NCBI GenBank assembly: GCA_045804645.1
Contig: JBJMMR010000042.1
Coordinates: 18,184 to 82,183, forward strand
From: Chloroflexota bacterium
GTDB lineage: Bacteria; Chloroflexota; Limnocylindria; Limnocylindrales; CSP1-4
Length of the DNA: 64,000 nt
Reading direction: 5' to 3'
Shown here: piece after piece, positions 1-64,000 of the stretch
Position numbering within the stretch: position 1 is the first letter of the stretch
How the letters are laid out: every line of letters starts with the position of its first letter
Made by a program: the position numbers and the translations under genes
Notes under the pieces: model-generated
What the model was told of the DNA's origin: nothing
The model's input: only the letters and a program-made list of their open reading frames with translations
Database searches by the model: none

Positions 1-596
1 GCGCGACTCCCGAACGCCGACGCCCACTCGGCATCGGGACGATCGCATAGGCGATCGCCAATCCCGCGAGCGGCGCCGCTGAGACGACCATGATCACCTG
101 CCAGGCCGCACCGGCCTCGACGGCACGACCGATCAGCAACGGAGCGAGCAGCGCACCGACGCTGAACGACACGTGCAACAGGTTCATGGCGCGGCCGCGG
201 CCCTCGCGATAGACATCGAGGACGAGCCCGTTCGAACCGCCGTCCAGGCAGCCGGCCCCGAGCCCCGCGGGAACCATCGAGGCCACGAACAGCGGCCAGC
301 TCGGCGCGAGTCCGAAGCCGGCGACCCCGAGGCCGTGCAGGGCCGCGGCGCTCACGAGCACGGTCCGCCGTCCGATCCGCTCCATGAGTTGCCCACCGAT
401 GACGGACCCGACCGCGTACGCGACCGAATAGACCAGGTAGACGACCCCGATGCCGGCGTCGTTCTGATCGAAGGCGGCTTCGATCGACCGGATCAAGGAC
501 GGCACGAGGAGACCGGTCCAGCCGATGACCAGCAGGGTCAGGCTTCCGACGATGCCGGCCGCAAGCCGGCGGTCGGCGGATGGGAGGCTCACGCGA
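1..596 (-). CDS. MFS transporter, N-terminal part (gene continues beyond window start; C-terminus not in window)
   Basis: Minus-strand translation from GTG ~594 gives VSLPSADRRLAAGIVGSLTLLVIGWTGLLVPSLIRSIE...GSVIGGQLMERIGRRT... with hydrophobic helices and an MFS motif-A-like G-x-L-x-ER-x-GRR; not in ORF track because it runs off the window edge. Confidence 0.5.
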
Positions 597-755
597 CGAT
601 GCTATCGGCGGGCCGCGCCGACGACCACGCGTTCCCGTGCTGCCGTCCGCAACGAGGCGTCAGGTATCCTCCCCGGCACCACGTTGACCTAGCCGTCGTT
701 CTGGCACGGACCCGCGCCAGTCCTGCGCACCACCCCCGCCCGCCGGGAAGGAGCC

Positions 756-2588
756 ATGGACCACGAGCCCGTTCTGATCTCGACCATCGCGATCGGCCTG
801 ACCGCTGCGTTCATCGGCGGCTTCATCGCTCGCCGTATCGGCCTGCCTGCCATCGTCGGCTACATCGTCGCCGGCGTCGCGATCGGTCCGTTCACCCCGG
901 GTCTGGTCGCCGACCCGAGCATCGCCGTGGAGCTCGCGGAGATCGGCGTGATCCTGCTGATGTTCGGCGTCGGCATCCATTTCTCGTTCCGCGATCTCGC
1001 CGCCGTCCGATCGATCGCGGTCCCCGGCGCCGCGATCCAGATCGCGGTCATGACGACGCTCGGAACGGCGCTCGGGCTGGCTCTGGGCTACGGCATCGGA
1101 GGTGGACTCGAACTCGGCCTCGCCATCTCGGTCGCGAGCACGGTCGTCCTCCTTCGCGCCCTCGAGGACCGGGACGAGCTCGACACGGAGCAGGCGAAGA
1201 TCGCGGTCGGCTGGCTGATCGTCCAGGACCTGTTCATGGTCGTCGTGCTCGTGCTGCTGCCGGTGATCGCCCCGAGCCTGGGTGGTATCCCGGCCGAGGG
1301 CCACGGGGCGAGTGGATCGAGCGCAGCCCCCCTGGCCGAGATCGCCTTCGCAGTCGGACGCGCAGCGATCTTCGCTATCGTGATGGTCGTCGCGGGCGCG
1401 CGCGCCATCCCGTGGTTGCTCCTCCAGGTCGCGCGCCTCGGATCGCGCGAGCTGTTCACGCTGGCGGTCCTCGCGGTCGCGCTGGGCATCGCGTACGCAG
1501 CCTCGAGCGTATTCGGTGTCTCGTTCGCACTCGGCGCGTTCCTCGCAGGGCTCGTCGTGAGCGAGTCGGACATGAGCCACCAGGCGGCCGCCGACGCCCT
1601 CCCGCTGCGCGACGCGTTCGCGGTCCTGTTCTTCGTGTCGGTCGGGATGCTGCTCGACCCGACCTACCTCGTCGCGAATCCGCTGGCGATCGGCGCCGTG
1701 GTCGCGTTGATCGTGATCGCCCAGCCGCTCGTCGCGCTGGCGATCGTCCTTGTGTTCGGTCATCGGCCTCGGATCGCCCTTACGGTCGCCGCGGGCCTTG
1801 GTCAGATCGGCGAGTTCTCGTTCATCGTCGGGACGCTCGGCCTGACGCTCGGACTGCTCCCGGACGCGGGATTCCAGCTGATCGTCGCCGGTGCGCTCCT
1901 GTCGATCGCGCTCAACCCCGTCCTGTTCGCGCTCATCGAGCCGCTCGACCGGCGGCTACGGGACAGGCGCTGGTTGCGAGCGTTGACACAGCGCCGGAGC
2001 GGCGACCTCGCTGCGATCGGGACGGACCAGCACGCGGCGCTGGTCAATCACGCGGTGATCTGCGGCTACGGCCGCGTCGGACGACTGATCGGTCCCGCGC
2101 TCGAGCGACGCGGCTTCACGTACGCGGTCATCACACAACAGCGCGACGAGGTCGACCGGCTTCGGGCGCGTGGCGTCATCGCGATCTACGGCGACGCCGC
2201 ACACACGGAAGTCCTTCAGATGGCCGATGTCCCTCGGGCGCGGCTCGTCATCGTCGCGACTTCGGAGCCGAACGAGACACGCCTCATCGTGGAGCGCGTG
2301 CGAGCGCTCGACCCAGGCGTCGACATCGTCGTGCGGACCCACAGCGACAGTGAGGCCGCGCACCTGCGCTCGCTTGGCGGCAAGGTGCAGGCCGTTCACG
2401 GCGAGCGCGAGCTGGCCGTCCAGATGGCGCGCTACTCGCTCCGCCGGTTCGGTCTCAGCAGCGCCGAGGCGGAAGCCGTCGCACAGGGACTCCGGGGGCG
2501 GGCGGTGGCGGCGCCGGAACGTCGGCAGCGGCCGTTGGAGGCCGTCGTCGCGCGGGTCCGGGACCGGATCATCGCGAGCCGAGGTTGA
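756..2588 (+). CDS. Kef-type monovalent cation (K+)/H+ antiporter, CPA2 family, with C-terminal RCK/TrkA-N domain
   Basis: 610-aa ORF; ~12 hydrophobic helices followed by Rossmann-like ICGYGRVGRLIGPALERRGFTYAVI...AIYGDAAHTEVLQMADV (TrkA-N signature); the 173..2353 ORF in another frame is a GC artefact. Confidence 0.8.
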   Translation: MDHEPVLISTIAIGLTAAFIGGFIARRIGLPAIVGYIVAGVAIGPFTPGLVADPSIAVELAEIGVILLMFGVGIHFSFRDLAAVRSIAVPGAAIQIAVMTTLGTALGLALGYGIGGGLELGLAISVASTVVLLRALEDRDELDTEQAKIAVGWLIVQDLFMVVVLVLLPVIAPSLGGIPAEGHGASGSSAAPLAEIAFAVGRAAIFAIVMVVAGARAIPWLLLQVARLGSRELFTLAVLAVALGIAYAASSVFGVSFALGAFLAGLVVSESDMSHQAAADALPLRDAFAVLFFVSVGMLLDPTYLVANPLAIGAVVALIVIAQPLVALAIVLVFGHRPRIALTVAAGLGQIGEFSFIVGTLGLTLGLLPDAGFQLIVAGALLSIALNPVLFALIEPLDRRLRDRRWLRALTQRRSGDLAAIGTDQHAALVNHAVICGYGRVGRLIGPALERRGFTYAVITQQRDEVDRLRARGVIAIYGDAAHTEVLQMADVPRARLVIVATSEPNETRLIVERVRALDPGVDIVVRTHSDSEAAHLRSLGGKVQAVHGERELAVQMARYSLRRFGLSSAEAEAVAQGLRGRAVAAPERRQRPLEAVVARVRDRIIASRG

Positions 2589-2648
2589 TGCGGGTCGATC
2601 CTCGCGTCGTCCGAGAGCGAGCGGCCGCGGTCGATGCCCGGTGGACGG

Positions 2649-3641
2649 CTAGCTGCCTCGGGGCACGAGCACGACTCGCCGGTTCGGCTCCTCACCGATC
2701 GACTGCGTCGCGACGCCCGTGTGATCGCGCAGGGTGAGGTGGATCCAGCGGCGCTCGAGAGCGGGCATCGGCTCGAGCTGGAGCATCTTGCCAGTCTCCA
2801 TCACCCGCGCCGCGGCGCGATCCGCGAGCTCACGGAGCTGGCGCTCGCGCCGCCCTCGATAGTCCTCCACGTCGACCAAGACGCGCGTCCACGACCCCAT
2901 CTCCTTGGACAGCATCAGGTTCACGAGGTGCTGCAACGCCGAGAGGCGCTCGCCCTTGCGGCCGATCAGCGCCCCGAGCGAATCGCGGTCATCGCCCTGT
3001 GCGACGACGTTGAGGCGACTCGTTTCGCCGGCGGCGACCTCGACCGTGGCGTCGAAGCCGAGGTGACCCATCAACGTCTCGAGGATGCGCTTGCCCGCCG
3101 CGAGCGCTTCGGGCGACGCTTCCGATGCCTCGAGGTCGGCTCGCTCCGCAGCGAGTGACCCGCGTGCAGCCGCAACCTCGGCGGCCTCGGATGCCGACAG
3201 GTCGGTCGCGCCGCGACGGGAGCTGCCCGATCGATCGTCGCGCCGCGGGCCCGCTTCGCGTGGGCGGTCGTCCCGGCGCGGGGGCCGCGGCGCACGGTCG
3301 TCCCGCCGCGGCGGGCGGGCCCCGCGGTCGTCCCGGCGCGGCCCGCGATCGCTGTACTCCCGGGGTCCCTCGTCCTGGCGCGGGGGTCGGTCGTAGTCGC
3401 GAGCGGGCGACGCGGGCAGCGGCTGCGAGGCCGCCGCATCGCGCTTGGGCGCCGTGCCGCCGAGCGCACTCCGTGGCGCCGCGACGATGCGCGCCGGCTC
3501 GGCCCCCATGCCGAGAACGCCACGGCTGCCGGGGGTCAGGATCTCGAAATCGAGGTCGTTGAGCTCAGCCCCGAACTCGTCGCGCGCTGCCTTGAGCGCC
3601 TCCTCGACGGACTTGCCCGAGAACTCCCTGTATGCACTCAT
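2649..3641 (-). CDS. jag: Jag/KhpB R3H-domain RNA-binding protein (SpoIIIJ-associated)
   Basis: C-terminal KH/R3H region (GALIGRKGERLSALQHLVNLMLSKE..., WIHLTLRDHTGVATQSIGEEPNRRVVLVP); position immediately downstream of yidC; start MSAYREFSGKSVEEALK; the longer 694-aa ORF is an upstream extension overlapping yidC. Confidence 0.8.
   Translation of the reverse strand: MSAYREFSGKSVEEALKAARDEFGAELNDLDFEILTPGSRGVLGMGAEPARIVAAPRSALGGTAPKRDAAASQPLPASPARDYDRPPRQDEGPREYSDRGPRRDDRGARPPRRDDRAPRPPRRDDRPREAGPRRDDRSGSSRRGATDLSASEAAEVAAARGSLAAERADLEASEASPEALAAGKRILETLMGHLGFDATVEVAAGETSRLNVVAQGDDRDSLGALIGRKGERLSALQHLVNLMLSKEMGSWTRVLVDVEDYRGRRERQLRELADRAAARVMETGKMLQLEPMPALERRWIHLTLRDHTGVATQSIGEEPNRRVVLVPRGS
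3235..3365 (-). repeat. Imperfect tandem ~24-27-nt repeats encoding a PRRDDR(A/G)xRP low-complexity linker inside jag
   Basis: Repeated ggtcgtcccggcgcgg-like units; translated linker ...GPRRDDRGARPPRRDDRAPRPPRRDDRPREAGPRRDDRSG... Confidence 0.4.
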
Positions 3642-3643
3642 GT

Positions 3644-4846
3644 TCAGCGTCGTCTCCCTCGTCGGCCCTGGCGTCCGCGCTCCCGTCGGCGGATCGTCTT
3701 GTCGGCCGTGGTCTTCTTGTCGGCGTCCGTCAGGATCGCCGCTCGCTTGCTCGGATCTGGGGGTGGAGGCATCTCCACCGGGAAGCGTGGGGTGTGGTCG
3801 ACCGCGAACGCCGGCGTCCAGCCGAACAGCGGGAACATCGAGCCCCACCCGACGATCAGGTACTGCTGCACGATCGAGAAGATGGTCGCGACGATCCAGT
3901 AGATGAACAACCCTGCCGGCAGGAACCCGCCGTAGACGACGGAGATGAGCGGCAGGAAGAGCATCGTCTGGCGCTGGATGCGGGCGTTGGGGTCGTCGTT
4001 GGTCGGATCCGCGGCCGGCAACATCATCCGCGACTGCACGAGCTGCAGCAGCGCCGAGAAGATCGCCAGGATGCTGATCCCGAAGCCCGCGACCGTCGCG
4101 ATCGTCGATGGCTTGCTCACGTCGATCTCGATCCCGAAGAACGGGATGATCGTATCGATGCACGGTCCCAGCGCCGCGCTCGGCAGTCCGGTCGCAGGGT
4201 CGATGTTCGTGCATGTCAGGGGGACGACCTGGATCCCGGCGACGGTGAGCATCGCGCGCGGGTCGACATTGGTCAGGCCGTGCTGGATGACCGAATACAT
4301 GATGAACAAGAGCGGCAGTTGGAGCAGGAGCGGCAAGCAACCCGCGAGCGGGTTGACGCCGCGCTCCCGCATCAGCTCCTGCTGCGCCGTCCGAACCTTC
4401 ATCGAGTCGCCCTTGAATCGGCGCTGGACCTCCTTGAGCTCCGGCTGGAGGAGCTGCATCCGTCGCTGCGAGACCAGTTGCCGTCGATACAGCGGGATGA
4501 GGATCGCCCGGACCACGAGCGTGAGGACGACGATCCCCCAGGCGATCGCGGCCGGGACGCCGAGGTTGTAGAGGAACTCGTACACGCCGACCATGACGAT
4601 GAACATCGTCTGGAAGATCGGCGTGAACAGCCACGCCAGGAGGCTGACGGGGTCGGCACCGGGCGTGGCCGGCGTCAGCGGGGGTGCCGGCGTGGCCGAG
4701 GCGCCACCGGGACCCGTGGCACCCGGGACGCACGCGACGACGAGAGGGATGATCCCGAAGATCACGAGCGCCGGAAGGATCCGGCGAAGGCCGGGCGAAA
4801 GGGTCACGGGGCGGACGGCCTCTCTAGCGGACCGGGTCATACCCAC
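3644..4846 (-). CDS. yidC: Membrane protein insertase YidC
   Basis: 400-aa ORF with YidC/Oxa1 core (…[27 protein letters not shown]…[16 protein letters not shown]…); conserved position between yidD and jag; 5' end overlaps yidD so true start may be a few codons downstream. Confidence 0.85.
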
Positions 4847-5030
4847 CGGGGTTCCATGGGTGACATCGGGCGATCCTCCTGGCCCCCATCCAGCTCCCCT
4901 TCAGCAGGCCATACTTCAGGATGGCCTGCTCCGTGTAGTGCGAACACGTCGGCTCGAAGCGGCACGACGGCGGGAGCCACGCGAAGACGATCCGGTAGAG
5001 CTTTATCGCCCCGATCCCGATCTGCTTCAT
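4824..5030 (-). CDS. yidD: Membrane protein insertion efficiency factor YidD
   Basis: 68-aa product [67 protein letters not shown], the canonical YidD CxxC…C signature; ATGA overlap with rnpA stop. Confidence 0.85.
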
Positions 5031-5359
5031 GGAACGGATCCTCCGAGTACGCCGCCGCGGACGAGTGTCCGCTGCAACGCTCCGACCACGGCGTCATGGT
5101 CGGCCTCGACGATGCCAGGCCGGGCGATGATGAGGACGTCCCAGCCAGGCTGGAACGAGGGCGCCATCACCCTGAGCGCCTCTCGGAGTCGCCGGCGGAC
5201 CCGGTTCCGAACGACCGCACTTCCCAATCGGCGTCCGGTCGAGATCCCGAAGCGAGTCGCCGGGAGGTCGGTCCGCAGGAACCGAGCGGAGAGCAGAGGG
5301 TGGGACCTGGTGGCCCCTTTCTCCTGGATCGCCGCGAAGTCCTGCGGTCGAGAGAGCAT
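5027..5359 (-). CDS. rnpA: Ribonuclease P protein component
   Basis: Conserved position rpmH→rnpA→yidD; basic product [15 protein letters not shown]…[22 protein letters not shown] (RnpA R-N-R-x-K/R-R motif region); the upstream extension of the 199-aa ORF was rejected. Confidence 0.7.
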
Positions 5360-5394
5360 CACGAGTCGCGGCGAACGTATGCCGCGCTCGGTCG

Positions 5395-5529
5395 TCAGGC
5401 GGTCAGCCGCTTCCGGCCCCGAGCTCGCCGTGCAGCCAGGATCCGGCGTCCCGCAGTCGTCTTCATGCGGGCGCGAAAGCCGTGCTCCTTGGCACGATGG
5501 CGCTTCTTGGGCTGGTACGTCTGCTTCAT
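5395..5529 (-). CDS. rpmH: 50S ribosomal protein L34
   Basis: 44-aa product [44 protein letters not shown], near-identical to bacterial L34 consensus. Confidence 0.9.
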
Positions 5530-5815
5530 CCGGGGGTCCTGCGATCCTCTCGATCCGACCTCGGGGACGGTCGCTCCGTCTTCCCCTAGAGGCACGCAAA
5601 CGCGCCCGGCGTCCCGCGGGACACATGGCGCGTCGTCGTCCGGCGGATGATAGGGCGGCCCCAGAGTGGGTGTCAAACGTTCGTAAGGGGCGGGTTGGGC
5701 CGGCCCCCGGGGGTCGACGACACGCATCGAGCGGTCGGCGGTCGGCGTGTGAGACGGCCGGTCGCGGGCGGACACCCGGGTCGCACGGATACCCCCGGGG
5801 AGTATGTGCGAAACG

Positions 5816-5845
5816 CCTTGCGACGCCATCTTGGCCGGTGCTATC
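5816..5845 (+). promoter_or_regulatory. Possible sigma70-like promoter upstream of dnaA (TTGCGA-18nt-TATCCT)
   Basis: Only hexamer-like pattern seen in the 387-bp rpmH-dnaA spacer; weak. Confidence 0.2.
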
Positions 5846-6036
5846 CTCTGCGGGCCCTCGGCGCCGGAGACGTTCGCGGGAGACGCCAGCAGCCTCGTGG
5901 AGGGGCGCAGCAGCGGTCGTCCGGCCTCGTCGGATGGACGTCGAACGGACGCTCCACCGCCACGCGCCACGACGCGGGACCCTAGCCGCCGCTACTTCAT
6001 CGACCGTCTACCCCGAACGTAGGTCCTATCGAACGA

Positions 6037-7419
6037 ATGGACGCGAAGCAGGTCTGGCGAGCCGCCCTGGGTGAACTCCAGGTCTCACTTTCGCCCGCCA
6101 ATTACGAGACGTGGCTGCGCGATACCCAACTGGTCGATGTCGACGAACAACGGTTCCGGATCGCCGTCCCCAACGGTTTCGCGAAGGACTGGCTCGAGAC
6201 CCGGTATCGGTCGCTGATCAGCCAGACGCTCGCACGGATCGTCGGCTACAGCGTCCAGGTCGAGTTCGTCGTCGGGCCATCGCCGAGCGAGGCACCGACG
6301 GACGGGGTCGAAAGCCAACGCCTGCCGGCGACCAACGGGCTCAACGGGCAGGACGTCCGGGTCGAAGCCACGCGCGTCGGTGGCGAGGGCGGCGCGACCA
6401 ACCTCAACCCCCGCTACACCTTCGCGAACTTCATCGTCGGGTCGGCGAACCGGCTCGGACACGCCGCGAGCCTGTCGGTCGCCGAGCGCCCGGGACACGC
6501 GTACAACCCGCTCTTCTTGTATGGCGGCGTCGGGCTTGGCAAGACCCACCTCATGCATGCCATCGGCAACCAGGTCATCGCCCGATTCCCGCGGAAGCGG
6601 GTGGTGTATGCGACGTCCGAGAAGTTCACGAACGAGTTCATCACGAGCATCCAGCAGGGCAAGATCGACGAGTTTCGATCGCGTTATCGGCGAATCGACC
6701 TCCTGCTCATCGATGACATCCAGTTCATCGCCGACAAGGAGCGGACCCAGGAAGAGTTCTTCCACACGTTCAACGCGATCCACGAGGACGGCAAGCAGAT
6801 CGTCCTCTCGAGCGACCGACCGCCGAAGGCGATCCTGACCCTCGAGGAACGGCTCCGCTCGCGGTTCGAATGGGGTCTCATCGCCGATCTCACCGCTCCG
6901 GACCTCGAGACCCGGATCGCGATCCTCCGCGCGAAGGCGGAGGAAGGTGCCGTCCCGATCACGTCGGACGTCGTCGAGTTCATCGCCCGCAAGGTCGTCT
7001 CCAACGTTCGGGAGCTGGAAGGCGCGCTCAACCGCATCGTCGCGTTCGCGAGCATGGGTGCGACCCCGATCAGCATCGAGCTCGCTCAGGCCGTCCTCTC
7101 GAACGTGCTGTACAACCCGAAGAAGCGCCAGGTGACGCCCGAGCGGATCGCCAAGGCGGTCTCGGACTACTACAGCGTCCCGATGGAGGCGCTCCAGGGC
7201 CAGAAGCGCGACAAGGCGATCGTCATGCCCCGCCAGATCGCGATGTTCCTCATGCGGGAAGAGACGGACGTCTCGCTCCTGAGGATCGGCGCCGAGCTCG
7301 GCGGCCGGGATCATTCGACGGTGCTTCACGCCTGCGACAAGATCACACGGGAGGTCGCCATCAATGACGAGCTCCGACGGGAGATCGCGGCGGTCCGCGA
7401 GCTGATCTACGCCGAGTAG
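6037..7419 (+). CDS. dnaA: Chromosomal replication initiator protein DnaA
   Basis: 460 aa; N-terminal domain I; AAA+ Walker A GGVGLGKTHLMHAIGN; sensor and box VII motifs; C-terminal DNA-binding domain (…MPRQIAMFLMREETDVSLLRIGAELGGRDHSTVLHA…). Confidence 0.95.
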   Translation: MDAKQVWRAALGELQVSLSPANYETWLRDTQLVDVDEQRFRIAVPNGFAKDWLETRYRSLISQTLARIVGYSVQVEFVVGPSPSEAPTDGVESQRLPATNGLNGQDVRVEATRVGGEGGATNLNPRYTFANFIVGSANRLGHAASLSVAERPGHAYNPLFLYGGVGLGKTHLMHAIGNQVIARFPRKRVVYATSEKFTNEFITSIQQGKIDEFRSRYRRIDLLLIDDIQFIADKERTQEEFFHTFNAIHEDGKQIVLSSDRPPKAILTLEERLRSRFEWGLIADLTAPDLETRIAILRAKAEEGAVPITSDVVEFIARKVVSNVRELEGALNRIVAFASMGATPISIELAQAVLSNVLYNPKKRQVTPERIAKAVSDYYSVPMEALQGQKRDKAIVMPRQIAMFLMREETDVSLLRIGAELGGRDHSTVLHACDKITREVAINDELRREIAAVRELIYAE

Positions 7420-7790
7420 CGGCCCGCCAGCGGCCACGCCGATCCCGGCCCGACGCCTCTACCCGCTGACGGCGTCCGGCCGCACGCGCCTCGCATGGGG
7501 ATATGTCCCTGTAATGTCCGGTGCCGCCGTGGATATGTTGGTGCAATCCCGCGTCGTCGAACCACCGCCTGTCCATCCATCCCCAGCCCGTCGACGCTGC
7601 CACCCCACGTGGAGGCCGCCTTGTCCACGCCCCAGCGGCTTCCGTCAACGCGCCGGACACGCACGGCTGAGCACGACCGTCCACGCGGTCAACACCGTTA
7701 CTACGGTGATGACGGACCTAGTAGAAAGAGAGAAGATACCCACCAAGACCCCCGGTCACCCGGACCACGTCCAGAGGGAGTGATGCCCAC
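7420..7790. other. Candidate oriC (dnaA-dnaN intergenic region) with DnaA-box-like motifs and an AT-rich putative DUE
   Basis: Motifs with GTCCAC/GTGGA core: cgtggatat (~7528-7536), ctgtccatc (~7569-7577), ttgtccacg (~7621-7629, 8/9 to TTGTCCACA), ccgtccacg (~7678-7686), palindrome ccacgtgg (~7605-7612); the most AT-rich stretch of the window gacctagtagaaagagagaagatacc (~7715-7740) lies just upstream of dnaN. Confidence 0.5.
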
Positions 7791-8909
7791 GTGAAGCTTT
7801 CGGTCATGCAGGAGAACCTGGCCCGCGGTCTATCGATCGTCAGCCGGGCCGTGTCGAGTCGGAGCACGCTGCCGGTGCTCGCGAACGTCCTGCTCAAGAC
7901 CGAGGATGCAGGGCTCAAGCTGACTGCGACGAACCTCGAGATCGGGATCACCTACTGGGTTCCGGGAAAGGTCGACGAGGACGGGGCGACGACCGTCCCG
8001 GCACGGTTGCTCACCGACCTTGTCAACTCCTTGCCGCCCGGCGATAAGGTCGAGCTCGAGGTGACCGCCGGTGACACCCTCCACGTGAAGGCCGGCCGGT
8101 TCCAGACCCATATCAAGGGGATCAGCGACGAGGAGTTCCCGGCGATCCAGACCGCGGGCGATCGACCGACGACGCGTATCGCCCAGAACATCCTCCGCCG
8201 CGCGCTCGCCGAGACCGCATTCGCCGCGGCAAGTGACGAGGCGCGTCCGATCCTCACCGGCGTCCTGGCACGGTTCGAGGGTGACCAGCTCACCCTCGCA
8301 GCGGCCGACAACTACCGGATCGCGGTCAAGACGGTGCCGATCCTCGATCCAGTCCCCGAGACCAGCGTCGTGATCCCCGCCCGCGCTCTGAACGAGCTCT
8401 CACGCGTCCTGGCGGACGTCGACGATCCGGTCGACGTCGTCCTCGCTGGTGCTCGCAACCAGGTGCTCTTTCACCTCGATGGGATCGACCTCGTCAGTCG
8501 TCTCATCGACGGCCAATTCCCGAACTACCAGCAGGTCATGCCACAGGCGCACGCGACGCGCGCGGTCCTCGATCGCGAAGAGCTCCTGCGCGCGGTCCGT
8601 CCGGCCGCGCTCATCGCGCATGAGTCGGCCAACATCGTGAAGCTGCAGATCGGCGGCGACGGCGATCCTGGCGTCACCGTCAGTGCGAACGCCGAGGTCG
8701 GCGATCACGTGGGCCAGGTCGAAGCGGCCGTGGAGGGCGATGGCACCACGATCGCGTTCAACGCGCGCTACCTCGCCGATGTCCTCACCAATGTCTCGGC
8801 CGACCAGTTCGCGCTCGAGCTGAACGGTCCGCTGTCCCCGGGCGTGTTCAAACCGGTCGGCGACGATCGATACGTCCACGTCGTGATGCCGGTCCGGACG
8901 ACGTCCTAG
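7791..8909 (+). CDS. dnaN: DNA polymerase III beta sliding clamp
   Basis: 372 aa, GTG start; MKLSVMQENLARGLSIVSRAVSSRSTLPVLANVLL… typical DnaN three-domain length; immediately follows dnaA. Confidence 0.95.
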   Translation: MKLSVMQENLARGLSIVSRAVSSRSTLPVLANVLLKTEDAGLKLTATNLEIGITYWVPGKVDEDGATTVPARLLTDLVNSLPPGDKVELEVTAGDTLHVKAGRFQTHIKGISDEEFPAIQTAGDRPTTRIAQNILRRALAETAFAAASDEARPILTGVLARFEGDQLTLAAADNYRIAVKTVPILDPVPETSVVIPARALNELSRVLADVDDPVDVVLAGARNQVLFHLDGIDLVSRLIDGQFPNYQQVMPQAHATRAVLDREELLRAVRPAALIAHESANIVKLQIGGDGDPGVTVSANAEVGDHVGQVEAAVEGDGTTIAFNARYLADVLTNVSADQFALELNGPLSPGVFKPVGDDRYVHVVMPVRTTS

Positions 8910-8910
8910 C

Positions 8911-10077
8911 ATCGCCGCGCTCGGTTCGCTCTCGGCCCTCGACCTGCGCGGATACGCGTCGGTCGACGCCTCCTTCGAGGCCGGGCCGCACCTGATCTGG
9001 GGACCCAACGCCGCTGGCAAGACGAGCCTGCTGGAGGCGATCGCCTTGCTCGGTTGGGGACGTTCACACCGGACGAGCGCCGACGGCGAGCTGATCCGCT
9101 GGGGTCGTGACCTCGCGCGCGTCGAAGGGACGGTCGGCAACGACGTGCTCGAGGTGGCCATCCAACGGTCGGGAGCCGATGGCAGCAGCGGCCGTAAGCG
9201 CATCCGCGTGAACGGCGTCGGCCGCCGGGCGAACGCGCTCGGCCGGCATCTTCGCGTCGTGCTGTTCGCCCCCGAGGAGATGTTGCTCGTCATCGGCTCG
9301 CCCTCGCTCAGACGGGCCGCCATCGACGCCCTCGCCGCGGCCCGCTACCCGGCCTATGCGGACGATCTCGGCACGTACGGTCGGACGCTCCAGCAGCGCA
9401 ACAGCCTGCTGAGGGCGATCCGCGAGGAGACGGCGTCGCGTGCCGAGTTGCGCTTTTGGGACGAGACGTTCCTCGACACCGGCGGTCGCGTGGTCGCGGC
9501 GCGGCACGAGCTGCTCGGACAGCTCGCGGAACCGCTGGCCGAGGCGCATCGAGAGATCGCGCCCGACGAGGCTGCCGGCGGCGGGCTCGCACTCCGCTAC
9601 CTCACGAACGCGCCGATGCTCGCTGGCGAGACCCCACGCGACGCGCTCGCGCGTCGGCTCGTCGAGACCGCCGAGAAGGAGGTCTGGAACGGGTCGACGG
9701 TGATCGGCCCGCACCGCGACGATCTCGCGTTCGATCTGGCCGGTCGGGACCTCGCGGGATTCGCGTCGCGCGGTCAACAGCGGACCGCCATCCTTGCGTT
9801 CAAGCTCGCAGAGCTCGATCTTCTCACCGCGCTGGACGGCCACCCGCCCCTGCTCCTGCTCGACGACGTCTTCAGCGAGCTCGATCCCGAGCGGCGTGCG
9901 CACCTCGTCCGCCGGATCGCGGCGCTCCCGCAGGCATTCGTGACGACCACGACGCCCGACGACCTCGATCCGGGGCTACTCGCCATCGCCCACGGCTGGG
10001 AGGTCCGGCCCAGGTCCGATGGCGCAGAGCTTCGGAAGGCAGCCGTCGGGGCACGCCACTCACCGAGCCCCGCATGA
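8911..10077 (+). CDS. recF: DNA replication and repair protein RecF (start codon non-canonical or unresolved)
   Basis: Frame open from the stop at 8884-8886; Walker A GPNAAGKTSLLEAIALLG is encoded at ~9001-9045, upstream of the first canonical start (TTG 9046) used by the ORF track; the rest is RecF-like (…GPHRDDLAFDLAGRDLAGFASRGQQRTAILAFKLAELDLL…, LLLLDDVFSELD Walker B, signature motif); 5' boundary set at the ATC codon 2 nt after the dnaN stop. Confidence 0.75.
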   Translation: MAALGSLSALDLRGYASVDASFEAGPHLIWGPNAAGKTSLLEAIALLGWGRSHRTSADGELIRWGRDLARVEGTVGNDVLEVAIQRSGADGSSGRKRIRVNGVGRRANALGRHLRVVLFAPEEMLLVIGSPSLRRAAIDALAAARYPAYADDLGTYGRTLQQRNSLLRAIREETASRAELRFWDETFLDTGGRVVAARHELLGQLAEPLAEAHREIAPDEAAGGGLALRYLTNAPMLAGETPRDALARRLVETAEKEVWNGSTVIGPHRDDLAFDLAGRDLAGFASRGQQRTAILAFKLAELDLLTALDGHPPLLLLDDVFSELDPERRAHLVRRIAALPQAFVTTTTPDDLDPGLLAIAHGWEVRPRSDGAELRKAAVGARHSPSPA

Positions 10078-10412
10078 CCGAGAGCGGCCCCCGCCGCCGG
10101 CCGATGCGCCGGATCGGCGATCTCATCCCCGACGCGGCCCGCGCGCTCGGTCTCGAGGACGAGCTCCGGCTGGCGCGGGCGATGTCGACCTTCGAGGCGC
10201 TCGTCGCGGAGCGTGTCCCGGCTGCGGCGGGCGCGTGTCGCGTGGTCGGCATCGCCGGGTTCGCGATCGACGTCGAGGCCGATGCGCCGATCGTCGCCCA
10301 GGAGCTCCGGCTGCGTTCCGGCGAGCTCCTGACGGCGTTTGCAGCAGCTCCCGGAGGCATCGGTATCCGGGACCTTCGAGTGCACGTTCGCCGCGGAGGT
10401 CCCCGCGTATAA
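10074..10412 (+). CDS. dciA: DUF721 protein (DciA-type replicative helicase operator/loader homolog)
   Basis: 112 aa; ATGA overlap with recF stop; conserved position directly after recF as in Actinomycetota; sequence MRRIGDLIPDAARALGLEDELRLARAMSTFEALV… fits the DUF721 pattern. Confidence 0.7.
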   Translation: MTESGPRRRPMRRIGDLIPDAARALGLEDELRLARAMSTFEALVAERVPAAAGACRVVGIAGFAIDVEADAPIVAQELRLRSGELLTAFAAAPGGIGIRDLRVHVRRGGPRV

Positions 10413-10505
10413 TCCACCGGACCTGCCTGCCATCTCGGGGCGAACGTCACGCCGATCCGGCCAGGGATCGTCCCGTCGCCTGACCAACCCTATCGAGAGG
10501 CCCGC

Positions 10506-12758
10506 ATGGCCGCCCGTCTCCAACTGAAGCTAGGGATCGTCGCCGAGCACGACAGGCTCGACGATTCGCCCGACACGCTGGTCGTCGTCGAGCCTAGCGT
10601 CGGCTCGGTCGCCCGATCGAAAGGCAACCTGTACCTCCTCGTGACGTCGCGCACCAGCTCGCGTCACGCCCTGGAGGCGACGCGCCTCGCCGCAGAGACG
10701 ATCCGGAACGAGTATTACTACGACGAGTCCGCCGGCATCCGGGTCTGTCTCCAGAAGGCGATCGCGACCGCCAACAAGCGGCTGCTCCACCAGGCCGACC
10801 GTCTGGGCCTCAAGTCACCCGAGGGCAACGGGCCGATCGGCGTCGGCGTCGGCGTCGTCCGTGGGAACGAGATGTACGTCGCCACGGTCGGCCCGGCCGA
10901 GGCATACCTCATCCGCCAGGCGCGTCTGTCCACGCTGCCCGACCCCCATCGAGAGCGGGGCCTGCCGTCCAACGGTCTCGAGCCCGAGGTGTGGCGCGGC
11001 GAAGTGACCGTCGGCGATTCGCTCGTGCTGATCTCGCCGAACATCGTCGCCCGGCTGGGACCGGACGAGCTCAAGGATGCGATGGTCACGCTCCATCCCC
11101 AGTCCGCCATGGAGCACCTCCACCAGCGATTCAAGGCGGCCGACGGCGCGGGGAGCGATGGTGCCATCGCGTTCGAGGCGACCGAGGTGGCGCCGACGAC
11201 GCGCGGTCGCATCCTCGTGCCGGTCCGCCCGCCCGAACCGCTCGCTGGTGCGCCCGATCGCTCGCCGATCCCGCTCGCCGACAACGTCCAGGCCGCCGGC
11301 GCGGCCGTCGCGTCCGCAGCCGACAGTGCGCGGACGGTCGCCGGAAGCGCGTTCGAACGGACGATCGCTCGACTGCACGATCTGTTGCCGCGACGGCGGC
11401 CGGCATATCGCCGGGTCACGCCCCTCGCGTCCCGCCGCGAGACGCAGCGCCGAGCGGCGATCGCTCTCATCGCCCTGCTGGTCGTCGTGGGGAGCCTCGC
11501 GATGTCGGTCTGGGCGTTCGGTGGCAGGACGCCGCAGGGGGCGATCAGTTCGATCAACGCCGGTCAAGCCGCCCTCGACAAGGCGCAGGAGAACCTCGCG
11601 CAAGTGTCGGGCGCGGGCATCGATCTCGTGGCAGACGATCGGAACGAAGCGCTCCGGCTCCTCACCGAGGCGTACACGGAGCTTGGCAAGGCCGAGGACG
11701 CGAGCGTCAGCTCGCGCGTCGTCGACCCCGTCCGATCGAAGGTGGTGGCGCTCCTCGATCGCGCGTATGGCGTCGTCGACGTCACCTCGACGCCCCTGTT
11801 CACCTTCAAGGCGGCGCAAGGAGCGGCCCCGTTCGACATGCGATCGATGGTCCGCGGCGCGGACGGCGCCCCATACGTGATGGACCGCGCCACCAAGTCG
11901 GTGTATCGACTGGACCTCAAGCGCAAACGCGCCACGAACATCGCCAAGAACGGGCGGAGGGTCGGCGGCGCCAGGATGGCCACCCCGAAGCTTCTCGCCG
12001 TCGGTGGTCGCGACCTCCTCATCCTCGACACCAAGAACGCGCTCTGGCGCTGGCGCGCGTCGAACGACGCGGGCCGTGGGACGACGACGCGGGTGAACGT
12101 CAACGGCGCGAGCCAGTGGGGCAACGACATCATCGGGATGGGGACGTTCCTGCGGGACAGCGTTCGCGGGCTGTACAACCTCTATGTCCTCGACCCGTCG
12201 GAGCAGCAGATCCGCGCGTATCCGCCTGCGGGCGACGGGAGCGGTTTCCCGGCCAAGTCGTCAGCCTGGCTCGCGACGGCCCGTTCCATCGACCAGATGA
12301 CATCGCTCTACATCGATGGCGATATCTACATCACCGAGAATGGGCAGCTCGATCGCTACACCGCGGGCAAGAGCGACGCGTGGGATCCAGGAAAGCCCGG
12401 CGACGAGCTGCTCCGTCCGACCACGAGCCAGGTGCTCGTCGCGGGGTCGAACGACCCGGAAAGCCGCAACCAGGGGAAGGTGTACACGTTCGATCGATCG
12501 AACGATCGCATCCTGGCGTACGACAAGCGAAGCGGCGACTTCATCGCGCAGTATCGGCTCAAGGAGAGCGACGCGTGGGGCGACCTCCGCGCGATGTACA
12601 TCATCCCCGGCGTCGACGGTCAGCCCGACAAGCTCGTCTGGCTCTCGAAGGACGCGGTGAACCAGAGCGTCCTCGAGGCAGCCCCCGATGCGGATGGTGC
12701 TTCGGCCTCGCCGACGACCGACGCCAGCGGGTCTGCGCCGACCTCCTCGAGCCCCTAG
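10506..12758 (+). CDS. Hypothetical membrane-anchored protein: N-terminal cytoplasmic PP2C-like (apparently degenerate) domain, single TM helix, large extracytoplasmic beta-propeller-like domain
   Basis: 750 aa; residues ~30-230 resemble the PPM/SpoIIE phosphatase fold (…GVGVGVVRGNEMYVATVGPAEAYLIRQARLSTL…GDSLVLISPNIVARLGPDELKDAM…) but lack the usual DGxGG metal-binding start; TM AAIALIALLVVVGSLAMSVWAF at ~315-337; C-terminal half is repeat-rich with aromatic/Gly/Asp beta-strand periodicity. Confidence 0.5.
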   Translation: MAARLQLKLGIVAEHDRLDDSPDTLVVVEPSVGSVARSKGNLYLLVTSRTSSRHALEATRLAAETIRNEYYYDESAGIRVCLQKAIATANKRLLHQADRLGLKSPEGNGPIGVGVGVVRGNEMYVATVGPAEAYLIRQARLSTLPDPHRERGLPSNGLEPEVWRGEVTVGDSLVLISPNIVARLGPDELKDAMVTLHPQSAMEHLHQRFKAADGAGSDGAIAFEATEVAPTTRGRILVPVRPPEPLAGAPDRSPIPLADNVQAAGAAVASAADSARTVAGSAFERTIARLHDLLPRRRPAYRRVTPLASRRETQRRAAIALIALLVVVGSLAMSVWAFGGRTPQGAISSINAGQAALDKAQENLAQVSGAGIDLVADDRNEALRLLTEAYTELGKAEDASVSSRVVDPVRSKVVALLDRAYGVVDVTSTPLFTFKAAQGAAPFDMRSMVRGADGAPYVMDRATKSVYRLDLKRKRATNIAKNGRRVGGARMATPKLLAVGGRDLLILDTKNALWRWRASNDAGRGTTTRVNVNGASQWGNDIIGMGTFLRDSVRGLYNLYVLDPSEQQIRAYPPAGDGSGFPAKSSAWLATARSIDQMTSLYIDGDIYITENGQLDRYTAGKSDAWDPGKPGDELLRPTTSQVLVAGSNDPESRNQGKVYTFDRSNDRILAYDKRSGDFIAQYRLKESDAWGDLRAMYIIPGVDGQPDKLVWLSKDAVNQSVLEAAPDADGASASPTTDASGSAPTSSSP

Positions 12759-12773
12759 CCGGGGCGCGGCCCC

Positions 12774-13493
12774 GTGATCCCGCTCCGCGACGCGAACCCG
12801 ACCCGGCGTACGCCGGTCATCACCGTCGCACTCATCGTCGCGTGCGCCCTCGTCTACGGCTACCAAGTGCTGCTCCTGGCCCGGGGTGGCGACGCCGCGC
12901 TCGGGCAGTTCATCACCCGATGGGGCGTCGTCCCGGCCGAGCTCGTCGACGCGCTCCGTTCAGGGACCGTCGCGCCCGGCGAGGTGGTCACGCTCGTCAC
13001 GAGCCAGTTCCTTCACGGCAGCCTCATCCACATCGCCGGGAACATGCTCTTCCTGTGGATCTTCGCGAACAACATCGAAGACCGCTTCGGGCGGCTTGCG
13101 TTCCTGGTGTTCTACCTGGTCGGCGGCATCGTGGCCGGCTTGACCCAGGTCACGATCGATCCGACGTCCACGGTCCCGACGATCGGAGCGTCGGGTGCTA
13201 TCGCGGCCGTGCTCGGTGCGTACCTCGTGCTGTTCCCCGGCGCCCGCGTAACGACGGCGATCTTCCTGGTCTTCTTCTACCAGCTCATCGAGATCCCGGC
13301 GATCTTCGTACTCGGCTTTTGGTTCGTGCTCCAGCTCTTCGACGGGCTTGGATCGCTCGGGGCGATGGGCCAGGCGACGACCGGCGGCGTGGCGTTCTTC
13401 GCGCACATCGGCGGGTTCGTCTTCGGGGCGGCCGTCGCGCTCGTCGTACGGGCCCGTAGCGGCCGGCGTCGCACCGGGCGCACCGTGGGATAA
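12774..13493 (+). CDS. Rhomboid family intramembrane serine protease
   Basis: 239 aa, six TM helices; catalytic GASGAI (GxSG) and FAHIGGF (His) motifs; LHGSLIHIAGNMLFLWIF loop-1-like segment. Confidence 0.85.
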   Translation: MIPLRDANPTRRTPVITVALIVACALVYGYQVLLLARGGDAALGQFITRWGVVPAELVDALRSGTVAPGEVVTLVTSQFLHGSLIHIAGNMLFLWIFANNIEDRFGRLAFLVFYLVGGIVAGLTQVTIDPTSTVPTIGASGAIAAVLGAYLVLFPGARVTTAIFLVFFYQLIEIPAIFVLGFWFVLQLFDGLGSLGAMGQATTGGVAFFAHIGGFVFGAAVALVVRARSGRRRTGRTVG

Positions 13494-13502
13494 TCCAGCG
13501 CG

Positions 13503-14057
13503 ATGGACGACGGCTTGATCGAGATGGTCGTTGAGAGCGTCCGGGTCCATATGCTCTCGAGCCGCCACGTCGTGATCCTCAAGGAGACGGGTCGCGAGCG
13601 CTATCTGCCCATCTGGATCGGGCCGTGGGAGGCAAGCGCCATCGCCATGCGGCTCCAGGGCCTCACGCCGGAGCGCCCGCTCACCCACGACCTGTTCGCG
13701 AGCACGCTTGAAGCGGTCGATGCGCGCGTCGCCCGGGTGATCATCTCGGACCTCGCCGAGGAGACATTCCATGCGCGCCTGTTCATCGAGCGCGATGGCC
13801 ACGTCGGCGAGATCGATGCTCGGCCCTCGGATGCCCTCGCGTTGGCGGTCCGCGTCGGAGCCCCGATCTTCGCGGTCCCGTCGGTCCTCGACCAGGCCGG
13901 TCTCGGCGCGGACGGTGGGATCGGCGACGAGAGTGAGGGCGAGGGCAACATGCTCGAGTCGACCGGGGAACGCGTCGTCGATCCGCGGCTCGACGTCTTC
14001 CGCGAGTTCGTGAATTCGCTCGACGTCGAGCCCGACAGCGAGGACCGCCAGAGCTAA
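13503..14057 (+). CDS. Bifunctional nuclease family protein (DUF151/BFN domain)
   Basis: 184 aa; HVVILKETGRERYLPIWIGPWEASAIAMRLQGLTPERPLTHDLF… matches the DUF151 core (ILKE…R.LPIWIG..EA.AI…RPLTHDL). Confidence 0.75.
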   Translation: MDDGLIEMVVESVRVHMLSSRHVVILKETGRERYLPIWIGPWEASAIAMRLQGLTPERPLTHDLFASTLEAVDARVARVIISDLAEETFHARLFIERDGHVGEIDARPSDALALAVRVGAPIFAVPSVLDQAGLGADGGIGDESEGEGNMLESTGERVVDPRLDVFREFVNSLDVEPDSEDRQS

Positions 14058-14086
14058 AGGGGGCCCTGCCGGAGGCGGCCGGATGC

Positions 14087-14860
14087 TCAGCGCTCCTCGA
14101 TGATCGGTCGACCCCGTCGGAGCCCTCGAGACGCGTTCTTCCACATCGCGAACCGTGTCCGCCAGAAATCGCGGACGGCGCGGCCGATGACCTGTGGCTT
14201 CGCGCCCGTCGGTGAACCGGCCGTGCGCGGGTAGTGCGGCACCCCGACCTCGACGACCGATCGCCCTGCCGCGCGCAGCTTGATGAGCAGCTCCGCCGAG
14301 AAGAACGCGCCGTCCGACTCGACGTGGATGTCGTCGAGCGCCTCACGCCGGAACAGCTTGCACGCACAGTCGACGTCGGTGACCTTGAGCCCGAAGAAGA
14401 TCCGGTTGGCGAGGCGGTATGCCCGGGCGTAGAGCGTCCGGACGATCGGGTCCGCGCGGCGGATCCGGTAGCCGACGACGACATCCGGGTGGTCGGCGGC
14501 TGCGAGTCGCTCCGTCAGCCGGCCGAGATCCTCGACCCGGAACTGGCGATCGCCGTCGGTGAACGCGACGAGCTCGTAGCGCGCGGCCGCGAAGCCGGAC
14601 CGCAGCGCGGCGCCGTAGCCCAGGTTCGTCGGATGGTGGACCGCCCGCAAGATGCCGGGGTGGGCCGCGGTCAGCTCGTCGGCGAGGGCCCGCGTGCGGT
14701 CGCGCGAGCCGTCGTTGACGGCGATGATCTCGAACGTGTCGGCGATCGCGGGGAGGCTGTCGAGGGCCTCGGCGACGAGCCCCTCGATGTTGGCCTCCTC
14801 GTCATGCGCTGGGAAGAAGTAGGACAGGCGCGGGACGCGCGCCGGCGCGGTGGCGGTCAC
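14087..14860 (-). CDS. GT2 family glycosyltransferase, polyprenol-phosphate mannose/glucose synthase-like (Ppm1/DPM1/GtrB type)
   Basis: GTG start overlapping the upstream stop (GTGA); LSYFFPAHDEEANIEGL…IIAVNDGSRDRT…FTDGDRQF (D-x-D-containing GT-A fold motifs); the 749-aa ORF in the track is an artefactual 5' extension. Confidence 0.75.
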   Translation of the reverse strand: MTATAPARVPRLSYFFPAHDEEANIEGLVAEALDSLPAIADTFEIIAVNDGSRDRTRALADELTAAHPGILRAVHHPTNLGYGAALRSGFAAARYELVAFTDGDRQFRVEDLGRLTERLAAADHPDVVVGYRIRRADPIVRTLYARAYRLANRIFFGLKVTDVDCACKLFRREALDDIHVESDGAFFSAELLIKLRAAGRSVVEVGVPHYPRTAGSPTGAKPQVIGRAVRDFWRTRFAMWKNASRGLRRGRPIIEER

Positions 14861-16359
14861 TGCGCGACCTCGCGCCGGCGGATGACGCGGGCGAGCATGC
14901 TCGGGTCGAACGCGTCGAGGGGCTGGGTCTCGTAGCGCTCGTTGACGCCGGTGATCTCCGAGGGCTCGATGCGGATCACGTAGACCGGCCGCGTGGGCAG
15001 GTTGCGATCGATCACGTCGTAGATGTCTCCGAGGTTCTGGTCGAGGCGGGTACGGTCGTCGATGATAGAGATGTCGGGCCGGCGACCTTCGATCACCTGT
15101 GCGTACCAGAGCGGCGTGGAGTAGCTCCACCAGCTGACGACGACGGCGTTGGGGTCCATCGACGACAGGGCCATATCCAGCCATCGCGCGGCCGCGTCGT
15201 CGTGGCTCCGATCCACGGCCTGATATCGATCGCGAAGCGCGAGTCCGGTCGGGACGAGCAGCACGACCGCGACGACGATCGCGACGACCGGCTGGAGCCG
15301 CCTGCCGCCATCGTCGTCGATCCCGCCGCCTGCCATGCGAGCGACCCCCTCGCCGAGGATCGCGAGCCATGTCCACGCGATGAGGACCGGCACCAGGTAG
15401 TAGCGGTCGATCATCGCGTTCACATACGAGGCAGCGAAGAAGCACGTGATCGCCAGCGCTGAGCCCGTGAGGAGCGCGTAGCGCGGTCGACGGAGCGCCG
15501 TGACCACGAACGCGATCGGCAGGAAGATCGTGAGTGGCCCGAACGCATCGAGCGTGCGCCCGAGAAGATCCCCGGCCTTCGTCGGGAGGTCGGTGAAGGG
15601 CGCGACCAGGCTCCCGCGGAACTGCTCGGCGAGCGCGATGTACCAGAACCCGTCCCAGGTCTCGGGCTGCCCGTAGACGATCGGGGCACGGAACGGGCCG
15701 GCGCGCAGCGGGAGCTCCAGATAGACGAGCGCGACGGTCCCGACAGCGATTCCGACGCACGCGACGATCAGTCCCGGCCGGCGGAGGATCTCGCGGTCGA
15801 CCGTGACGACGTAGAGGGCGATCGGCAACGCGAGCAACAACGTCAGCGAGTGATTGCCGGCGGCAAGCCCGAAGACGAGGGCCGCGCCGATAAGAGCTCG
15901 GTCGCGGCGGCCATCCTCCCAGGCGACGAGCAGGCGGAACAGGATCGCGACCAGCGCGAGATGCAGGGCGTGCGCGTCCGCCTGTGTGCCGATCTTCCAG
16001 ACGATCCCGGTGAACGTGAGGCCGAGACCCGCCACGACGCCCAGGAGGGTCGAACGAGTCAGCGCTCGGGCGAGATCGACCGTGACAGCGGCCGCGACCG
16101 CGACGCATAGACCGGCGAACACGTTCATCCGGAACGCGGGATCGCCGAACGGTGTGAGCAACACGTTGGCGATCCACCCAAGCAGGACATACGTGGGAAA
16201 GCCGGTCGGATGCGCGGTGCCCAGTACTGGCGCGACCGTCTGGAGCTCGGCGGTGTCCCAGAAGCTGACCCCGGGCATCATCGCGAGCCGCGTCGCGATG
16301 AACGCGACGATGCCGACGAGGAGTGGAGAGATCCATGTCGCCGCGATCCGCCTCACCAT
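14857..16359 (-). CDS. DUF2723-domain (TMEM260-like) GT-C-fold membrane glycosyltransferase-like protein
   Basis: Real start MVRRIAATWISPLLVG…; N-terminal FWDTAELQTVAPVLGTAHPTGFPTYVLLG resembles the DUF2723/TMEM260 signature; ~11 TM helices plus a C-terminal soluble domain; overlaps upstream gene by 7 nt. Confidence 0.6.
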   Translation of the reverse strand: MVRRIAATWISPLLVGIVAFIATRLAMMPGVSFWDTAELQTVAPVLGTAHPTGFPTYVLLGWIANVLLTPFGDPAFRMNVFAGLCVAVAAAVTVDLARALTRSTLLGVVAGLGLTFTGIVWKIGTQADAHALHLALVAILFRLLVAWEDGRRDRALIGAALVFGLAAGNHSLTLLLALPIALYVVTVDREILRRPGLIVACVGIAVGTVALVYLELPLRAGPFRAPIVYGQPETWDGFWYIALAEQFRGSLVAPFTDLPTKAGDLLGRTLDAFGPLTIFLPIAFVVTALRRPRYALLTGSALAITCFFAASYVNAMIDRYYLVPVLIAWTWLAILGEGVARMAGGGIDDDGGRRLQPVVAIVVAVVLLVPTGLALRDRYQAVDRSHDDAAARWLDMALSSMDPNAVVVSWWSYSTPLWYAQVIEGRRPDISIIDDRTRLDQNLGDIYDVIDRNLPTRPVYVIRIEPSEITGVNERYETQPLDAFDPSMLARVIRRREVAQ

Positions 16360-17843
16360 CCGAGGAAGCGGCCCCACAGCACGCCCCACGCGTTGATCGC
16401 GACCGACAGGACGATCAGGCCCATCGCGAGCGGCATGGCCCAGGCACGCGGTGACGGGCGATCGACGAGCCGCGCGAACCCGATCGCGACGAGGACGAGC
16501 GCGAACGGCACGACGTCGTTGCTGAACCGGTACCCGAACTGGACCCAGCCCTGGCTGAAGTGCATGAGATTCACGAACGACACGAGCAGGATCGCGAGGA
16601 GGCACGCCACGACGATCCGCCGTCGCCGACGATCGAACCACGCAGGGATCGCGAGCAGGAGCGCGGGCGTGGTGAGGAGGACGCTCATCCCGGTGTCGCG
16701 TGGAAGTGCGACCGGGCAGTCCACGTCGAAGAGCCCGCGCGTTGCGCCCGGGGTGGCGCACAGCGGTCGATTCACGGTCCCGAGGGTGTCCTGGAAGCGA
16801 TCCGGGAAGAGGCGAGGGGTCGAGAACAGCATGATCCCGATGTTCTGCGGCACGTAACGGGGGTCTTCGGCGGCCCAATCCGGGTGATAGCCCAGGCCGG
16901 TGTATGCGCTCGCCTCGAGCTGGTAGAGGTGGTCGTATGCCGGGTGGAAGACGTGCCCTGTCGAGACGATGTTGTAGCCGAGCAGCGCGAGGACGGGGAT
17001 CGCCGCCCCGACCAGGACGGGCACGGCGCGGCGGCGCCAGTCCATCCGCGGTCCGACGATCAGGAAGAACGGGGTCGCAAGGATCACCGTGAGGCGAGCG
17101 GTGGAGGCGAGGCCGATCAACGCCCCGCTCAGGAGCGCCGTCCTCATGCGCCGGCTCGGCGCCGCGCTCCTGCCCGCGGTGCTCGTGCCGGCGGTGCTCG
17201 TGCCCGGCCCGCTCGCGCCCGCGGTGCTCGTCCGGGCGCCGGCAGCCTCATCGCCGCTGAGCGCCACCCCGACGGCGAGCATCGTCAGACCGACAGAGAC
17301 GATGTGCGCCTGGTACCAGGTAGTCGTGTTCTGCGCCGTGTACCAGAAGACCGTCCCGAACGCGAACAGGACGGTCGTCCCGACCCGGACGACGGTCGAG
17401 ACGCCGAGACGACCGATCATCCACCAGCACAGGGCGACGTCCACGGCGGCCAGTACCGTGAAGATCAGCTGGTCGTCGGCGCGGAGCCCGAAGGCCGCCA
17501 CGAACGGCAGGAGCAGGACGGCGGGGAGCGGTGGGAACGGGATCAGTGCGCGCTCGCTGCCGCCCGTCCTCGCGATCGGGAGGACGTCCTGGAAGAGGTA
17601 GTTCCCGAATCGCTCGGCGGAGTCGAGGACCGGATAGCGGATGCCCGCCTGTCCCTCGAGGAACGCCGAAGCCTGCCAGACGAAGTGGTCGTAGTAACGC
17701 TCGACGAACGTGAGGCGATAGATCGCGAACGCGGCGACGGCCAGCGCGATGCCGCCGGCGATGCTGAGCGCGACATGCGGCTGGGACGCGGCCCGACCAG
17801 GTCGGGAGTGGTCTGCGGGAGCCTGTGCTACGCTCAGATCCAC
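16353..17843 (-). CDS. Polytopic membrane protein, probable GT-C-fold glycosyltransferase (ArnT/PMT-like), hypothetical
   Basis: 496 aa, >10 TM helices with an extracytoplasmic loop containing acidic/aromatic residues (…FVWQASAFLEGQAGIRYPVLDSAERFGNYLFQDVLP…); low-complexity TSTAG loop; first gene of a 3-gene operon with the DUF2723 and GT2 genes. Confidence 0.5.
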   Translation of the reverse strand: MDLSVAQAPADHSRPGRAASQPHVALSIAGGIALAVAAFAIYRLTFVERYYDHFVWQASAFLEGQAGIRYPVLDSAERFGNYLFQDVLPIARTGGSERALIPFPPLPAVLLLPFVAAFGLRADDQLIFTVLAAVDVALCWWMIGRLGVSTVVRVGTTVLFAFGTVFWYTAQNTTTWYQAHIVSVGLTMLAVGVALSGDEAAGARTSTAGASGPGTSTAGTSTAGRSAAPSRRMRTALLSGALIGLASTARLTVILATPFFLIVGPRMDWRRRAVPVLVGAAIPVLALLGYNIVSTGHVFHPAYDHLYQLEASAYTGLGYHPDWAAEDPRYVPQNIGIMLFSTPRLFPDRFQDTLGTVNRPLCATPGATRGLFDVDCPVALPRDTGMSVLLTTPALLLAIPAWFDRRRRRIVVACLLAILLVSFVNLMHFSQGWVQFGYRFSNDVVPFALVLVAIGFARLVDRPSPRAWAMPLAMGLIVLSVAINAWGVLWGRFLGW

Positions 17844-17938
17844 CTTCCACGCTCGTGCAGGAGCCCCACTCCAGCTTGACTGGCCCCGAACCCCGTGGGT
17901 ATGAGCGAGGCACGGGAGCGCCGCCTCGGTCGACCGGG

Positions 17939-20900
17939 ATGCAGGGGGCCGTCGGCGTCGTCCTGATCGCCCTTGCGCTCGGACTCGCCATCCGACTCAC
18001 CCTTTTATACCTGCTTCCCGGTTCGGGCTTCGGCCCTGACCTGTCCTCGTTCCGCTATTGGGCGAACGATCTCGCGACGAATGGGCTGAGCGGCTTCTAC
18101 CAGCGCGACTTCTTCCACGACTACACGCCCGGGTACCTGTACGTGCTGTGGCTCGTCGGGACGATCGGGAAGACGCTGGGCGGTATCGGCGACCTGATCA
18201 AGATCCCGCCGGTGCTGGCCGACGTCGGGATCGCGTATCTCGTCTGGTCGATGCTCCGCGAGATCGGCGTTCGAGAGCGCCTGGCCATCCTCGGCGCGCT
18301 CGTGGTGATGCTCAACCCGATCTTCTGGTTCGACAACGTGATCTGGGGCCAGGTCGATTCGTTCGGCGTCCTGTTCCTGATGCTCGGGCTGCGCAGTCTC
18401 TGGCGCGACCAGCCCGAACGCTCCGCGATCTTCGGCGTGATCGCGGCCGTGGTGAAGCCGCAGCTCGGCATCCTGCTTCCGGTCATCGCCGTCGTCACGA
18501 TCAGGCGGGCGCTCCGCCCGAAGCCCAAGGACCCCGACGCGTTACCCGAAGCCGACCCGATCCGCCGGCTGGAGGCGCGCACCGGCCATCCCATCCGCAT
18601 CGTCACGACGGCGCTCGTGGGGTACGTGACCGCCTTGGTGCTCTGCATCCCGTTCGGGCTGAGCGTCCTCCAGTTCACCCCCGCTGCGCCGTTCTTCACC
18701 TCTGGGCTCCTCCAGCAGATCGCGCTCGCCGGCGGCGGCTATCCGTACCTGACGGTCAATGCGTACAACGCGTGGGCGGTCGTGCCGAGCAACCTCGGGA
18801 TCAGCCTTGCCGGGTCGGGCCAGTGGGTCTGCGACACGCTCGCGACGCCCGCGGATCGCTGCGGGACGGGGTACGTCCAGTTCGGCTCGGTACCGGCGAT
18901 CGCGGTCGGTGCCGTCCTGCTCATCGTCGTGATCCTCAGCGCGCTCTGGGCGATCTGGCGCAACCCCGATCGCCTGACGATCACGGTCGGCCTCGCGGTC
19001 ATCGCCCTTGCGTTCTTCATGGCACCGACGCGTGTCCACGAGCGCTACGACTTCCCGTTCTTCGCCATCGCCGCCGTGCTCTTCGCGGTCTCGCCTCGGT
19101 GGCGGGTGCTGTACGTCGTCCTGAGCATCGCGACATTCGCCAACATGTATGTCGTCCCGACGACGATCTACCCGCCGACCGACTTGACCACGAACCCGAT
19201 CCGTGACTGGCTCGGCATCGGACCGGGGATCCGGTCGCAGGTCGGGGTGACCGCCATCGCGGTCACGTACACGGTCGGCTCGATCTGGGTGTGGCTCCAG
19301 CTCCGCCGGTCTGCCCGGGAGCGACTCGAAGAGGAGGTCTATTCCCGCCGCGAGGTCGAGCCCGAGGGAGCCGATGACGGCAGGCAGCGGGACGGCGCTC
19401 GCGTCGGGGCTCGGGTGGGTGCGACGGGCGCGACCGCCCTAGCCGTGGGCGGCGCAGCCCCGGCTGCCGCAACGCTCCCGACCTGGTCGGAGCCCGCGCG
19501 GTTCGAGGAGGTCGGGATCAGCGGGTGGATCTACCACCGGCTGCACGCCGTCCCGGTGCGCGCCGACCGGAGTCGGACGCTGACCAGCGAGGGCGGCGGT
19601 CGATTCGACCGGCTCGACGCGTGGCTCGTCGTCGTCCTGATCCTGGCGACCCTCGGGCTACGCCTGTTCCGGCTCGCCGAGCCCTACCAGATGCATTTCG
19701 ATGAGGTCTATCACGCCCGGACCGCCGCCGAATTCCTCCAGGACTGGCGATACGGCCAGTCCCATGTGATCTACGAGTGGACACACCCGCACCTCGCGAA
19801 GTACGCGATGGCCGCCGGCCTTGTCGCGTGGGGTGCAGACCACGTCGCCGCGACGAACGACCTCGGGGATCCGGTCCGCGCGGTGACGATCGAGCCGCGT
19901 CGGGAGGACGGCAGCGCACGCGCTGGGGAACGGCTTCACGTGGCCACGGGCGATGAGATACGGACCGAGGATCTCCGAACGCGCCAGACGCTCGCACGGA
20001 CATCCGCGCCAGGCGTCGGGGCGCTCGCGTTCGATCCCACCCAGACCCGGTTGATCCTCGGCGCCGATGACGGCACGGTGTCGAGCCTGGACGTGACCGA
20101 GATCGGGGTCGACGGCGCGGCGCCCGAACCAGTGCGCCTGGCCACGCTTCCGTATGCCGTCAAGCATCTGTTCGTGACCGACGACGGCACGATCGTGGCG
20201 GCCTCGGATCTCGACCTCTCGACCATCGACGGCACCTCGGGAGACATCCTGGGGCGCACGGAGTTCGACGAGATCAGCGACCTCGCTTCGGGTGGTACGG
20301 GTCCGGTCGTGCAAGGCGACCCAGCGGCGATGGAGGATCAGAGCGCCGTCGCGGAGACGGTCGCGGCGCTGATCGGCGGCGATCCGCAGGACTACGAGTC
20401 GCGCATCACGCGAGCTGCGCCGGGCGCATCCGTGCTGTTCGGGAGCCCGGGAAGTGGTGACACGCGCACGGCGGTCGAGGACGCGATCGCGGATGGACGG
20501 CTGCCAGGCGTCGAGATCGTCGACCTGCCGCGCGTCGCCGTCGCCACCAGCACGGGCGTCGCGTTCATCGATGTCACTTCCGCGAACACGACGTCGACCG
20601 TTCCCCTCGATGGCGGGGCACACGGGATGGCCTTCGTCACGGGGATCGAGGACACGGAGCTGTTCGTCACGAGCGGGACCACCGAGGCCCCGGACTATCA
20701 CGTCCTCAAGGTCAGCGGTGACGCCGCTGCGAACGGGCCGGTCGATCGGGGTAGCAACGCGCTCCCGGGGCTGGGCTCGAGCGTCGCCTACGACCGCGCA
20801 TCGCAGATGGTCCACATCCTGGGGCGTGCGCCCTCCGGCCCGGGGTCTCCGAGCGACCGCTGGACCGTGTATGTCGTCGAACCGCACGGCAACACCGCAC

Positions 20901-23263
20901 CCATCGGGGCCGTCTACGCCGACGCCCTCCTGCCCGCCGAGTTCACGCCGGTCGACTGGGCGATGGACGTCGAGCCCGAGTACCAGACCGACGATCGCCA
21001 GGACCTGCTGGTGTTCGACGGCGACGGCACCGTCGCATCGATCGACATCGGCTCCCACGCATTCGCCTGGCGTCTGCCGGGAGTGATCGCCGGCGTGCTC
21101 ATGGGTGCCTGCCTGTATGTGCTGGCGCGCGTCCTGTTCGCCCGACGCAGCGTCGCCGTCGCGGTCGCCGCCTTGACGCTGTTGGATGGCATGTTCTTCG
21201 TGCAGTCGCGGATCGGGATGAATGACGTCTACGTGGGCCTGTTCATCGTGGCCGCATACACGGTCTTCGCCGCGGTGTGGACGCACTGGTGGCGTGGTCG
21301 CGCGGCCTTCTGGATAGCGATGCCGATCATCGGACTGCTGCTCGGGTTAGCGCTGGCATCGAAGTGGGTGGCGGCGTACGCCATCGGCGCCCTCGTCCTG
21401 CTGCTGCTCATCCGCAGCGCTCTCGGCCGCGTCGTGTCGATCCTCGGTCTGATCGCGGTCACCGGTGCGCTCGGCTACCTCGCGATGGCCGGCCAGACGT
21501 TCGGCAACCTGCCGTTCCTCGTGATCATGATCGCGCTCACCCTGCTCGCCGTCGTCGTGGCGGTCTTCCATCCCATCCGCTGGACGGACGAGGAGATGTG
21601 GCTGGCGCTGCTCGCCCCTGCGGTCATCGGCACGGCCATGTTCTTTGGTGCGCTGGCCCTTGGGAAACTCGATGCGACGATCGTCGTCGGGCCGGTATCG
21701 GTCACTCCGTTGCTCGCGGCGTTCGGGGCGGCACTCGGCTCGGTCGTCGTCTACGGCACGTTCCGGGTGGGCGGCTCCCTGGGCTACGGTCCGCTCGCCG
21801 AACCGCCGAAGCCCGGCGACCCTGCCGCCGCGCTCGACCCGCCTGGACCCGCCCCGAGCGGCTGGCTCCGCCCTGGTTGGGCGTACGGCATCCCGATCGT
21901 CTGGGCGGCCGTCTGCCTCCTCGCGATCCCGCTCGGCGTGTACGTCGTGAGCTACCTGCCGTGGGCCGCGATCGAGAACCACCAGCTGTGGACCGGCTAT
22001 CCGACCGGCCACACCGGCCAGACGTTGGTCGAGCTGACGCGCCAGATGTACGACTACCACAACGGGCTCACCTCCCCGCACCCGGCGTCGTCGCCGTGGT
22101 GGGCGTTCCCGTTCGACCTCAAGCCCGTGTGGTTCTACCAGGAAGGTTTCGCCGGCTCGACGAGCGGCGCGATCTACGACTCCGGGAACATCGTCATCTG
22201 GTGGCTCGGCATCGCCGCGCTGGTCTTCGTGTCGATCGTGGCGTATCGCCGGCGCTCGCCCGCCCTCGCCCTCATCGCGATCGGCTTCGCCGCGCAGTGG
22301 GTCCCCTGGGCGCGCATCGATCGGGCCGCCTTCCAGTACCACTACTACACCGCGCTGCCGTTCGTGGTCCTCGCTCTCGCGTACCTCGTCGCCGAGCTGT
22401 GGCACGGGCCATCACGGCGGACCTGGATGTGGATGCGGATCGCGGCGGCCGCTGCGATCATCGCGCCGGCGGCGATGTGGCTGTTCTCCCGACCGCTGTG
22501 TGCCCTGGTCGGCGTGACGATCGCCAACCCGGGGTCCCAGGCCTGTCCCGCGGTCATCCCGGACGTGGTCCTCACCGTCCGGACGCTGGCCTTGCTCGGG
22601 CTTCTCGTCGCGGGCGGCATCGTGCTGTGGCTGTGGCTCACACGCATCCAGGGGCGCGATCGCGACGATCGCGAGGTTCGGTCGGGTCCGCGCCGGTACC
22701 TCGATCTACCGCTCGTCGGCAGCGTGATCGCGGTCGGCCTCGGGATCGCATTCGCTTCCGCCCTCCCCGATACGGCGCTCCTGACGTGGCACGGCATCCC
22801 GGTCGAACCAGTGGCTCTCCTCGTCCTGCTGCCGCTGTCGTATCTGGCCGGGCAGGTGCTCTCGGCGCGGGACGCTCGGCGCTTCGTCATCGGGATCGGT
22901 GCGGCCGTTCTCGCATGGTTCGTGATCTGGTACCCGAACATCTCGGCACTGCCGCTGCCATCTACCGTCGTGAACGCGTTCCAGGGCTTCCTGCCGACGT
23001 ATCTGTACGCGTTCCAGTTCCCGGTCAATACCGCGCCACGGCCTGCGACGCCGTTGATCAGCCCGGTCCCGATCGCCCTGACGCTGGCGCTCGGACTGAC
23101 GTGCCTCGTGGTCGCCTATTCGGCCTCGGTGTGGCGCCTCGCGCTGGCGGAGTCGCGCGCGAACGCCGCCTCTCGTTCTGGGCGCTCGTCCGGGCCGCCC
23201 GGGTCGTCGTCCGGCGATGGGAGGGGCGTCGACGGCCTGGCGCGCACCGGCGAAGGCGCCTGA
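17939..23263 (+). CDS. Giant fused membrane glycosyltransferase (~1774 aa): N-terminal GT-C domain + protein O-mannosyltransferase (GT39/PMT)-like domain with large inserted soluble loop and PMT C-terminal 4TM domain
   Basis: Start trimmed to MQGAVGVVLIALALGL (the track's 17825 start would overlap the divergent gene). Residues ~40-480 are a GT-C-like polytopic domain (…FWFDNVIWGQVDSFGVLFLMLGL…). From ~590: RLFRLAEPYQMHFDEVYHARTAAEFL…YEWTHPHLAKYAMAAGL (PMT DE/HxDE loop-1 motif). ~360-aa Asp/Gly-rich repeat insert (…LGADDGTVSSLDVTEIGVDGAAPEP…). Then VQSRIGMNDVYVGLFIVAAYTVF… and C-terminal YHNGLTSPHPASSPWWAFPFDLKPVWFY…NIVIWWLGIAAL (PMT_4TMC-like). Confidence 0.7.
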   Translation: MQGAVGVVLIALALGLAIRLTLLYLLPGSGFGPDLSSFRYWANDLATNGLSGFYQRDFFHDYTPGYLYVLWLVGTIGKTLGGIGDLIKIPPVLADVGIAYLVWSMLREIGVRERLAILGALVVMLNPIFWFDNVIWGQVDSFGVLFLMLGLRSLWRDQPERSAIFGVIAAVVKPQLGILLPVIAVVTIRRALRPKPKDPDALPEADPIRRLEARTGHPIRIVTTALVGYVTALVLCIPFGLSVLQFTPAAPFFTSGLLQQIALAGGGYPYLTVNAYNAWAVVPSNLGISLAGSGQWVCDTLATPADRCGTGYVQFGSVPAIAVGAVLLIVVILSALWAIWRNPDRLTITVGLAVIALAFFMAPTRVHERYDFPFFAIAAVLFAVSPRWRVLYVVLSIATFANMYVVPTTIYPPTDLTTNPIRDWLGIGPGIRSQVGVTAIAVTYTVGSIWVWLQLRRSARERLEEEVYSRREVEPEGADDGRQRDGARVGARVGATGATALAVGGAAPAAATLPTWSEPARFEEVGISGWIYHRLHAVPVRADRSRTLTSEGGGRFDRLDAWLVVVLILATLGLRLFRLAEPYQMHFDEVYHARTAAEFLQDWRYGQSHVIYEWTHPHLAKYAMAAGLVAWGADHVAATNDLGDPVRAVTIEPRREDGSARAGERLHVATGDEIRTEDLRTRQTLARTSAPGVGALAFDPTQTRLILGADDGTVSSLDVTEIGVDGAAPEPVRLATLPYAVKHLFVTDDGTIVAASDLDLSTIDGTSGDILGRTEFDEISDLASGGTGPVVQGDPAAMEDQSAVAETVAALIGGDPQDYESRITRAAPGASVLFGSPGSGDTRTAVEDAIADGRLPGVEIVDLPRVAVATSTGVAFIDVTSANTTSTVPLDGGAHGMAFVTGIEDTELFVTSGTTEAPDYHVLKVSGDAAANGPVDRGSNALPGLGSSVAYDRASQMVHILGRAPSGPGSPSDRWTVYVVEPHGNTAPIGAVYADALLPAEFTPVDWAMDVEPEYQTDDRQDLLVFDGDGTVASIDIGSHAFAWRLPGVIAGVLMGACLYVLARVLFARRSVAVAVAALTLLDGMFFVQSRIGMNDVYVGLFIVAAYTVFAAVWTHWWRGRAAFWIAMPIIGLLLGLALASKWVAAYAIGALVLLLLIRSALGRVVSILGLIAVTGALGYLAMAGQTFGNLPFLVIMIALTLLAVVVAVFHPIRWTDEEMWLALLAPAVIGTAMFFGALALGKLDATIVVGPVSVTPLLAAFGAALGSVVVYGTFRVGGSLGYGPLAEPPKPGDPAAALDPPGPAPSGWLRPGWAYGIPIVWAAVCLLAIPLGVYVVSYLPWAAIENHQLWTGYPTGHTGQTLVELTRQMYDYHNGLTSPHPASSPWWAFPFDLKPVWFYQEGFAGSTSGAIYDSGNIVIWWLGIAALVFVSIVAYRRRSPALALIAIGFAAQWVPWARIDRAAFQYHYYTALPFVVLALAYLVAELWHGPSRRTWMWMRIAAAAAIIAPAAMWLFSRPLCALVGVTIANPGSQACPAVIPDVVLTVRTLALLGLLVAGGIVLWLWLTRIQGRDRDDREVRSGPRRYLDLPLVGSVIAVGLGIAFASALPDTALLTWHGIPVEPVALLVLLPLSYLAGQVLSARDARRFVIGIGAAVLAWFVIWYPNISALPLPSTVVNAFQGFLPTYLYAFQFPVNTAPRPATPLISPVPIALTLALGLTCLVVAYSASVWRLALAESRANAASRSGRSSGPPGSSSGDGRGVDGLARTGEGA

Positions 23264-24414
23264 GGGATCTCTGCCCGAAAACCTTCAGGCAGCGTCGCGG
23301 AGGCCGCGAGTCGTCGGATCACGAACCCGTAGTAGTCCTCGACCTTCGCGGTCACCCGCGGCCACGAGAAGTCCTCGGCTCGCTCTCGGCCGGCGGCTCC
23401 CATCCGCGCGCGCAGTGCCGGATCGTCGATGAGCGTGTCGATCGCTGCCGCCAGCTCGCGCGGCTGGCGCGGCGGGACCAGCAGCGCCTCGCGGCCGCGC
23501 CGGACGACGCCCTTGTACCCGTGGATGTCCGAGCAGACGATGGCGGTCCCGGCAGCCATCGCCTCGAGCAGGACGATCCCGAATGACTCGCCACCGGTCG
23601 CCGGCGAGACGTAGACATCGGCGGTCTTGTAGAGCTGCGCCTTCTCCGCGTCCGATACACGACCGAGGAACTCGACGCCATTGAGCCCCCGAGTCGCGAC
23701 GTACCGACGCGCCTCGCGCTCCTGCGGACCCGACCCGACGATCAGCAGCCGCGAGCGCTCGCCCGACCGTCGCAGCACCCGATGGGCCTTGAGCAGATCG
23801 AGTAGCCCCTTGCGTGGCTCATGGCGCCCGACGAAGAGCACGTTCGGCGTCCCGTCCTGCCAACGTGCGATCGGGACGGCGTTCGCGAAGCGCGCGACAT
23901 CGACCCCGTTCGGGATGACCTTGTAGTCGCCCGGGAAGTAGCGGTCGATGAAGTGGCGTGCCGCGGCACTGACCGCGATCCGGCCATGGAGCCGCCCTGC
24001 GTATCCGCGGAGCGCACGACTCCCGAACTCGTAGGACGGCGAGAAGCCCGCGTACGCGTGGAATGTCGCGACGTTGACGCTGGTCGACTCGCGCAGCAGG
24101 AAGAGCGACAGGAACGGTACGAACGGCTCGTGGAAATGGAGGAGGTCGAACCGCTCGCGTTCGAGCATGTCGTCGATCTGGGTCAGGTAGCGCGGCGAGA
24201 ACGTCAGCGTCCCGACCGACGCATTGATGGGGACCGAGAACCCGACACCGAGTCGGATGATGTCGCCCTCGGACGCGCGCTGCGGTCCGTGGCTCGCCGT
24301 GAGGATGCGGACGTCGTGCCCGCGCTGGCGGAGCCCCTGGTAGAGGAACTCGACGTGTTGGGCGACGCCGCCGCCGGCCGGGTAGATGTACGGGCAGACG
24401 AGGCCGATCTTCAC
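23116..24414 (-). CDS. GT4 family glycosyltransferase, PimA-like (phosphatidylinositol mannosyltransferase-type)
   Basis: 432 aa; MKIGLVCPYIYPAGGGVAQHVEFLYQGLRQRGHDVRILT… (GT-B N-domain), E-x7-E-like C-terminal domain (…FGIVLLEAMAAGTAIVCSDIHGY…); last gene of the ino1/PIP-synthase operon; disordered C-tail convergently overlaps the giant GT gene. Confidence 0.75.
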   Translation of the reverse strand: MKIGLVCPYIYPAGGGVAQHVEFLYQGLRQRGHDVRILTASHGPQRASEGDIIRLGVGFSVPINASVGTLTFSPRYLTQIDDMLERERFDLLHFHEPFVPFLSLFLLRESTSVNVATFHAYAGFSPSYEFGSRALRGYAGRLHGRIAVSAAARHFIDRYFPGDYKVIPNGVDVARFANAVPIARWQDGTPNVLFVGRHEPRKGLLDLLKAHRVLRRSGERSRLLIVGSGPQEREARRYVATRGLNGVEFLGRVSDAEKAQLYKTADVYVSPATGGESFGIVLLEAMAAGTAIVCSDIHGYKGVVRRGREALLVPPRQPRELAAAIDTLIDDPALRARMGAAGRERAEDFSWPRVTAKVEDYYGFVIRRLAASATLPEGFRAEIPQAPSPVRARPSTPLPSPDDDPGGPDERPEREAAFARDSASARRHTEAE

Positions 24415-25220
24415 GTCGCGTCGGGGCCGTCGTAGCGGGGCGGCCGAGCCCGACCACCGGGATAGCCATGGTCGCGTCCTGTACCGGATCGTCGGATGCG
24501 CCCGCTGAGCTCGTCGCGGGCGTCGGTCGCGCGCTTGCGCACCTGCTGTCCGAAGACGCCGATCTGCCCGACCGTCCCGTGGAAGGAGCCGCCGTGATCG
24601 GTGGCGCGCGCCTCGATCGCACGTCGCAGCTCGGTCGCGGTCCTGCCCGGGAACGTCGTCCAGCCTGCACCGACGGCACCGAGCGAGTGCGCGTCGCTGT
24701 TACCGACGCGAGCGAGACCGTTGTCGTCGGCGAAGCGCACCACGCGATCGTGCCACGGCCGCCCGAGTGCCGTCGGGTTGAAGGTCTCGAGCCCATCGGG
24801 GTGGACTGCCTCGTCAGGATCGTCGAGGAGCCGCCGGAGGACCCAGGCCTGCGCGCACAACGGGTACGGGACGAGCGGATGGGCGGGGATCGCCATCCCG
24901 CCGGCTTCGTGGATATCGGCGATGGTCCGCCCGAGCGTGCGATAGGGCGTGATGCGTCGGTCGACGAAGAGCGCAAGCAGGTGGCCGCCCAGGGTCGTGA
25001 CTTCCTCACCGACGATGACGTCGATCGGCAGACCCCGGTCGCGGGCGATCGCCCTGCCGGCGATGGCCGCGTCGATCCGTTCGTGATCGGTGATCGCGAT
25101 GACGTCGAGGTCGCCGCGCGCGGCGACATCGTCGATGATCGTGACGACGTCGGCGAGACCGTCCGAGGCGGCGGTGTGGATATGCAGGTCCGCCCGACCG
25201 GGCCGGTCCGCGTCAGCCAT
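24411..25220 (-). CDS. PHP-domain (polymerase/histidinol-phosphatase family) metal-dependent phosphoesterase
   Basis: Start trimmed to MADADRPGRADLHIHTAASDG…; PHP motifs HxH…ITDH…H…NSDAH present; ATGA-coupled to pimA-like gene, 8-nt overlap with upstream acyltransferase. Confidence 0.7.
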   Translation of the reverse strand: MADADRPGRADLHIHTAASDGLADVVTIIDDVAARGDLDVIAITDHERIDAAIAGRAIARDRGLPIDVIVGEEVTTLGGHLLALFVDRRITPYRTLGRTIADIHEAGGMAIPAHPLVPYPLCAQAWVLRRLLDDPDEAVHPDGLETFNPTALGRPWHDRVVRFADDNGLARVGNSDAHSLGAVGAGWTTFPGRTATELRRAIEARATDHGGSFHGTVGQIGVFGQQVRKRATDARDELSGRIRRSGTGRDHGYPGGRARPPRYDGPDAT

Positions 25221-26151
25221 CACGGCGCTGCAGGTCGGGCCAGATCGGGAAGAACACGGCCCACCACTGCTCGGGGGCGTCCTCGATGATGCGCTCGAAG
25301 GCACGAGCGATCGAAGCCGTCGTCGCCGTCGCGCGCTCGCGGCGTGAGCCCTCGTTGGCGACGTCGACGCGCTCCAACCGGCCGGTGTAGCGGCCGGGGC
25401 TCGTGCGGCGGACGCCCATGACGTAGGGCGGCGCCCCGGTCTCGATGGCGAGGAGCGCCGGGCCGAGCGGAAGGCTGGCCGGCGCCCCGAACAGCTGCGT
25501 GAGCGTCCCACCCCCGGTCAGGTCTCGATCACCCACCAGGCCGACGTAGCGGCCGTCGCGCAGTGCCCTCGTGAGCTCGCGCCGCGCCTCGCGCACACCG
25601 ACGATCCGGATCCCGACGGAGCCGCGCGATCGGATGAACCATGCCTGCAACTCCGGGTCGTCGAGCGTCTCCATCGGCGCGACTGCCTCGCCGACCCGCG
25701 ACGCAAGGAGCAGGGCCGGCAGCTCGATGGCACCGAAGTGCAGCCCGACGAAGATCACGGGTCGGCCGAGCGTGAACGCCTCCTCGACGACCTCGGGTGT
25801 CTCGATGGTGAGGCGGCGCGGGATCTCATCGCCGCCCATGCCCGGCGTCCGTGCGACCTCGAGGTAGTAGCGCGCGGCATGCCGGTACGCCAGGCGCACG
25901 AGCCGTTCGAGTGCGCGCGGGTCGTTCGCGGCCGCGCGCGCGAGGGGCGTCCCTCGTTCGTTGGCGGCCAGCCAGCTCGTCACGCGCGCCAGGTTGCGCC
26001 GCGCCCGGGCGGCGCGATCCGGCGTGCGTCGATACCAGAGATCTCCGGCCAGATCGGCCAGCGCTATCTGCGGGCGCTCCGGGAGTCGGCACGCCAGCCA
26101 CGAGGCGGCCTGGAGAGCGCGGCGCCGCAAGCTGCGCCCGATGCGTCGCAC
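25213..26151 (-). CDS. Lysophospholipid/lipid A-type acyltransferase (LPLAT, HtrB/PatA-like; candidate PIM acyltransferase)
   Basis: 312 aa; LPLAT-fold features (…VIFVGLHFGAIELPALLL… H-x4-E-type acceptor motif, …GLVGDRDLTGGG…); position in PIM-type locus next to pimA-like gene. Confidence 0.7.
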   Translation of the reverse strand: MRRIGRSLRRRALQAASWLACRLPERPQIALADLAGDLWYRRTPDRAARARRNLARVTSWLAANERGTPLARAAANDPRALERLVRLAYRHAARYYLEVARTPGMGGDEIPRRLTIETPEVVEEAFTLGRPVIFVGLHFGAIELPALLLASRVGEAVAPMETLDDPELQAWFIRSRGSVGIRIVGVREARRELTRALRDGRYVGLVGDRDLTGGGTLTQLFGAPASLPLGPALLAIETGAPPYVMGVRRTSPGRYTGRLERVDVANEGSRRERATATTASIARAFERIIEDAPEQWWAVFFPIWPDLQRRDG

Positions 26152-26153
26152 GC

Positions 26154-27206
26154 TCAGCCGAACTCCCGGGCCGGACCAGGATCAGCGTTGTTGCCCTGCA
26201 TCAGGGAGGCGCGCCGCGCGAGATCGGCAGCTTCCTCCGCTGTCGACGGCCAGATCGGCTTGAAGCTGTACCACTGATCGGGTGCTGCGGCGATCGTCGA
26301 CGCGAGGGCATCCGCGACGGCCTGGGTCGCGCGTTGGAGGTCGAGTGGATCGGAGGACGGGACCTCGATCGGCGCCGGCCAGGAGACGTGGAACGTGTCG
26401 TCGGGCTGGCGGCGGATCGTGATCGGGAGGATCAAGGACCGGGTCTTCGCCGCGAGGATGGCGGGGCCGGCGGGCAGCGTGGTCCACTCGCCGAAGAGAC
26501 GGACGGGGATCCCGTCGGGCCGATAGCCCCAGTCGACCAGCAACCCGAGGATCTCGCGCCGGCGCAGCACGCCGAAGATCTCGCGCAGGTTGCGCCACGG
26601 GATCAGCTTCACGCCCCAGCCCTCGCGCTGGCGCCGCAGGATCTCGTAGATCTCCGGGAACGACGAGTCATCGGCGACGACGCTGATCGGCATCCCGTGA
26701 TGGGCGATAGCCGCGGCAACGGCCTCGTTGCTCCCGACGTGCCCGACGGTCATGATCAAGCCGCCCGGTGAGCCTTCCCAGATCGCACGGACCTCGTCGA
26801 CGTCCAGGGTCGGGATGAGGCGAGCGATCGCGTCGGGCGGCAGGGTCGGCAGGCGCATGAGCTCGACGAGATAGCGTCCATAGCCCATGTAGGCGCCCAA
26901 AGCCGCTATTCGGACCCGTCGGTGGTCGGGCGGTAGGCCAAGGACATTGGCGAAATTGCGGTTCGACCAGCGGCGCTTGGTCGGCCACAGCACGTACGAC
27001 GCCTGCGCTACGCGACCGATGATCGCGGCAGCGGGCTTCGGCGGCACGGTCGCGAGCACCCAGGACGTGGCGCGATACGCGAGGAGCGCGGTCCGTTCGA
27101 CGATGCGCGGGCTCGACCCGCTCCGCCGATGCGGAGCTTCGAGACGCCGGTCGATGCGGGCCGGCTTGGCCGGGGGTCCCGCGTGTGACTGATCGCCCGC
27201 CGTCAT
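26154..27206 (-). CDS. Second LPLAT-family acyltransferase (HtrB/PatA-like)
   Basis: Start trimmed to [10 protein letters not shown]… (ATGA-coupled to ino1 stop; track ORF 5' extension overlaps ino1); …[18 protein letters not shown]…[18 protein letters not shown]… LPLAT pattern. Confidence 0.65.
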
Positions 27207-28447
27207 GAACGCGCGGTCGCCGTCCTCGAGCGCGACGCAGCCACCGTCCGAAGCGTGCGGGCAGGTGCCTTCTCCGTTCCCACGAGCGTCTCGGAGTCGT
27301 CTCCGCGGATGAACGCCTCCACCCGCTCGCGCGCGACATCGTCCGGGATCTGCCGCGGCGGGCTCTTCATGAAGTACGCAGACGGTGCGACGAGGGTGCC
27401 CTTCAACCCGCGGTCGAGCCCGAGCTTCAGACAGCGGATCGCATCGGTGATGACACCTGCCGAGTTCGGCGAATCCCACACCTCGAGCTTCAGCTCGGCG
27501 TTGAGGGGCACGTCGCCGTAGGTCGTGCCTTCCATCCGGATGTAGCACCACTTCCGGTCCTCGAGCCAGGGCACGTGGTCAGATGGGCCGACATGGACGT
27601 CGTCGGAGTCGAGCTCGTAATCGAGCATGCTCGTGACGGCGTTGGTCTTCGAGATCTTCTTGGATTCGAGCCGCTCGCGCTCGAGCATGTTCAGGAAGTC
27701 GGTGTTGCCGCCGAAGTTGAGTTGGTACGTGCGGTCGAGGCGGACGCCGCGGTCCATGAACAGGCGCGTCAGGACGCGGTGGCTGATCGTCGCGCCGACC
27801 TGGCTCTTGATGTCGTCGCCGATGACCGGCAGACCCTCTTCGGCGAATCGGCGCTGCCAGTACGGCTCGCGACCGATGAACACCGGGATGGCGTTCACGA
27901 AGCCGACGCCAGCGCGCAGCGCCTGCTCGGCGTACCACTTCGTCGCCTCCTCGCTGCCGACGGGGAGGTACGACACCATCACGTCGACCTCGCGCTCCTT
28001 GAGGATCCCGACGATGTCGACGGTCGGGCCGGGCGCCTTCTCGATCACCTGTGAGAGGTACTTTCCGAGGCCGTCGTGCGTCATCCCGCGCTGCACTTCG
28101 ACACCGAGCTCGCCCGTCTGCTGGAAGACGAAGGTGTTGTTCGGCTTGACGTAGATCGCCTCGCCGAGGTCCTTGCCGACCTTGTTCTTGTCGATGTCGA
28201 AGGCAGCCACGAAGTCGATGTCCCGCACGTGGTAGCCGCCGAGGTTCACATGCATGAGCCCCGGCACGAAGTCATCGTCGCTCGCGTTCTCGTAGTAGTA
28301 GCGCCCCTGGACGAGGCTGCTTGCGCAATTGCCGACACCGACGATCGCGACGCGGACCTTGCCGTCACCGCGCCGGCCGGCGCCCGCCCATGTGTTCGAT
28401 GGGCTCGTCCCGTCACTCCCGTTGCCGTTCCTGCCGTTGGTGCTCAC
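27203..28447 (-). CDS. ino1: myo-Inositol-1-phosphate (inositol-3-phosphate) synthase
   Basis: 414 aa; NAD-binding [16 protein letters not shown], conserved NFGGNTDF and [14 protein letters not shown] motifs typical of bacterial/archaeal MIPS. Confidence 0.9.
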
Positions 28448-29094
28448 ATCTGCTCCTGCTCGGTCGGTTGGTCCGCGACCTGCCGGGCGGCCTGGCTACG
28501 GACGTTGAGGATCCGCTGGATCACCGTGAGGGTCGCACCGATCGTGATGATCGCGAGCGTTGGTTCGAGTGCCTTGATGTTCGGGGCGTCCGCCAGGACC
28601 AAGCCGACAGACAAGATCACCAGCCGGACCTCCCGTGGCATCAACCCGACGGCTGCCATGCCCTTTCCTGGCGAGAAGCCGAGGCCCTCCGCACGTGCCC
28701 GGACATAGCTGACCATGAACGCGGCGGCGAGGGCGCTGGTGGCGAGGATCGGGACGCGGGTGTGCTCCTCGACGGCGGCGCCGAACACGATCCCGATGTA
28801 GACGATCGCCTCGCCGCCACGGTCGAATACCGAATCCAGGAACGCGCCCCAGCGCGAGACACGTCCGGTGGCTCTTGCCAGGGTCCCGTCGAGCATGTCG
28901 AAGGCGCCGCCGATGAAGACGACGATGCCGCCGATCGTCCAGTGCTGCAGGGCGACGAGGACGGCGCCCGTCGTCGTGATCGCGAACCCGATGAGCGTGA
29001 GCGCGTCGGGCGTCAGCCCGGCTCGGCCCATCGCCAGGGCGATCGGCTCGAATACCGCCTTGATCGCGTCCCGAGACCGGTTGGAGATCGTCAA
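28444..29094 (-). CDS. CDP-alcohol phosphatidyltransferase, phosphatidylinositol-phosphate synthase type (PgsA1-like)
   Basis: 216 aa, 6 TM; CDP-OH_P_transf motif D-x2-DG-x2-AR…G-x3-D-x3-D as [27 protein letters not shown]; immediately upstream of and coupled to ino1. Confidence 0.8.
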
Positions 29095-29471
29095 CTCGCG
29101 ATCCCGAGGATCTCGCGTTCCCGAGCGGCCACCTCGCCGAAGGCTTCGGGGCGAAGCGTGCAGATCGTCTCGCGACCGACCCGTCGGGTCGCGACGAGGC
29201 CAGCCACGCGGAGTCGCTTCAGGTGATGGCTGACGAGGGGCTGCGATAGGCCGACGTGGGCGATGAGCTCGGCGACGCTCGCCTCGCCATCCGCCAGGCG
29301 ACGGACGATGCGCAGCCGGTTCACGTCGGCGAGGGCCTTGTGGAAGGTGCGCAGGTCGCGAAGATCATCGGGTTGGAGGACGATCGACGCGATCGTCGAG
29401 CGGAACCGGGCGGGGGTCGGCACGGAAAGCGTCGCCTCAGTGGGGGTCCGGCGCGAGGCCGGATGCATCAA
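29091..29471 (-). CDS. ArsR/SmtB-family HTH transcriptional regulator, first gene of the inositol-lipid operon
   Basis: 126 aa; wHTH LADVNRLRIVRRLADGEASVAELIAHVGLSQPLVSHHLKRLRVAGLV; 4-nt overlap with PIP-synthase gene start. Confidence 0.8.
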   Translation of the reverse strand: MMHPASRRTPTEATLSVPTPARFRSTIASIVLQPDDLRDLRTFHKALADVNRLRIVRRLADGEASVAELIAHVGLSQPLVSHHLKRLRVAGLVATRRVGRETICTLRPEAFGEVAAREREILGIAS

Positions 29472-29553
29472 CGACGGTTGATATCAACGGATGTTGATGC
29501 TATGAGCGGGTCCAAGGCGTGTCAAGCGGGGATCGTGGGGTCGACGCCGACCG

Positions 29554-30336
29554 GTGCGTAGACTCCCCTCCATGGATGTCCGCCGATGGACCCTGCTTGG
29601 CATCGCGATCGCCATCGTGCTCGCAGCAGGACTTCTTGCCGTGCTGCCGCGTCCTCCGCGTCGTCAGATCGCCGTCGACGTCCCGCCAGCGCCGCCACGC
29701 ATGACGCCCGCCGAGCTGTACGCGATGTTCACCGACCCGTCGTCGGCTCGCTCCTTCGGCATGCCGGTGACGCTCTCGGTCGATGACGCCGGTGTGCTGT
29801 TCCTCCCGACCGGCGGTCTCGTCGCGAGCGATGCATTCATCATGGACGGTCTCCCGTTCACCCTTGACGTCCCCGCAGGGCGTCACGCGGTATCGGTCCT
29901 GCGCTCGGACTTCGACGACGGCGACCGGCGCATCGCTGCCGCGATCGTCCGTTTCGCCCCCGGTGACCCGGTCCGCTGGGAGCTTGCCGTCGTCCCGGGC
30001 CAGGACCCTGCGGTGCTTCGGCCCGACGAGATCTTCGGATATGGCGTCGACTCGGGGACGGGCGCGTTCGCGAGCCGGGAGGCCGTGGCGCTGCTCAAGG
30101 ATGAGGCCCGGTACACCGCGTTCAGCCAGACGTTGCTCGCTGCGATGCCGGCCAAGGCGGTGAGCGATGCCATGACGGCGTCCGTGGTGGTCGATGACAG
30201 GACGGACGCGAACGTCGTCGCGTTCGCCTCCGGATTCGGGGACGGGTCGTATCCGAGCTACGCGGGGTTCGATAGCGACGGGATAGCGGTACTGGTCCTG
30301 ACCGACTTCGGCGTCCTCGACGCGTCGAAGGACTAG
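29554..30336 (+). CDS. DUF4241-like protein with N-terminal signal/anchor
   Basis: 260 aa; N-terminal hydrophobic segment; central region with FGYGVDSGTGAFAS and C-terminal FASGFGDGSYPSYAGFDSDG reminiscent of DUF4241; divergent from arsR. Confidence 0.5.
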   Translation: MRRLPSMDVRRWTLLGIAIAIVLAAGLLAVLPRPPRRQIAVDVPPAPPRMTPAELYAMFTDPSSARSFGMPVTLSVDDAGVLFLPTGGLVASDAFIMDGLPFTLDVPAGRHAVSVLRSDFDDGDRRIAAAIVRFAPGDPVRWELAVVPGQDPAVLRPDEIFGYGVDSGTGAFASREAVALLKDEARYTAFSQTLLAAMPAKAVSDAMTASVVVDDRTDANVVAFASGFGDGSYPSYAGFDSDGIAVLVLTDFGVLDASKD

Positions 30337-30364
30337 CCGGGCTTCGCGACCTAGACTCGTCGCG

Positions 30365-32008
30365 ATGGACCGCGGGACCCGACTCGTGCTGCTCGCCGTG
30401 TTCGGCGCAGGCGTCTTCCTGGCCGGGCTCGAACTGATGATCACCGCTGTCGCGCTGCCGTCGATCCTGGCCGACCTCGTCCAGGCCAACGGAACATCGG
30501 CGTGGACCGAGCTGCGGAAGGCAAGTTGGATCATCAACGGATACCTGCTGGTCTACATCCTGATGATGCCGCTCGCCGGTCGCCTGGCCGACCTCTGGGG
30601 TGCGCGACGGCTCTCGATGATCGCGCTCGTCGTCTTCACGCTGGGTTCGCTCCTCGCCGGGATGGCGCAGGACCTGGACCAGCTGATCGGCGCGCGGCTC
30701 GTCCAGGCAGTGGGCGGTGGTGTCCTCGTGCCGGTCGGGACGGCGGCCGCTGCGCACCTCTACGAGGCCCACGGCCGACCACGGGCGCTCGGGGTGATCG
30801 GTGCCCTCACGTTCCTCGGGATGGCCGCAGGGCCGTTCCTCGGGGCCGCCGTCCTCTCCGCGATCCACCCGGATTCCGTGCTGGAGAACGCTGGCCTTAC
30901 GGGCGGCTTGCTCGAGGCCGTGCTCGTCCCGGCCTGGCGCTGGATCTTCTACGCCAATATCCCGATCGCCATCGCGGCGCTCGTGCTGGCATGGGCAGCG
31001 GCACCCGGCTGGGAGACGCCGAGGCGACCCGGTCGTCTCGACATCGTCGGTGCCGCGATCTTCGGGGTCGCCCTGACGACCGGCCTCGTCGGACTGACGC
31101 TGGTCGGGGCGGGCGGCGACCCGGCGAGCCCGTTGACCCCGGAACGCGTTTCGCTCGGGCTGGGCCTCATCGCGATCGTGACCACCGCGATCGCGGTGGT
31201 CCGCGCGGCACGAGTCCCGGATCCGTTCCTCGACGTCCGTCTGTTCCGGCGCGGGGGGTTCAGTGCGGCGACGCTGGTGTCGCTGCTCACGGGCTACGCG
31301 TTCGCGACGGCGATCATCGGTGGCGCGGTCTTCGTCGATCGCGTGCTCTATGGCGGTCCGGACGAGCAACGCCTCGCCCTGGGCGCGCTTGCGGGTGCGA
31401 CGGCGATCGGAGCGCTCGCGTCGGGGTTCGCCGTACGGGTCATGAGCTACCGACTGGTCACGCTCGTCGGCCTCGCCGCGTCGATCGCCGCGCTGATCGT
31501 GATGTCACGCTGGTCGCCAGCGACGACGACCGCCGAGGCGGCCGCCGCGCTCGGCGTCTTCGGGCTCGGCTTCGGGCTGTCGGTGACGCCACGGTCGACA
31601 GCGGCGGTGGAGGCGGCTGGCCAGGCCTCGTTCGGTGCGGCGTCCTCGGTGGTGACGGTCGCGCGGATGCTCGGCATGGCCGTCGGTCTGGCGGTCCTCA
31701 CGGCCTACGGCTCCACGACCATCGATCGCCTGTCCGCCCAGGTGTACGCCACGCCGGAGGCCTACCTCGCCTACATCCCCGACGACCTCCGCGACCGCCC
31801 GCTCAAGGACCCGCTCGTGGTCGAGGCGCTCGAGTCATGGGCATCGCGTGAAGCGGCGTCGATCATGGTCGGCCTGTACCTCGTGGCCGCGATCGTGCTC
31901 GTCGTCGCGGTACCGCCGGCGCTTGCACTCGGCGGGACGGCGCGACGCCGCCAAGCCGCGCGTATGCTGCCGAACGATGGCGCTCCAGACACCGGTCTCA
32001 TCCTCTGA
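30365..32008 (+). CDS. MFS transporter (14-TMS DHA2-like drug:H+ antiporter)
   Basis: 547 aa; LAGRLADLWGARRL (motif A-like), 14 predicted helices, typical DHA2 N-terminal MDRGTRLVLLAVFGAGVFLAGLELMITAVALPSI. Confidence 0.8.
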   Translation: MDRGTRLVLLAVFGAGVFLAGLELMITAVALPSILADLVQANGTSAWTELRKASWIINGYLLVYILMMPLAGRLADLWGARRLSMIALVVFTLGSLLAGMAQDLDQLIGARLVQAVGGGVLVPVGTAAAAHLYEAHGRPRALGVIGALTFLGMAAGPFLGAAVLSAIHPDSVLENAGLTGGLLEAVLVPAWRWIFYANIPIAIAALVLAWAAAPGWETPRRPGRLDIVGAAIFGVALTTGLVGLTLVGAGGDPASPLTPERVSLGLGLIAIVTTAIAVVRAARVPDPFLDVRLFRRGGFSAATLVSLLTGYAFATAIIGGAVFVDRVLYGGPDEQRLALGALAGATAIGALASGFAVRVMSYRLVTLVGLAASIAALIVMSRWSPATTTAEAAAALGVFGLGFGLSVTPRSTAAVEAAGQASFGAASSVVTVARMLGMAVGLAVLTAYGSTTIDRLSAQVYATPEAYLAYIPDDLRDRPLKDPLVVEALESWASREAASIMVGLYLVAAIVLVVAVPPALALGGTARRRQAARMLPNDGAPDTGLIL

Positions 32009-33044
32009 TCCGCCGGTCGACCCTGCGGGAGAACCCCTCGCTCGCCGCCGGTACCCGACCTCCTCGGATGGACCCGGTCGGATCACCGTCAACGGCAAGC
32101 TCGACGGACGATTTCGCGAACTGGACGACGAAGCGGCGCTCGACGCGCTGCCTCGGATGCTCCGGGAGCCCGACCCTTGCGTGTGGGTCGACCTGGCCGG
32201 GCCGTCGCCGGATCGGGTGGAGGCGGTCGCTCGGGTCCTCGGGCTCCATCCGCTGATCGTCGAGGACGTCCTCGAGGGCAACCAGCGCGCCAAGATCGAG
32301 ACCACGGACGGCCTCGTTCACATCGTCCTGTTTGCGCTCGATCGCGATTCGTCCGACATCGCAAACGAGATCGACCTCGTCCTGGGCAAGGGCTATCTGC
32401 TCACCGTCCACGACGCGGGGTGGGATCCGCGTGGGTCGCATCATCTGCGCGACGGCGTCGAGCCGATCCTCGCCGAAGGCGTCGACCATCTCCTGTGGGC
32501 CATCGGCGACGACGTCGTCGACGGCTACTTCCCGTACGCCGATCGTCTCGGTGACGCGATCGATGAGGTCCAGGACGCCGTGATCCGGACCGCCAACCCC
32601 CAAACGCTGGAGCGCCTGTTCGCCCTGAAGCGCGAGCTGATCCTCGTCCGTCGCGCCGCAAGCCCGACGCGGGAGGTGTTCAACCAGCTCACGAATCGAG
32701 AGCTGACGCTCATCGACCCCGAAGAGATCGTGTACTTCCGCGACATCTACGACCACGTGATCCGCCTGACCGACGAGCTCGATAACTATCGCGAGCTCGC
32801 TGCTTCGACCCTCGACGTCTACCTGACGCAGGTCAACAACAACCTGTCGATCATCATGAAGCGGCTGACGGGCGTCACCGTCATCCTGGCCGGGATCGGC
32901 GCCGTCGCGGGCATCTTCGGGATGAGCGAGGCCGGCACCGCGCTCGCCGGCGCGGAAGGCGGCGGGTTCTGGGCGATCACGGCGGTGACTGTCGCCATCG
33001 CTGTCGGAGCAGCCCTCATCCTTCGCCGGGCCGGCTGGATCTGA
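31977..33044 (+). CDS. corA: CorA-family Mg2+/Co2+ transporter
   Basis: Start trimmed to MALQTPV…; cytoplasmic alpha/beta domain followed by two C-terminal TM helices with variant signature GIFGMSE in place of YGMNF; 5' end may overlap MFS gene (alternative downstream start possible). Confidence 0.75.
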   Translation: MALQTPVSSSDPPVDPAGEPLARRRYPTSSDGPGRITVNGKLDGRFRELDDEAALDALPRMLREPDPCVWVDLAGPSPDRVEAVARVLGLHPLIVEDVLEGNQRAKIETTDGLVHIVLFALDRDSSDIANEIDLVLGKGYLLTVHDAGWDPRGSHHLRDGVEPILAEGVDHLLWAIGDDVVDGYFPYADRLGDAIDEVQDAVIRTANPQTLERLFALKRELILVRRAASPTREVFNQLTNRELTLIDPEEIVYFRDIYDHVIRLTDELDNYRELAASTLDVYLTQVNNNLSIIMKRLTGVTVILAGIGAVAGIFGMSEAGTALAGAEGGGFWAITAVTVAIAVGAALILRRAGWI

Positions 33045-33047
33045 CCC

Positions 33048-33770
33048 TCAGCCGCAGACCACCGGCCGCGGGGTCGGATGGGCGGCATCGTGGTCCGCGG
33101 GACGCGCGTCGATCGGCTTGGCGATCACCTGCGTGTAGCCGAAATCGCGACCGGGGCCCTGCGACGTCTGGAGCCAGAGCTGCTCGGTCCTCGCCTTCGA
33201 TGGCGCGCTCAGCCCCGTCGTGTACGGCTGGTCGCGGCGGACGCTCGCGATCTCGTAGCGATAGAGCCAGTCGTCGCTGGTCCACACCTCGACGACCAGA
33301 CCCCGTTGGTCGAAGGCCCTCGTGCGGAGCAGAGGCAGGAACATCCCGTCGCGGGCGTGGGCGTAGAGGTACGTCGCCTTGCCGAAACCCGGCTGCGAGA
33401 GCTGCGGCAGGTACATCGCGACGTTGCAGTACGGATAGCCGTTGTTCGCCTTGACGATGGCGAGATCGACGCCGAGTTCGCGGATGCGGACGCGGGTCGC
33501 CACCCGATCCTTCGGTGGCGGCGTCGGCGAGGGCTGCGGCGTCGCGCTCTCCGTCGGTCGCGGGGTGCCGATCGGCGGAAGCGTGATCAGCGGCGCGGGC
33601 GTCGGAACGGATGCGCCCGAAGGCTCCGGTGACGCGCCCGGCGCGGAGCTGGGTCCGGCAGGGACCGGGACGGTGTACGTGAGGAGGCCCGCGGACAGGA
33701 TCGTCACCCCGAACGCCGTCAGCAAGGCGGGGAGTACGCGTGTACGAAGCTCGTCGCTCGGTCTGGCCAT
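33048..33770 (-). CDS. Class F sortase-like membrane-anchored protein with Ser in place of the catalytic Cys
   Basis: 240 aa; N-terminal TM, Pro/Ser/Thr-rich linker, then sortase-fold pattern RVRIRELGVDLAIV…YLYAHARDG (His loop)…GLVVEVWTSDDWLYRYEI…QLWLQTSQGPGRD, where TLxTC is replaced by LQTSQ. Confidence 0.5.
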   Translation of the reverse strand: MARPSDELRTRVLPALLTAFGVTILSAGLLTYTVPVPAGPSSAPGASPEPSGASVPTPAPLITLPPIGTPRPTESATPQPSPTPPPKDRVATRVRIRELGVDLAIVKANNGYPYCNVAMYLPQLSQPGFGKATYLYAHARDGMFLPLLRTRAFDQRGLVVEVWTSDDWLYRYEIASVRRDQPYTTGLSAPSKARTEQLWLQTSQGPGRDFGYTQVIAKPIDARPADHDAAHPTPRPVVCG

Positions 33771-33842
33771 CCGGGCCGCATCGTATCGGAGGCTCGGGCG
33801 AAGCGCCCTCCACGCGTCCGTACTGGTACCCTCCGCGCCAGC

Positions 33843-34265
33843 ATGTGGCCTCGACTGTCGATCGTCGCCGGTCTGCTGACCGGTATCGCAGCCGCGGCGC
33901 TGGTCCTCGGGGGGATCCTCCTCTTCGCGCCAGTGCCCGGTGCTGCCCCGACGCTCACGACCCAGCCGTCCGCGTCGTTCACGCCAGTCCCCTCACCGAG
34001 CGCGACCGCGACCGACAGCGCGACGGCCTCGCCCTCGGGATCAGCGTCGCCGTTGGCGTCGCCGTCGGTATCCGCTTCGGCGTCGGCATCCGCCTCGGCG
34101 GCGGCATCCGCCTTGCCATCTGGGAGTGATGCCTCTCCCCCACCCGACGTTGCCCACGCCGCCGACGCGGCGCCTGCCCCCAGCATCCGCCAGGTCGGTG
34201 GCGCGACCGACGCAGTCGCCGGCGGCCTGCGGACGATCGTGCCGGGGCCCAAAGTCCAGCCGTGA
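33843..34265 (+). CDS. Hypothetical Ser/Ala/Pro-rich membrane-anchored protein
   Basis: 140 aa; N-terminal TM LSIVAGLLTGIAAAALVLGGILLF then low-complexity SASASASASAAASALPSGSDASPPP; could be a real envelope protein or GC artefact; 4-nt overlap with otsB start. Confidence 0.3.
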   Translation: MWPRLSIVAGLLTGIAAAALVLGGILLFAPVPGAAPTLTTQPSASFTPVPSPSATATDSATASPSGSASPLASPSVSASASASASAAASALPSGSDASPPPDVAHAADAAPAPSIRQVGGATDAVAGGLRTIVPGPKVQP

Positions 34266-35203
34266 CACGGAGCGGCGCCGGGACGCCGGACGGCGCCGTG
34301 ACAACGCCCGTACCACACGTCTCGTCTCGCGCCGACATCGACGCAGCGCTCAGCGCCCTGGTCGCGGCTCCGCCGCCACTCCTGCTCGTCATCGATTTCG
34401 ACGGCACGCTCGCGGTCGGGTCACGTGACCCTGCCCTCGCCCGCATCGAGCCGCTCGCCCAGCGCGCTCTGCGACGCCTCGCTGGCCATGCGACCCGACG
34501 GCCGGACCGCCTCGTCCTCGCGGTACTCACCGGACGCCTCGTCGCGGACGTGGCGACGCGGGTCCGGGTCGGTGGTATCGAATACCTGGGCGACCACGGT
34601 CTCGAGCACGGGCGCCTGCCGCGCGGTGGGCGTGCGGAACGGCTGGTCGTCACGACCGACCCCACGTTCGATGTCCACCGCGACACGGCGGAGACGCTCG
34701 CGACGGCCGTCGCCGCGCAGCTCGGCGCGCCACCCTGGCTGTTCGTCGAACGCAAGGGGCCGTCCGTGGCGTTCCACGTGCGCCAGGCCGAGGACATCCC
34801 GGCAGCGCGTGCCGCCGTCGTCGAAACGATCGACGCCGTCGAGCGGCGCCTCGGTCTCGGACATGGGCTCGCGCATTACCGGGGTCGGTCGGTCGTCGAT
34901 CTCCGTCCGAAGGACGCCGGTGGCAAGCGCGAGGCGGTCGAGGAGTTGGTCGCGCGTGACCGGCCTGGCGGCGTCGCGGTGCTCGGCGATGAGATGAGCG
35001 ATATCGACGCCTTCGAGGCCGTCCTCGCTGCACGGACGGCCGGCGAGATCGTCGGCGTGACCGTCGCGGTCCACGGGAGCCGATCTGCGCCGACGGAGCT
35101 GCTCGCGCTCGCCGATCTCCAGCTCCGTGGGGCACACGAGGTGGGTCGCTGGCTGGTCGGCCTCGCGCGGCGTCTCGAGGCAGAGGGGGCGCGAGGTCCC
35201 TAG
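34262..35203 (+). CDS. otsB: Trehalose-6-phosphate phosphatase (HAD-IIB)
   Basis: 313 aa, GTG start; HAD motif I LLLVIDFDGTL, motif II, …GDEMSDIDAF (motif IV DD); overall OtsB-like. Confidence 0.75.
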   Translation: MTRSGAGTPDGAVTTPVPHVSSRADIDAALSALVAAPPPLLLVIDFDGTLAVGSRDPALARIEPLAQRALRRLAGHATRRPDRLVLAVLTGRLVADVATRVRVGGIEYLGDHGLEHGRLPRGGRAERLVVTTDPTFDVHRDTAETLATAVAAQLGAPPWLFVERKGPSVAFHVRQAEDIPAARAAVVETIDAVERRLGLGHGLAHYRGRSVVDLRPKDAGGKREAVEELVARDRPGGVAVLGDEMSDIDAFEAVLAARTAGEIVGVTVAVHGSRSAPTELLALADLQLRGAHEVGRWLVGLARRLEAEGARGP

Positions 35204-36696
35204 CCTGGGAGCGCGGAGATGGCTGCCGCGGCGCCTTCGGCGACCTGCAGCAGGGGCGTGGGCACCAGCCCGAACAGGATCGTGAGCGCCGTCGCGGCGG
35301 CCAGGCCACCCCATAGCAGCGCTCCGTGGCTCAGCGGAGGTGCGTCACTCTCCGGGTCGCGCATGTACATGTAGACGGCGACCCTGAGGTAGTAGAACGC
35401 GGCCAGCGCGGCGTTGAGGACCACGATCACGGCAAGGACGGTCAGCCACCCGCCGGCCTCGACCGCTGCGAGGATGACGTACGCCTTCGCCCAGAAGCCG
35501 GCGAGCGGCGGGATGCCGGTCAATGACAGGAGGAACAACAGCATCAGCGCCCCGAGCAGCGGTTCGCGCCGGCCGAGCCCCGAGAACGTGGCGAGCCCGG
35601 ACGTGACACCCGTCCGTTTCTGGAGCGCCGCGACCACCGCGAATGCGCCGAGGTTCATGAACGTGTACGCGGCGCCATAGAACAGCAGTCCCTGGAGACC
35701 GAGCAGCTGCCCCCCGGCGTACGCCGCGAGCCCGACGAGCATGTAGCCCGTGTGGGCGATCGAGCTGTACGCCAGCATCCGCTTGACGTTGTCCTGGGTC
35801 AGCGCGACGAGGTTCCCGACGGTCATCGTGAGCGCGGCGAGGATCATCACGACCGGCAACCACCATTCCGCGAGGGGCCCGAGCGCCTCGACGAACAGCC
35901 GGAGGATCAGCGCGAACGCGCCCACCTTCGGGCCGACTGACAGGTAGCCCGTGATGGGCGTCGGCGAGCCCTGGTACGCGTCCGGCGTCCAGTAGTGGAA
36001 CGGGACGGCCGCGATCTTGAACGCGACGCCCGTCGTCAGGAATGCGAGCCCGATCGCCAGACTCGCTTGGAGCGGCGCCTCGCCGGCGACGATCTGGCCG
36101 AGGATCTGGGTGACGCCCGGCCGCGATGGGTCGTCGCTGCTGATCAGCGTCGTCCCGGTGATGCCCCACACGAAGGCCAGCCCGAACAGGAAGATCGCCG
36201 AGCTGAACGAACCGAGGAGGAAGTACTTGATCGCCCCCTCGGTCGAGTAGGCGTCGGTCTTGTGGTAGCCGGCAAGCAGATAGCCCGGCAGCACCATCAG
36301 CTCGAGGCCGAGGAACAGCAGCAGCAGGTCGGCGGCACCGGCGATGAGCATCGCTCCGGTCATCGCGAAGATCAGCACGATCGCGAACTCGGCGATCGGC
36401 AGGCCGCGCGGCAGGAGGTAATCGGGGGCGAACACGATCGTCATCGCGACGATCGTGATGAACAGGACGTCGAGGAACGTCGTCAGCGCGTCGACCTTGT
36501 ACGAGCCGTTGAACGCTGTCGATGTCTCCGCTCCGACCTGGATCGTCACGAAGGCGGTGATGGCCAGGCCGATGAGTGCGGTCCCGATCGCCGGCCCGTC
36601 GCGACCGGGCCAGACGAGGTCGACGAGCAGCACTGCCGCTGCCGTGAGGACGGCCGCGATGAGCGGTGCGATCGTGACGAGATCGGCGAATGCCAC
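35200..36696 (-). CDS. nuoN: NADH-quinone oxidoreductase subunit N
   Basis: 498 aa antiporter-like subunit; …LLGSFSSAIFLFGLAFVWG…FKIAAVPFHYWTPDAYQGSPTP…; last gene of nuo operon. Confidence 0.9.
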   Translation of the reverse strand: MAFADLVTIAPLIAAVLTAAAVLLVDLVWPGRDGPAIGTALIGLAITAFVTIQVGAETSTAFNGSYKVDALTTFLDVLFITIVAMTIVFAPDYLLPRGLPIAEFAIVLIFAMTGAMLIAGAADLLLLFLGLELMVLPGYLLAGYHKTDAYSTEGAIKYFLLGSFSSAIFLFGLAFVWGITGTTLISSDDPSRPGVTQILGQIVAGEAPLQASLAIGLAFLTTGVAFKIAAVPFHYWTPDAYQGSPTPITGYLSVGPKVGAFALILRLFVEALGPLAEWWLPVVMILAALTMTVGNLVALTQDNVKRMLAYSSIAHTGYMLVGLAAYAGGQLLGLQGLLFYGAAYTFMNLGAFAVVAALQKRTGVTSGLATFSGLGRREPLLGALMLLFLLSLTGIPPLAGFWAKAYVILAAVEAGGWLTVLAVIVVLNAALAAFYYLRVAVYMYMRDPESDAPPLSHGALLWGGLAAATALTILFGLVPTPLLQVAEGAAAAISALPG

Positions 36697-38351
36697 TACG
36701 CCCCTCCGCCCTGTGGGACGACCGCTGTCTCGCGCCGCCGCCCGAGCGCCACGGCCACCGTCCGAGCGACGACCAGGAGCATGATCAGCGCGAGCCCGAT
36801 CACGACGACGATCGGATCCACCGGGATCGCCTGACCGGTGCGCGCCGAGACGAGGAACTCGTCGACGGAGCCCTGGATGAGGTCCAGCAGCAGGCCTGGT
36901 CGGACGCCGAACACGACGATAAGCGTCGCGAGCGGCACCAGCGTCAGGACTTCGATCGGCGTCATATCGGTCAGGTGGCCACCGAGGTTCTCGAGGAAGT
37001 CCGAGACCTCGCCGAAGACGACCCGCTGGTACATGAACAGCAGGTACCCCGCAGCTAGGATCATCGCGAACGCGGCGACCGCGGCCGCGGCGGGGCTCAC
37101 CAGGAACGTCCCGACCATACTCAGGAACTCACCCACGAACCCCGAAAGACCGGGCAACCCGGCCGACGCGAACACGAAGAAGCCGAAGGTCGCCGCCCAA
37201 ACGGGCAACCGGCCGGCGAGGCCTCCCATCTTGGCGATGGTCCGGTCATGCGTCCGCTCGTAGATCACCCCGACGAGCAGGAACAGGCCGCCCGTGATCA
37301 GGCCGTGGTTGATCATCTGCAGGATCGCACCCTGGACGCCCTGCTCGGTGAACACGAATGCTCCGAGCGTGACGAACCCCATATGGCTCACCGACGAATA
37401 CGCCACGAGCCGTTTGAGGTCGGGCTGGACGAGCGCGACGATGGCGCCGTAGATGATCGCGATGAGCGAGAGCACGATGATCGTCGGGGCGAAGGTCGCA
37501 GCAGCGTCGGGGAAGAGCGGGATCGCGAACCGCAGGAACCCGTACGCGCCGAGCTTGAGCAGGATCCCTGCGAGGATCACGGAGCCGGCGGTCGGGGCGT
37601 CGGTGTGCGCGTCGGGTAGCCAGGTGTGGAAGGGGAACATCGGGACCTTGATCGCGAAGGCGAGGAAGAACGCGAGGAAGGCACCGACCTGGAGCGCCGG
37701 CGCGAACCCCGAGCTCGCGGCGAAGTCGCGGAGCGTCACGAAGTCGAACGCGTTCGCCCACGACCCGGTGGCCGCCTGGTAGGCGAAGGCGGTCGCGAGG
37801 ATCGCCACCAGCATGAGCAGCGAGCCGACCAGCGTGTAGAGGACGAACTTGATCGTCGAGTAGATCCGGTTCGCGCCGCCCCAGATCCCGATGATCAGAT
37901 ACATCGGGACGAGGACCACCTCGAAGAAGATGTAGAAGAGGAAGAGGTCCAGCGCGAGGAAGACACCGATCATGCCGACCTCGAGCACGAGGAAGGTGAT
38001 CATGTATTCCTTGATCCGGGTCTGGATCGGGACCCACGAGGCGAGGATGCAGATCCAGGTCAACGTCGTGGTCAGCACGACCAATGCTGCCGACAGACCA
38101 TCGATGCCGAGCTTGTACTGGATCCCGAACACCGGGATCCAGTCGTATGCCTCGACGAAATCGAACTGGTTGCCCGCCGAACCCGCGTAGCCGATGAGCA
38201 TCAGCAGCGATGCCACCCACGTCGCGAGGGCGAACGCGAGCGCGGTCGGACGGGTCCACGAGGTCGGCAGGATCGCGACGACGAGCGCGCCGACCAACGG
38301 CAGGAACGTCACGATCGTGAGGATGCCGATCGGCAGCCCGTCGAGGGTCAT
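36696..38351 (-). CDS. nuoM: NADH-quinone oxidoreductase subunit M
   Basis: Start trimmed to MTLDGLPIGILTIVTFLPLVGALV… (the 791-aa ORF is a GC 5' extension overlapping nuoL); …FKVPMFPFHTWLPDAHTDAPTAGSVILAG…. Confidence 0.9.
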   Translation of the reverse strand: MTLDGLPIGILTIVTFLPLVGALVVAILPTSWTRPTALAFALATWVASLLMLIGYAGSAGNQFDFVEAYDWIPVFGIQYKLGIDGLSAALVVLTTTLTWICILASWVPIQTRIKEYMITFLVLEVGMIGVFLALDLFLFYIFFEVVLVPMYLIIGIWGGANRIYSTIKFVLYTLVGSLLMLVAILATAFAYQAATGSWANAFDFVTLRDFAASSGFAPALQVGAFLAFFLAFAIKVPMFPFHTWLPDAHTDAPTAGSVILAGILLKLGAYGFLRFAIPLFPDAAATFAPTIIVLSLIAIIYGAIVALVQPDLKRLVAYSSVSHMGFVTLGAFVFTEQGVQGAILQMINHGLITGGLFLLVGVIYERTHDRTIAKMGGLAGRLPVWAATFGFFVFASAGLPGLSGFVGEFLSMVGTFLVSPAAAAVAAFAMILAAGYLLFMYQRVVFGEVSDFLENLGGHLTDMTPIEVLTLVPLATLIVVFGVRPGLLLDLIQGSVDEFLVSARTGQAIPVDPIVVVIGLALIMLLVVARTVAVALGRRRETAVVPQGGGA

Positions 38352-40339
38352 CCCTGATTCCCCACGAGCAACAGGTACGAGCCCGCCATCACGATCAGCC
38401 CGATGGCGATCCCAAGTGCGTAGTTCTGGACGCGGCCGGTCTGGACGCGCCTGATGTTGCGGCCGGCGGTGACCGTCGAGCTGCCGATGCCATTCACCGT
38501 CCCGTCGATGACTTCGCGGTCGAACCACCACATCGCGTTCGCCAACCGGCCGCCGATGACGATGAACAGGAGGTGGTTGAGCTCGTCGAACCACCACTTG
38601 TTGAGGGAGGCCCGGTACAGGAACGACAGCCCCGGTCGCGCACTGATCTCGCGGACCGCCTCGGGTCGCGCTGGCAGGTGCAGGCCCGCGATGTCCGTCC
38701 CGAATAGCCGCCAGGCGATGACGACTCCGACCGCGGCGACCGCGACGCTCGCCCCGATCAGTGCACCGTCGATCCCGAACAGCTGGTACTCCGCCTCGGT
38801 GTGATGGAGCATCTCGACGGCCGGCTGGAAGACCGGCTCGAGCCACTGCGAGATGACGTTGGCGCCGAGCGGCAACCCGAGCGCGAGACCGAGCAGGGCG
38901 GATGGGATCGCGAGCAGGATGAGTGGCGTCGTCATCACGGGCGGCGACTCGTGGATCCTGTCCCAGAGCTCCTTCGGACCCCGGAACGAGCCCCAGAACG
39001 TCAGCCCCATCAACCGGAACATGTAGAACGCGGTGAGCAGGGCGACGAACAGGCCGATCGCCCAGATCCATGGGAATCCAAGCTTGAACGCTTCGCCGAG
39101 GATCTCATCCTTCGAGAAGAAACCGGCCAATGGCGGGATGCCAGAGATCGCGATCGAGCCGATGAGCATCGTGATGTAGGTGATCCCGATCTTCTTCGAG
39201 AGGCCACCCATCCGGCGCATGTCCTGCTCCTCATGGACGGCGTGGATCACCGAGCCCGAGCCGAGGAACAGCAGACCCTTGAAGAAGCCATGGGTCATGA
39301 GGTGGAAGATCGCCGCAGTGAACGCCCCGACGCCGAGCGCCGCGAACATGTAGCCGAGCTGCGACAGCGTCGAGTACGCGAGGACGCGCTTGATGTCGGT
39401 CTGGGTCATCGCGATCGATGCGGCGAGGATGGCCGTGAAGATGCCGATCGAGGCGACGACGACCATGGTCGACGGGGCGGAGGCGAACAGTGGATTCGCG
39501 CGGGCGACGAGGTACACGCCGGCGTTCACCATCGTGGCGGCATGGATCAGCGCCGAGACCGGGGTGGGGCCCTCCATCGCGTCGGGTAGCCAGACGTGCA
39601 GCGGGAACTGGGCACTCTTGCCCATCGCGCCGGCGAAGACGAGCAGGGCCACGATCGGGACGGGGATCGGGAACGCGACGAGCGTCGGCGACAACAGCGT
39701 GTCGAGGGACTGGCGGATGTCGAGCGTCCCGGTGTTCAGGAAGATCGCCATGATGCCGAGCGCGAACCCGACGTCACCCACGCGGTTGACGATGAACGCC
39801 TTCTTCGCCGCGAGGGCCGCCGAGCGCTTGCGATACCAGAAGCCGATCAGCAGGTAGCTCGACAGGCCGACGAGTTCCCACGCCACGAAGACGACGAGCC
39901 ACGAGTCCGCGAGGACCAGCAGCAGCATCGAGAACATGAACAGGTTGAGGTAGGCGAAGAACCGCCAGTATCCCGGGTCGTGACCCATGTACCCGATCGA
40001 GTAGATGTGGACCAGCAGGCCGATCGTCGTGACGACGATCAGGAGGCAGGCGGTCAGCGGGTCGACGAACAGCCCCAGGTTCACCTGGAAGCCGCCGGCT
40101 GGGATCCATGTCCACGGCCCGACCACGTAGCCGTGTAGCTCCTCGGAACCCTCGATGAGCGGCGCGGCCCCGGTCAGCACGTTGAAGACCGCGACCATCG
40201 CGATGACCCAGGCGATGAAGATGACCGCGACCGGTACCCAGTGCGCCTGCTTGCCGAGGCGTCGCCCGACGAGCGCCGTGAACAGGAATCCGGCTATCGG
40301 CAGGATCAGAAGGAGTGGCAGCAACGACGCCATGTCCAT
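38348..40339 (-). CDS. nuoL: NADH-quinone oxidoreductase subunit L
   Basis: 663 aa; …QFPLHVWLPDAMEGPTPVSALIHAATMV… and long C-terminal extension typical of NuoL. Confidence 0.9.
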   Translation of the reverse strand: MDMASLLPLLLILPIAGFLFTALVGRRLGKQAHWVPVAVIFIAWVIAMVAVFNVLTGAAPLIEGSEELHGYVVGPWTWIPAGGFQVNLGLFVDPLTACLLIVVTTIGLLVHIYSIGYMGHDPGYWRFFAYLNLFMFSMLLLVLADSWLVVFVAWELVGLSSYLLIGFWYRKRSAALAAKKAFIVNRVGDVGFALGIMAIFLNTGTLDIRQSLDTLLSPTLVAFPIPVPIVALLVFAGAMGKSAQFPLHVWLPDAMEGPTPVSALIHAATMVNAGVYLVARANPLFASAPSTMVVVASIGIFTAILAASIAMTQTDIKRVLAYSTLSQLGYMFAALGVGAFTAAIFHLMTHGFFKGLLFLGSGSVIHAVHEEQDMRRMGGLSKKIGITYITMLIGSIAISGIPPLAGFFSKDEILGEAFKLGFPWIWAIGLFVALLTAFYMFRLMGLTFWGSFRGPKELWDRIHESPPVMTTPLILLAIPSALLGLALGLPLGANVISQWLEPVFQPAVEMLHHTEAEYQLFGIDGALIGASVAVAAVGVVIAWRLFGTDIAGLHLPARPEAVREISARPGLSFLYRASLNKWWFDELNHLLFIVIGGRLANAMWWFDREVIDGTVNGIGSSTVTAGRNIRRVQTGRVQNYALGIAIGLIVMAGSYLLLVGNQG

Positions 40340-40342
40340 CGC

Positions 40343-40660
40343 CTACTGACGCATCGCGTCGTACTCATCCACAAGAGGCGTCTTCTTGTTGCGGTAGATG
40401 GCGATGACGATCGCGAGGCCGACGGTCGCCTCCGCTGCTGCGACAGCCATGACCATCAGCGCGAAGACGGAACCCTGCGCGACGGAATCAGCGCGCGGCC
40501 CGAACAGTCCGAACGCGACGATCGTGAGGTTGACGGCGTTGAGCATGAGCTCGATCGACATCAGCATGCTGATCGCGTTCCGGCGCGCCAGGAAGCCGAA
40601 CGAGCCGATGGCGAAGAGGATCCCCGACATGATCAGATACGTGTCGAGGCTGTCGCTCAC
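40343..40660 (-). CDS. nuoK: NADH-quinone oxidoreductase subunit K
   Basis: 105 aa, three TM; …[19 protein letters not shown]…[17 protein letters not shown]…. Confidence 0.9.
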
Positions 40661-41250
40661 GAGGGCCCGCCCGGTTCACGCTTCGCGAGGAAGACGCCCC
40701 CGATCACCGCGGCGAGCAGCAACACGCTCACGATCTCGAATGGGAACAGGAACTGCTGGAAGAGGATCCTCGACATGATCTCGGTGCCGAGGCGCGCCCC
40801 GCGCTCGACCTGACCCCAGTCGGTCGCGCTGACCGCGAGCGCGATCACGATCGCGACGACGATCGCGGCGATCGATGCAGGCCCGGCCTGGGTCTGGAAG
40901 ACCAGCCGCGTCGGCGCGTCCTTGGTCTGGGTGAGCATGATGGCGAACAGGATCAGCACGCTGATCGCGCCGATGTAGACGATGACCTGCGCGGCACCCA
41001 ACAACGGGACGCCCATCAGGACGTAGATCCCCGCGAGGGCCATGAAGCACACGACCATCGCCAGCCCGCAGCGGATGATGTCGCGCATCGTCACGACGAG
41101 CAGGCCCGAGCCGATCATCAGCGCGGCGAGCAGCCACAGCAGCACGTCGTCCCAGTCCTGGTGGAGGACGACGAGCATGAGGCCGGCGATCCCGAGGACG
41201 GCGCCCATGACGAGCAGCGCGAAGATGATCTGGGGGAGCTTCGCGAGCAC
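40657..41250 (-). CDS. nuoJ: NADH-quinone oxidoreductase subunit J
   Basis: 197 aa; …[22 protein letters not shown]… NuoJ pattern; overlaps nuoK start by 4 nt. Confidence 0.85.
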
Positions 41251-41252
41251 GA

Positions 41253-43892
41253 CTACTCGTGCTGACCCGGGCCGAGGGCGGCGACCGCCTCGTGCCCGTC
41301 ATGCCCGTGGCCGTTGCCGTTCGTGCGAGCGCTCGGAGCGATCCCTGTGAGCGTCGGGGGGAGGACCGGGAGCATCCGTGCCGGGTCATAGACGCGGCCC
41401 TCGATCTGCGCTCGCTCCAGCCAGTCGCGTTCGCGCCGGACGTACGTGACCTCGGTCTCCTTGTCGATCGCCGACAGCGCCATGAGGTCGATCATCGGCT
41501 CGGAGCGCCCGGTGTGGGAGAGCTCGAATTCGGTGCTGTCGCGGAGCGCGTCGTAGGGGCACGCGTCGACGCAGATCCCGCACAGGATGCAGCGGCTCTC
41601 GTCGACCTCGTACTTCTCGAGGACGCGCGGCTTCGGCATCAGGGCGCCGGTGGGACACGTCTCTGCACAGCGACCGCACGACACGCATGGGGTGTCGTTC
41701 AGGCTCATGTCGAGCGGCGTCGTCACGAGCGTGTCGAAGCCGATTCGCATGAAGTCGTAGCACGCCGCGCCGACGATCTCGGCGCAGACGTTGGCGCAGC
41801 GGCCGCAGTCGATGCAGCGCGATGGCTCGCGCAGGATGAACGCGTGCGAGTCGTCGCGGATGTAGTCGTGGTTGATGCCGGTGAACCGGTTCTCGGTGAT
41901 CGAGCGGTAGCCCGCGCCCTGGTGGTTGTCCGGCTCGAGCGTCTTGAGCGTCGTCCCGTACTCGATCCCCAGCCGGCGGAGGTCGCAGAAACCGATCGCC
42001 TCGCAGGTGCATTGGAGGCAGCGGGTCGACTCTGCCATCGCCTCCTCGCGGGTGTACGGCAGCTCGTACTCGATGTAGCTGTCGTTGCGCTGCTCGGCGG
42101 GGAGCGGCTTCAACCGGTAGCGCGGCTCCTTGATCTCGCCGGTGAACGGCACGATCGAGAGGAACTCGGGCTGCGGCTCGGCGAGGGTCTGACGCGTACG
42201 GATCGCGTCGAGGTCCATCCCCTTGAGGTAGGCATCGACCGCGTACGCCGCTCGGCGGCCCTCGGCGATCGCCTCGACGACGGTCGCGGCACCGATGCGC
42301 ACGTCGCCGCTGCCGAAGACACCCGCTCGGCCCGTGGAGAAGGTCACGGCGTCGGCCTTGAGCCGCCGGTTCTTGCTCGCCTCGACGCCCTCGTTACCCG
42401 GTTCGCTCGCCCAGCCGAGCTCGGGGCCCTGGCCGATCGCCAGGAGCACGCGGTCGCACGGGATCGTGAATTCCGTCCCGGGCGCTGGCTCCGGTCGGCG
42501 GCGACCTGATGCATCAGGCTCCCCGAGCTGCATCCGGATGAACTCGACGCCGGTCACGTTGCCGCCATCGTCGGTGATGACCCGCACCGGCCCGGCCTGG
42601 AAGATGGCGGTGACGCCTTCCTCGATCGCCTCGTGGACCTCGTCGGACGCCGGCATGTCCTTCATGTCCCGGCGGTAGACGAGCGTCACCTCGCTCGCGC
42701 CCTGACGGATGGACGTCCGCGAGCAGTCCATCGAGGTGAAGCCACCGCCGATGACGACGACCCGCTTGCCCGCGTGGTTCGGGTAGGGCAGGCCAAGGGT
42801 CGCGGTGCGCAGGTACTCGAGGCCGTCGAGCACCTCGGCCGCGTCCTCACCCGGGATCCCCAGCTTGTTCGTGTCGTAGCAGCCGATGGCGATGAGGACG
42901 GAGTCGAAGCCCTGGTTCGTCAGGTCGTCGAGCGTGAAATCACGCCCGAGTCCGGCGTCGGTGACGATCCGTGCCCCCAGCCGGGTGACCGACTCGTACT
43001 CGGCCTCGAGCACTTCCACCTTCGGGAGGCGGTATTGCGGGATGCCGTAGCGGAGCATGCCGCCGGGCGAGGGATCACGCTCGAAGACGGTGACCTCGTG
43101 ACCGGCGAGGAGCAGGTAGTACGCCGCCGCCATGCCGGCGGGCCCCGACCCGATGACGGCCGCACGCCGCCCCGACGTCGCCTGCTGCTCGAACGGGACC
43201 GGCGGATCGACATGCTCGTCGAGCATCGCGCGCAGGACCTGGTCGCCCGCGTAGCGGTGCGAGTCGCGGATCGCGATCGCCTCGTCGACCTCGTCGCGGC
43301 GGCAGTGCTCCTCGCACGGCGCCGGGCACACCCGCCCCAGCACGGACGGGAACGGGATCGTTCGCTTGAAGATCCGCGCGCTCTCGCGCCAGTTCGCCTC
43401 GGCGTTGGCCTTGAGGAAGCCAGGGATATCGATGTGACTCGGGCACTTGTTCTGGCAGGGCGGCAGGCAGTAGGCGTTGTGGTCCGAGAAGATCAGCTCG
43501 AGGTTGGTGCGCCGCAGCCGGCGGACCTCCTCGGTCTGCGTCTGGACCTTCATCCCGTCCTCGCACGAACGTGAGCACGAGATCGGCGGATGCTCCTCGC
43601 CCTCGACCTCGACGACGCACATCCGGCACGCGCCGAAACCCGGCAACTTCGGTTCGTAGCAGAGGGTCGGGATCTCGATCCCGTTGTCGCGACAGACCTC
43701 GAGGATCGTCTGGCCCTCGAAGCCCTCGACGACGCGACCGTCGACCTCGATGCGGATGCGCGGCGTCGACTGCGGTCGCTGCGGCGCCTGGGTATCGAGG
43801 AGCCGGTCGGCGAGGGCGTCACGCGTCGTCGCCGGGGTCGATGCCTCGGTCTCGGCGGCGCGCGGCTCGGGGCGTGCGAGGGTGTCGGTCAT
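41253..43892 (-). CDS. Composite Fe-S flavoprotein (879 aa): NuoG N-terminal [2Fe-2S]+[4Fe-4S] region with an inserted GltD-like FAD/NAD(P)H oxidoreductase domain, NuoG N4-cluster region, plus appended NuoI-like 2x[4Fe-4S] ferredoxin domain; no molybdopterin domain
   Basis: IRIEVDGRVVEGFEGQTILEVCRDNGIEIPTLCYEPKLPGFGACRMCVVEV… (NuoG N1b 2Fe-2S); LIFSDHNAYCLPPCQNKCPSH (His-ligated N5-type); VCPAPCEEHC + AAVIGSGPAGMAAAYYLLLAGHEVTVFERDPSPGGMLRYGIPQYRLPK + GKRVVVIGGGFTSMDC (glutamate-synthase small-subunit/GltD fold); NRFTGINHDY…CIDCGRCANVC (NuoG N4-like); CVSCGRCAETCP and CILCGICVDACP (NuoI/TYKY-like pair); His-rich tail. Confidence 0.7.
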   Translation of the reverse strand: MTDTLARPEPRAAETEASTPATTRDALADRLLDTQAPQRPQSTPRIRIEVDGRVVEGFEGQTILEVCRDNGIEIPTLCYEPKLPGFGACRMCVVEVEGEEHPPISCSRSCEDGMKVQTQTEEVRRLRRTNLELIFSDHNAYCLPPCQNKCPSHIDIPGFLKANAEANWRESARIFKRTIPFPSVLGRVCPAPCEEHCRRDEVDEAIAIRDSHRYAGDQVLRAMLDEHVDPPVPFEQQATSGRRAAVIGSGPAGMAAAYYLLLAGHEVTVFERDPSPGGMLRYGIPQYRLPKVEVLEAEYESVTRLGARIVTDAGLGRDFTLDDLTNQGFDSVLIAIGCYDTNKLGIPGEDAAEVLDGLEYLRTATLGLPYPNHAGKRVVVIGGGFTSMDCSRTSIRQGASEVTLVYRRDMKDMPASDEVHEAIEEGVTAIFQAGPVRVITDDGGNVTGVEFIRMQLGEPDASGRRRPEPAPGTEFTIPCDRVLLAIGQGPELGWASEPGNEGVEASKNRRLKADAVTFSTGRAGVFGSGDVRIGAATVVEAIAEGRRAAYAVDAYLKGMDLDAIRTRQTLAEPQPEFLSIVPFTGEIKEPRYRLKPLPAEQRNDSYIEYELPYTREEAMAESTRCLQCTCEAIGFCDLRRLGIEYGTTLKTLEPDNHQGAGYRSITENRFTGINHDYIRDDSHAFILREPSRCIDCGRCANVCAEIVGAACYDFMRIGFDTLVTTPLDMSLNDTPCVSCGRCAETCPTGALMPKPRVLEKYEVDESRCILCGICVDACPYDALRDSTEFELSHTGRSEPMIDLMALSAIDKETEVTYVRRERDWLERAQIEGRVYDPARMLPVLPPTLTGIAPSARTNGNGHGHDGHEAVAALGPGQHE

Positions 43893-45184
43893 CAGGATCC
43901 CGTGGCGGCGGCCGTGGTCGGCCGGCTATCAGGGTCGAAGGAGGAAGCGAAGTATCGCATCCCGCTGGTCAGCGGGAGGGTCGCAAGACGCTCGTGGTCG
44001 CATAGCGCGGAGGCGACGATGTCGTGTGCGAGATCCGTCGCGAGTCGCGCGTCCGCGGGCCGCAGGAGGCCGGCCTCGCGCCGCGCCACGATCTCGGCGA
44101 TGCGGCGCGTGCCGATCCGGCACGGGATCGACTTGCCGCACGCCTCGTTCGAGCAGAAGCGGGTGAGGACGCCGACGAGCTCGAGAAGATCGGTCCGATC
44201 ATCGACGACGACGATCGAGCCGGAACCGAGGTGGCCGCCGGCGTCGCGCAGCCCGTCGAAGTCGTACGGTGTCTCGAGGGCGTCGGGGGGCAGCAAGCCG
44301 CCCGACGGTCCGCCGACGAGCACCGCCTGCAGTGAGCGGCCCTCGGGCAGCCGGCCGCCGAGCTTGAGGACCTCGCGCAGTGGCGTCCCTAGCGGGACCT
44401 CCGCGACGCCGTCCTTGCCGGGGGTGCGCACCTGGACGAGGACCGTGCCAGGCGCCCGGGTGGAGCCCGTCGCGCGGAAGGCCTCGGAACCCTCGCGGAT
44501 GATCCACGGGACCGCGGCAAGGGTCTGGACGTTGTTGACGACAGTCGGCCGGTCGAAGAGACCGGTCTCCGCGGGGTGCGGCGGCCGCTGATCCGGCTGG
44601 CCGCGCTTCCCCTCGAGCGCTTTCAGCAGGACGGTCTCCTCGCCCAGCATGTAGGCACCCTGAACGGGCCGGACCGACATCGACAGTTCCATGCCGGACC
44701 CGAAGACGTCGTCACCGAGGTAGCCAGCGTCCATCGCGTTACCGATGGCGGCCGATAGCGTCGCGATGAGCTCGGTATCCTCGCCGCGCACGGCGATGAA
44801 CGATTCGCGTGCCCCGATCGCGCTGGCCGCGATGGCCGTGCCTTCCACCACCGCGTACGGATCGCGCATCATCAACGTCCGGTCGGTGTGCGACGCGGGA
44901 TCGGCGCCGTAGCCGTTCGCGACGACGTACCGCTGGTCGGCGTCTGTGCTCGCGGCCATGCGCCACTTGTCAGCCGTCGGGTAGCCCGCACCGCCACGGC
45001 CGCGCAGGCCGGATGCGGCGACCGCTGCGATCGTCCCGGCGCCCCCCAGCTCGCGGAAGGCCCGCTCGAGAGCGCTGAAGGCACCGTCGGCGACGGCAGC
45101 ATCGAGGTCCGTCGGGTCCTTGGCATCAGCGCGTGCAAGGAGGATGCGCGGCCACGCAGCCGGCGTCTTCAGGATCGTCACCAT
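43892..45184 (-). CDS. nuoF: NADH-quinone oxidoreductase subunit F (51-kDa, FMN/NADH-binding)
   Basis: 430 aa; GLRGRGGAGYPTADKW (NuoF FMN/NADH motif), …GYGADPASHTDRTLMMRDPY…, C-terminal 4Fe-4S N3 Cys motif …CGKSIPCRIGT…. Confidence 0.9.
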   Translation of the reverse strand: MVTILKTPAAWPRILLARADAKDPTDLDAAVADGAFSALERAFRELGGAGTIAAVAASGLRGRGGAGYPTADKWRMAASTDADQRYVVANGYGADPASHTDRTLMMRDPYAVVEGTAIAASAIGARESFIAVRGEDTELIATLSAAIGNAMDAGYLGDDVFGSGMELSMSVRPVQGAYMLGEETVLLKALEGKRGQPDQRPPHPAETGLFDRPTVVNNVQTLAAVPWIIREGSEAFRATGSTRAPGTVLVQVRTPGKDGVAEVPLGTPLREVLKLGGRLPEGRSLQAVLVGGPSGGLLPPDALETPYDFDGLRDAGGHLGSGSIVVVDDRTDLLELVGVLTRFCSNEACGKSIPCRIGTRRIAEIVARREAGLLRPADARLATDLAHDIVASALCDHERLATLPLTSGMRYFASSFDPDSRPTTAAATGS

Positions 45185-45185
45185 G

Positions 45186-45863
45186 TCAGGCCTGCGCGGA
45201 GGCGCCGGCGCGACGGCCTCCCTCGAGGGCGGTGCCGAGTGCGGCGAGGTATGCGGTCTCGGCCGGGCGGTGACGATCGACGGCGGCGACCTGGTCGGTC
45301 GCTGTCGGCGGCTCGAAACGAAGATGACCGTAGTAGCTCGCGGTCCCGTAGATGATCGCGTACCAGGCGCCGGTCCGGTGACTGATGCGCTTCAGCGCTG
45401 CGACCGGGAGGTAGCCATACGCGTCTTGCGTGGCTTCCAGGATCGGCAGCATGTCGGCGGGATCGAAGTCGTGCTCCTCGAGGATCCGGTCGACCTCGCC
45501 CAGGTCGATCGGCTCGTACGGCCGGAACGCGGGGTCCGGCACGGTGCGCCCTGACCGCCGCACCGCGGACTCTTCGCGCCGCTCACCGTAGGTCTCCGGT
45601 GGGCCCCAGTGGACGTGATAGCGGCCGCGCGTGTCGATGCCACCCATGTCGATGCATTCGATCGGGCACGCCTGGGCGCACTGGAAGCACGTCTCGCACT
45701 TGAGCGTGCCCCACTCGTCGTACAACAGCTGGAGTCGGCCGCGGAACTTGCCGGCGACGTCGGCTCGCTGTTCGGGGTACTTGATGGTCGCCTTCGGCTC
45801 GAAGAAGCGTCGAAGCGTAAGGGCCATGCCCTTCGCGATGCCGAGGCCAGGGACGAAGCTCAT
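45186..45863 (-). CDS. Fusion protein: degenerate NuoI (single CxxCxxCxxxCP motif) + NuoE N-terminal helical domain lacking the [2Fe-2S] thioredoxin-like part
   Basis: N-terminal 1-90 aligns to NuoI up to the first cluster motif CETCFQCAQACP, with no second motif in any frame. Residues ~125-190 (DLGEVDRILEEHDFDPADMLPILEATQDAYGYLPVAALKRISHRTGAWYAIIYGTASYYGHLRFEPP) align to the NuoE N-terminal domain. No Cys in the C-terminal 130 aa. Flanked tightly by nuoH and nuoF. Confidence 0.65.
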   Translation of the reverse strand: MSFVPGLGIAKGMALTLRRFFEPKATIKYPEQRADVAGKFRGRLQLLYDEWGTLKCETCFQCAQACPIECIDMGGIDTRGRYHVHWGPPETYGERREESAVRRSGRTVPDPAFRPYEPIDLGEVDRILEEHDFDPADMLPILEATQDAYGYLPVAALKRISHRTGAWYAIIYGTASYYGHLRFEPPTATDQVAAVDRHRPAETAYLAALGTALEGGRRAGASAQA

Positions 45864-45867
45864 CCGA

Positions 45868-47214
45868 TCACCGGCCGATCACGACGATCGCGGCCGCGGT
45901 CACGAACAGATTCAACAGCGACGCCGGTAGGAGCCATTTCCAGGCGAAGCCCATCAGCTGGTCGATCCGCACGCGCGGCAGCGTGCCGCGCATCCACACG
46001 AACGTGAACACGAGGACGTACGTCTTGAGCATGAACCAGAGGATACCGGCGACCCAGTTCAGCCCGATGTACGCCCATGCGAGCGCGATCGTGACGATGA
46101 ACAGGTTGGCCAGCGCGAAGCCGATCAGGAGCGCCTGCCACCACTTGATGCGCGAGCTCAGCAGCCAGAAGGGCGCGGCGAACAACAGCGTCAGGACCAC
46201 CGGAGCCAGCCCGATGATGAACAGCAGTCCGATGTTGAACGAGGCCGGGTCGAGGCTCAGCTGGACCTGCCAGGCTTCCGGGAACGCGAACGGGGCGTTC
46301 CAGCCGCCGAGGAAGAGCGTCACGAACAACGCCGATACGATGAAGACGTTCACGTACTCGGCGAAGAAGAAGAAGCCGAACCGCATCCCGGAGTACTCCG
46401 TCGCGAACCCGGCCACGATCTCGGAGTCCGCCTCCGTCAGGTCGAAGGGCGTGCGGTTCGCTTCGGCGGTCGCCGCGATGAAGAAGATCAGCGCGCCGAG
46501 CGGCTGTTGGAAGATGTACCAGTCGGTGAACCAGCCCTGCTGGTTCTCGACGATCTGATTGAGGCTCATCGTCCCGGCGAGCAAAAGCAGTCCGACGACG
46601 GACAGCGTGAGCGGGATCTCGTAGCTCACGATCTGAGCGGCGGCGCGCAGCCCGCCGAGCAACGAGTACTTGTTGTAGCTCGACCAGCCGGCCATCAGGA
46701 GCCCGACCACACCGAGCCCGCTGACCGCGAAGAAGTAGAGCAGCCCGATGTTGAGGTCGGCGCCGTAGAGGCCCGGCGCGAACGGGATGACGAGCAGCGT
46801 CATCACGCTGGCGAGATAGACGACGACGGGCGCCCACGTGAAGACCACAGAGTCGGCGCCGGTCGGCGTGAAGTCCTCCTTCATGAGGACCTTCAGTCCG
46901 TGGACCACGGACAGCAGCGACCCGAACGGCCCGACGCGGTCCGGCCCGATCCGAAGATTCATCAGGGCGATGATCTTCATCTCCATGTAGATGATCAGGA
47001 ATGCGGTCGGGACCGTGATCAGCAGGATGACCGTGGCGGCCACCACGAACCGGACGATCGGCAGGTTCGCAGCGAGGGTGTCGATCGCGAGCTGCCCGAA
47101 CGCCGTGATCAGGATGATCAGCGCTGCGATCCCGACGACCAGCAGCGGCACGAGGATGAACAGGAACTTCCCGGGCAGGGTCAGCCGGTTCCAGCCGCGC
47201 GAGACGACCGTCAT
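45868..47214 (-). CDS. nuoH: NADH-quinone oxidoreductase subunit H
   Basis: 448 aa; …GWSSYNKYSLLGGLRAAAQIVSYEIPL… and …RTPFDLTEADSEIVAGFATEYSG… NuoH signatures; N-terminal ~50-aa extension relative to typical NuoH. Confidence 0.9.
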   Translation of the reverse strand: MTVVSRGWNRLTLPGKFLFILVPLLVVGIAALIILITAFGQLAIDTLAANLPIVRFVVAATVILLITVPTAFLIIYMEMKIIALMNLRIGPDRVGPFGSLLSVVHGLKVLMKEDFTPTGADSVVFTWAPVVVYLASVMTLLVIPFAPGLYGADLNIGLLYFFAVSGLGVVGLLMAGWSSYNKYSLLGGLRAAAQIVSYEIPLTLSVVGLLLLAGTMSLNQIVENQQGWFTDWYIFQQPLGALIFFIAATAEANRTPFDLTEADSEIVAGFATEYSGMRFGFFFFAEYVNVFIVSALFVTLFLGGWNAPFAFPEAWQVQLSLDPASFNIGLLFIIGLAPVVLTLLFAAPFWLLSSRIKWWQALLIGFALANLFIVTIALAWAYIGLNWVAGILWFMLKTYVLVFTFVWMRGTLPRVRIDQLMGFAWKWLLPASLLNLFVTAAAIVVIGR

Positions 47215-47245
47215 CGCGAACGACCTCGCGCACTGCGCCTATGGG

Positions 47246-48520
47246 TCACTTATCTACCCCGCCCATGATCGGATCGAGCGAGGCCATGATTGCCATGGTG
47301 TCGGCGACGAGATGCCCCGGCATCATCAGCCCGACCGACTCCAGATGCAGGAACGACGGGTCGTGGATCCGCATCCGGAACGGCTGGTCCGTTCCGTCAC
47401 TGATCGCGTAGACCGCGTACTGCCCTCGTGGCGCCTCGATGCCCGCGTAGGCGCGACCCGGACGCGGCCGAAGCAGCCGCGGCAGCTTCGCCATCACCGG
47501 GCCGTCGGGCATCTGGTGCAGGCACTGGTCGATGATGCGCAGGCTCTGCTTGATCTCGTCCATCCGCAGGAGGTAACGGGCGAGGCAGTCACCCTCCTGG
47601 CGCGTCGGGATGTCGAAATCGAGCTCCGGGTAGATGCTGTAGGGGTGTGCGCGACGCATGTCGAACGGCACCCCGGTCGCCCGGAGGTTCGGTCCGCTCA
47701 TCGTCATCCGTAGCGCCGTCTTCGAGTCGATCCTGCCAAGACCGCGCATCCGGCGGACGAAGATCTCGTTCTCGTTGAGCAGCGTGTTGCCGGCCTCGAT
47801 CTGCTCGGTCGCGTGGCTCATCCAGTCGCCGAGGCGGCTCATGAACTCGTGGTTCAGATCGCCGTTCACCCCGCCGATGCGGAAGTAGTTGAAGAGCATC
47901 CGCTGGCCGGTGAGCGAGGCGAGCATCTCGACGATCGTGTCGCGCTCGATGAACGACCACAGGATCGGCGTGAGACCCCCGAGGTCGAGGGCCATCCAGC
48001 CGAGGAACAGCGAATGGCTCGCGATCCGGTTCAGCTCCGCGGAGAGCACCCGGATGTATTCAGCGCGTCGCGGGACCTGGACGTCGAGCAGCTTCTCGAA
48101 CGCCATGACGCCGGGCCACTCGCAGAACAGTGCGCTGACGTACTCGAGCGGGTCGAGATAGGCGATCGAGTGGTGGTAGTCGGCGTTCTCGCAGAGCTTC
48201 TCGACGCCGCGATGCAGATACCCCAGCACGGGGTCCAGGTCGACGACCTTCTCACCGTCGAGCTTGAGGACGACGCGGAGCACGCCGTGCGTCGACGGGT
48301 GTTGCGGACCCATGTTGAGGAACATCTCGCCGTCTCGCAGCGTGTAGAACTCCGCCTCGCGCTCGGTTCGCGGCGGATACGGAGGCACCGGTTCGAACAC
48401 GCCCAGCTCGCGGTCGAGCTGGACGCGGGGGTCGTCGGGCGCGCCCGCGAAGGCGTCGTCGCCCAGGCTGCTCGTGCGCTGACTACCGGCGGCGTCGGGG
48501 CGGGGAGTGGTAGCGGTCAT
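47246..48520 (-). CDS. nuoD: NADH-quinone oxidoreductase subunit D (49-kDa)
   Basis: Start trimmed to MTATTPRPDAAG… (track ORF 5' extension overlaps nuoC); …LNMGPQHPSTHGVLRVVLKLDGE…ASLDPIMGGVDK. Confidence 0.9.
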   Translation of the reverse strand: MTATTPRPDAAGSQRTSSLGDDAFAGAPDDPRVQLDRELGVFEPVPPYPPRTEREAEFYTLRDGEMFLNMGPQHPSTHGVLRVVLKLDGEKVVDLDPVLGYLHRGVEKLCENADYHHSIAYLDPLEYVSALFCEWPGVMAFEKLLDVQVPRRAEYIRVLSAELNRIASHSLFLGWMALDLGGLTPILWSFIERDTIVEMLASLTGQRMLFNYFRIGGVNGDLNHEFMSRLGDWMSHATEQIEAGNTLLNENEIFVRRMRGLGRIDSKTALRMTMSGPNLRATGVPFDMRRAHPYSIYPELDFDIPTRQEGDCLARYLLRMDEIKQSLRIIDQCLHQMPDGPVMAKLPRLLRPRPGRAYAGIEAPRGQYAVYAISDGTDQPFRMRIHDPSFLHLESVGLMMPGHLVADTMAIMASLDPIMGGVDK

Positions 48521-48539
48521 CGGCGTTCCTTCGGCCGGC

Positions 48540-49094
48540 TCACGTACCGGGACTGATCCGGCGGACCTTGCCGGTCGCGACGGTCTCACGTGGCGCGTGG
48601 GTCTGCTCCATGTGGCGGACGCCCGCACCCGGGGACCGGGCGGCGTCGTCGGCGAGGTAGAAGTCCTTGCGGAGCGGGAAGCTCTGATAGTCCGGCGGCA
48701 TGTAGATGCGCCGCAGGTCTCGGTTGCCTTCGAACGTGATCCCGAACATGTCGTAGGCTTCGCGCTCCATCCACTCGGCGCCCTTCCACATGAAGGTGAC
48801 CGACGGGACACGCGGGTCCTCGCGGGACAGGCCGTCGACGATGACGCGCAGCCAGTCCGGTGTCGTCGGGCTCCAGAGGTGGTACACGACCTGCATCACC
48901 TCGCCCGTATCGACGCCGCATAGATCGGCGAGGAACTCGAACGCGAACTCGGGTTCGTCGTGGAGCGCCGTGATCACCGGGACGACGTCACCGGCGCTGA
49001 TGCGCACCTCGGTCTCGTCATGGCGCTGCCGGACCGGGCCGGTCAGCTGGTCGCCGAAGCGCCGCTCGAGGCGGGCCTTGAACGATCGGTCCAT
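48540..49094 (-). CDS. nuoC: NADH-quinone oxidoreductase subunit C (30-kDa)
   Basis: 184 aa; …EREAYDMFGITFEGNRDLRRIYMPPDYQSFPLRKDF… NuoC signature. Confidence 0.9.
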   Translation of the reverse strand: MDRSFKARLERRFGDQLTGPVRQRHDETEVRISAGDVVPVITALHDEPEFAFEFLADLCGVDTGEVMQVVYHLWSPTTPDWLRVIVDGLSREDPRVPSVTFMWKGAEWMEREAYDMFGITFEGNRDLRRIYMPPDYQSFPLRKDFYLADDAARSPGAGVRHMEQTHAPRETVATGKVRRISPGT

Positions 49095-49095
49095 G

Positions 49096-49860
49096 TCAGA
49101 TCTGCGCGGGGACCGTCGGGCCGATCGGTCGCTCCGGCCAATGGCCGCGGCGATCCTTGACCAGCTGCTGGAGCTTCATCATCCCGAAGATGAGCCCCTC
49201 GGGACGGGGCGGGCAGCCGGGCACGTAGACATCGACCGGCATCACGCGGTCGATCCCCTCGACCGTGGAGTAGCTCCGCTTGTAGCGGCCGCCCGAGCAC
49301 GTGCAATCGCCCATCGCGACGCACCACTTCGGCTCCGGCATCTGCTCCCAGAGGCGGACGAGGGGTCCTGCCATCTTCGTCGTGAGCGTCCCCGCGACGA
49401 TTAGGACGTCGGCCTGGCGCGGGCTGGCGCGGAACGGGAACATGCCCCAGCGATCCATGTCGTTGCGGGACGTCGCGGCCGACATCATCTCGATCGCACA
49501 GCACGCGAGGCCCGACAGTAGCGGCCACAGGCTGTTCATACGGATGAGGTCGAGGACGTAGTCCGCCTTGGTCGGGATGACCTCGAGCGGACCGCTCCAG
49601 CGGGCGTTGTCGCGGCGCCCCGCACCGCTCGCCTCGAACTCGGCGAGGTGGGTGATGGTCGTGGGCTGACCACCCTCATAGGCCATCGGATCCACCGATC
49701 GCCAGAGCGTATTCGGGACGACGATCGGCGCCATGACCTCGTCGCCCGGTCGCGTCGCCGGCAAAGCCGGCTGCGCCGGCACATCGGACGGTATCTCGGT
49801 GGCGTCCGACGGTCCCGCTCCCAACCCGTCGGGGTTGGCGCGGTCCTCATTCACCGCCAT
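49096..49860 (-). CDS. nuoB: NADH-quinone oxidoreductase subunit B (20-kDa, N2 cluster)
   Basis: …[16 protein letters not shown]…[12 protein letters not shown]…[11 protein letters not shown] (four Cys of N2); start assigned to MAVNED (10-nt overlap with nuoA), alternative MAPIVVPN at ~49734; the 294-aa ORF start is an artefactual extension. Confidence 0.85.
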
Positions 49861-50216
49861 GTCAGGGCTCCCTTCCGCCACGCATACGCGAGGCCGAGCA
49901 ACAGGATCAGGACGAACACGACCATGCTGATGAACAGCCCGGCCGGGTTCAGATTGGGGTCTTTGAACACGATGGCCCACAGGTAGATGAAGATCACCTC
50001 GATGTCGAACGCGACGAAGAGCAGCGCGTAGATATAGAAGGACAGGCCGAATCGCCCATGGGTGTCGCCGTAGGTGTCGATACCGGACTCGTAGGGCAGG
50101 CCCTTGTGGACGTCACCCTTGTTCCGATGGGAGACGAGCCAGGCCGCCCCGATCGTAAGGAACACGAACGACACGCCGGCGAAGGCGAAGCCCACGACGT
50201 ACCAGAGCTGTTCCAA
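49851..50216 (-). CDS. nuoA: NADH-quinone oxidoreductase subunit A
   Basis: 121 aa, three TM; …[40 protein letters not shown]… NuoA signature; first gene of operon. Confidence 0.9.
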
Positions 50217-50458
50217 TCGAACTCCCTTCGGGACGGTAGAGAGGCGTCGGGCAGGGGCGTCTCCGTGGAGGCGCCACGCACAAGCATTCTACCAGTGGGA
50301 ACGGCCGGACCGGGTCGGCCAGCACGGCCGCGATCCGCCTCGGCGAGGCGCCGCGGCGAGGGTCGCAGCGCGCACGGATCGGCAGAGGAGGTGGGCCGAT
50401 CCGGGGTCGGACGCGCAGCGCTGACGTTGTGTCATCCGACACCGTCGGGCACCGCTGC

Positions 50459-50507
50459 GGGGAGCGCGACGCGCCGAGCGCGCGTGCAGGTTCGCGTCGC
50501 GCTCCCC
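50459..50507. terminator. 15-bp perfect inverted repeat (ggggagcgcgacgcg…cgcgtcgcgctcccc, 18-nt spacer): candidate midA terminator and/or nuo regulatory operator
   Basis: Directly read from sequence; lies ~75 nt downstream of the midA-like gene stop and ~245 nt upstream of the nuoA start. Confidence 0.3.
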
Positions 50508-50581
50508 GTCGCGATGCGGTCGTGCGACGACCATCTGAAGCGTGAGGGCCAGCCGGCCGTGACGGCAATACGGCATTCGCC

Positions 50582-51772
50582 CTAGTCGGTGGTGCTCCGG
50601 GGTCGAGCGAGCCGGTAGTCGAGCAGGCGAGGCGTCCTCCCCGCCGGCCACGCCCGCCCGAAGACCATGACACGGAACCGGCCCATCGCGGCAGGATCGA
50701 GGAGGCGCAGCAGGCTCGCACGGAGAAGCACGTACGCCTCGATGGTCGTTCCTGGATCCGACCGGATCTCGCCGAGCCGTTCCTCGATGCCGAGCGCCAT
50801 CAGCGCCTCCGCCTGGGTCGTCAGCCCGAGGGTCGTCAGACCGGCGGCTTCGGCCGCTCGCTGGATGGCCGTGACGTCGACGTGGGCGGTGAGGTCCTGC
50901 CGGCCGACGAACCGGTACGGATCGTCACTGACCTGGTGACGGACATACGCCTGGAGCGTGCCGTCGCGCCGTCGGGCGGGGTCGTAGAGCTCCGCCGCCG
51001 ACGCTCCGTAGTCGATGAGGATCAGCAGGCCGCGACGAAGCGGTGAAGCGACATCTCGGATCCAATCGTCCACCCCGAGCGCGATCTCGGCCGTCTGCCC
51101 GTTCACGAGCTCGATGTGTTCGACGTCCAGGCGCTCCGCCAACATCGGCGAGGTCGGGTCGATCTCGACTTCGACGAGCTGACCGTCCGTCCCGACGGCG
51201 ACGGCAACCTCGCGAAGCGCACCACCACGCTGGCGGACACGGTGGACCGGCAGGGCGTCGAGCACCTCGTTCGCGACGATGACGCCATCGAACGGCGCGG
51301 GTAGCGGATCGAGGAGGCGTTCTCGGAGGCCGGCGTCCGCCAGACGCCTCTGGAGTGCGGCGGTCCGCCGCTCGTCGACGTCGACTGCGTGGTAGGCGAT
51401 CACCGCGGGCAGGGTTGTCAGCATCGGCACCGCGAGGGCGCCCTCGCCAGCGCCGTGCTCGACGACGATGAACGGTTCCGGCTGGCCGAGTGCCACCCAC
51501 GCGTCGGCGACGGCCTTCCCGATCAGTTCGCCGAAGATCGGATGGAGCTCGGGCGCGGTGATGAAGTCGCCGCCTCGGCCCGGCCGCGCCTCGGGCGAAC
51601 GGTAGTAGCCGCCCTCCGGGTCGTAGAGCGCCAGCTCCATGAAGCGCGCGAACGGCATCGGACCGGCCGCATGGATCTCGGCGCGGATCCGCTTGGCGAG
51701 CCCGGCGTCGTCGGCGAGGTCCGAGAGATCCGTGGCCGGTTCGCGTCGAAGCTCGGGTCGGAAGCCAGTCAC
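50582..51772 (-). CDS. SAM-dependent methyltransferase of the MidA/NDUFAF7 (DUF185) family
   Basis: 396 aa; …PMPFARFMELALYDPEGGYYRS…GDFITAPELHPIFGELIG…VVEHGAGEGALAV…IVANEVLDALPVHRV… matches the COG1565/DUF185 pattern of the mitochondrial complex I assembly factor 7 homologs. Confidence 0.7.
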   Translation of the reverse strand: MTGFRPELRREPATDLSDLADDAGLAKRIRAEIHAAGPMPFARFMELALYDPEGGYYRSPEARPGRGGDFITAPELHPIFGELIGKAVADAWVALGQPEPFIVVEHGAGEGALAVPMLTTLPAVIAYHAVDVDERRTAALQRRLADAGLRERLLDPLPAPFDGVIVANEVLDALPVHRVRQRGGALREVAVAVGTDGQLVEVEIDPTSPMLAERLDVEHIELVNGQTAEIALGVDDWIRDVASPLRRGLLILIDYGASAAELYDPARRRDGTLQAYVRHQVSDDPYRFVGRQDLTAHVDVTAIQRAAEAAGLTTLGLTTQAEALMALGIEERLGEIRSDPGTTIEAYVLLRASLLRLLDPAAMGRFRVMVFGRAWPAGRTPRLLDYRLARPRSTTD

Positions 51773-51781
51773 GGTCGGATG

Positions 51782-52831
51782 CTATCGACCGTGCCGGAGC
51801 GCCAGCGGCAGGCCCGGTCCGACCAGGCTATGGCCGCCGAACAGGATGGGCACCGCTGCCGCCACGGCCGCTGCGGTCAACGCGTGGAGCCATGGATCCG
51901 CGACGCGTTCGGCGAGCAGCAGATCCGAGGCGAAGCGATCCTCCGGCGCCGGCCAACTCCGCTCGTCGCCGCCGAATCGATGGGCGAGGAGGACGCGGCT
52001 GTCGATGATCGCGGCGTCGGCGAATCGAGCGACATGCGCCGCCAACGACTCGGCGCCATCCCGTTCGAGGAGTGCGCCGAGGACTGACGCCGCCGGTCGC
52101 TGACCGGGCCGACGCGTCCGCAGCCCGCGCTCCTCGATCAGCGCCCGAGTCCTCGAAGCCGTCTCCCGCTCCAGCCAGGCAAGATCCGCCGCCGAGACGC
52201 GGCCGGCAACCATCAGCTCGGCGTTGGGATCCTCGGCGATCCGGCGAACGCCGGTGATGGCCGATCGGACGTGTTCGACGTCCGCGTCGGCGAGATACGT
52301 CATCCATCGACCGCCAAGAAGCACGAGGTCGAGTGGGCCGTCGATGTCGACGCCGAGTCGACGGCGAGCGCGGCGATCCGAGACCGACACGCCAGCATCC
52401 TCCCCGAGCCAGCGCGGGAGCATGTTGTCGGTCGCGAGGTCGGGCACGTCCGCGACGACGGACCGAGCAAGCGCGATCGCGATGACGTCCGCCGAATATC
52501 GGTTGTTGGTCAGCGCCGCTCCATCCGGGTCTCGCGCCGCGGCGACCAGCTCGCGCCGATCAGCGGCCGTCGCGAGTGGGATCGCGCCGGACCCGAGGAC
52601 GATGAGGCCGCCGTCGCCGCGGACGCGGGCAGCGAGACCGCGAAGCCGCGCCCCGAACGGGACATCGTCGGCGGGCCCGGCATGGAGCGTCGCCCTCGTC
52701 GCACCGGCAGCGAGGAAGCCCAGGCGATGGCGGCGAGCGAGGTCGAGCCGGGCGGCGGATGTCGCTTGTGTCAGCGGCCCGGCTCCACGGCCTGGCTCGA
52801 GGTGCAGGATCGCGACGTCGACGTCGGTCAC
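51782..52831 (-). CDS. Hypothetical protein (Ala/Arg-rich, possibly nucleotide-binding alpha/beta fold)
   Basis: 349-aa ORF with consistent codon bias and tight spacing to midA-like gene; no motif recognised with confidence. Confidence 0.4.
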   Translation of the reverse strand: MTDVDVAILHLEPGRGAGPLTQATSAARLDLARRHRLGFLAAGATRATLHAGPADDVPFGARLRGLAARVRGDGGLIVLGSGAIPLATAADRRELVAAARDPDGAALTNNRYSADVIAIALARSVVADVPDLATDNMLPRWLGEDAGVSVSDRRARRRLGVDIDGPLDLVLLGGRWMTYLADADVEHVRSAITGVRRIAEDPNAELMVAGRVSAADLAWLERETASRTRALIEERGLRTRRPGQRPAASVLGALLERDGAESLAAHVARFADAAIIDSRVLLAHRFGGDERSWPAPEDRFASDLLLAERVADPWLHALTAAAVAAAVPILFGGHSLVGPGLPLALRHGR

Positions 52832-52883
52832 GGGCCGGAGGGGTCCACGGGGAGGCGCATCGCCGGATAGTAAGGTGGCCCCG

Positions 52884-53543
52884 ATGAGCGCCCGCCCGAC
52901 GGTCCGTGCCTACATCGGTCTCGGCGCCAATCTCGGCGACGCTGCGGCGACGATGGCCTCCGGCGTCGCGGCCCTCGAGGCGCTACCCGGTGTGGCGGTC
53001 CGTGGCGTGTCACGCCTCTATGCGACCGCTCCCTGGGGCTTCACGGATCAGCCCGAGTTCCGCAACGCCGCCGCAGGGCTCGACGTGGCGGGCGGGACCG
53101 CCGGCGCGGAGGCGGACGCCCTCGACCTGCTCGCGTCGCTGAAGGCCATCGAACGCAGTGGCGGCCGCCAGGCTCGGGCCCGATGGGGACCGCGCGAGCT
53201 CGACCTCGACCTCCTGTTGTTCGGACGTCATCGCATCGACGTCGACCGGTCGGATGACGCGCGGTCGATCGATGCCGACGCCGACCCGACGAAGGCCGCG
53301 AAGCGGCTCGAGGTGCCCCACCGCCATCTCCGCGAGCGGCTGTTCGTGCTGGCACCGCTCGCCGACCTCGCGCCGCGACTCGTCCCACCCGGCTGGACCG
53401 AGACGATCGACACGCGGCGGCGCATCGTCGCAGCGGCAGAGCCACCCGGAAGCATCCGCGTCGTCGGACAGTGGGACCCGGCTTCCGGGCGGTGGCTCCC
53501 CGCGGGGGACGGCCCGGCGACGTCGTCAGGCGGTGCGAGCTAG
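52884..53543 (+). CDS. folK: 2-amino-4-hydroxy-6-hydroxymethyldihydropteridine pyrophosphokinase (HPPK)
   Basis: Start trimmed to MSARPTVRAYIGLGANLGD…; …WGPRELDLDLLLFG…LEVPHRHLRERLFVLAPL… HPPK signatures; the 439-aa track ORF is a 5' extension. Confidence 0.85.
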   Translation: MSARPTVRAYIGLGANLGDAAATMASGVAALEALPGVAVRGVSRLYATAPWGFTDQPEFRNAAAGLDVAGGTAGAEADALDLLASLKAIERSGGRQARARWGPRELDLDLLLFGRHRIDVDRSDDARSIDADADPTKAAKRLEVPHRHLRERLFVLAPLADLAPRLVPPGWTETIDTRRRIVAAAEPPGSIRVVGQWDPASGRWLPAGDGPATSSGGAS

Positions 53544-54800
53544 GGCTTCTACTGCGCGGACGACGTCCTCGAACGAGGAGTACATCGGGACCGGCGCCAG
53601 GCGGATCAGGTCGGGTTCGCGGACGTCGGCCGCGACATCGAAGGCCTCCAGCGCGAGCAGACGCGCGTGCGCATCGCCGACGCGGACCGACAGCTGGCAG
53701 CCTCGAGCGGGCGGTTCGCGCGGGCTGATGACGGTCGCGTCCGGGACGAACGCCTCGATCAGCCGCTCGAGCTCGCCGGTCAACGCGATCGATCGCTTCC
53801 GCAGGTCCGGCATCCCGATCTCGTCGAACATCGCCATCGAGACCGCGATCGGCGCGAGGGACAGGATCGGCGGGGTCGAGATGCGGAACCCGTCCGCGCC
53901 CCGCCCGGGCACGAACGTCTCCGACATACGGAAGCGCGAGCCCGGATCGTTGCCCCACCAGCCCGCCAGCCGCGGCGTGGCAGGGTCCGTCGCGTGCCGC
54001 TCGTGGACGAACAGTTGCGCGAGCGCTCCGGGACCACTGTTCAGGTACTTGTACGTGCACCAGGCTGCGGCATCGACGTCGGCGTCGTGGAGGGCAAGCG
54101 GGATGTTGCCCGCGGCGTGGGCGAGGTCCCAGATCACAAGGGCGCCCGCGGCATGGACGCGTGCCGTGTGACGCGCGATGTCGAAGATCTGTCCGGTCGC
54201 GTAGTTGACGCCAGCGAGAAGCGTCACCGCGAGCTCGTCGCGATGCCGGTCGATGGCTTCGTCGAGATCGTCGGGACGGACCGTATCCTCGTCCGGCCGC
54301 GGCCTCACCACGATGAGGTCGGTCGCCGGATCGAGACCGTGGTGACGGAGCTGGGACTCGACGACGTACCGGTCGGATGGGAACGTCGGGGCATCGATGA
54401 GGATGCGTCGGCGCGCGCCGTCCGGTCGGAAGAACGATGCGAGGAGCACGTGGAGGTCGATGCTGAGCGTGTTCGCGGTCGTGACCTCGGCCGGGGTCGC
54501 CCCGACCAACCGCGCGGTCGGCTCAGCGAGCTCGCGCTCGACGTCGATCCACGGGCGCTCGGAGTCGAACCAGCCGTCGACTCCGAGGCGCGCCCAAGCG
54601 TCGAGGCGTTCCTCGACCGCCGCGCGTGCACCCTTCGGCTGCGCTCCGAGGCTATTGCCGGCGAGGTACGCCTTCGGCCGTCCATCGCGCGCGACCGGAA
54701 GGTTGAAACGGTCCCGTAGCGCAGCCCATCGGCCGTCGGTGGCGTCGCGCCTGCGGGCTTGTTCGTACTCGGTCTCGAGTGACGACCCGATCGACGTCAC
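53526..54800 (-). CDS. kynU: Kynureninase
   Basis: 424 aa; PLP-fold with …AAWCTYKYLNSGPGALAQLF… (Lys-PLP region) and overall KynU length/architecture. Confidence 0.85.
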   Translation of the reverse strand: MTSIGSSLETEYEQARRRDATDGRWAALRDRFNLPVARDGRPKAYLAGNSLGAQPKGARAAVEERLDAWARLGVDGWFDSERPWIDVERELAEPTARLVGATPAEVTTANTLSIDLHVLLASFFRPDGARRRILIDAPTFPSDRYVVESQLRHHGLDPATDLIVVRPRPDEDTVRPDDLDEAIDRHRDELAVTLLAGVNYATGQIFDIARHTARVHAAGALVIWDLAHAAGNIPLALHDADVDAAAWCTYKYLNSGPGALAQLFVHERHATDPATPRLAGWWGNDPGSRFRMSETFVPGRGADGFRISTPPILSLAPIAVSMAMFDEIGMPDLRKRSIALTGELERLIEAFVPDATVISPREPPARGCQLSVRVGDAHARLLALEAFDVAADVREPDLIRLAPVPMYSSFEDVVRAVEALARTA

Positions 54801-56194
54801 GCCTCAGATGAACCGCGCGCGGCGAGGTTCCTGACCACATCCTGGATGCCGCCGCGTGGCAGGAGGCGCACGCGATGGCCGCGGGCTTCGAGGAGCCCGG
54901 CGGCCACCGTCGCCCGCGCCCCGGACTTGCAGGCGACCGTCACCTCGGACCCCGCTGGGAGTGTCACGGCGCTGCCACCGATCAGATCCGCGAGTGCGAT
55001 CTCGACGGCACCAGCGAGGCGGCCGTCGTCTCGCATCTCAGCCTCGTCGCGGACGTCGACGATCGCCGGACGGGCACCGGACCGAACCTCATCAGCGAGC
55101 GTCGCGGCGCTCATCGTCGAAATGATCGCGACTGCCCGACCGTCTGCCGCCCACCGCTCGACCCCACCTTCGAGGATGCCGACGATGCGGTCGAAACCGA
55201 TGCGGACGAGCTGATCCACGGCCTCCGTCGACGCATCGGGCGTCTCGGGCAGGACCAGGACGAGCGGTGTGCCGACCGGCAGGATCCAGCCGACGTACGA
55301 CGCGAAGGTGTCGCGGAGCTCGACCGTGAGTGAGCCCGGGATATGGCCGGCGGCGATCTCGCCCCTGGAGCGAGCGTCGACGATCCGTCCTCCTGCCGCC
55401 ACGGCGTCCGCCACGCCCTGCGGATCGAGCGGTGTCAGCCGCGGCCGTTCGCCCAGGACGGCTGGCCCAGCGCGGTTCATCGGCGCCATCTCGCGGTAGT
55501 ACGCCGGGTAGGGCATGAACCCGGAGACGAGACGATCGCGGAAGGTGGCTGGATCGCCGATCGCGAAGAGCGGGTTCGAAAAGCGCTCCGCGCCGATCGA
55601 CGACGTCGCGCCGTCGTGCATCGGCCCCGCCGCACAGAAGCTACCCGAGCCGTGCGTCGGCCAGACGGCGACCTCGTCGGGCAACGAGGCGAGTGCTCGG
55701 AGCGAGGCGTACTGCTGGGCGGTCAGCTCATCCGCCGCGTCGGCGCCGAGCAGGTCGGTCCGCCCGACACTCCCGACGAGCAGCGAACCGCCGGTCAGTA
55801 CTGCGTTGGGGGTCGCGCCGTCGACCGCCTGGTCATGCACCTCCCACGCGAGGTGTTCCGGCGTGTGCCCGGGGGTCGCCCTCGCGCGCAGGACGAGCCC
55901 GGCGATCTCGATCTCCTCGCCGTCATCGGCACCGTGGTGGTCGAAGTCGTACCGGCCGCGAGCCGGAGCCACGACACGCGCTCGCTCGGAAGCGACGAGC
56001 TCGAGCGCACCGGACAGATAGTCGTTGTGGACATGCGTCTCGACCACGGTGCGCAACCGCCACCCGCGGCGGGCCAGGATCTCACGGACGCGCCACGCGT
56101 CGCGCGGCGGGTCGACGACCAGGGCATCCCCGTCGGATCCGAGGATGTACGTCGAATTCCCCAGTCCGCGCGTGCGCAGGATCTCGATGTCCAT
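54797..56194 (-). CDS. MBL-fold metallo-hydrolase fused to rhodanese-like domain(s) (persulfide dioxygenase/rhodanese-type)
   Basis: 465 aa; N-terminal metallo-beta-lactamase motif ETHVHNDY…GHTPEH…; C-terminal region with rhodanese-like active-site Cys loop …TVACKSGARAT…. Confidence 0.7.
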   Translation of the reverse strand: MDIEILRTRGLGNSTYILGSDGDALVVDPPRDAWRVREILARRGWRLRTVVETHVHNDYLSGALELVASERARVVAPARGRYDFDHHGADDGEEIEIAGLVLRARATPGHTPEHLAWEVHDQAVDGATPNAVLTGGSLLVGSVGRTDLLGADAADELTAQQYASLRALASLPDEVAVWPTHGSGSFCAAGPMHDGATSSIGAERFSNPLFAIGDPATFRDRLVSGFMPYPAYYREMAPMNRAGPAVLGERPRLTPLDPQGVADAVAAGGRIVDARSRGEIAAGHIPGSLTVELRDTFASYVGWILPVGTPLVLVLPETPDASTEAVDQLVRIGFDRIVGILEGGVERWAADGRAVAIISTMSAATLADEVRSGARPAIVDVRDEAEMRDDGRLAGAVEIALADLIGGSAVTLPAGSEVTVACKSGARATVAAGLLEARGHRVRLLPRGGIQDVVRNLAARGSSEA

Positions 56195-56397
56195 CGCCGT
56201 TCATCATCGGGCACGGGTCCAGCATCTGCGAGGCTGGTTCGAGGTCGACGCGTCGTCGACTGTGATGCTCTCGACGGCGCGGGCGGTCAAGATGTGCGGA
56301 CTGGCCCCGTGCTCCGAGAGGAGCGCCGCTCGGTTCCTGGGCTCGACCCCGACCACGATCCCCTCCCCGGGTCGCGAGCCGCTGAGAAAGGACGACG

Positions 56398-57396
56398 ATG
56401 ACCAAGATCGGCTACGCGGCGATGATGGAGCAGTTCACGCCGACCGACCTGCTCGATTGGTGTGCGCAGGCCGAGGAGGCGGGCTTCGAGGCCGGCTTCA
56501 TGGTCTCCGAGCACTTCCACCCGTGGACCCCGCAGCAGGGTCAGAGTGGGTTCGCGTGGGCATTCATGGGCGCCCTGGGCCAGCGAACGTCGCTGAACTT
56601 CGGGACGGCGGTCACCTGTCCGGGTTTCCGGTACCACCCCGCAGTGATCGCCCATGCCGCCGCGACCCTCGGGGCGATGTACCCGGGCCGCTTCTACCTC
56701 GGCCTCGGGGCCGGCGAGGCGCTCAACGAGCATGTCATCGCTCCGGTCTGGCCCGAGGTTCCGATCCGCAGCGCGATGATGTTCGAGGCGATCGAGGTCA
56801 TCTCGAAGCTGTTCACGGGCGAAAGCGTCCGACACGACGGCAAGTACTTCACCCTCGAGCGGGCGAAGCTCTACACGCGCCCGCCCGACGACCAGAAGGT
56901 GCCGATCTACGTCGCGACCGCCGGCCCGGTGAATGCCAAGAAGACCGGCAAGTTCGCGGATGGACTGATCACGGTCGGCGCGGCCGACGAGAAGATGGGG
57001 ATGATCTGGGGAAAGTTCGAGGAGGGCCGAGCGGAAGCCGGCAAGGACCCGAAGACCGGGCCGAAGCTCCTCCAGATCCATATCTCATGGGCGAGGACTG
57101 AGGAAGAAGCGACCCAGAACGCGCTCGTCGAGTGGCCGAACGGTGGCATGGCGTTCTTCCCGAAGCAGGACATCAAGAACCCGGAGGACTTCGCTGGGAT
57201 CGCCAAGCTCGTCCGACCCGAGGACTTCAAGAACCGGGTGCTGATCAGCAGCGACCTCGAGGAGCATTGCCGGCACATCCAGCACTACGTCGACATGGGC
57301 TACGACGAGATCCACGTGCACAACGTCGGGCGCAACCAGGAGGAGTTCATCGAGGTCTTCGGCAAGGAGGTCCTGCCGAACCTCCGGCTCGGGTAG
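56398..57396 (+). CDS. fgd: F420-dependent glucose-6-phosphate dehydrogenase (luciferase-like monooxygenase family)
   Basis: 332 aa; MTKIGYAAMMEQFTP…SEHFHPW…GTAVTCPGFRYHPAVIAHAAATLGAMYPGRFYLGLGAGEALNE… closely follows the Fgd1 pattern (…[35 protein letters not shown]…). Confidence 0.8.
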   Translation: MTKIGYAAMMEQFTPTDLLDWCAQAEEAGFEAGFMVSEHFHPWTPQQGQSGFAWAFMGALGQRTSLNFGTAVTCPGFRYHPAVIAHAAATLGAMYPGRFYLGLGAGEALNEHVIAPVWPEVPIRSAMMFEAIEVISKLFTGESVRHDGKYFTLERAKLYTRPPDDQKVPIYVATAGPVNAKKTGKFADGLITVGAADEKMGMIWGKFEEGRAEAGKDPKTGPKLLQIHISWARTEEEATQNALVEWPNGGMAFFPKQDIKNPEDFAGIAKLVRPEDFKNRVLISSDLEEHCRHIQHYVDMGYDEIHVHNVGRNQEEFIEVFGKEVLPNLRLG

Positions 57397-57481
57397 GCGC
57401 TCGGTCGGCGGCGCAGCGCGCCAGGTCACACAGGCGCGGGTTGGTCAGATGGCGCCGATGGTCATACGGGCGCGGGGGTCG

Positions 57482-58486
57482 TCAGACCGGACCGGCCAGA
57501 CCGCCGATCGTCGTCGCGACGAGAAGCCCCAGCAGGCCGATCACCACCCACAGGACGGCCGCGAGCAGGAAGGGCCGACGGCCGACGGCCGATAGTGACC
57601 GGACGTCCGTCGCCATCCCGACCCCGGCGAGCGCGACGAGGATCAGCAGCGCCGCAAGCGTCGAGCACAGGTCGGCGAGCGTTCCGCCGCCGGGCAACGG
57701 GACGTCGAGCAGCCCGACCGACCGCAGACCGGCGACCACCACGAAGCCCACCACGAACCACGGCACGGCTCGGCTCACGAGCGCGATCCGCGACGTGGCG
57801 GGCCCACTGGCCACGGTGTCATCCGTCGAGGCGGCCGACCGCGCGACGAACCATGTCGCGCCGAGCAGGACCGGGAGGATCGCCAGGTTCCGCGTCAGCT
57901 TGACGATCGTGGCGACGTCACCCGCCCCCGGTGAGAACGCGTAGCCGGTCGCGACGACCTGAGCCGTGTCATTCACCGCGAGGCCGGCCCACGTGCCGAA
58001 GACCGGGTCGGACATGTGCAACGACCGCCCCAACAGGGGCAGCAGCAGGACCCCGATCAGTCCGAAGATCGTGATGGTCGAGACGGCATACGCCGTGTCG
58101 CGGTGCTTCGCCCCGACGATCGGGGATAGTGCGAGGATGGCGGAGTTGCCACAGATCGCCATCCCGACGGTGATGAGCGCCGAGAGCGGCGGGACGACGC
58201 CGATCCGTCTCGCGAGCCACGTCCCGAGCGTCAGGGCGACGCCGATCACGAGGACGATGCCGACGATGCTCGCCGCACCGGTCGTGAGCAGCTGTCCGAT
58301 CGTCAGCCGCGCGCCGAGCAGGGTGATGCCGATCCGCAGCGCGTAGCGCGAGGCCAGGGTCGCGCCGGGGATGAGCCGCGGGCGGATGCTTGCCGCGGCT
58401 CCGACGATGAGGCCGAGCACGAGCGCGAGCGCCGTCTCCAGTCCGAGCTGGAGCGCCGAGCCGATGAGGCGCGCGACCGCCGCCAC
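57482..58486 (-). CDS. YeiH/UPF0324-family putative sulfate/anion exporter membrane protein
   Basis: 334 aa polytopic; …AICGNSAILALSPIVGAKHRDTAYAVSTITIFG…LAVNDTAQVVATGYAF… matches Cons_hypoth698/YeiH family. Confidence 0.65.
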   Translation of the reverse strand: MAAVARLIGSALQLGLETALALVLGLIVGAAASIRPRLIPGATLASRYALRIGITLLGARLTIGQLLTTGAASIVGIVLVIGVALTLGTWLARRIGVVPPLSALITVGMAICGNSAILALSPIVGAKHRDTAYAVSTITIFGLIGVLLLPLLGRSLHMSDPVFGTWAGLAVNDTAQVVATGYAFSPGAGDVATIVKLTRNLAILPVLLGATWFVARSAASTDDTVASGPATSRIALVSRAVPWFVVGFVVVAGLRSVGLLDVPLPGGGTLADLCSTLAALLILVALAGVGMATDVRSLSAVGRRPFLLAAVLWVVIGLLGLLVATTIGGLAGPV

Positions 58487-58554
58487 GGCGACACATGCCG
58501 CAAGGCCGATGACGATCTCGGCGCGCTCGCGGGCCGATCCGACGGTCGTAGCAG

Positions 58555-59537
<983 letters not shown>

Positions 59538-59538
<1 letters not shown>

Positions 59539-61085
59539 CAGTGCCGGAAGTGCCGTCGACCCGTGAAGACCATCGCGAGGTGGTGCCGATCGGCGACCTC
59601 GATCGCCATCTCGTCACGGACCGAGCCACCGGGCTGGATGATCGCGGTGACGCCGGCGGTCGCTGCAGCCTGGATCCCGTCCGGGAACGGGAAGTAGGCG
59701 TCCGATGCCATCACCGCCGTCTTGGCCCGGTCGCCGGCACGGCGCAGCGCGATCTCGACCGAGACCAGCCGCGACGCCTGCCCGGCACCGACGCCCACCG
59801 TCGCAGCGTTGCGCGCCAGGACGATCGCGTTCGAGCTCACGTGCCGGACCGCGCGCCAGGCGAACAGCAGGTCGGTGAGCTCCTCGAGTGTCGGGCGCCG
59901 CCGCGTCACGACCTGGAGCTGCCCGCGATCGAGCCCCAGATCGTCGAGGTCCTCGACGAGCAACCCGCCCGCGACCCGCTTGAAGTCGAGGTTGGCGATC
60001 CCGTAGTCGCGCATCCCATCCGTCGGATCGGGTGGGACGGCGAGCATCTCGAGACCGGACTTCTGCTTCAGGATGCCGATCGCCGCCTCACTGAACCCGG
60101 GCGCCACGACCGCCTCGTACGAGTTGGCGGCGATCTCGCGTGCGGTCGCGCCGTCCAGTTCTCGGTTGACGCCGACGATCCCGCCGAACGACGCGACCGG
60201 ATCCGTCTCGAGCGCGTGGCGGTACGCCTCCACGAGCTCGTCGTGCGAGGCAAGACCGACAGGATCGGTGTGCTTGACGATCGTGACGGTCGGCGCCGTG
60301 TAGTCGCGCGCGATCCGGTACGCGGCGTCGAGGTCGAGCAGGTTGTTGAACGACGGTCTCGCGCCTTGGAGTTGCGACGCGTCGGCGAGCGTCCCGCTGC
60401 GGTGGGTCGTCTCGCGATAGAAGGCCGCGCGCTGGTGGGGATTTTCCCCGTAGCGCAGGTCGTCGACCTTCTCGAGAACGAGGGCCAGCCGCTTCGGGAA
60501 CACGTTGCCCGAGATCTGGTTGAGGTACGCGGCGATCTCCGCGTGGTAGGCGGCGACCGTGCTGAACGCCTCTGCGGCGAGCTGCGCGCGAGTCTCGGCG
60601 CTGACCTGGCCGAGCTCCCGGAGCTCCGCAAGGATCCGTTCGTAGTGCGACGGGTCGGACGCCGCCGCGACGCCGGCCGCGTTGCGGGCCGCGGCACCAA
60701 GGAGTGCCGCACCTCCTACGTCGATCATCTCGATCGCCTGATCGATCCCGACGAGCTTCGCCCCGACCGACGGAGCGAACGGTTTGACGTTGACGACGAC
60801 GAGGTCGATCGGGGCGAGGCCCTGCGTCTTGAGATCGTCCATCTGTTCCTGGACGTCACGACGTGCGAGGATCCCCGCGTAGACGGCGTGGTGGAAGGTC
60901 TTGACCTGGCCGCCGAGGGTCGGTCCGCCGTTGGTCAGTTCGTTGACCGATCGGACCTCGACGCCTTCGCCCGCGAGGAACTCCCGCGTCCCGTCGGTCG
61001 CGAACATCTCGACGCCGAGCGACTGGAGTTCCCGGGCGAGCGCCGCGATACCCTCCCGATTCGCGACAGACAGCAGGGCTCGCAC
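59538..61085 (-). CDS. purH: Bifunctional AICAR transformylase / IMP cyclohydrolase
   Basis: GTG start preceded by GGAGGAGGAA RBS (track ORF start further upstream has no support); (M)[32 protein letters not shown]… MGS-like domain + AICARFT domain (…[15 protein letters not shown]…). Confidence 0.9.
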
Positions 61086-61200
61086 CCGGTGCGTTCCTCC
61101 TCCCACGGCGTGTCCGTCGGGAGCGGACCGCTCGCGCGGAGTATAGCGTCCGGCGTGGCATACTCCCGCCCACCACCGACCCGCCTGCAGCGAGGCATCC

Positions 61201-61641
61201 GTGACGCTGGCGCCCTGGGAATACCTGTTCGTCTCCTTCAGCAGCCGCAACTTCCCGGACCTGTTCTACCCGATCGCGATCTCGGCGGTCGTTCTGCTCG
61301 TCGTCCTGATCGTGCTCTACCGCGTGCGGACCCGGGCGCTCCATCGCCATGCGCCGTTCGTGGACCTCTGGGAGTGGCTCTGGTGGACGGGGCTCATCAC
61401 CTTCAGCCTGATCCTCATCGAGTCGATCTTCGTGTTCGACTTCATCCTCGTGCTGACGACGCTGATCGTCGGCCTAGGCACCCTCGTCTGGATCCGCTTC
61501 CTGAAGTTCCCACCGATCCTTCGCTCCTATGAGCAGCGGCTCGCTCGGCAGCGCTACTACACCAAGCAGAAGTTCGCCGATCCAGAGGCGACCATCCGAC
61601 GCCGGGGTGGTCCGCGGCGCCAGCGGCGTCGACGCCGCTAG
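61201..61641 (+). CDS. Hypothetical small membrane protein with polybasic C-terminus
   Basis: 146 aa, 3 predicted TM helices, tail RRGGPRRQRRRRR; divergent from purH. Confidence 0.35.
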   Translation: MTLAPWEYLFVSFSSRNFPDLFYPIAISAVVLLVVLIVLYRVRTRALHRHAPFVDLWEWLWWTGLITFSLILIESIFVFDFILVLTTLIVGLGTLVWIRFLKFPPILRSYEQRLARQRYYTKQKFADPEATIRRRGGPRRQRRRRR

Positions 61642-61645
61642 CCCG

Positions 61646-62119
61646 ATGCCGATCGAGGTCCGACGGTTCGGCGTCGGCCACCGGCGCGCAGACGGCCCGC
61701 CCGGGACGACCGGCGTCAGTGGCCAGCTCATCCACTCGGACGGGCGGGGGGCGATCACCGAGCTCGCGTTCGCTCGCGGTGCCGCGATCGAGCCCCACGC
61801 GAACCCGAGTTCGTCCTGGTTCATCGTGATCGAGGGCGGGGGCTGGGTCGGCGTCGACGAGGAGCGGACACGCGTCGCGGCAGGCGACGCGGTGCTGTGG
61901 CCAGCCGACATCCCCCACGCCGCCTGGACCGAGCATTCGGAGATGCGCGTCTTCATCGTCGAATTCACCGGCGCGGACGACTCGGCCGTCATCGGTGTGC
62001 TTGAGGGCGGCGCCACGGATGCGAGCGCGCTCGGCCGGCCGATCGAACGTGGCGAGGGACACCTCGTCGGCGAAGGGACGACGACGCGGCACGACCCGGA
62101 GGCCGGCGAGCCAGCCTGA
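61646..62119 (+). CDS. Cupin-domain protein
   Basis: Start trimmed to MPIEVRRFG…; beta-barrel motifs …GAAIEPHANPSSSWFIVIEGGGWVGVD… (G(x)5HxH…E / G(x)5PxG(x)2H-like); overlaps preceding ORF end in the track. Confidence 0.5.
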   Translation: MPIEVRRFGVGHRRADGPPGTTGVSGQLIHSDGRGAITELAFARGAAIEPHANPSSSWFIVIEGGGWVGVDEERTRVAAGDAVLWPADIPHAAWTEHSEMRVFIVEFTGADDSAVIGVLEGGATDASALGRPIERGEGHLVGEGTTTRHDPEAGEPA

Positions 62120-62185
62120 CCGGTTTCGGGCCGATGCCGCGCGGGGCTGGAGCTATGCGCGACCGCGCGCGGCTGGAGTCGTGCC

Positions 62186-62854
62186 CTACCGCCCGGCGTC
62201 GTCTCCGGCGATCCCTGCTCGGGCGATGACGGCGCCGAGCTGGCTCAGGATCCTGGCGGTCGCACCCCACACCGACAGCCCGTCCACCTCGTAGTGCCCA
62301 TAGCGGATCGGCCAGCCACCGATCGTCCGCTCGACCGTGGCGAGTGGTGCGCCCGGAAGGAATGTCGATAGGGGCGGCTCGACGATGCGGACGACCTCCG
62401 CCGGCGATGCCGTCAAGACAGGCCGGCGCGGCGCCGTCGCGACGACGGGCGTGACGGCGAAGTCGCTGACGGGGATCCAGAGACCGTCGAGGACGCCAGC
62501 GACACGGACGCCGGCTACATCGGGGTCGAGACCGACCTCCTCGGTCGCCTCCCTGAGGGCGGTCGCGACCGCGTCCGCGTCCCCCGGCTCGGCCTTCCCC
62601 CCTGGGAAGCTGACCTCCCCCGAGTGGTGCCGCCCGTCATGGGTCGGACGCTCGATGAGTACGACCCGGGCCTCGCCGGTCTCGTCGGGGTAGACGAGGA
62701 CCAGGACGGCGGCAGGCCGGCCAGCGGGAACGCCTTGTGCACCTGGGAGCCGCCAGCTCCCCCCGTCCGTACGGACGGGCATCAACGCGTCGAGCGGTGG
62801 CGGCAGGGGTTCGGGCAGCGGCTCGAGACGCGCGACGACCTCGTCGAAGCGCAT
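62186..62854 (-). CDS. NUDIX hydrolase, CoA pyrophosphatase-like
   Basis: 222 aa; Nudix box GEVSFPGGKAEPGDADAVATALREATEEVGL; NudL-like upstream motif LVLVYPDETGEARVVLIERP. Confidence 0.75.
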   Translation of the reverse strand: MRFDEVVARLEPLPEPLPPPLDALMPVRTDGGSWRLPGAQGVPAGRPAAVLVLVYPDETGEARVVLIERPTHDGRHHSGEVSFPGGKAEPGDADAVATALREATEEVGLDPDVAGVRVAGVLDGLWIPVSDFAVTPVVATAPRRPVLTASPAEVVRIVEPPLSTFLPGAPLATVERTIGGWPIRYGHYEVDGLSVWGATARILSQLGAVIARAGIAGDDAGR

Positions 62855-62870
62855 CCCGCCCGTGATCCTG

Positions 62871-64000
62871 CTAGTTGACCAGTTCGCCGTCGCCGCGCTT
62901 GCGACGCGTCGGCGGGAGGTCGAGCGGCGAACCCGGCCGGCTGCCGGTCGCGGCCCCGACGGCGGCGTCGTCTGCCGGCGTACTCCGGGCGTCGCGACGC
63001 GTCGCGTCGGTCACGACCGTCGTCCCTTCGCTCGAGAACACGAGCGTGCCCGACTCAAGGTCGGCGTCCGCCGTGATCCGGTCCCCTGGGCGGAATTCAC
63101 CAGCCACGATCGCCCGAGCGAGCGGGTTCTCGACGAGTCGCTGGATCGTCCGCTTGAGCGGCCGTGCGCCGAATGCCGGATCGGTGCCCTCTCGCACGAT
63201 GAGCGCCTTGGCGGCTGGGGTCAGCTCGAGGACCAGATCCTGACCGGCCAGCCGTCGCTCGAGATCGACCACCAACAGGTCGACGATCGCGGCGAGGTCC
63301 TCGTTGGTCAGGGCGTGGAACACGATCACCTCGTCCACGCGGTTGAGGAACTCCGGTCGGAAATGCGACCTGAGCGCATCGGTGACCTCGCGCTTCATCT
63401 GGTCGTACGCCGCGTCGCCGGCACGCCCGCTGGTGGCGGCGATGGCGGTGGATCCGATGTTGCTCGTCATGATCACGACGGTGTTCTTGAAGTCGACCGT
63501 CCGACCCTGTCCGTCGGTCAACCGACCGTCGTCGAGGACCTGGAGCAGGACGTTGAACACGTCCGGATGCGCCTTCTCGATCTCGTCCAGCAGCAGCACC
63601 TGGTAGGGGCGCCGGCGCACCGCTTCCGTAAGCTGGCCGCCCTCCTCGTAGCCGACGTAGCCCGGGGGTGCGCCGACGAGCCGCGATACGGCGAACTTCT
63701 CCATGTACTCGCTCATATCGATGCGGACCATCGCGCTCTCATCGTCGAACAGGAACTCAGCCAGGGCACGCGCAAGCTCGGTCTTGCCGACACCGGTCGG
63801 ACCGAGGAACAGGAACGAGCCGATCGGCCGGCGCGGATCCTTCAACCCGGCACGCGCTCGGCGCACGGCGTCGGAGACGGCCTGGATCGCCTCGTCCTGG
63901 CCGACGACGCGTTCGTGGAGACGCTCCTCCATCTTGATGAGCTTGGCGGTCTCGCCTTCCATGAGCCGGCTGACGGGGATGCCGGTCCACGCCCCGACGA
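62871..64000 (-). CDS. Clp-family AAA+ chaperone ATPase (ClpB/ClpC), C-terminal D2 domain; 5' part beyond window end
   Basis: …[52 protein letters not shown]… (Walker A), [46 protein letters not shown] (Walker B, sensor 1); frame stays open upstream to position 64000 (…[20 protein letters not shown]…). Confidence 0.85.

Follow-up and report, generated by a model that had tools for sequence, protein, structure and literature searches.

Reading frame and start codon

A very long open reading frame (ORF) in the window, the 64,000-nucleotide stretch of DNA from a soil Chloroflexota bacterium that was analyzed, raises the question whether membrane glycosyltransferases are genuinely fused in one protein and, if so, what such a protein does. 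A preliminary description of this DNA had proposed a single long ORF that fuses two domains, and the frame was indeed found to run uninterrupted on the plus strand to the end of its stop codon at 23263, with zero internal stop codons. Read from the ATG at 17939, it encodes the 1,774 aa originally proposed. While that frame stood, its start codon did not. Because 53 of 72 relatives lack a start codon where this ATG stands, and 64 of 65 carry a GTG or TTG exactly 21 codons 5' of it, preceded by a Shine-Dalgarno-like motif, the start was reassigned to the TTG at 17876, which is most likely the true start and would give a protein of 1795 aa. Conservation of the frame also begins at this TTG, being kept downstream but not upstream of it. 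Residues of the whole protein are numbered from ATG 17939.

17860 to 17878, plus strand: Shine-Dalgarno-like GGAG (17860-17863) and most likely TTG start codon (17876-17878), from comparison of relatives

In a MAG, a long ORF may be an artifact in which two or three genes have been joined by a frameshift or misassembly, a concern already raised in the preliminary description. Frame integrity was therefore surveyed in 82 related loci, 73 of which were complete, and a single ORF of at least 1735 codons was present in 64 of these 73. Frame breaks in the nine other loci could be taken as a sign of artifactual fusion, but all nine were 'MFD' MAG contigs from uncultured Chloroflexia, and the breaks occurred at scattered, differing sites, mostly within the insert described below, with some regaining the original frame. 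In addition to the 64 intact loci, more than 120 full-length homologues from independent assemblies were found among database proteins, and the fusion persists in relatives at approximately 32-40% identity and among length variants of 1500-3000 aa. An assembly artifact was rejected on these grounds and is considered extremely improbable. Among species-level genomes, 354 contained relatives; the 80 best were from Chloroflexota and, where classified, mostly from Candidatus Limnocylindria.

Domain architecture and membrane topology

The protein consists, in this order, of a GT87/ALG6-like GT-C module, a linker that is predicted to be cytoplasmic, a GT39 Pmt with a propeller in its loop 1, and approximately five extra C-terminal helices.

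17939 to 19348, plus strand: N-terminal module (N-module), residues 1-470, polytopic GT-C fold, GT87/ALG6-like (AF2 model, Foldseek, Pfam, conservation)
19349 to 19603, plus strand: linker, residues 471-555, Ala/Gly/Arg-rich, mostly disordered (AF2 pLDDT, identity profile)
19604 to 19843, plus strand: PMT TM1 and start of loop 1, residues 556-635 (alignment, AF2, Pfam)
19844 to 21046, plus strand: propeller in PMT loop 1, residues 636-1036, approximately 30 strands, 7 or 8 blades in the model (AF2, Foldseek)
21047 to 22513, plus strand: PMT core from TM2 onward, residues 1037-1525 (Pfam PMT/PMT_2, 1040-1165; PMT_4TMC, 1362-1521)
22514 to 23158, plus strand: C-terminal extension, residues 1526-1740, approximately five further helices (AF2, conservation)
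23159 to 23263, plus strand: Gly/Ser/Arg low-complexity tail and stop codon (sequence)

The tandem of two GT-C modules, of which the second is GT39/Pmt-like and carries a large soluble insert, had been recognized in the preliminary description and proved to be conserved. Mean identity across homologues was 52-78% in the modules (0.66-0.78 in those flanking the linker and 0.71 in the PMT core) versus 38% in the linker, which indicates that all modules are under constraint. Within the linker, residues 482-513 showed a pLDDT below 50. Since the membrane helices on either side of it are bordered by Arg clusters, the linker would, by the positive-inside rule, be cytoplasmic. With the N-terminus and linker both on that side, the first loops of the two modules (D34; D588-E589) and the propeller would be exposed on the outside.

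The GT39-type Pmt module

An HMM scan, suggested earlier as a check on the assignment of a GT39/PMT-like enzyme with a PMT_4TMC-like part, yielded scores above the gathering cutoffs for Pfam PMT (PF02366; 33.7 versus 22.7 bits, HMM positions 81-199), PMT_2 (26.4 versus 26.1 bits), and PMT_4TMC (PF16192; 62.9 versus 32.4 bits, residues 1362-1521). The MHFDEVYHA motif occupies residues 585-593 (19691-19717), and its catalytic-type pair D588-E589 (19700-19705), both residues of which were invariant in 52 aligned sequences, lies in the first extracytoplasmic loop, 8 residues past the TM1 helix (558-579). Two juxtamembrane helices (590-605 and 619-631) follow this DE motif, and YHNGLTSPHPASSPWW is found at residues 1373-1388. 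No match to the MIR domain was obtained; residues 1160-1361, between PMT and PMT_4TMC, consist of helices and a Pro-rich loop.

Residues 1364-1435 of the PMT core gave weak sequence matches to the Pmt4 structures 9e61 and 9i5k, and sequence likeness to eukaryotic PMT structures extended over approximately 70 residues (E 2.8e-4). Since the protein scored 30.1 bits against the NCBIfam bacterial Pmt equivalog NF058602, versus a cutoff of 800, it is a distant relative of characterized Pmt and not the actinobacterial equivalog.

A beta-propeller inserted in loop 1 of Pmt

The PMT part is interrupted by a soluble, beta-rich insert that is rich in Ala, Gly, and Asp. It had previously been described as a soluble, Asp/Gly-rich beta-repeat insert of about 360 aa; this was confirmed, with a length of approximately 400 aa (636-1036). 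Its sequence, at first described as unrelated to MIR, could be assigned to a fold. With an AF2 model of residues 545-1744 (pLDDT 82.7, pTM 0.84), the top PDB matches of the insert in Foldseek were WD40-type propellers at E of approximately 1e-7 (1erj, TMt 0.62; 5yzv, TMt 0.73), and in one homologue (P0382) a Pfam PQQ_2/BamB match within the insert (residues 743-814) scored 27.5 bits versus a cutoff of 27.6. In this model, the insert is a WD40/BamB-like beta-propeller. A small alpha/beta sub-insert within the propeller (approximately residues 795-870) is similar to the N-terminal part of a class B PBP (4ovd, E 4.6e-5).

The preliminary description had placed the insert where eukaryotic PMTs carry their MIR domain, a site that would fall between Pfam PMT and PMT_4TMC. 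This position was rejected by in silico deletion of residues 637-1032, which made the PMT match continuous over HMM positions 2-199 and raised its score from 33.7 to 49.2 bits. Without the insert, residues 556-635 align to the first approximately 75 positions of Pfam PMT, and the Pmt part comprises 590 aa with a continuous PMT match and PMT_4TMC, without MIR. The insert is thus located in loop 1, with both juxtamembrane helices before it and TM2 after it, 47 residues past the DE motif.

Stand-alone actinobacterial Pmt (approximately 500 aa, NF058602) likewise lacks MIR and shows the continuous PMT plus PMT_4TMC arrangement obtained here by removal of the insert, but it has neither the 400-aa propeller nor the 215 extra C-terminal residues and the GT-C fusion. 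Eukaryotic Pmt1-Pmt2 and Pmt4 (6p25, 9e61, 9i5k) resemble the Chloroflexota protein in having PMT plus PMT_4TMC, a DE motif after TM1, two GT-Cs, and a luminal or outside cap by the active site. However, eukaryotes have the cap between TM7 and TM8, as a beta-trefoil MIR domain (in the PMT1/2/4 subfamilies only) instead of a propeller in loop 1, and the second protomer is another GT39 instead of a GT87/ALG6-like module.

Fold and probable activity of the N-terminal module

The N-terminal polytopic GT-C domain, initially estimated at about 450 aa, was confirmed over approximately 470 aa by an AF2 model (pLDDT 83, pTM 0.80) and Foldseek. Its best PDB fold matches were ALG6 (6snh; E 5e-7, TM 0.53/0.62), PimE (9dm5; E 2.5e-5, TM 0.38/0.52), GPI-mannosyltransferase I (9wno; E 4e-5), PIG-U, and ALG3, with ALG6 a better match than PimE. 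As a profile of the N-module family found no match among PDB sequences at E ≤10, the likeness to known structures holds at fold level only. GT87 was the commonest Pfam match in the N-module across the family, with 16 of 30 members at E ≤0.01 (top score 31.3 bits), and Alg6_Alg8 was matched by 13 of 30. The window protein itself scored 22.7-22.8 bits for GT87 (PF09594), under the gathering cutoff of 25, and was also under the cutoff for Alg6_Alg8. Assignment to a 'GT-C_B' subclass was dropped, since the PimE paper places ALG6, PimE, ArnT, and PglB all in GT-C_A, and a GPI-anchoring-like reading, to which PIG-U and PIG-M among the fold and Pfam neighbors might point, was set aside for want of specific support.

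The N-module has approximately 35 invariant positions, many with a charged or polar residue (D34, K88, D95, D140, K173, D299, H367, E368, and R369), and these residues are common to the fused modules and to stand-alone homologues (465-510 aa, 32-42% identity). D34 (18038-18040) falls in the first outside loop, where it opens helix 32-48 right after TM1; further invariant motifs are WGQxD (136-140), KPQ (173-175), and PTRVHERY (363-370; 19025-19048). The stand-alone homologues occur in unrelated genomic contexts, which were uninformative.

In PimE, the first juxtamembrane helix carries the catalytic Asp D58 at its tip, and the donor phosphate is held by K195 and H322 (PMC12041525). D34 appears to be placed like D58 and like the catalytic Asp of ALG6, as judged by position and not by superposition, and the invariant K173 and H367 could contact the donor phosphate. 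PimE (GT87, 9dm5) and ALG6 (GT57, 6snh) share the GT-C fold with the N-module, at a sequence identity of only 13-18%, and its conserved Asp, Lys, and His may, by position, correspond to catalytic residues of theirs. Since its complement of invariant polar residues is complete, the N-module is probably an active enzyme.

Comparison with the mycobacterial Pmt complex

In mycobacteria, Pmt (ML0192c/Rv1002c), the GT87-like ML2687c/Rv0051, the beta-propeller protein ML0810c/Rv3212, and the DivIVA-like ML1065/Rv1209 have been proposed to form a complex, based on AlphaFold predictions and pull-down; the GT87-like protein and the propeller, which is eight-bladed, periplasmic, and placed above the active site, co-purify with Pmt and are its predicted binding partners (bioRxiv 10.64898/2026.07.15.738315). 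All three component kinds of this complex, a GT39 enzyme with DE motif, a GT87-type GT-C partner, and an extracytoplasmic propeller tied to the active-site region, are present here in one ORF, intact at 64 of the 73 complete loci. Whereas they are separate proteins in mycobacteria, they form one chain here, with the propeller, of 7 or 8 blades in the model, spliced into loop 1 of Pmt. The mycobacterial complex also has a DivIVA-like member, for which no counterpart was identified for the Chloroflexota protein, and its hosts are Actinobacteria. Components were matched by kind and not by sequence to Rv0051 or Rv3212. In Paenibacillus, GT39 enzymes are translationally fused to GT87 (UniProt V9WAU2; bioRxiv 10.64898/2026.07.15.738315), which, going by the description in the preprint only, resembles the GT87-type plus GT39-type fusion seen here, in another phylum.

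The mycobacterial GT87-like partner reportedly has no catalytic residues and still matters for Pmt function (bioRxiv 10.64898/2026.07.15.738315), whereas the N-module keeps conserved polar residues; analogy alone hence does not predict that the N-module is active. The Chloroflexota protein might accordingly be the same single-chain Pmt machine with a catalytically silent N-module, a structural partner that leaves one transfer step only and would resemble ML2687c/Rv0051 or the acceptor-recruiting Pmt2. A fusion as such argues only for physical association, and the slightly sub-cutoff GT87 score of the window protein would fit a silent module, but the approximately 35 invariant, often charged or polar positions shared with stand-alone homologues would not. 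Moreover, stand-alone genes in unrelated contexts suggest an autonomous enzyme family, and D34 occupies, by position, the place of PimE D58 and the ALG6 catalytic Asp. A silent N-module is therefore regarded as unlikely.

A conserved PIM-type operon and other neighboring genes

Glycosyltransferase-like and PIM-type genes flank the long ORF, all on the opposite strand.

14087 to 14839, minus strand: GT2 polyprenyl-phosphate-sugar synthase-like gene (Pfam Glycos_transf_2, 7.9e-25)
approximately 14857 to 16260, minus strand: TMEM260-like/PMT_2 polytopic GT-C-like gene (Pfam TMEM260-like, 7.3e-22; PMT_2, 1.4e-7)
16353 to 17843, minus strand: 496-aa membrane protein, GT-C-like, start uncertain (weak NCBIfam LA_3751/LA_3752 putative glycosyltransferase match, 3.3e-10)
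23116 to 29471, minus strand: convergent operon of six biosynthetic genes and a regulator (PDB, NCBIfam, and Pfam matches), as follows
23116 to 24414, minus strand: pimA orthologue (PimA 2gej/4n9w, E 1e-63 over the full length; next match 1e-20)
24411 to approximately 25199, minus strand: PHP phosphoesterase (NCBIfam/Pfam)
25213 to 26151, minus strand: patA-like acyltransferase 1 (PatA structures are the only PDB matches)
26154 to approximately 27200, minus strand: patA-like acyltransferase 2 (NCBIfam/Pfam)
27203 to 28447, minus strand: ino1 (NCBIfam, 534 bits)
28444 to 29094, minus strand: PIP synthase (5d92 and 6h53; 4e-24 and 6e-22)
29091 to 29471, minus strand: ArsR-type regulator (NCBIfam/Pfam)

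The GT2 gene, found upstream of the long ORF in 59 of 69 loci, has ArnC, dolichol-phosphate-mannose synthase 5mlz, and GtrB as its closest PDB relatives, and its product is the probable source of a lipid-linked donor. The two GT-C-like genes (14857-17843) are divergent from the long ORF; the TMEM260-like gene occurs in 63 of 69 loci and the gene for the 496-aa membrane protein in 51 of 69. The latter was also considered as a paralogue of the N-module, which was unsupported (hhalign probability 2%). On the other side, clustered PimA, PatA-type, PIP synthase, and inositol-3-phosphate synthase genes represent a PIM biosynthesis set (pgsA1-patA-pimA type). All six biosynthetic genes of the operon were present in each of the 50 loci with enough downstream DNA, and NCBIfam scores for the PIM-locus genes were all under the equivalog cutoffs.

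This PIM-gene neighborhood suits a glycolipid role equally well. The long ORF could then encode mainly a lipoglycan enzyme, in which one or both GT-C modules extend PI-anchored mannosides (PIM/lipomannan-like) supplied by the adjacent operon, instead of proteins. Consistent with such a role, a complete cytoplasmic PIM-type gene set lies alongside in all 50 loci with enough downstream DNA, the ORF is also bordered by a polyprenyl-phosphate-sugar synthase gene and another two of GT-C-like type, and the nearest folds of the N-module (ALG6, PimE, PIG-M, and ALG3) all use lipid-linked acceptors. However, the PIM genes form a separate, convergent operon on the opposite strand, and glycolipid steps could be supplied by the two other GT-C-like genes at the locus. 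The C-module, furthermore, has the GT39-specific PMT_4TMC and the DE motif, and a propeller cap has been proposed for a mycobacterial complex that is directed at proteins. Taken as its main function, lipoglycan synthesis is judged improbable.

Proposed role in protein O-mannosylation

On balance, it seems somewhat probable that the protein is a single-chain machine for bacterial protein O-mannosylation, made up of Pmt, the loop-1 propeller, the GT87/ALG6 module, and the helical extension, with the following roles. The Pmt module would take a sugar from polyprenyl phosphate and attach it to Ser/Thr of exported proteins; this sugar, presumably mannose, and the acceptor are assigned from family membership only. 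Its donor would be synthesized by the product of the neighboring GT2 gene and then flipped to the other side of the membrane. The propeller may cap the catalytic center and select or hold acceptor proteins, as has been proposed for the separate mycobacterial propeller ML0810c/Rv3212 and for eukaryotic MIR domains. By analogy with Pmt2 and Pmt1, and with the proposed role of the GT87-like ML2687c/Rv0051, the N-module may form a second protomer that packs against Pmt. Like PimE in mycobacteria, it might extend the first mannose and possibly also the PIMs encoded next door.

PimE (GT87) elongates Pmt-attached O-mannose in mycobacteria, where both enzymes use polyprenyl-phosphate-mannose, and it acts on PIMs and O-mannosylated proteins alike (PMC12757957). 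Because PimE serves both pathways, the protein and lipid readings are not mutually exclusive for the N-module. Initiation and elongation in one polypeptide are plausible but unproven. The preliminary description had suggested processive or two-step transfer in one polypeptide; the two-step version has a precedent in PimE and Pmt (PMC12757957) and agrees with a GT87/ALG6-like N-module, while processivity found no support. An active N-module would make the protein a single-chain GT-C enzyme with two active sites, Paenibacillus V9WAU2 being a GT87-GT39 fusion noted in the preprint.

More tentatively, and as a possibility that is doubtful in our view, GT39, a GT87-type GT-C, and a propeller may constitute an ancient, obligatory O-mannosylation unit, kept or re-created in Limnocylindria as one chain with two active sites that initiates and elongates O-mannose and perhaps extends PIMs. 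In that case, an entire class of Chloroflexota would possess a mannosylated envelope like that of actinobacteria, which would comprise O-mannosylated proteins as well as PIM-type glycolipids and be encoded at one origin-proximal locus. A literature search for Chloroflexota together with PIMs, or for the large protein, returned nothing relevant; the locus suggests that O-mannosylation and PIM synthesis, among bacteria usually deemed actinobacterial, reach abundant uncultured Chloroflexota of soil and freshwater. The model of a multi-protein Pmt complex with a GT87-like partner and a propeller is very recent, and a natural three-part fusion, conserved in hundreds of species of another phylum, provides independent evolutionary 'Rosetta stone' evidence for joint function. 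As a single gene, it is also a simpler structural and biochemical object than a four-protein membrane complex.

C-terminal extension and 3' overlap

The C-terminal extension of approximately 215 aa, which had been overlooked in the preliminary description, is conserved and carries the conserved motifs YPNIxALPLP (1665-1674) and AFQFP (1691-1695). No match to it was found in Pfam. At its tail, the long ORF shares 148 bp with the 3' end of the convergent pimA-like gene, and the same overlap is present in relatives.

Reading frame, start codon and conservation of the fused protein

A single open frame on the + strand (17825-23263) encodes a fused membrane glycosyltransferase which, read from ATG 17939, comprises 1774 aa and has the same sequence as a protein from an NCBI MAG whose sole annotation is 'phospholipid carrier-dependent glycosyltransferase [Chloroflexota bacterium]'. 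Protein-database searches yielded 1165 matches, among which over 120 were full-length homologues (1750-1860 aa, 57-100% identity). When one genome per species was scanned, relatives turned up in 354 genomes; labels of the best 80 of these were nearly all Chloroflexota, Limnocylindria or Limnocylindrales. The G+C content of the window (65-73%) resembles that of Candidatus Limnocylindria (PMC10608941).

In 64 of the 73 related loci that reach a stop codon, the gene was one uninterrupted ORF of 1735 codons or more. The remaining nine (L007, L011, L014, L029, L042, L063, L068, L075 and L077) were all contigs of uncultured-Chloroflexia 'MFD' MAGs, in which the frame changed at differing places, mostly in the region of the insert, and sometimes reverted to the original frame. 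These breaks have the appearance of sequencing errors, not of split genes. Their probable source is indel errors in long-read assembly, and gene calling in such MAGs needs caution. Even with these nine loci taken into account, the intact loci, the full-length homologues and the same order of parts in more distant relatives (32-42% identity, 1500-3000 aa) make it extremely improbable that the ORF is an artefact, and confirm the single fused frame of the preliminary description. Sequence comparison indicates an old fusion that selection maintains.

The start codon initially assigned, ATG 17939, required correction. The aligned codon was a non-start codon (ACG, ACA, TCG, ATA, ATC or other) in 53 of 72 related loci, whereas a GTG or TTG occurred exactly 21 codons 5' of this position, behind a Shine-Dalgarno-like motif, in 64 of 65 loci. 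The peptide between both positions (xTGPxxGGxERGTGAPxRSTG) was conserved and the frame further upstream was not. The protein therefore probably has 1795 aa; residue numbers are nevertheless counted from ATG 17939.
17876, + strand: probable TTG start, with GGAG at 17860-17863

Non-coding DNA 5' of the probable start (17840-17878), which includes the GGAG, was also conserved; because of indels, it reads TLVQEP in some relatives and PRSCRS or HARAGA in others.

Averaged over homologues, identity to the window residue was 0.66 for the N-terminal module (N-module), 0.38 for the linker, 0.78 for the segment with TM1 and loop 1 of the protein O-mannosyltransferase (Pmt) module, 0.52 for the insert, 0.71 for the Pmt core and 0.54 for the C-terminal extension. 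Length variants included proteins of approximately 1500 aa without the TM segments that align with residues ~1165-1275 (P0293) and proteins of 2000-3000 aa with far larger middle regions (P0224 and P0278, 2390-3003 aa). At least one genome carried two paralogues on one contig (P0284 and P0326, same 541-kb JGI contig). Some near-identical or related copies were labelled Patescibacteria group, Methylomirabilota or Candidatus Sulfotelmatobacter (L003, P0047, P0333), probably through binning or labelling errors, since all other copies were Chloroflexota.

Pmt module and beta-propeller insert

Profile scans gave matches above curated cutoffs to Pfam PMT (residues 1040-1159, 33.7 bits), PMT_2 (26.4 bits) and PMT_4TMC (residues 1362-1521, 62.9 bits), and the Pmt-like motifs quoted in the preliminary description were found at residues 585-593 and 1373-1388. 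The bacterial Pmt equivalog model of NCBIfam gave a score of only 30 bits (cutoff 800), which makes the Pmt part distantly related to the enzymes characterised so far. A structural model of residues 545-1744 (pLDDT 82.7, pTM 0.84) predicted the following order of elements:
Residues 558-579: Pmt TM1
Residues D588-E589: DE loop, after TM1
Residues 590-605 and 619-631: two short helices after the DE loop
Residues 636-1036: all-beta domain of ~30 strands
Residues 1039-1067: Pmt TM2

Foldseek matched the beta domain to WD40-type propellers (target TM-scores 0.6-0.73, E ~1e-7), and in homologue P0382 the insert matched Pfam PQQ_2/BamB at 27.5 bits (cutoff 27.6). The modelled propeller would have seven or eight blades. 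It contains a small alpha/beta sub-insert (residues ~795-870, about 20320-20550), which gave a profile match (E 4.6e-5) to the N-terminal, non-catalytic part of the class B penicillin-binding protein in PDB 4ovd.

In silico deletion of residues 637-1032 rendered the Pfam PMT match one stretch (HMM 2-199) and raised its score from 33.7 to 49.2 bits, from which it follows that the insert splits the first extracytoplasmic loop. Eukaryotic PMTs carry their MIR domain between the PMT and PMT_4TMC regions; in the window protein, helices and a Pro-rich loop are all that lies there. The insert had been placed at the MIR position; this was wrong, although both sites lie on the outer or luminal side. 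Downstream of PMT_4TMC, approximately 215 more conserved residues form roughly five helices, a C-terminal extension without matches to known families in Pfam. Apart from start codon, insert position and the overlooked extension, the original observation was largely correct.

N-terminal module and linker

Pfam scores of the N-module (residues 1-470) were all below cutoff (GT87, 22.7 bits; Alg6_Alg8, 18; Mannosyl_trans4, 17). Its AlphaFold2 model, based on 44 sequences (pLDDT 83, pTM 0.80), best matched ALG6 (E 5e-7), PimE (2.5e-5), GPI mannosyltransferase I (4e-5), PIG-U and ALG3 in the PDB, all of which are GT-C enzymes or relatives acting on lipid-linked substrates. A family profile searched against PDB sequences gave no matches at E <=10. 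Among 1.84 billion cluster representatives, 3828 relatives of the N-module were found, including many long fusions and complete stand-alone proteins of 465-510 aa with unrelated gene neighbourhoods. Across 30 fused and stand-alone members, GT87 was the commonest Pfam match (16), followed by Alg6_Alg8 (13) and PIG-U (3). Approximately 35 positions were invariant in the whole family, including:
D34, in the first outside loop
K88 and D95
WGQxD, residues 136-140
KPQ, residues 173-175
D299
PTxxHERY, residues 363-370

In PimE, the tip of the first juxtamembrane helix bears the catalytic base D58, and the donor phosphate is held by K195 and H322 (PMC12041525). Matched by position, D34, K173 and H367 are plausible counterparts of these three residues.

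The N-module is joined to the Pmt module by a poorly conserved segment:
Residues 471-555: Ala/Gly/Arg-rich linker, modelled with low confidence

Arg clusters are found after the last N-module helix (RRSARER) and ahead of Pmt TM1 (RADRSR). Under the positive-inside rule, they suggest a cytoplasmic linker, which would leave both first loops and the insert facing outward.

Genes flanking the fusion

Downstream of, and convergent with, the fused gene, 23116-29471 (- strand) holds a complete cytoplasmic gene set of phosphatidylinositol mannoside (PIM) type:
PimA orthologue (E 1e-63 over full length; next family 1e-20)
PHP phosphoesterase
two patA-like acyltransferases, both with the NCBIfam PIM acyltransferase model as best match
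ino1, inositol-3-phosphate synthase (534 bits)
PIP synthase
ArsR-type regulator

For the one acyltransferase tested (25213-26151), PatA proteins were the only solved relatives. The PHP protein sits, speculatively, where a PIP phosphatase would be expected. The six biosynthetic genes lay beside the fused gene in all 50 loci with enough downstream DNA, and the arrangement was kept in relatives at about 40% identity. No papers linking Chloroflexota with PIMs, or with the window protein, were found in the literature searched. The association with PIM genes might mean that lipoglycan mannosylation in support of these genes is the enzyme's main role. In view of the PMT profile matches we consider this unlikely for the protein as a whole; for the N-module this reading is not exclusive, as PimE does both.

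The Gly/Ser/Arg-rich tail of the fused ORF overlaps the 3' end of the pimA-like gene convergently by 148 bp (23116-23263); overlaps of this kind span 26-154 bp in relatives. Since the match to PimA stops at residue 363 of 432, either of the overlapping tails may be the one that is translated.

Upstream, a divergent operon (14087-17843, - strand) encodes three proteins, genes for which were present in 51-63 of 69 loci:
GT2 enzyme, closest solved relatives ArnC, dolichol-phosphate-mannose synthase and GtrB
TMEM260-like/PMT_2 GT-C
496-aa polytopic protein, weak match to the LA_3751/LA_3752 putative glycosyltransferase family

Its relatives place the GT2 enzyme in the polyprenyl-phosphate-sugar synthase type. 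In animals, TMEM260 is a protein O-mannosyltransferase; by analogy, another GT-C acting on proteins may be encoded in the locus. The 496-aa ORF is listed as starting at 17843, which leaves a gap of only ~30 nt to the fused gene; its real start is therefore probably further in.

The fused gene lies ~8 kb from dnaA-dnaN-recF, and the glycosylation locus was origin-proximal in all relatives examined. Positions 3644-10077 form the chromosomal origin neighbourhood, and cumulative GC skew reached its minimum at about 12-14 kb:
3644-4846, - strand: yidC
6037-7419: dnaA
7791-8909: dnaN
9046-10077: recF-like

Positions 10506-14057 encode a conserved 750-aa protein without a Pfam family and with only a faint PP2C-phosphatase match, then a rhomboid protease and a nuclease with a BFN domain; these three genes lay 5' of the glycosyltransferase locus in 63-68 of 82 related loci.

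Comparison with published systems and proposed function

In mycobacteria, the GT87 enzyme PimE extends Pmt-attached O-mannose with the same polyprenyl-phosphate-mannose donor, and different GT87 members are believed to serve in other actinobacteria (PMC12757957). A July 2026 preprint predicted, with pull-down support, a mycobacterial complex of Pmt with three partners: GT87-like ML2687c/Rv0051, described as devoid of catalytic residues and Pmt2-like in role; ML0810c/Rv3212, an eight-bladed periplasmic beta-propeller positioned right above the active site of Pmt, as a MIR cap would be; and a small DivIVA-like protein (bioRxiv 10.64898/2026.07.15.738315). Evidence for this complex is at preprint level. 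Its components are separate proteins, whereas the window protein combines GT87/ALG6-like and GT39 modules, with a propeller in the active-site loop, in one chain. Fusion of GT39 enzymes to a GT87 enzyme has been mentioned for Paenibacillus (10.64898/2026.07.15.738315), so that this pairing and, as a proposal, the three-part complex had precedents; the conserved triple fusion in Chloroflexota, with the propeller in loop 1 and beside a PIM-type locus, was undescribed in the literature searched. The interpretation in the preliminary description was partly supported.

On the simplest reading, which by analogy we moderately favour, the whole protein would be a single-chain form of the mycobacterial-type Pmt machine. 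In it, exported proteins would receive their first O-linked mannose from the Pmt module and be selected or held as acceptors by the propeller, with the N-module as the second protomer. That the N-module is only a scaffold seems rather improbable: its dense invariant polar residues, common with autonomous stand-alone relatives, make activity more likely than inertness, and it would then elongate O-mannose, PIMs or both, as PimE does. An active N-module is a prediction less certain than that of the single-chain Pmt machine. Sugar and acceptor are putative and follow family membership.

Elsewhere in the window, 35200-49100 (- strand) carries an NADH:quinone oxidoreductase (nuo) operon, and the remaining genes are ordinary housekeeping genes (including glpX, purH, clpB-like, kynureninase, trehalose phosphatase, CorA, MFS transporter and sortase-like); both are unrelated to the glycosyltransferase finding.

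Follow-up and report, generated by a model that had tools for sequence, protein, structure and literature searches.

A conserved complex I operon of Limnocylindria with a predicted split NuoI and an NfnABC/Stn-like electron-input module

Analysis of the window, the whole 64-kb stretch of DNA under study, revealed 13 tightly packed minus-strand genes (35200-50216) whose order, checked with Pfam and NCBIfam profiles, is A-B-C-D-H-[I'E']-F'-[G']-J-K-L-M-N:

49851-50216, minus strand: nuoA, 121 aa (PF00507, E = 7e-30)
49096-49860, minus strand: nuoB, 254 aa (PF01058, E = 6e-27)
48540-49094, minus strand: nuoC, 184 aa (PF00329, E = 4e-39)
47246-48520, minus strand: nuoD, 424 aa (PF00346, E = 2e-85; top NCBIfam model NuoD NF008974, E = 2e-134)
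45868-47214, minus strand: nuoH, 448 aa (PF00146, E = 6e-107)
45186-45863, minus strand: I'E'
43892-45184, minus strand: F', 430 aa (PF01512, E = 1e-39; PF10589, E = 1e-15)
41253-43892, minus strand: G'
40657-41250, minus strand: nuoJ, 197 aa (PF00499, E = 3e-31)
40343-40660, minus strand: nuoK, 105 aa (PF00420, E = 4e-26)
38348-40339, minus strand: nuoL, 663 aa (PF00361, PF00662, PF01010)
36696-38351, minus strand: nuoM, 551 aa (PF00361, E = 4e-75)
35200-36696, minus strand: nuoN, 498 aa (PF00361, E = 1e-66)

A preliminary description of the locus had given this gene order, which the profile matches and its recurrence in relatives bear out; the gene map likewise places nuoH ahead of the N-module genes, as had been noted. 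No further nuo-like gene, including any other NuoI, NuoE, NuoF or NuoG, was found within the 64-kb window, in agreement with the reported absence of stand-alone nuoE, nuoG and nuoI. The genes do form one compact unit, although the overlaps of 1-4 nt originally described hold only roughly: the spacers are between -10 and +4 nt at 10 of the 12 junctions (A>B -10, or -4 if a GTG start is used; B>C +1; H>I'E' +4; I'E'>F' +1; F'>G' -1; G'>J +2; J>K -4; K>L +3; L>M -4; M>N -1), but reach +19 nt at C>D and +31 nt at D>H.

All 11 core subunits (A, B, C, D, H, I, J, K, L, M and N) have Pfam/NCBIfam matches, NuoI as two complementary halves only. NuoB carries a low-complexity N-terminal extension of ~90 aa and keeps the N2-cluster cysteines (C120 and C121, C186, and C216-PP, within CC..E, GDC and GCPP, respectively), while NuoD is devoid of NiFe-binding cysteines and retains the GPQHPSTHGVLR and GYLHRG motifs in alignments. 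We take the roles of these NuoB N2 residues and of the NuoD quinone-site His and Tyr residues to be those seen in the T. thermophilus structure. NuoH is extended at its N-terminus and interrupted internally by ~78 inserted aa, and canonical NuoH aligns to it as two blocks. The core is of the 11-subunit type, ABCDHIJKLMN, and nuoH precedes the N-module genes because the input genes are nested inside the nuoI of such a core; the nearest canonical NuoI (L092) is itself encoded in an A-B-CD-H-I-J-K-L operon. Other 11-subunit relatives (ABCDHIJKLMN operons, cyanobacterial NDH-1 and archaeal Fpo with FpoF) share the backbone order and have a lineage-variable input module; their donor module is absent or separately encoded and their NuoI is intact, whereas in the window the donor module sits within NuoI and is fused to it.

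The operon is a real and widely conserved complex I variant. It was found at 80 loci from different species-representative genomes, nearly all of them Chloroflexota of the class Limnocylindria, with the same gene order in every sufficiently long locus and I'E' proteins that are 72-96% identical. The layout is not lineage-specific, as had been proposed, because Thermoleophilia (Actinomycetota) and taxonomically unplaced metagenomic lineages also have the split-NuoI layout. A literature search found no published description of a split-NuoI complex I with Nfn-type input.

The two composite proteins, I'E' and G', can be divided as follows:

45639-45863, minus strand: N-terminal half of NuoI, I'E' residues 1-75 (TIGR01971)
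45516-45638, minus strand: conserved bridge, I'E' residues 76-116
45186-45515, minus strand: E', I'E' residues 117-225, N-terminal helical domain of NuoE/BfuC type
43515-43760, minus strand: NuoG/HydA-type N-terminal [2Fe-2S] domain, G' residues 45-126 (PF13510, E = 2e-21; cysteines conserved)
42213-43514, minus strand: GltD/NfnL-like insertion, G' residues 127-560 (PF14691, E = 3e-17; PF07992, E = 9e-30)
41637-42212, minus strand: linker, second half of the His-cluster motif and 2x[4Fe-4S] ferredoxin-like domain, G' residues 561-752
41457-41636, minus strand: C-terminal NuoI half, a fusion at the end of G', G' residues 753-812 (TIGR01971)
41253-41456, minus strand: C-terminal tail with a His/Gly-rich end, G' residues 813-879 (poorly conserved, mean identity 0.57)

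Comparison with the 121-position NuoI model TIGR01971 showed that NuoI is split rather than lost. Residues 12-75 of I'E' match positions 1-63 (E = 7e-13) and include a single CxxCxxCxxxCP motif (C56, C59, C62, C66), and residues 756-801 of G' match positions 71-116, with a second motif (C768, C771, C774, C778-P) followed by an EFEL segment. A single canonical NuoI query matches both halves, 4 kb apart; in tblastn, residues 61-143 of a canonical NuoI match 41460-41687. The I'E' half is 46% identical to residues 14-78 of a canonical NuoI. NuoI is normally one polypeptide of ~160-200 aa with two CxxCxxCxxxCP motifs; here motif 1 lies at I'E' 56-67 and motif 2 at G' 768-779. Three other divergent lineages (L081, L085, L086) share the exact position of the break. 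Across 80 orthologues, mean identity is 0.88 for the I'E' NuoI half and 0.82 for the bridge, which has no family match. There are four CxxCxxCxxxC motifs for exactly four clusters, and the StnC-like ferredoxin domain of G' accounts for two of these motifs. In NuoI-type dicluster domains, each [4Fe-4S] cluster uses three cysteines of one motif and one of the other. The two halves would therefore have to assemble across two polypeptides into one dicluster unit if equivalents of N6a and N6b are to form. Two AlphaFold2 monomer models had mean pLDDT values of 52 and 42, too low to use.

The rest of G' has the architecture of an Nfn-type A subunit, in which an NfnL/GltD-like FAD-NADPH domain is inserted into a NuoG-type N-terminus. 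Residues 46-779 match residues 4-700 of NfnA (9bov_A, E = 1e-162), and StnC (8oh5_C) is matched with E = 9e-144. The GltD-like insertion aligns with both proteins, contains sites for two [4Fe-4S] clusters, for FAD and, with a Y-R-R motif, for NADPH, and has a mean identity of 86-94% in 57 orthologues. The following region (residues 561-752, mean identity 0.97) holds the C630-x5-C636-DLR motif of the His-ligated cluster and the cysteines of the 2x[4Fe-4S] domain (C693..C703 and C736..C746); the StnC/NfnA alignment reaches residue 700, and PF22117 and TIGR02512 match residues 686-761. The FAD site, the Y-R-R motif and all cluster cysteines are near invariant, with domains 86-97% identical, which, like the conserved gene order and the motifs retained in F' and I'E', speaks for selective constraint. 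G' has no Fdh-like (molybdopterin-like) C-domain.

In contrast to G', E' and F' are trimmed. Residues 125-186 of I'E' match positions 2-63 of the 145-position PF01257; the thioredoxin-like [2Fe-2S] domain is absent, and I'E' has no cysteine beyond residue 70. The top solved relatives of E' are NfnC (9bov_C) and StnA (8oh5_A), and among the structure matches listed there are BfuC, Fdh-gamma and HydC-type chains only, with no complex I NuoE chain. F' corresponds to the FMN/NADH-binding core of a NuoF/BfuB-type subunit, without the two flanking domains of BfuB, which are [2Fe-2S]-like at the N-terminus and 2x[4Fe-4S] at the C-terminus. Its best solved match is NfnB (9bov_B, residues 104-509 of 584; E = 8e-92, 312 bits), compared with 228-275 bits for bona fide complex I NuoF chains. 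E', F' and G' are thus nearest to NfnABC/Stn and are not rearranged NuoEFG. The earlier suggestion that the electron-input module has been remodelled is correct.

The differences from canonical complex I (T. thermophilus Nqo1-14, PDB 4HEA/2FUG) follow the same division. All 11 core functions, the N2 cysteines, the NuoD quinone-site motifs, an FMN-type F subunit and the NuoG-type [2Fe-2S] N-terminus are shared. The canonical input genes, however, lie between D and H instead of inside nuoI, and canonical NuoI is undivided instead of being carried on two polypeptides. A canonical N-module has a NuoE with the [2Fe-2S] cluster N1a and a NuoG with a molybdopterin-like C-domain, whereas in the window NuoE is cut to its helical domain and so has no N1a, and the NuoG equivalent has a GltD-like FAD/NADPH insertion and ends in half of NuoI in place of that C-domain.

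All three input proteins have their best solved relatives in the NfnABC/Stn enzymes (C. saccharolyticus 9BOV, S. ovata 8OH5, T. sibiricus 9N5U), whose A subunit has the domain order of G': [2Fe-2S], then a His-cluster motif into which the GltD/NfnL-like FAD-NADPH domain is set, then 2x[4Fe-4S]. Unlike these enzymes, the window module is linked to a membrane complex, and half of NuoI in G' replaces the FdhF-like C-domain of their A subunit. A lysine ligand of the A7/C7 cluster (StnC K170) is reported to be conserved in all NfnABC (PMC12018979); it is replaced by histidine (IRD[ST]HRY) in the window G', in 56 Limnocylindria orthologues and in L081, L083 and L086. StnC C114 aligns to an isoleucine. 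The minimal bifurcation site has been defined as B1-FMN-C1, with electrons leaving via B3/B4 (PMC11829005; PMC12018979). The conserved BfuBC core of the Bfu family combines a C subunit carrying [2Fe-2S] C1 with a B subunit whose added cluster or zinc sites at the N- and C-terminal ends are B2-B5. This core is incomplete in the window, where E' lacks the C1 [2Fe-2S] domain and F' lacks the B2-B5 sites, including B3 and B4, so the domain content speaks against bifurcating NADPH oxidation coupled to ferredoxin and NAD as in Nfn-Bfu/Stn. Because C1, the B-subunit N-terminal domain and the B3/B4 C-terminal domain are missing, no bifurcation or ferredoxin site is expected, and the Limnocylindria enzyme would be a plain dual-nucleotide oxidoreductase that passes electrons from NADPH and NADH to quinone.

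We therefore consider it probable that the operon encodes a complex I in which the split NuoI joins an 11-subunit-type core to an input module that is a trimmed relative of the NADPH-dependent flavoprotein complex NfnABC/Stn (Bfu family), giving a non-bifurcating NAD(P)H:quinone oxidoreductase. How the proteins assemble, which cofactors they hold, which substrates they use and in which direction electrons flow are predicted from sequence in this proposal. In I'E', the first NuoI ferredoxin half leads through the conserved bridge into the helical NuoE/BfuC domain, the usual docking element for the F subunit; at the C-terminal end of G', the second half takes the position of the FdhF-like C-domain. 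Once joined, the halves would act as a clamp that holds the input module to NuoB and NuoD. NADPH would reduce the FAD in the GltD-like insertion of G', and electrons would pass through the two GltD-type clusters to the NuoG-type clusters of G'; NADH would reduce the FMN in F', with transfer through an N3-type cluster to the [2Fe-2S] cluster of G'. After the two routes merge, electrons would cross the 2x[4Fe-4S] domain of G', move on to the clusters of the split NuoI and then to N2 of NuoB, and finally reach quinone, and protons would be pumped via H, J-K and L-M-N.

The sequence of F' speaks against the NADH branch of this scheme. F' is the least conserved subunit (61-85% identity, compared with 84-90% for G'); in its FMN pocket NADEGDPG has become NGYGADP in 70 of 70 orthologues, and its N3 motif has Ser or Thr in place of the second cysteine. 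Owing to these lineage-wide alterations and the low conservation, F' may not be a normal NADH site. They would also suit an NADPH-only complex I in which G' is the working flavin site and F', next to an E' that has lost its cluster, is a structural relic that has ceased to oxidize NADH or a regulatory nucleotide binder. Yet GRGGAG[FY]P..KW and GEET are strictly kept in the motif census of the 70 orthologues, and a spare cysteine five residues upstream of the missing one brings the F' total to four. The derived motifs are themselves conserved, which indicates changed function and not decay, and we regard the NADPH-only enzyme as rather unlikely, though the strongest competitor of the dual-nucleotide one.

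Less probable still is a module that mainly interconverts pyridine nucleotides instead of serving as a respiratory entry, either as a transhydrogenase between the FAD and FMN sites or by running in reverse, with the proton gradient driving electrons from quinol to NADP+/NAD+. The nearest solved relatives are transhydrogenases, and one predicted cluster chain connects the two nucleotide sites, but Nfn/Stn owes its thermodynamic usefulness to ferredoxin-reducing elements that are missing here, and the NuoI fusion and full proton-pumping arm favour coupling to quinone.

Genes for the hydrophilic set need not accompany a membrane arm, since B-D-I'E'-F-G' and B-I'E'-F-G' clusters exist with no membrane genes nearby. 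This could suggest that E'F'G' is an independent soluble Nfn-like enzyme that is only co-transcribed with an 11-subunit ferredoxin-type complex I. We consider this very improbable: the stand-alone clusters keep NuoB adjoining I'E', the gene junctions are tight, and the core cannot have N6a/N6b without I'E' and G' because the operon's only NuoI is divided between them. Finally, an assembly artefact or a decaying operon is hardly conceivable given the intact reading frames and highly conserved cofactor motifs, and mis-assembly across 41-46 kb, a concern raised in the preliminary description, is excluded by the recurrence of the order in all informative loci of the 80 independent genomes, which come from many studies.

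The favoured reading, a quinone-linked complex I fed by an Nfn/Stn-type module, shares with the predicted Nuo-Bfu complex I of Geobacter, Deferribacteres, Planctomycetes and Nitrospirae (Schut et al. 2022, PMC9304861) the idea of a Bfu-type module that feeds a complex I-like proton pump. As described there, however, Nuo-Bfu has 14 subunits in the canonical A-N order, a separate NuoI, and BfuABC replacing NuoEFG, with an A subunit of a type other than Nfn (GltD-inserted); the window has 13 genes in another order, its G' is of the Nfn type, and the Bfu core features have been lost. By domain content, the Thermoleophilia relatives L081 and L083 retain a complete bifurcation-type BfuBC core and would be the Nfn-type, split-NuoI counterpart of Nuo-Bfu. 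More tentatively, the split-NuoI operons could record a second, independent acquisition of an input module by an 11-subunit complex I ancestor, with an Nfn/Stn-type module entering nuoI where NuoEFG entered between nuoD and nuoH, to give a natural complex I with its own FAD site for NADPH in addition to NADH; the Thermoleophilia-type form with the full BfuBC core could then be a proton-pumping, quinone-linked, confurcating or bifurcating NADPH/NADH/ferredoxin enzyme.

E. coli complex I has been engineered to oxidize NADPH through NuoF Glu183 variants that change the specificity of the FMN site. The window enzyme would instead add a separate, natural FAD/NADPH site, while its FMN site keeps GEET.

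A gene for a MidA/NDUFAF7-family methyltransferase (50582-51772, minus strand; PF02636, E = 1e-48) lies 365 nt upstream of nuoA on the same strand. A gene of this family precedes nuoA in 59 Limnocylindria loci and is possibly linked to the nuo operon.

Thirteen consecutive genes, all on the minus strand, occupy positions 35200-50216 of the window, which has a G+C content of ~69%. Pfam and NCBIfam models identified ten of them as NuoA, B, C, D, H, J, K, L, M and N, while the remaining three, between nuoH and nuoJ, encode composite proteins of 225 (I'E'), 430 (F') and 879 amino acids (G') that are predicted to form the electron-input module:

45186-45863, minus strand: I'E', a match to the N-terminal half of NuoI, a bridge and a NuoE/BfuC-type helical domain
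43892-45184, minus strand: F', a NuoF/BfuB-type core
41253-43892, minus strand: G', an NfnA/StnC-like protein, comprising
G' residues 45-126: [2Fe-2S] domain
G' residues 127-560: GltD-like unit (PF14691 plus an FAD/NAD(P)H-binding domain)
G' residues 686-752: ferredoxin-like 2x[4Fe-4S] domain
G' residues 756-801: match to the C-terminal half of NuoI (positions 71-116 of TIGR01971)

The preliminary description of gene junctions as 1-4-nt overlaps was roughly right but not exact: spacers range from -10 to +4 nt, save for C>D (+19 nt) and D>H (+31 nt). A promoter scan gave no promoter-like sites across the operon, and terminator-like sites occur at chance level (5 found, 4.2 expected) and are thus uninformative on its boundaries. 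No additional nuo-like gene was found in the 64 kb when the Nuo proteins of the window and NuoI, E, F and G of other loci served as tblastn queries.

A canonical NuoI used as tblastn query matched two sites 4 kb apart, residues 13-78 aligning with the start of I'E' and residues 61-143 with the end of G', which indicates that NuoI is split in two, with E', F' and most of G' between its halves. Residues 12-75 of I'E' correspond to positions 1-63 of the 121-position TIGR01971 model, the C-terminal part of which is matched by G'. Residues 125-186 of I'E' match the NuoE-type model PF01257 at positions 2-63 of 145 only. All five cysteines of I'E' fall within residues 56-70, so that the protein carries a single CxxCxxCxxxCP motif and cannot hold the [2Fe-2S] cluster of NuoE. 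A BLAST alignment also permits a complete NuoI-like domain within G' alone, composed of CVSCGRCAETCP and CILCGICVDACP; this was rejected because, in the StnC/FeFe-hydrogenase-type ferredoxin domain, CIDCGRCANVC is the partner of CVSCGRCAETCP, so that only the I' motif is left to pair with CILCGICVDACP. AlphaFold2 models had a mean pLDDT of 52 for I'E' (39-sequence alignment), where only the E' helices at residues 121-160 reach 65-86, and of 42 for G' (33 close orthologues), values too low for either model to be used.

About 2,900 relatives of I'E' are present in the protein collection, and a scan of one genome per species yielded 287 encoding loci, the best 80 of which were compared. Nearly all of these 80 come from Chloroflexota MAGs named Limnocylindria or Limnocylindrales, and tblastn recovered the order A-B-C-D-H-IE-F-G-J-K-L-M-N in every one that was sufficiently long. 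The non-canonical order noted in the preliminary description is thus real, and mis-assembly across 41-46 kb, which had been named there as a possible undoing of it, is excluded because the order recurs in all informative loci. Identity among the input proteins is highest for G' (84-90%) and lowest for F' (61-85%). Some near-identical orthologues also occur in bins labelled Patescibacteria, Verrucomicrobiae, Polarisedimenticolia, Dormiibacterota, Eisenbacteria or Anaerolineaceae; since they are 72-94% identical to Limnocylindria proteins, mis-binning or imprecise naming is the probable cause of these labels, not a true wider distribution. Locus L052, from the same MAG as locus L023, contains at 4971-12078 another copy of I'E' and F' that is 75% identical and has no nuoH ahead of it. 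Upstream of it are genes for a PIG-L deacetylase, a 427-aa protein without a family and an 856-aa GltD-plus-ferredoxin protein that has no [2Fe-2S] domain. This copy could be paralogous, or could stem from mixed strains in the bin or from a chimeric contig.

Comparison of the module proteins with the sequences of all solved structures placed them in the Nfn/Stn family. Residues 46-779 of G' align with NfnA from Caldicellulosiruptor saccharolyticus over its first ~700 residues (9BOV, confirmed as the NfnABC of this organism; E = 1e-162), as well as with StnC of Sporomusa ovata (8OH5, E = 9e-144) and an archaeal NfnA (9N5U). The best scores for F' are with NfnB, HydB and StnB, over residues ~104-509 only, and no true complex I NuoF scores as high. 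Matches to the E' part are confined to BfuC, StnA, HydC and Fdh-gamma chains. Across 57 G' orthologues, domain identity is 86-97%, and the [2Fe-2S] cysteines, the GltD-type cysteines, the FAD fingerprint and all three C-terminal Cys motifs are near-invariant. The same holds for H138/C142 with C630-x5-C636, a His-cluster motif broken by the GltD-like insertion, and for a Y-R-R motif of the kind typical of NADPH binding. Residue roles in NuoF and NuoD, as well as that of Y-R-R, are assigned here after published structures.

The ligand positions of the A7/C7 site are changed in G', with isoleucine at C114 and histidine at K170 of StnC, and these changes are common to the window, Limnocylindria generally and two other lineages. 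In contrast, the lysine ligand is described as common to all NfnABC (PMC12018979), and the complex I-linked G' proteins thus form a subgroup of their own. The FdhF-like C-domain is replaced in G' by the second NuoI half. The Stn clusters that lead towards this C-domain are described as a non-functional remnant (PMC10482914); we infer that the cluster branch towards the G' C-terminus is an exit to N2.

F' retains GRGGAG[FY]P..KW and GEET in 70 orthologues, and NGYGADP stands in place of NADEGDPG throughout. The second cysteine of its N3 motif is replaced by Ser or Thr, and in most of the 70 a cysteine occurs five residues upstream of the lost position, so that the total is still four. A divergent soil group that shares the tyrosine change still has the canonical CGICVPC cluster motif, which indicates that the tyrosine change predates the cysteine loss in Limnocylindria. 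The F protein of the divergent locus L103 (10674-11948) reads N-A-Y-D-A-D-P, with tyrosine for the aspartate of N-A-D-E as in F' of the window. According to the cryo-EM structures, bifurcation requires at minimum the B1-FMN-C1 site, which electrons leave via B3/B4 (PMC12018979; PMC11829005). C1, B3 and B4 are absent from the window proteins, and the enzyme is therefore predicted to be non-bifurcating.

From the observed gene order, homologies and conservation, a mechanism can be proposed that covers assembly, the cofactors bound, the substrates and the direction of electron flow. The NuoI halves would come together on NuoB and NuoD as a single dicluster domain, because the two motifs cross-ligate clusters in such domains, and F' would be held by the helical E' domain in the manner of NuoE and BfuC. 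Electrons would enter from NADPH at the FAD of G' and from NADH at the FMN of F'; the two chains would converge in G' and lead through the split NuoI and N2 to quinone. An enzyme that accepts NADPH only, with F' as a vestige, has to be set beside the motifs that F' has both kept and altered, and we consider it unlikely. That the enzyme is chiefly a transhydrogenase, or runs in reverse, would draw on the same two nucleotide sites and appears less probable again. A soluble enzyme that is merely co-transcribed with the nuo genes is very improbable, since the operon has no other NuoI.

The proposed quinone-reducing enzyme would work like complex I, whose eleven core functions are present in the operon, but a canonical N-module and a single-chain NuoI are lacking. 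It is also related to Nfn/Stn, whose A-subunit architecture is shared by G', yet the window proteins have neither the Bfu core nor the lysine ligand nor the C-domain. The 'Nuo-Bfu' complex I predicted by Schut et al. (2022; PMC9304861) has the canonical A-N order, unlike the operon described here. A full-text literature search, which included the accessible text of Degli Esposti 2015, Spero 2015, Schut 2022 and the Stn and NfnABC structure papers, revealed neither a split NuoI nor a nuo operon that contains an Nfn-type module. I'E' and G' are publicly labelled as 'ferredoxin', 'FAD-dependent oxidoreductase' or 'formate dehydrogenase major subunit', and automated reconstructions would thus score such genomes as lacking NuoE, NuoG and NuoI.

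An exhaustive search of cluster representatives revealed I'-E fusions that are 28-50% identical to I'E' of the window, in the following arrangements:

L081, L083, L084 (Thermoleophilia MAGs): A-B-C-D-H-[I' + full NuoE, 253 aa]-[full BfuB-type, 636 aa]-[G', 824 aa]-J-K-L-M-N
L085 (divergent lineage): H-[I'E]-[F fused to GltD domain, 1048 aa]-[HoxU-like ending in NuoI C-half, 265 aa]-J-K-L-M-N
L086 (divergent lineage): A-B-C-D-H-[I'E']-F-G', with the J-N genes not adjacent
L088, L089 (divergent lineages): D-H-[I'E]-F-G

In L081, L085 and L086, the NuoI model likewise breaks at positions ~66-71, one part being matched by the first module protein and the other by the last. The 636-aa protein of Thermoleophilia comprises an N-terminal thioredoxin-like domain, the 51K core and a C-terminal 2x4Fe-4S domain, and the F proteins of this lineage have the canonical motifs. 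Its G' in L083 (7034-9511) has Y-W-S in the second nucleotide-binding fold where other lineages have Y-R-R, which may reflect a different nucleotide preference at the FAD site. L085 (2076-6023) contains the same parts rearranged, with an F subunit that ends in the GltD-like FAD/NADPH domain. Among canonical NuoI proteins, the one nearest to the I' half comes from an A-B-CD-H-I-J-K-L operon, the ancestral layout expected if the module went into nuoI.

A metagenome scan for one divergent I'E group gave 433 loci, mostly from soil; the long ones include one A-B-C-D-H-IE-F-G, about 19 B-D-IE-F-G' with unrelated flanks and five with B-IE-F-G' only. Stand-alone NuoB-NuoD-I'E'-F-G' or NuoB-I'E'-F-G' clusters are found in L103 (8211-14468), in a second divergent locus, L111 (9422-14427), and in about 22 further metagenome loci, with unrelated flanking genes and no NuoC or membrane subunits within 6-10 kb. 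A [NiFe]-hydrogenase identity for the B-D clusters was rejected because NiFe cysteines are missing from the NuoD-like protein of L103. The hydrophilic set can apparently be encoded away from any membrane genes, and these clusters could be either a hydrophilic arm encoded apart from its membrane arm or a soluble enzyme ending in an N2-type cluster.

Canonical NuoEFG sets the standard for donor-module docking in complex I. A widespread NADPH-binding flavoprotein module nested in a split NuoI would be an independent docking solution and would bear on the modular origin of complex I. It would also imply direct entry of NADPH into the quinone pool in Limnocylindria, represented here by uncultured genomes only, from a class found in many soil and freshwater metagenomes. 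Comparison of the Thermoleophilia form, with its full bifurcation-type core, with the trimmed Limnocylindria form could reveal which elements bifurcation needs.

Several features of other genes in the window were also observed. NuoH (45868-47214, minus strand; 448 aa) has a ~55-aa N-terminal extension and a hydrophobic insertion of ~78 aa; a canonical NuoH (from L092, the locus with the closest canonical NuoI) aligns in two blocks with a break between window positions 46285 and 46050, and tblastn coverage suggests that the insertion is conserved in Limnocylindria loci. NuoB (49096-49860, minus strand) begins with a low-complexity, Pro/Ala/Asp-rich extension of ~90 aa, its conserved domain starting at residue ~93-120, and in many orthologues tblastn coverage starts only at residue ~30-40. 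A very long ORF (17825-23263, plus strand; 1812 aa) matches protein O-mannosyltransferase families (PF02366, PF16192) only in its C-terminal third, its first ~1000 residues having no match at E <= 1e-5. dnaA lies at 6037-7419 (plus strand), and cumulative GC skew has its minimum at ~12-14 kb and climbs to ~58 kb, so the minus-strand 15-kb nuo operon would be lagging-strand and head-on to replication, near the origin. A MidA/NDUFAF7-family methyltransferase gene (50582-51772, minus strand; 396 aa; PF02636, E = 1e-48) precedes nuoA on the same strand at a distance of 365 nt, and the two genes are neighbours in 59 Limnocylindria loci. Mitochondrial NDUFAF7 methylates one arginine in the NuoD homologue, and the GYLHRG motif is kept in NuoD of the window.

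Follow-up and report, generated by a model that had tools for sequence, protein, structure and literature searches.

A nuo operon of Limnocylindria with an NfnABC/StnABC-like module and a split NuoI

A 64-kb stretch of Chloroflexota DNA (the window) carries a nuo operon in which NuoI is encoded as two half-ferredoxins, the N-terminal half on a NuoE-like protein of 225 aa and the C-terminal half at the end of an 879-aa protein, called G' here. G' is homologous to the large subunits of NfnABC and StnABC, soluble transhydrogenases of the electron-bifurcating Bfu family. As far as can be judged from sequence, the operon probably encodes a hybrid respiratory complex I, with an NfnABC/StnABC (Bfu)-type three-gene module lodged inside nuoI, which would operate as a proton-pumping NAD(P)H:quinone oxidoreductase. 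Complex I is usually taken as NADH-specific, with a fixed 14-subunit core.

As in canonical complex I (Thermus, E. coli, mitochondria), the set NuoA, B, C, D, H, J, K, L, M and N is complete, each member having a Pfam match, and lies in one operon, in the order nuoA-B-C-D-H-[NuoI N-half::NuoE N-domain]-F-[G' ending in NuoI C-half]-J-K-L-M-N. On the reverse strand of the window, these genes are nuoA (49851-50216), nuoB (49096-49860, with the N2 cysteines CC...C...CP), nuoC (48540-49094), nuoD (47246-48520, with the quinone-site motif HPSTHG), nuoH (45868-47214, 448 aa; Pfam NADHdh, E 6.4e-107), nuoJ (40657-41250), nuoK (40343-40660), nuoL (38348-40339), nuoM (36696-38351) and nuoN (35200-36696). 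Also in common with the canonical enzyme would be a putative FMN subunit and a predicted chain of [2Fe-2S]/[4Fe-4S] clusters towards NuoI. In contrast, NuoI is here distributed over two polypeptides, and nuoH precedes the N-module genes, nuoE included, rather than following nuoG. Canonical NuoG contains N1b, N4, N5 and a molybdopterin-like domain, whereas G' lacks the latter and has a predicted FAD/NADPH domain; canonical NuoE has N1a, a cluster missing from the 225-aa protein. An earlier note on this DNA, centred on G', had overlooked the missing nuoI, the position of nuoH ahead of nuoE and the NuoE devoid of its [2Fe-2S] domain.

G' and its relatives in the Bfu family

The gene for G' (41253-43892, reverse strand) runs from an ATG at 43892 to a TAG stop at 41253-41255, with zero internal stops, and its product is an exact match to NCBI MFL5685865.1. 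It is flanked by nuoF and nuoJ, which agrees with the nuoG position assigned to it in the earlier note. All the motifs quoted there were retrieved, namely C78YEP...C89RMC92 with C106, H138NAYC142LPPC146QNKC150, C693IDCGRCANVC703, C736VSCGRCAETC746P and C768ILCGICVDAC778P. Along the protein, an N-terminal extension is followed by a [2Fe-2S] domain, a His/Cys cluster region with Fer4_20, a GltD-type FAD/NADPH domain, a CxxCxC(x5)C motif, a two-cluster ferredoxin domain, the C-terminal half of NuoI and a variable tail.

The [2Fe-2S] domain is of the NuoG/HydA type (aa 45-125, 43518-43760; C78, C89, C92, C106). It is detected by Pfam Fer2_4 (E 2.3e-21, residues 45-120), aligns with 9BOV_A from residue 4 and would be the equivalent of N1b in complex I and of A1 in NfnA. 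The next region (aa 126-560, 42213-43517) contains Fer4_20 (E 2.5e-17, residues 142-219) and the GltD/NfnL-type FAD and NADPH domain, as indicated by Pfam, alignment, AF2 and Foldseek. Residues H138, C142, C146, C150, C189, C193 and C197 are the candidate ligands of clusters equivalent to A3, A6 and A7. The domain scan upheld the Pyr_redox fold of the central region (Pyr_redox_2, E 8.8e-30, residues 244-545), and the insertion of a GltD-type FAD/NAD(P)H domain into a NuoG/HydA-type N-terminus, as first read, is borne out by Fer2_4, Fer4_20 and Pyr_redox_2. Two Rossmann motifs are found, GSGPAG (248-253) and GGGFTS (382-387), the second followed by VYRR. G' thus combines, by sequence and model, Fer4_20 with two predicted Rossmann sites (FAD, NADPH), as in proteins of the GltD/NfnL type. 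In an AF2 model of full-length G' built on a 69-sequence alignment, the GltD domain is confident (pLDDT 80-95) and compares with NfnL and GltD chains with TM-scores of ~0.77-0.79 (target-length normalised). Structure prediction, one of the checks suggested earlier, was reliable for this domain but not for the tail, residues 628-879 having pLDDT values < 50 that leave the cluster pairing undecided by the model.

The following segment (aa 561-750, 41643-42212) comprises a linker, the motif C625xxC628xC630x5C636 and a HydA/NfnA-type two-cluster ferredoxin domain, aligned with 9BOV_A up to residue 700. Cysteines 693/696/699/703 (motif A) and 736/739/742/746 (motif B) of this domain would correspond to A2 and A4; Fer4_Nqo3 matches weakly at residues 686-751, and Fer4 is detected in G' with E 1.1e-14. 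The C-terminal half of NuoI/TYKY (KYEVDESRC768ILCGICVDAC778PYDAL...TEFEL) then occupies aa 751-830 (41403-41642), according to TIGR01971 and Arabidopsis TYKY. The NuoG model TIGR01973 matches only residues 48-146, with 97 bits for a cut-off of 470, and Pfam gives no match to a molybdopterin domain in G', in line with its reported absence. All 29 Fe-S cysteines of G' are kept at 100% in 68 genomes.

Several Bfu-family structures are available for comparison (Caldicellulosiruptor 9BOV/9BP5, Sporomusa 8OH5/8OH9 and Thermococcus sibiricus 9N5U), and among solved structures G' comes closest to NfnA (Caldicellulosiruptor NfnABC) and StnC (Sporomusa StnABC). Over residues 46-779, G' matches 9BOV_A with E 1.3e-162 (546 bits) and 8OH5_C with E 9.2e-144 (484 bits), and Foldseek retrieves the same top structures from the AF2 model with a probability of 1.00. 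Identity to these large subunits is 34-38% over ~730 columns. The [2Fe-2S] N-terminus, the GltD/NfnL FAD-NADPH insert and the two-cluster ferredoxin domain are common to both, and the gene order C-B-A is also the same. The earlier note had pointed out a likeness to Nfn and to bifurcating modules of the HydABC type, and this amounts to true homology, with NfnA and StnC as the relatives of G' and with NuoF nearest to NfnB, HydB and StnB. By contrast, NfnABC and StnABC are soluble tetramers with a formate-dehydrogenase-like domain, in place of which G' has half a NuoI, and the present module is embedded in a nuo operon. In addition, the A7 ligand Lys170 (Csac NfnA; 3 Cys + 1 Lys) is replaced by His212 in G'. 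This histidine is unvarying in both nuo-embedded lineages, whereas 130 of the 138 family representatives have a lysine. The GltD-inside-NuoG topology as such is already known from cryo-EM structures published in 2023 and 2025; what is undescribed in the searchable literature is a complex I with a split NuoI.

A NuoI divided between two proteins

The 225-aa protein (45186-45863, reverse strand) consists of the N-terminal half of NuoI (~aa 1-82, TIGR01971) and of the N-terminal helical domain only of NuoE (~aa 119-187), Pfam 2Fe-2S_thioredx being matched at positions 2-63 of 145 only. Its motif C56xxC59xxC62xxxC66P has all four cysteines kept at 100% in 60 genomes. This protein has no cysteine beyond residue 70, and those of the N1a/C1 [2Fe-2S] cluster are absent. 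It had also escaped the earlier note that this N-terminal half of NuoI is fused to the start of the 'NuoE' gene, which lies two genes ahead of G'.

Residues 12-75 of the 225-aa protein match positions 1-63 of the 121 positions of the NuoI model TIGR01971 (48.2 bits), and residues 755-801 of G' match positions 71-117 (57.8 bits). When spliced in silico, the two halves match positions 1-117 in a single stretch, with 99.2 bits (E 1e-28), a score just below the curated cut-off of 113.05 bits; the spliced pair of Thermoleophilia reaches 112.8 bits against the same cut-off. The spliced halves are colinear with the TYKY/NDUFS8/NuoI chains of solved complex I structures, with the join in the inter-motif loop, and Arabidopsis TYKY residues 48-121 match 41687-41487 of the window. 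No intact nuoI gene was found in the operon, nor any other NuoI-like sequence within the 64-kb window. The same two NuoI-like halves occur on BfuC and BfuA of a Por-Bfu cluster, so they are inherited as a pair. To our knowledge, this would be the first core Fe-S subunit found divided along the pseudo-twofold axis of the ferredoxin fold.

The two motifs of the G' tail had been assigned together to one NuoI/TYKY-like module, which has to be corrected. Only CILCGICVDACP and its flanks are NuoI, as the C-terminal half alone, whereas CVSCGRCAETCP would pair with CIDCGRCANVC in the HydA/NfnA-type two-cluster ferredoxin domain, as suggested by homology to 9BOV and by short relatives terminating just past that domain. 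Since these soluble NfnABC relatives (650-700 aa, about 690) stop directly after motif B, motifs A and B make up a domain of their own. A different wiring can be drawn, in which motif B and C768-778 make up a two-cluster ferredoxin on one chain while the CxxCxxCxxxCP of the 225-aa protein and motif A bind one cluster each, NuoI being replaced and not split. Fer4_7 indeed covers G' residues 736-782 as a single dicluster domain, the 21-residue spacing between motif B and the motif of the NuoI C-terminal half is typical of clostridial-type ferredoxins and also compatible with an ordinary two-cluster ferredoxin, and C711 of G' and C70 of the 225-aa protein are additional conserved cysteines. This arrangement nevertheless looks improbable, given the homology of motifs A and B to the A2/A4 domain of 9BOV and 8OH5, the end of the short relatives after motif B, the lack of C70 in Thermoleophilia, and the NuoI-specific flanks of both halves, which splice to a full-length NuoI match.

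It is more doubtful still that the locus encodes two separate enzymes, with the genes of a soluble Nfn-like transhydrogenase lying amid those of an 11-subunit complex I in which the transhydrogenase plays no part. Nuo clusters of 11 subunits without nuoEFG are common, Chloroflexi included (PMC3144371), and NfnABC is soluble and functional elsewhere. However, the membrane complex would then be left without NuoI, a subunit found throughout the enzyme family; both NuoI halves are covalently joined to module subunits, the gene junctions are tight (overlaps or 1-5 nt gaps) and the gene order is unvarying across two phyla.

A putative electron path with two nucleotide sites

In the favoured hybrid complex I, the module C-B-A (NuoE-like, NuoF-like and GltD-containing NuoG-like) would sit within nuoI of a cluster of 11 nuo genes (A B C D H I J K L M N). 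The NuoI halves would reassemble into a two-cluster (N6a/N6b) domain, by which the whole NAD(P)H module would dock onto NuoB, NuoD and NuoH. Electrons from NADPH would pass through the FAD of the GltD domain and three [4Fe-4S] clusters (A7, A6 and A3 equivalents) to a junction at A2, the N4 equivalent, which those from NADH would reach through the FMN of NuoF, N3 and the [2Fe-2S] cluster. From this junction they would proceed via A4, the second ferredoxin cluster, to the split NuoI, N2 and quinone, with proton pumping by the usual membrane arm. The N-module would thus connect to NuoI via a second ferredoxin cluster that is lost in normal NuoG, and not via the His-ligated N5. In NfnABC, the electron path is FAD-A7-A6-A3-A2-A1-B1-FMN and the A2-A4-A5 branch is a dead end (PMC11829005); the A2-A4 branch would gain a function in the hybrid complex, as its exit.

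In contrast with NfnABC/StnABC, the window encodes a C subunit with no [2Fe-2S] cluster and a B subunit from which the two extra Fe-S domains are missing, and the bifurcation site is therefore gone. The bifurcating BfuBC core (BfuB C-terminal 2x[4Fe-4S], BfuC C1 [2Fe-2S]) is absent in the window and present in the Thermoleophilia relatives. With the bifurcation parts missing in Limnocylindria, a plain dual-input NAD(P)H:quinone oxidoreductase is thus to be expected. Loss of the HydC-type [2Fe-2S] cluster is known to abolish bifurcation with retention of NADPH oxidation (PMC10482914).

NuoF (43892-45184, reverse strand, 430 aa; Pfam Complex1_51K and NADH_4Fe-4S) is of Nfn/HydB descent, its best matches 9BOV_B, HydB and StnB (304-312 bits) ranking above any complex I NuoF, with those of Thermus and E. 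coli at 229-239 bits. It lacks the bifurcating-type N- and C-terminal Fe-S domains and spans only residues 104-509 of the 584-aa 9BOV_B. The FMN loop RGRGGAG(Y/F), GAYxxGEET and VNNVQT are strictly conserved. NGYGADP is found where NADE(S)EPG or NGDEGDPG is expected, K202 is changed to R/K and F205 to H, and the second Cys of N3 to Ser or Thr; the other three N3 cysteines are 98% kept, and C344, close by, occurs in 75% of the genomes. Such active-site changes could correspond to an altered or weakened NADH site. At the extreme, the flavin site of the Limnocylindria NuoF would be degenerate and the subunit only a scaffold, leaving the GltD FAD as sole electron entry of an NADPH-only complex I. 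The conservation of NGYGADP, the canonical N3 cysteine gone, the lineage-wide conservation of the changes at the adenine-stacking positions, the lost NuoE cluster and the low score with TIGR01959 (346 bits, cut-off 559) would all fit. The scenario is unlikely, however, in view of the strictly conserved FMN motifs and of the remaining N3 cysteines with C344, and the strong purifying selection on the 430-aa NuoF argues for catalysis.

The direction of electron flow raises another question. Complex I is reversible, and the FMN and FAD sites would by homology lie on one Fe-S network. The complex could then run mainly in reverse or sideways, as an energy-linked NADPH generator (a membrane-coupled transhydrogenase), with proton-motive force and quinol, or NADH, reducing NADP+ at the GltD site; its soluble homologues are reversible transhydrogenases (PMC10482914, PMC11829005). 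We regard this as just as unlikely as the NADPH-only enzyme: the low-potential donor site is no longer present in Limnocylindria, other NADPH sources are usual in aerobic heterotrophs, and nothing in the sequence sets the direction.

Distribution and related systems

Homologous fusions, which the earlier note had proposed to search for together with their genomic contexts, are widespread. In 80 species genomes of Limnocylindria (Chloroflexota), the arrangement is syntenic at every informative locus, with the full order MT28-B-C-D-H-IE-F-G-J-K-L-N in 50 of 83 loci and truncated subsets in the same order in the remainder. A relative of the G' C-terminal part is found in at least 483 species-representative genomes, proteins of the same length form more than 120 clusters at 82-95% identity, and conservation is 98-100% for all Fe-S cysteines. 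The carriers are without exception uncultured MAGs, from hundreds of soil bacteria. G' is thus a real gene: an assembly chimera or a pseudogene, for which the unusual architecture alone would plead, is ruled out by same-length orthologues, with all ligand cysteines conserved, in hundreds of genomes assembled independently of one another, long-read contigs > 1 Mb among them.

The arrangement recurs in Thermoleophilia (Actinomycetota), where operons have the same NuoI split together with a complete bifurcating-type NuoE and a HydB-type NuoF. With chances that we would place a little short of even, these operons may define a new class of complex I, one that is widespread in two abundant lineages of soil bacteria. 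In this class, TYKY/NuoI would be a heterodimer of half-domains, the head a tethered Nfn-type module with a second (FAD) site for NADPH, and the electron route A2 to A4 to N6 in place of the N4 to N5 to N6a of every known complex I. The Thermoleophilia version, with the full flavin/two-cluster bifurcation site kept, could couple NADH, NADPH, ferredoxin, quinone and proton-motive force. If a natural complex I does contain an NADPH dehydrogenase of its own, models of redox balance and respiration for Limnocylindria and Thermoleophilia would change. Such an enzyme would also offer a concrete snapshot of N-module evolution, soluble NAD(P)H modules being grafted onto an 11-subunit ancestor.

Schut et al. 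2022 (PMC9304861) predicted related complexes, 'Nuo-Bfu', in Geobacter, Deferribacteres, Planctomycetes and Nitrospirae, and NUO-2 occurs in Nitrospina and Kuenenia (PMC3578206). These uncharacterised complexes likewise have a Bfu-type ABC module for NuoEFG inside a nuo operon. They differ in being described as 14-subunit clusters with BfuABC mid-cluster and a NuoG-like BfuA, and the papers' descriptions contain no mention of a GltD domain or of NuoI being split. In mbx-like and 'Mbh-Bfu' membrane complexes, which have a GltD-related or extra flavin subunit (PMC4758237; PMC9304861), genome surveys noted that a complex-I-like membrane module has a GltD-type flavoprotein or a Bfu module in the place of NuoI or close to it, but these are described as hydrogenase- or Mbx-type, not as quinone-reducing Nuo, with no split NuoI reported. 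No published description of the present complex I architecture was found among open-access papers and bioRxiv preprints, an absence that is not proof.

In current annotation pipelines these genes appear as 'FAD-dependent oxidoreductase', 'formate dehydrogenase major subunit' or 'subunit E', and genome surveys therefore count NuoG and NuoI as missing from the carriers. Some 'short' relatives (812-853 aa) were rejected as further members: they end in ...NN(V/I)DHCARL and most likely represent proteins of the formate-dehydrogenase type truncated at a selenocysteine UGA codon.

A GltD-containing subunit at the nuoG position

The nuo operon of the window runs on the minus strand in the order nuoA, B, C, D, H, a 225-aa "NuoE-like" gene, nuoF, the gene of the 879-aa protein, nuoJ, K, L, M and N, with intergenic gaps or overlaps of 1–20 nt, and nuoH precedes the N-module genes. 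The 879-aa protein is encoded at 41253–43892 (minus strand), from an ATG at 43892 to a TAG stop at 41253–41255, with no internal stops; the G+C content of the window is about 69%. All motifs quoted in an earlier note were found in its sequence, which carries C78/C89/C92/C106, H138-C142-C146-C150, C693-C703 (motif A), C736-C746 (motif B) and C768-C778 (the last motif), as well as two GxGxxG sites (residues 248–253 and 382–387). That note had read it as a NuoG N-terminal Fe-S domain split by a GltD-type insert, and the domain scan that it had called for indeed identifies the central region as Fer4_20 (residues 142–219, E 2.5e-17) and Pyr_redox_2 (244–545, E 9e-30), preceded by Fer2_4 (45–120, E 2e-21) and followed by Fer4 motifs near residues 736–784 (all Pfam). 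NuoG models match only the first 100–150 or so residues of its domain region, and the top NCBIfam model is PRK12814, a "putative NADPH-dependent glutamate synthase small subunit" (residues 46–706).

Residues 46–779 align in a single stretch to three chains of known structure, namely NfnA of Caldicellulosiruptor (Csac) NfnABC (9BOV_A, residues 4–700, E 1.3e-162), StnC of Sporomusa StnABC (8OH5_C, E 9.2e-144) and NfnA of Thermococcus sibiricus (9N5U_A). From these alignments, the protein is assigned the topology ([2Fe-2S] domain, GltD insert, ferredoxin) that cryo-EM work of 2023 and 2025 established for the large subunit in Bfu-type transhydrogenases (PMC10482914, PMC11829005). The AF2 model, built from a 69-sequence alignment, has a mean pLDDT of 62, with good confidence in the N-terminal and GltD domains and poor confidence in residues 628–879; Foldseek ranks the NfnABC, StnABC and T. 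sibiricus Nfn enzymes first, followed by NfnL and GltD. The observation of the earlier note is confirmed and its interpretation supported in part. In contrast to the 879-aa protein, NfnA and StnC (950–1180 aa) include a formate-dehydrogenase-like domain. Six StnC/NfnA-like proteins of 812–853 aa (P0128, P0149, P0168, P0188, P0210 and P0231) end in ...NN(V/I)DHCARL, suggestive of gene models truncated at a UGA codon for selenocysteine within such a domain.

A NuoI divided between two subunits

No nuoI was found by Pfam and profile annotation of the operon genes. Residues 12–75 of the 225-aa protein (45186–45863), which carry C56xxC59xxC62xxxC66P, correspond to positions 1–63 of the 121 in the NuoI model TIGR01971, and residues 755–801 of the 879-aa protein to positions 71–117. 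When spliced in silico, the two halves match positions 1–117 in one stretch (99.2 bits, E 1e-28, below the curated cut-off of 113) and are colinear with TYKY/NDUFS8/NuoI of solved complex I (7AR7_I, residues 23–146, E 1.7e-21). In alignments to the solved NuoI chains, the splice point is the loop separating the two half-ferredoxin motifs. An Arabidopsis TYKY fragment used as query against the 64-kb window matched exactly these two sites, with no further TYKY-like site.

An ordinary ferredoxin made of motif B and the last motif is conceivable. Against this stand certain soluble NfnABC C-B-A operons with a 690-aa A subunit that stops directly after motif B; motifs A and B are accordingly a two-cluster domain complete in itself, and the last motif requires another partner. 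The NuoI/TYKY-like module previously proposed for the tail must therefore be restricted to the last motif, which is the C-terminal half of NuoI.

"Nuo-Bfu" complexes have been predicted in Geobacter, Deferribacteres, Planctomycetes and Nitrospirae, together with "Mbh-Bfu" complexes having an unexplained flavin subunit, in a text where NuoI and Actinobacteria go unmentioned (Schut et al. 2022, PMC9304861). Mbx-like operons with a GltD-like flavoprotein in place of NuoI were described by Degli Esposti (2015, PMC4758237), and Chloroflexi genomes with 13 of the 14 nuo genes, "missing only NuoG", by Spero et al. (2015). In the searchable literature, no description was found of a quinone-type nuo operon whose NuoG contains a GltD domain, nor of a split NuoI. 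The finding as a whole is a new complex I variant assembled from known modules, and we believe the splitting of NuoI through N-module insertion to be its unprecedented feature.

Cluster mapping and proposed electron flow

The remainder of the 225-aa protein is the N-terminal helical NuoE domain only (Pfam positions 2–63 of 145), where inspection of the sequence found none of the [2Fe-2S]-cluster cysteines. NuoF (43892–45184, minus strand, 430 aa) scores 304–312 bits against NfnB, HydB and StnB versus 229–239 bits against Thermus and E. coli NuoF; it aligns to the core alone of the 584-aa 9BOV_B (residues 104–509), so that the additional Fe-S domains at both termini are missing. Lineage-wide, its NADE(S)EPG or NGDEGDPG motif is replaced by NGYGADP, the second N3 cysteine is lost to Ser/Thr in EACGK(S/T)IPC, and the Lys202 and Phe205 equivalents are R/K and H, respectively; an extra C344 occurs in 75% of genomes. 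An altered or weakened NADH site may result from these substitutions.

In Csac NfnABC, electrons follow the path FAD-A7-A6-A3-A2-A1-B1-FMN, and A2-A4-A5 is termed a non-functional dead-end branch (PMC11829005). By homology to this enzyme, the putative equivalents in the 879-aa protein are C78/89/92/106 for A1, C150/C189/C193 plus H212 (in place of Lys170) for A7, H138, C142, C146, C197 and C625-C636 for A3 and A6, and motifs A and B for A2 and A4. After a 21-residue linker, the NuoI C-half replaces the formate-dehydrogenase-like domain bearing A5, and on account of this swap A2-A4 is proposed as the exit. NADPH (via FAD) and NADH (via FMN) would both feed A2, from which electrons would pass through A4 to N6a/N6b in the split NuoI, then to N2 and quinone. 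The His-ligated N5 of canonical complex I passes electrons to N6a, whereas its equivalent here would face the GltD domain.

For bifurcation, Stn requires the HydC-type cluster (PMC10482914), which belongs to the conserved flavin/two-cluster site (PMC11829005). Lacking it, the enzyme of the window should not bifurcate. NADPH specificity is suggested by a single pointer, the conserved GGGxTxMD...VYRR pattern common to StnC and NfnA. Since the membrane arm is intact, the enzyme is assumed to pump protons.

Relatives, origin and gene neighbourhood

An identical 879-aa protein is present at NCBI (MFL5685865.1, Chloroflexota MAG), and more than 120 clusters of equal-length relatives are 82–95% identical. 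For the 225-aa protein there are 2,930 homologues, and the lengths of the 120 top-ranking ones span 215–229 aa (nearly all 223–229). With one genome scanned per species, relatives of the C-terminal region of the 879-aa protein turned up in at least 483 genomes. Nearly all of the best 80 hits bear the label of a Chloroflexota or Limnocylindrales MAG, and the few exceptions look like binning errors. Records labelled Patescibacteria, Saccharimonadales, Sulfomarinibacteraceae or Verrucomicrobiae (L007, L034, L079, P0109), 81–94% identical to the Limnocylindria form over the best segment, are probably binning or labelling errors too. Among the loci of the best 80 hits, 50 have the full order methyltransferase-B-C-D-H-IE-F-G-J-K-L-N (IE and G being the 225-aa and 879-aa genes), the remainder being truncated subsets in unchanged order. 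Across 60–68 genomes, conservation is 100% for every one of the 29 Fe-S cysteines in the 879-aa protein, as it is for C56/59/62/66 in the 225-aa protein. One 1075-aa relative (P0069, from a 1.57-Mb ENA contig) is fused in frame to NuoJ (PF00499), probably because the stop codon was lost or the sequence contains an error; the corresponding spacing in the window is 2 nt.

The same operon and NuoI split recur in a Thermoleophilia/Actinobacteria-labelled MAG lineage (P0142 and about 120 clusters, 808–880 aa, 42–48% identical to the 879-aa protein), and the split-NuoI complex is widespread across uncultured soil lineages. The spliced Thermoleophilia NuoI reaches 112.8 bits against the cut-off of 113.05. 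In this lineage, the NuoE part is intact and retains all four [2Fe-2S] cysteines, and NuoF (630–638 aa) has both an N-terminal thioredoxin-like domain and the two-cluster domain found at the C-terminus of bifurcating HydB/StnB; the form of the window is therefore a trimmed derivative. The Thermoleophilia enzyme itself might bifurcate.

Both halves are also found in a Por-Bfu cluster (L086, 5052–13150), arranged porG-porD-porA-[half-ferredoxin::BfuC]-BfuB-[GltD-BfuA::half-ferredoxin::PorB]. BfuC begins with a NuoI-like half-ferredoxin, and the GltD-containing BfuA (P0243, 1049 aa) carries the other half C-terminally, fused to a PorB-like TPP domain. NuoI is again their best match (positions 33–115, its N-terminus missing), and this recurrence indicates that the halves were inherited as a pair.

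H212 of the 879-aa protein (43257–43259, minus strand) takes the place of Lys170 of Csac NfnA, which joins the cysteines in ligating the cluster next to FAD. Lys occupies this position in 130 of 138 family representatives, His being found also in the Thermoleophilia form and in P0243. A tuning of the cluster potential is possible, and H212 provides a handy signature.

NuoH (45868–47214, minus strand) is unusually long, with 448 aa versus 371–375 aa in Thermoleophilia operons, the surplus being divided between an extended N-terminus and some 80 additional residues inside the Pfam match. N-terminal extensions are also present on NuoB (49096–49860, minus strand, about 254 aa) and NuoD (47246–48520, minus strand, about 424 aa). 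Directly upstream of nuoA lies a Methyltransf_28 gene (PF02636; 50582–51772, minus strand), of a family to which NDUFAF7/MidA, a mitochondrial complex I assembly factor, belongs. It occupies this place in at least 51 Limnocylindria loci but not in the Thermoleophilia operons. Further upstream, a 349-aa ORF (51782–52831, minus strand) has no Pfam match, like an ORF of equal size at the same position in another locus (L001).
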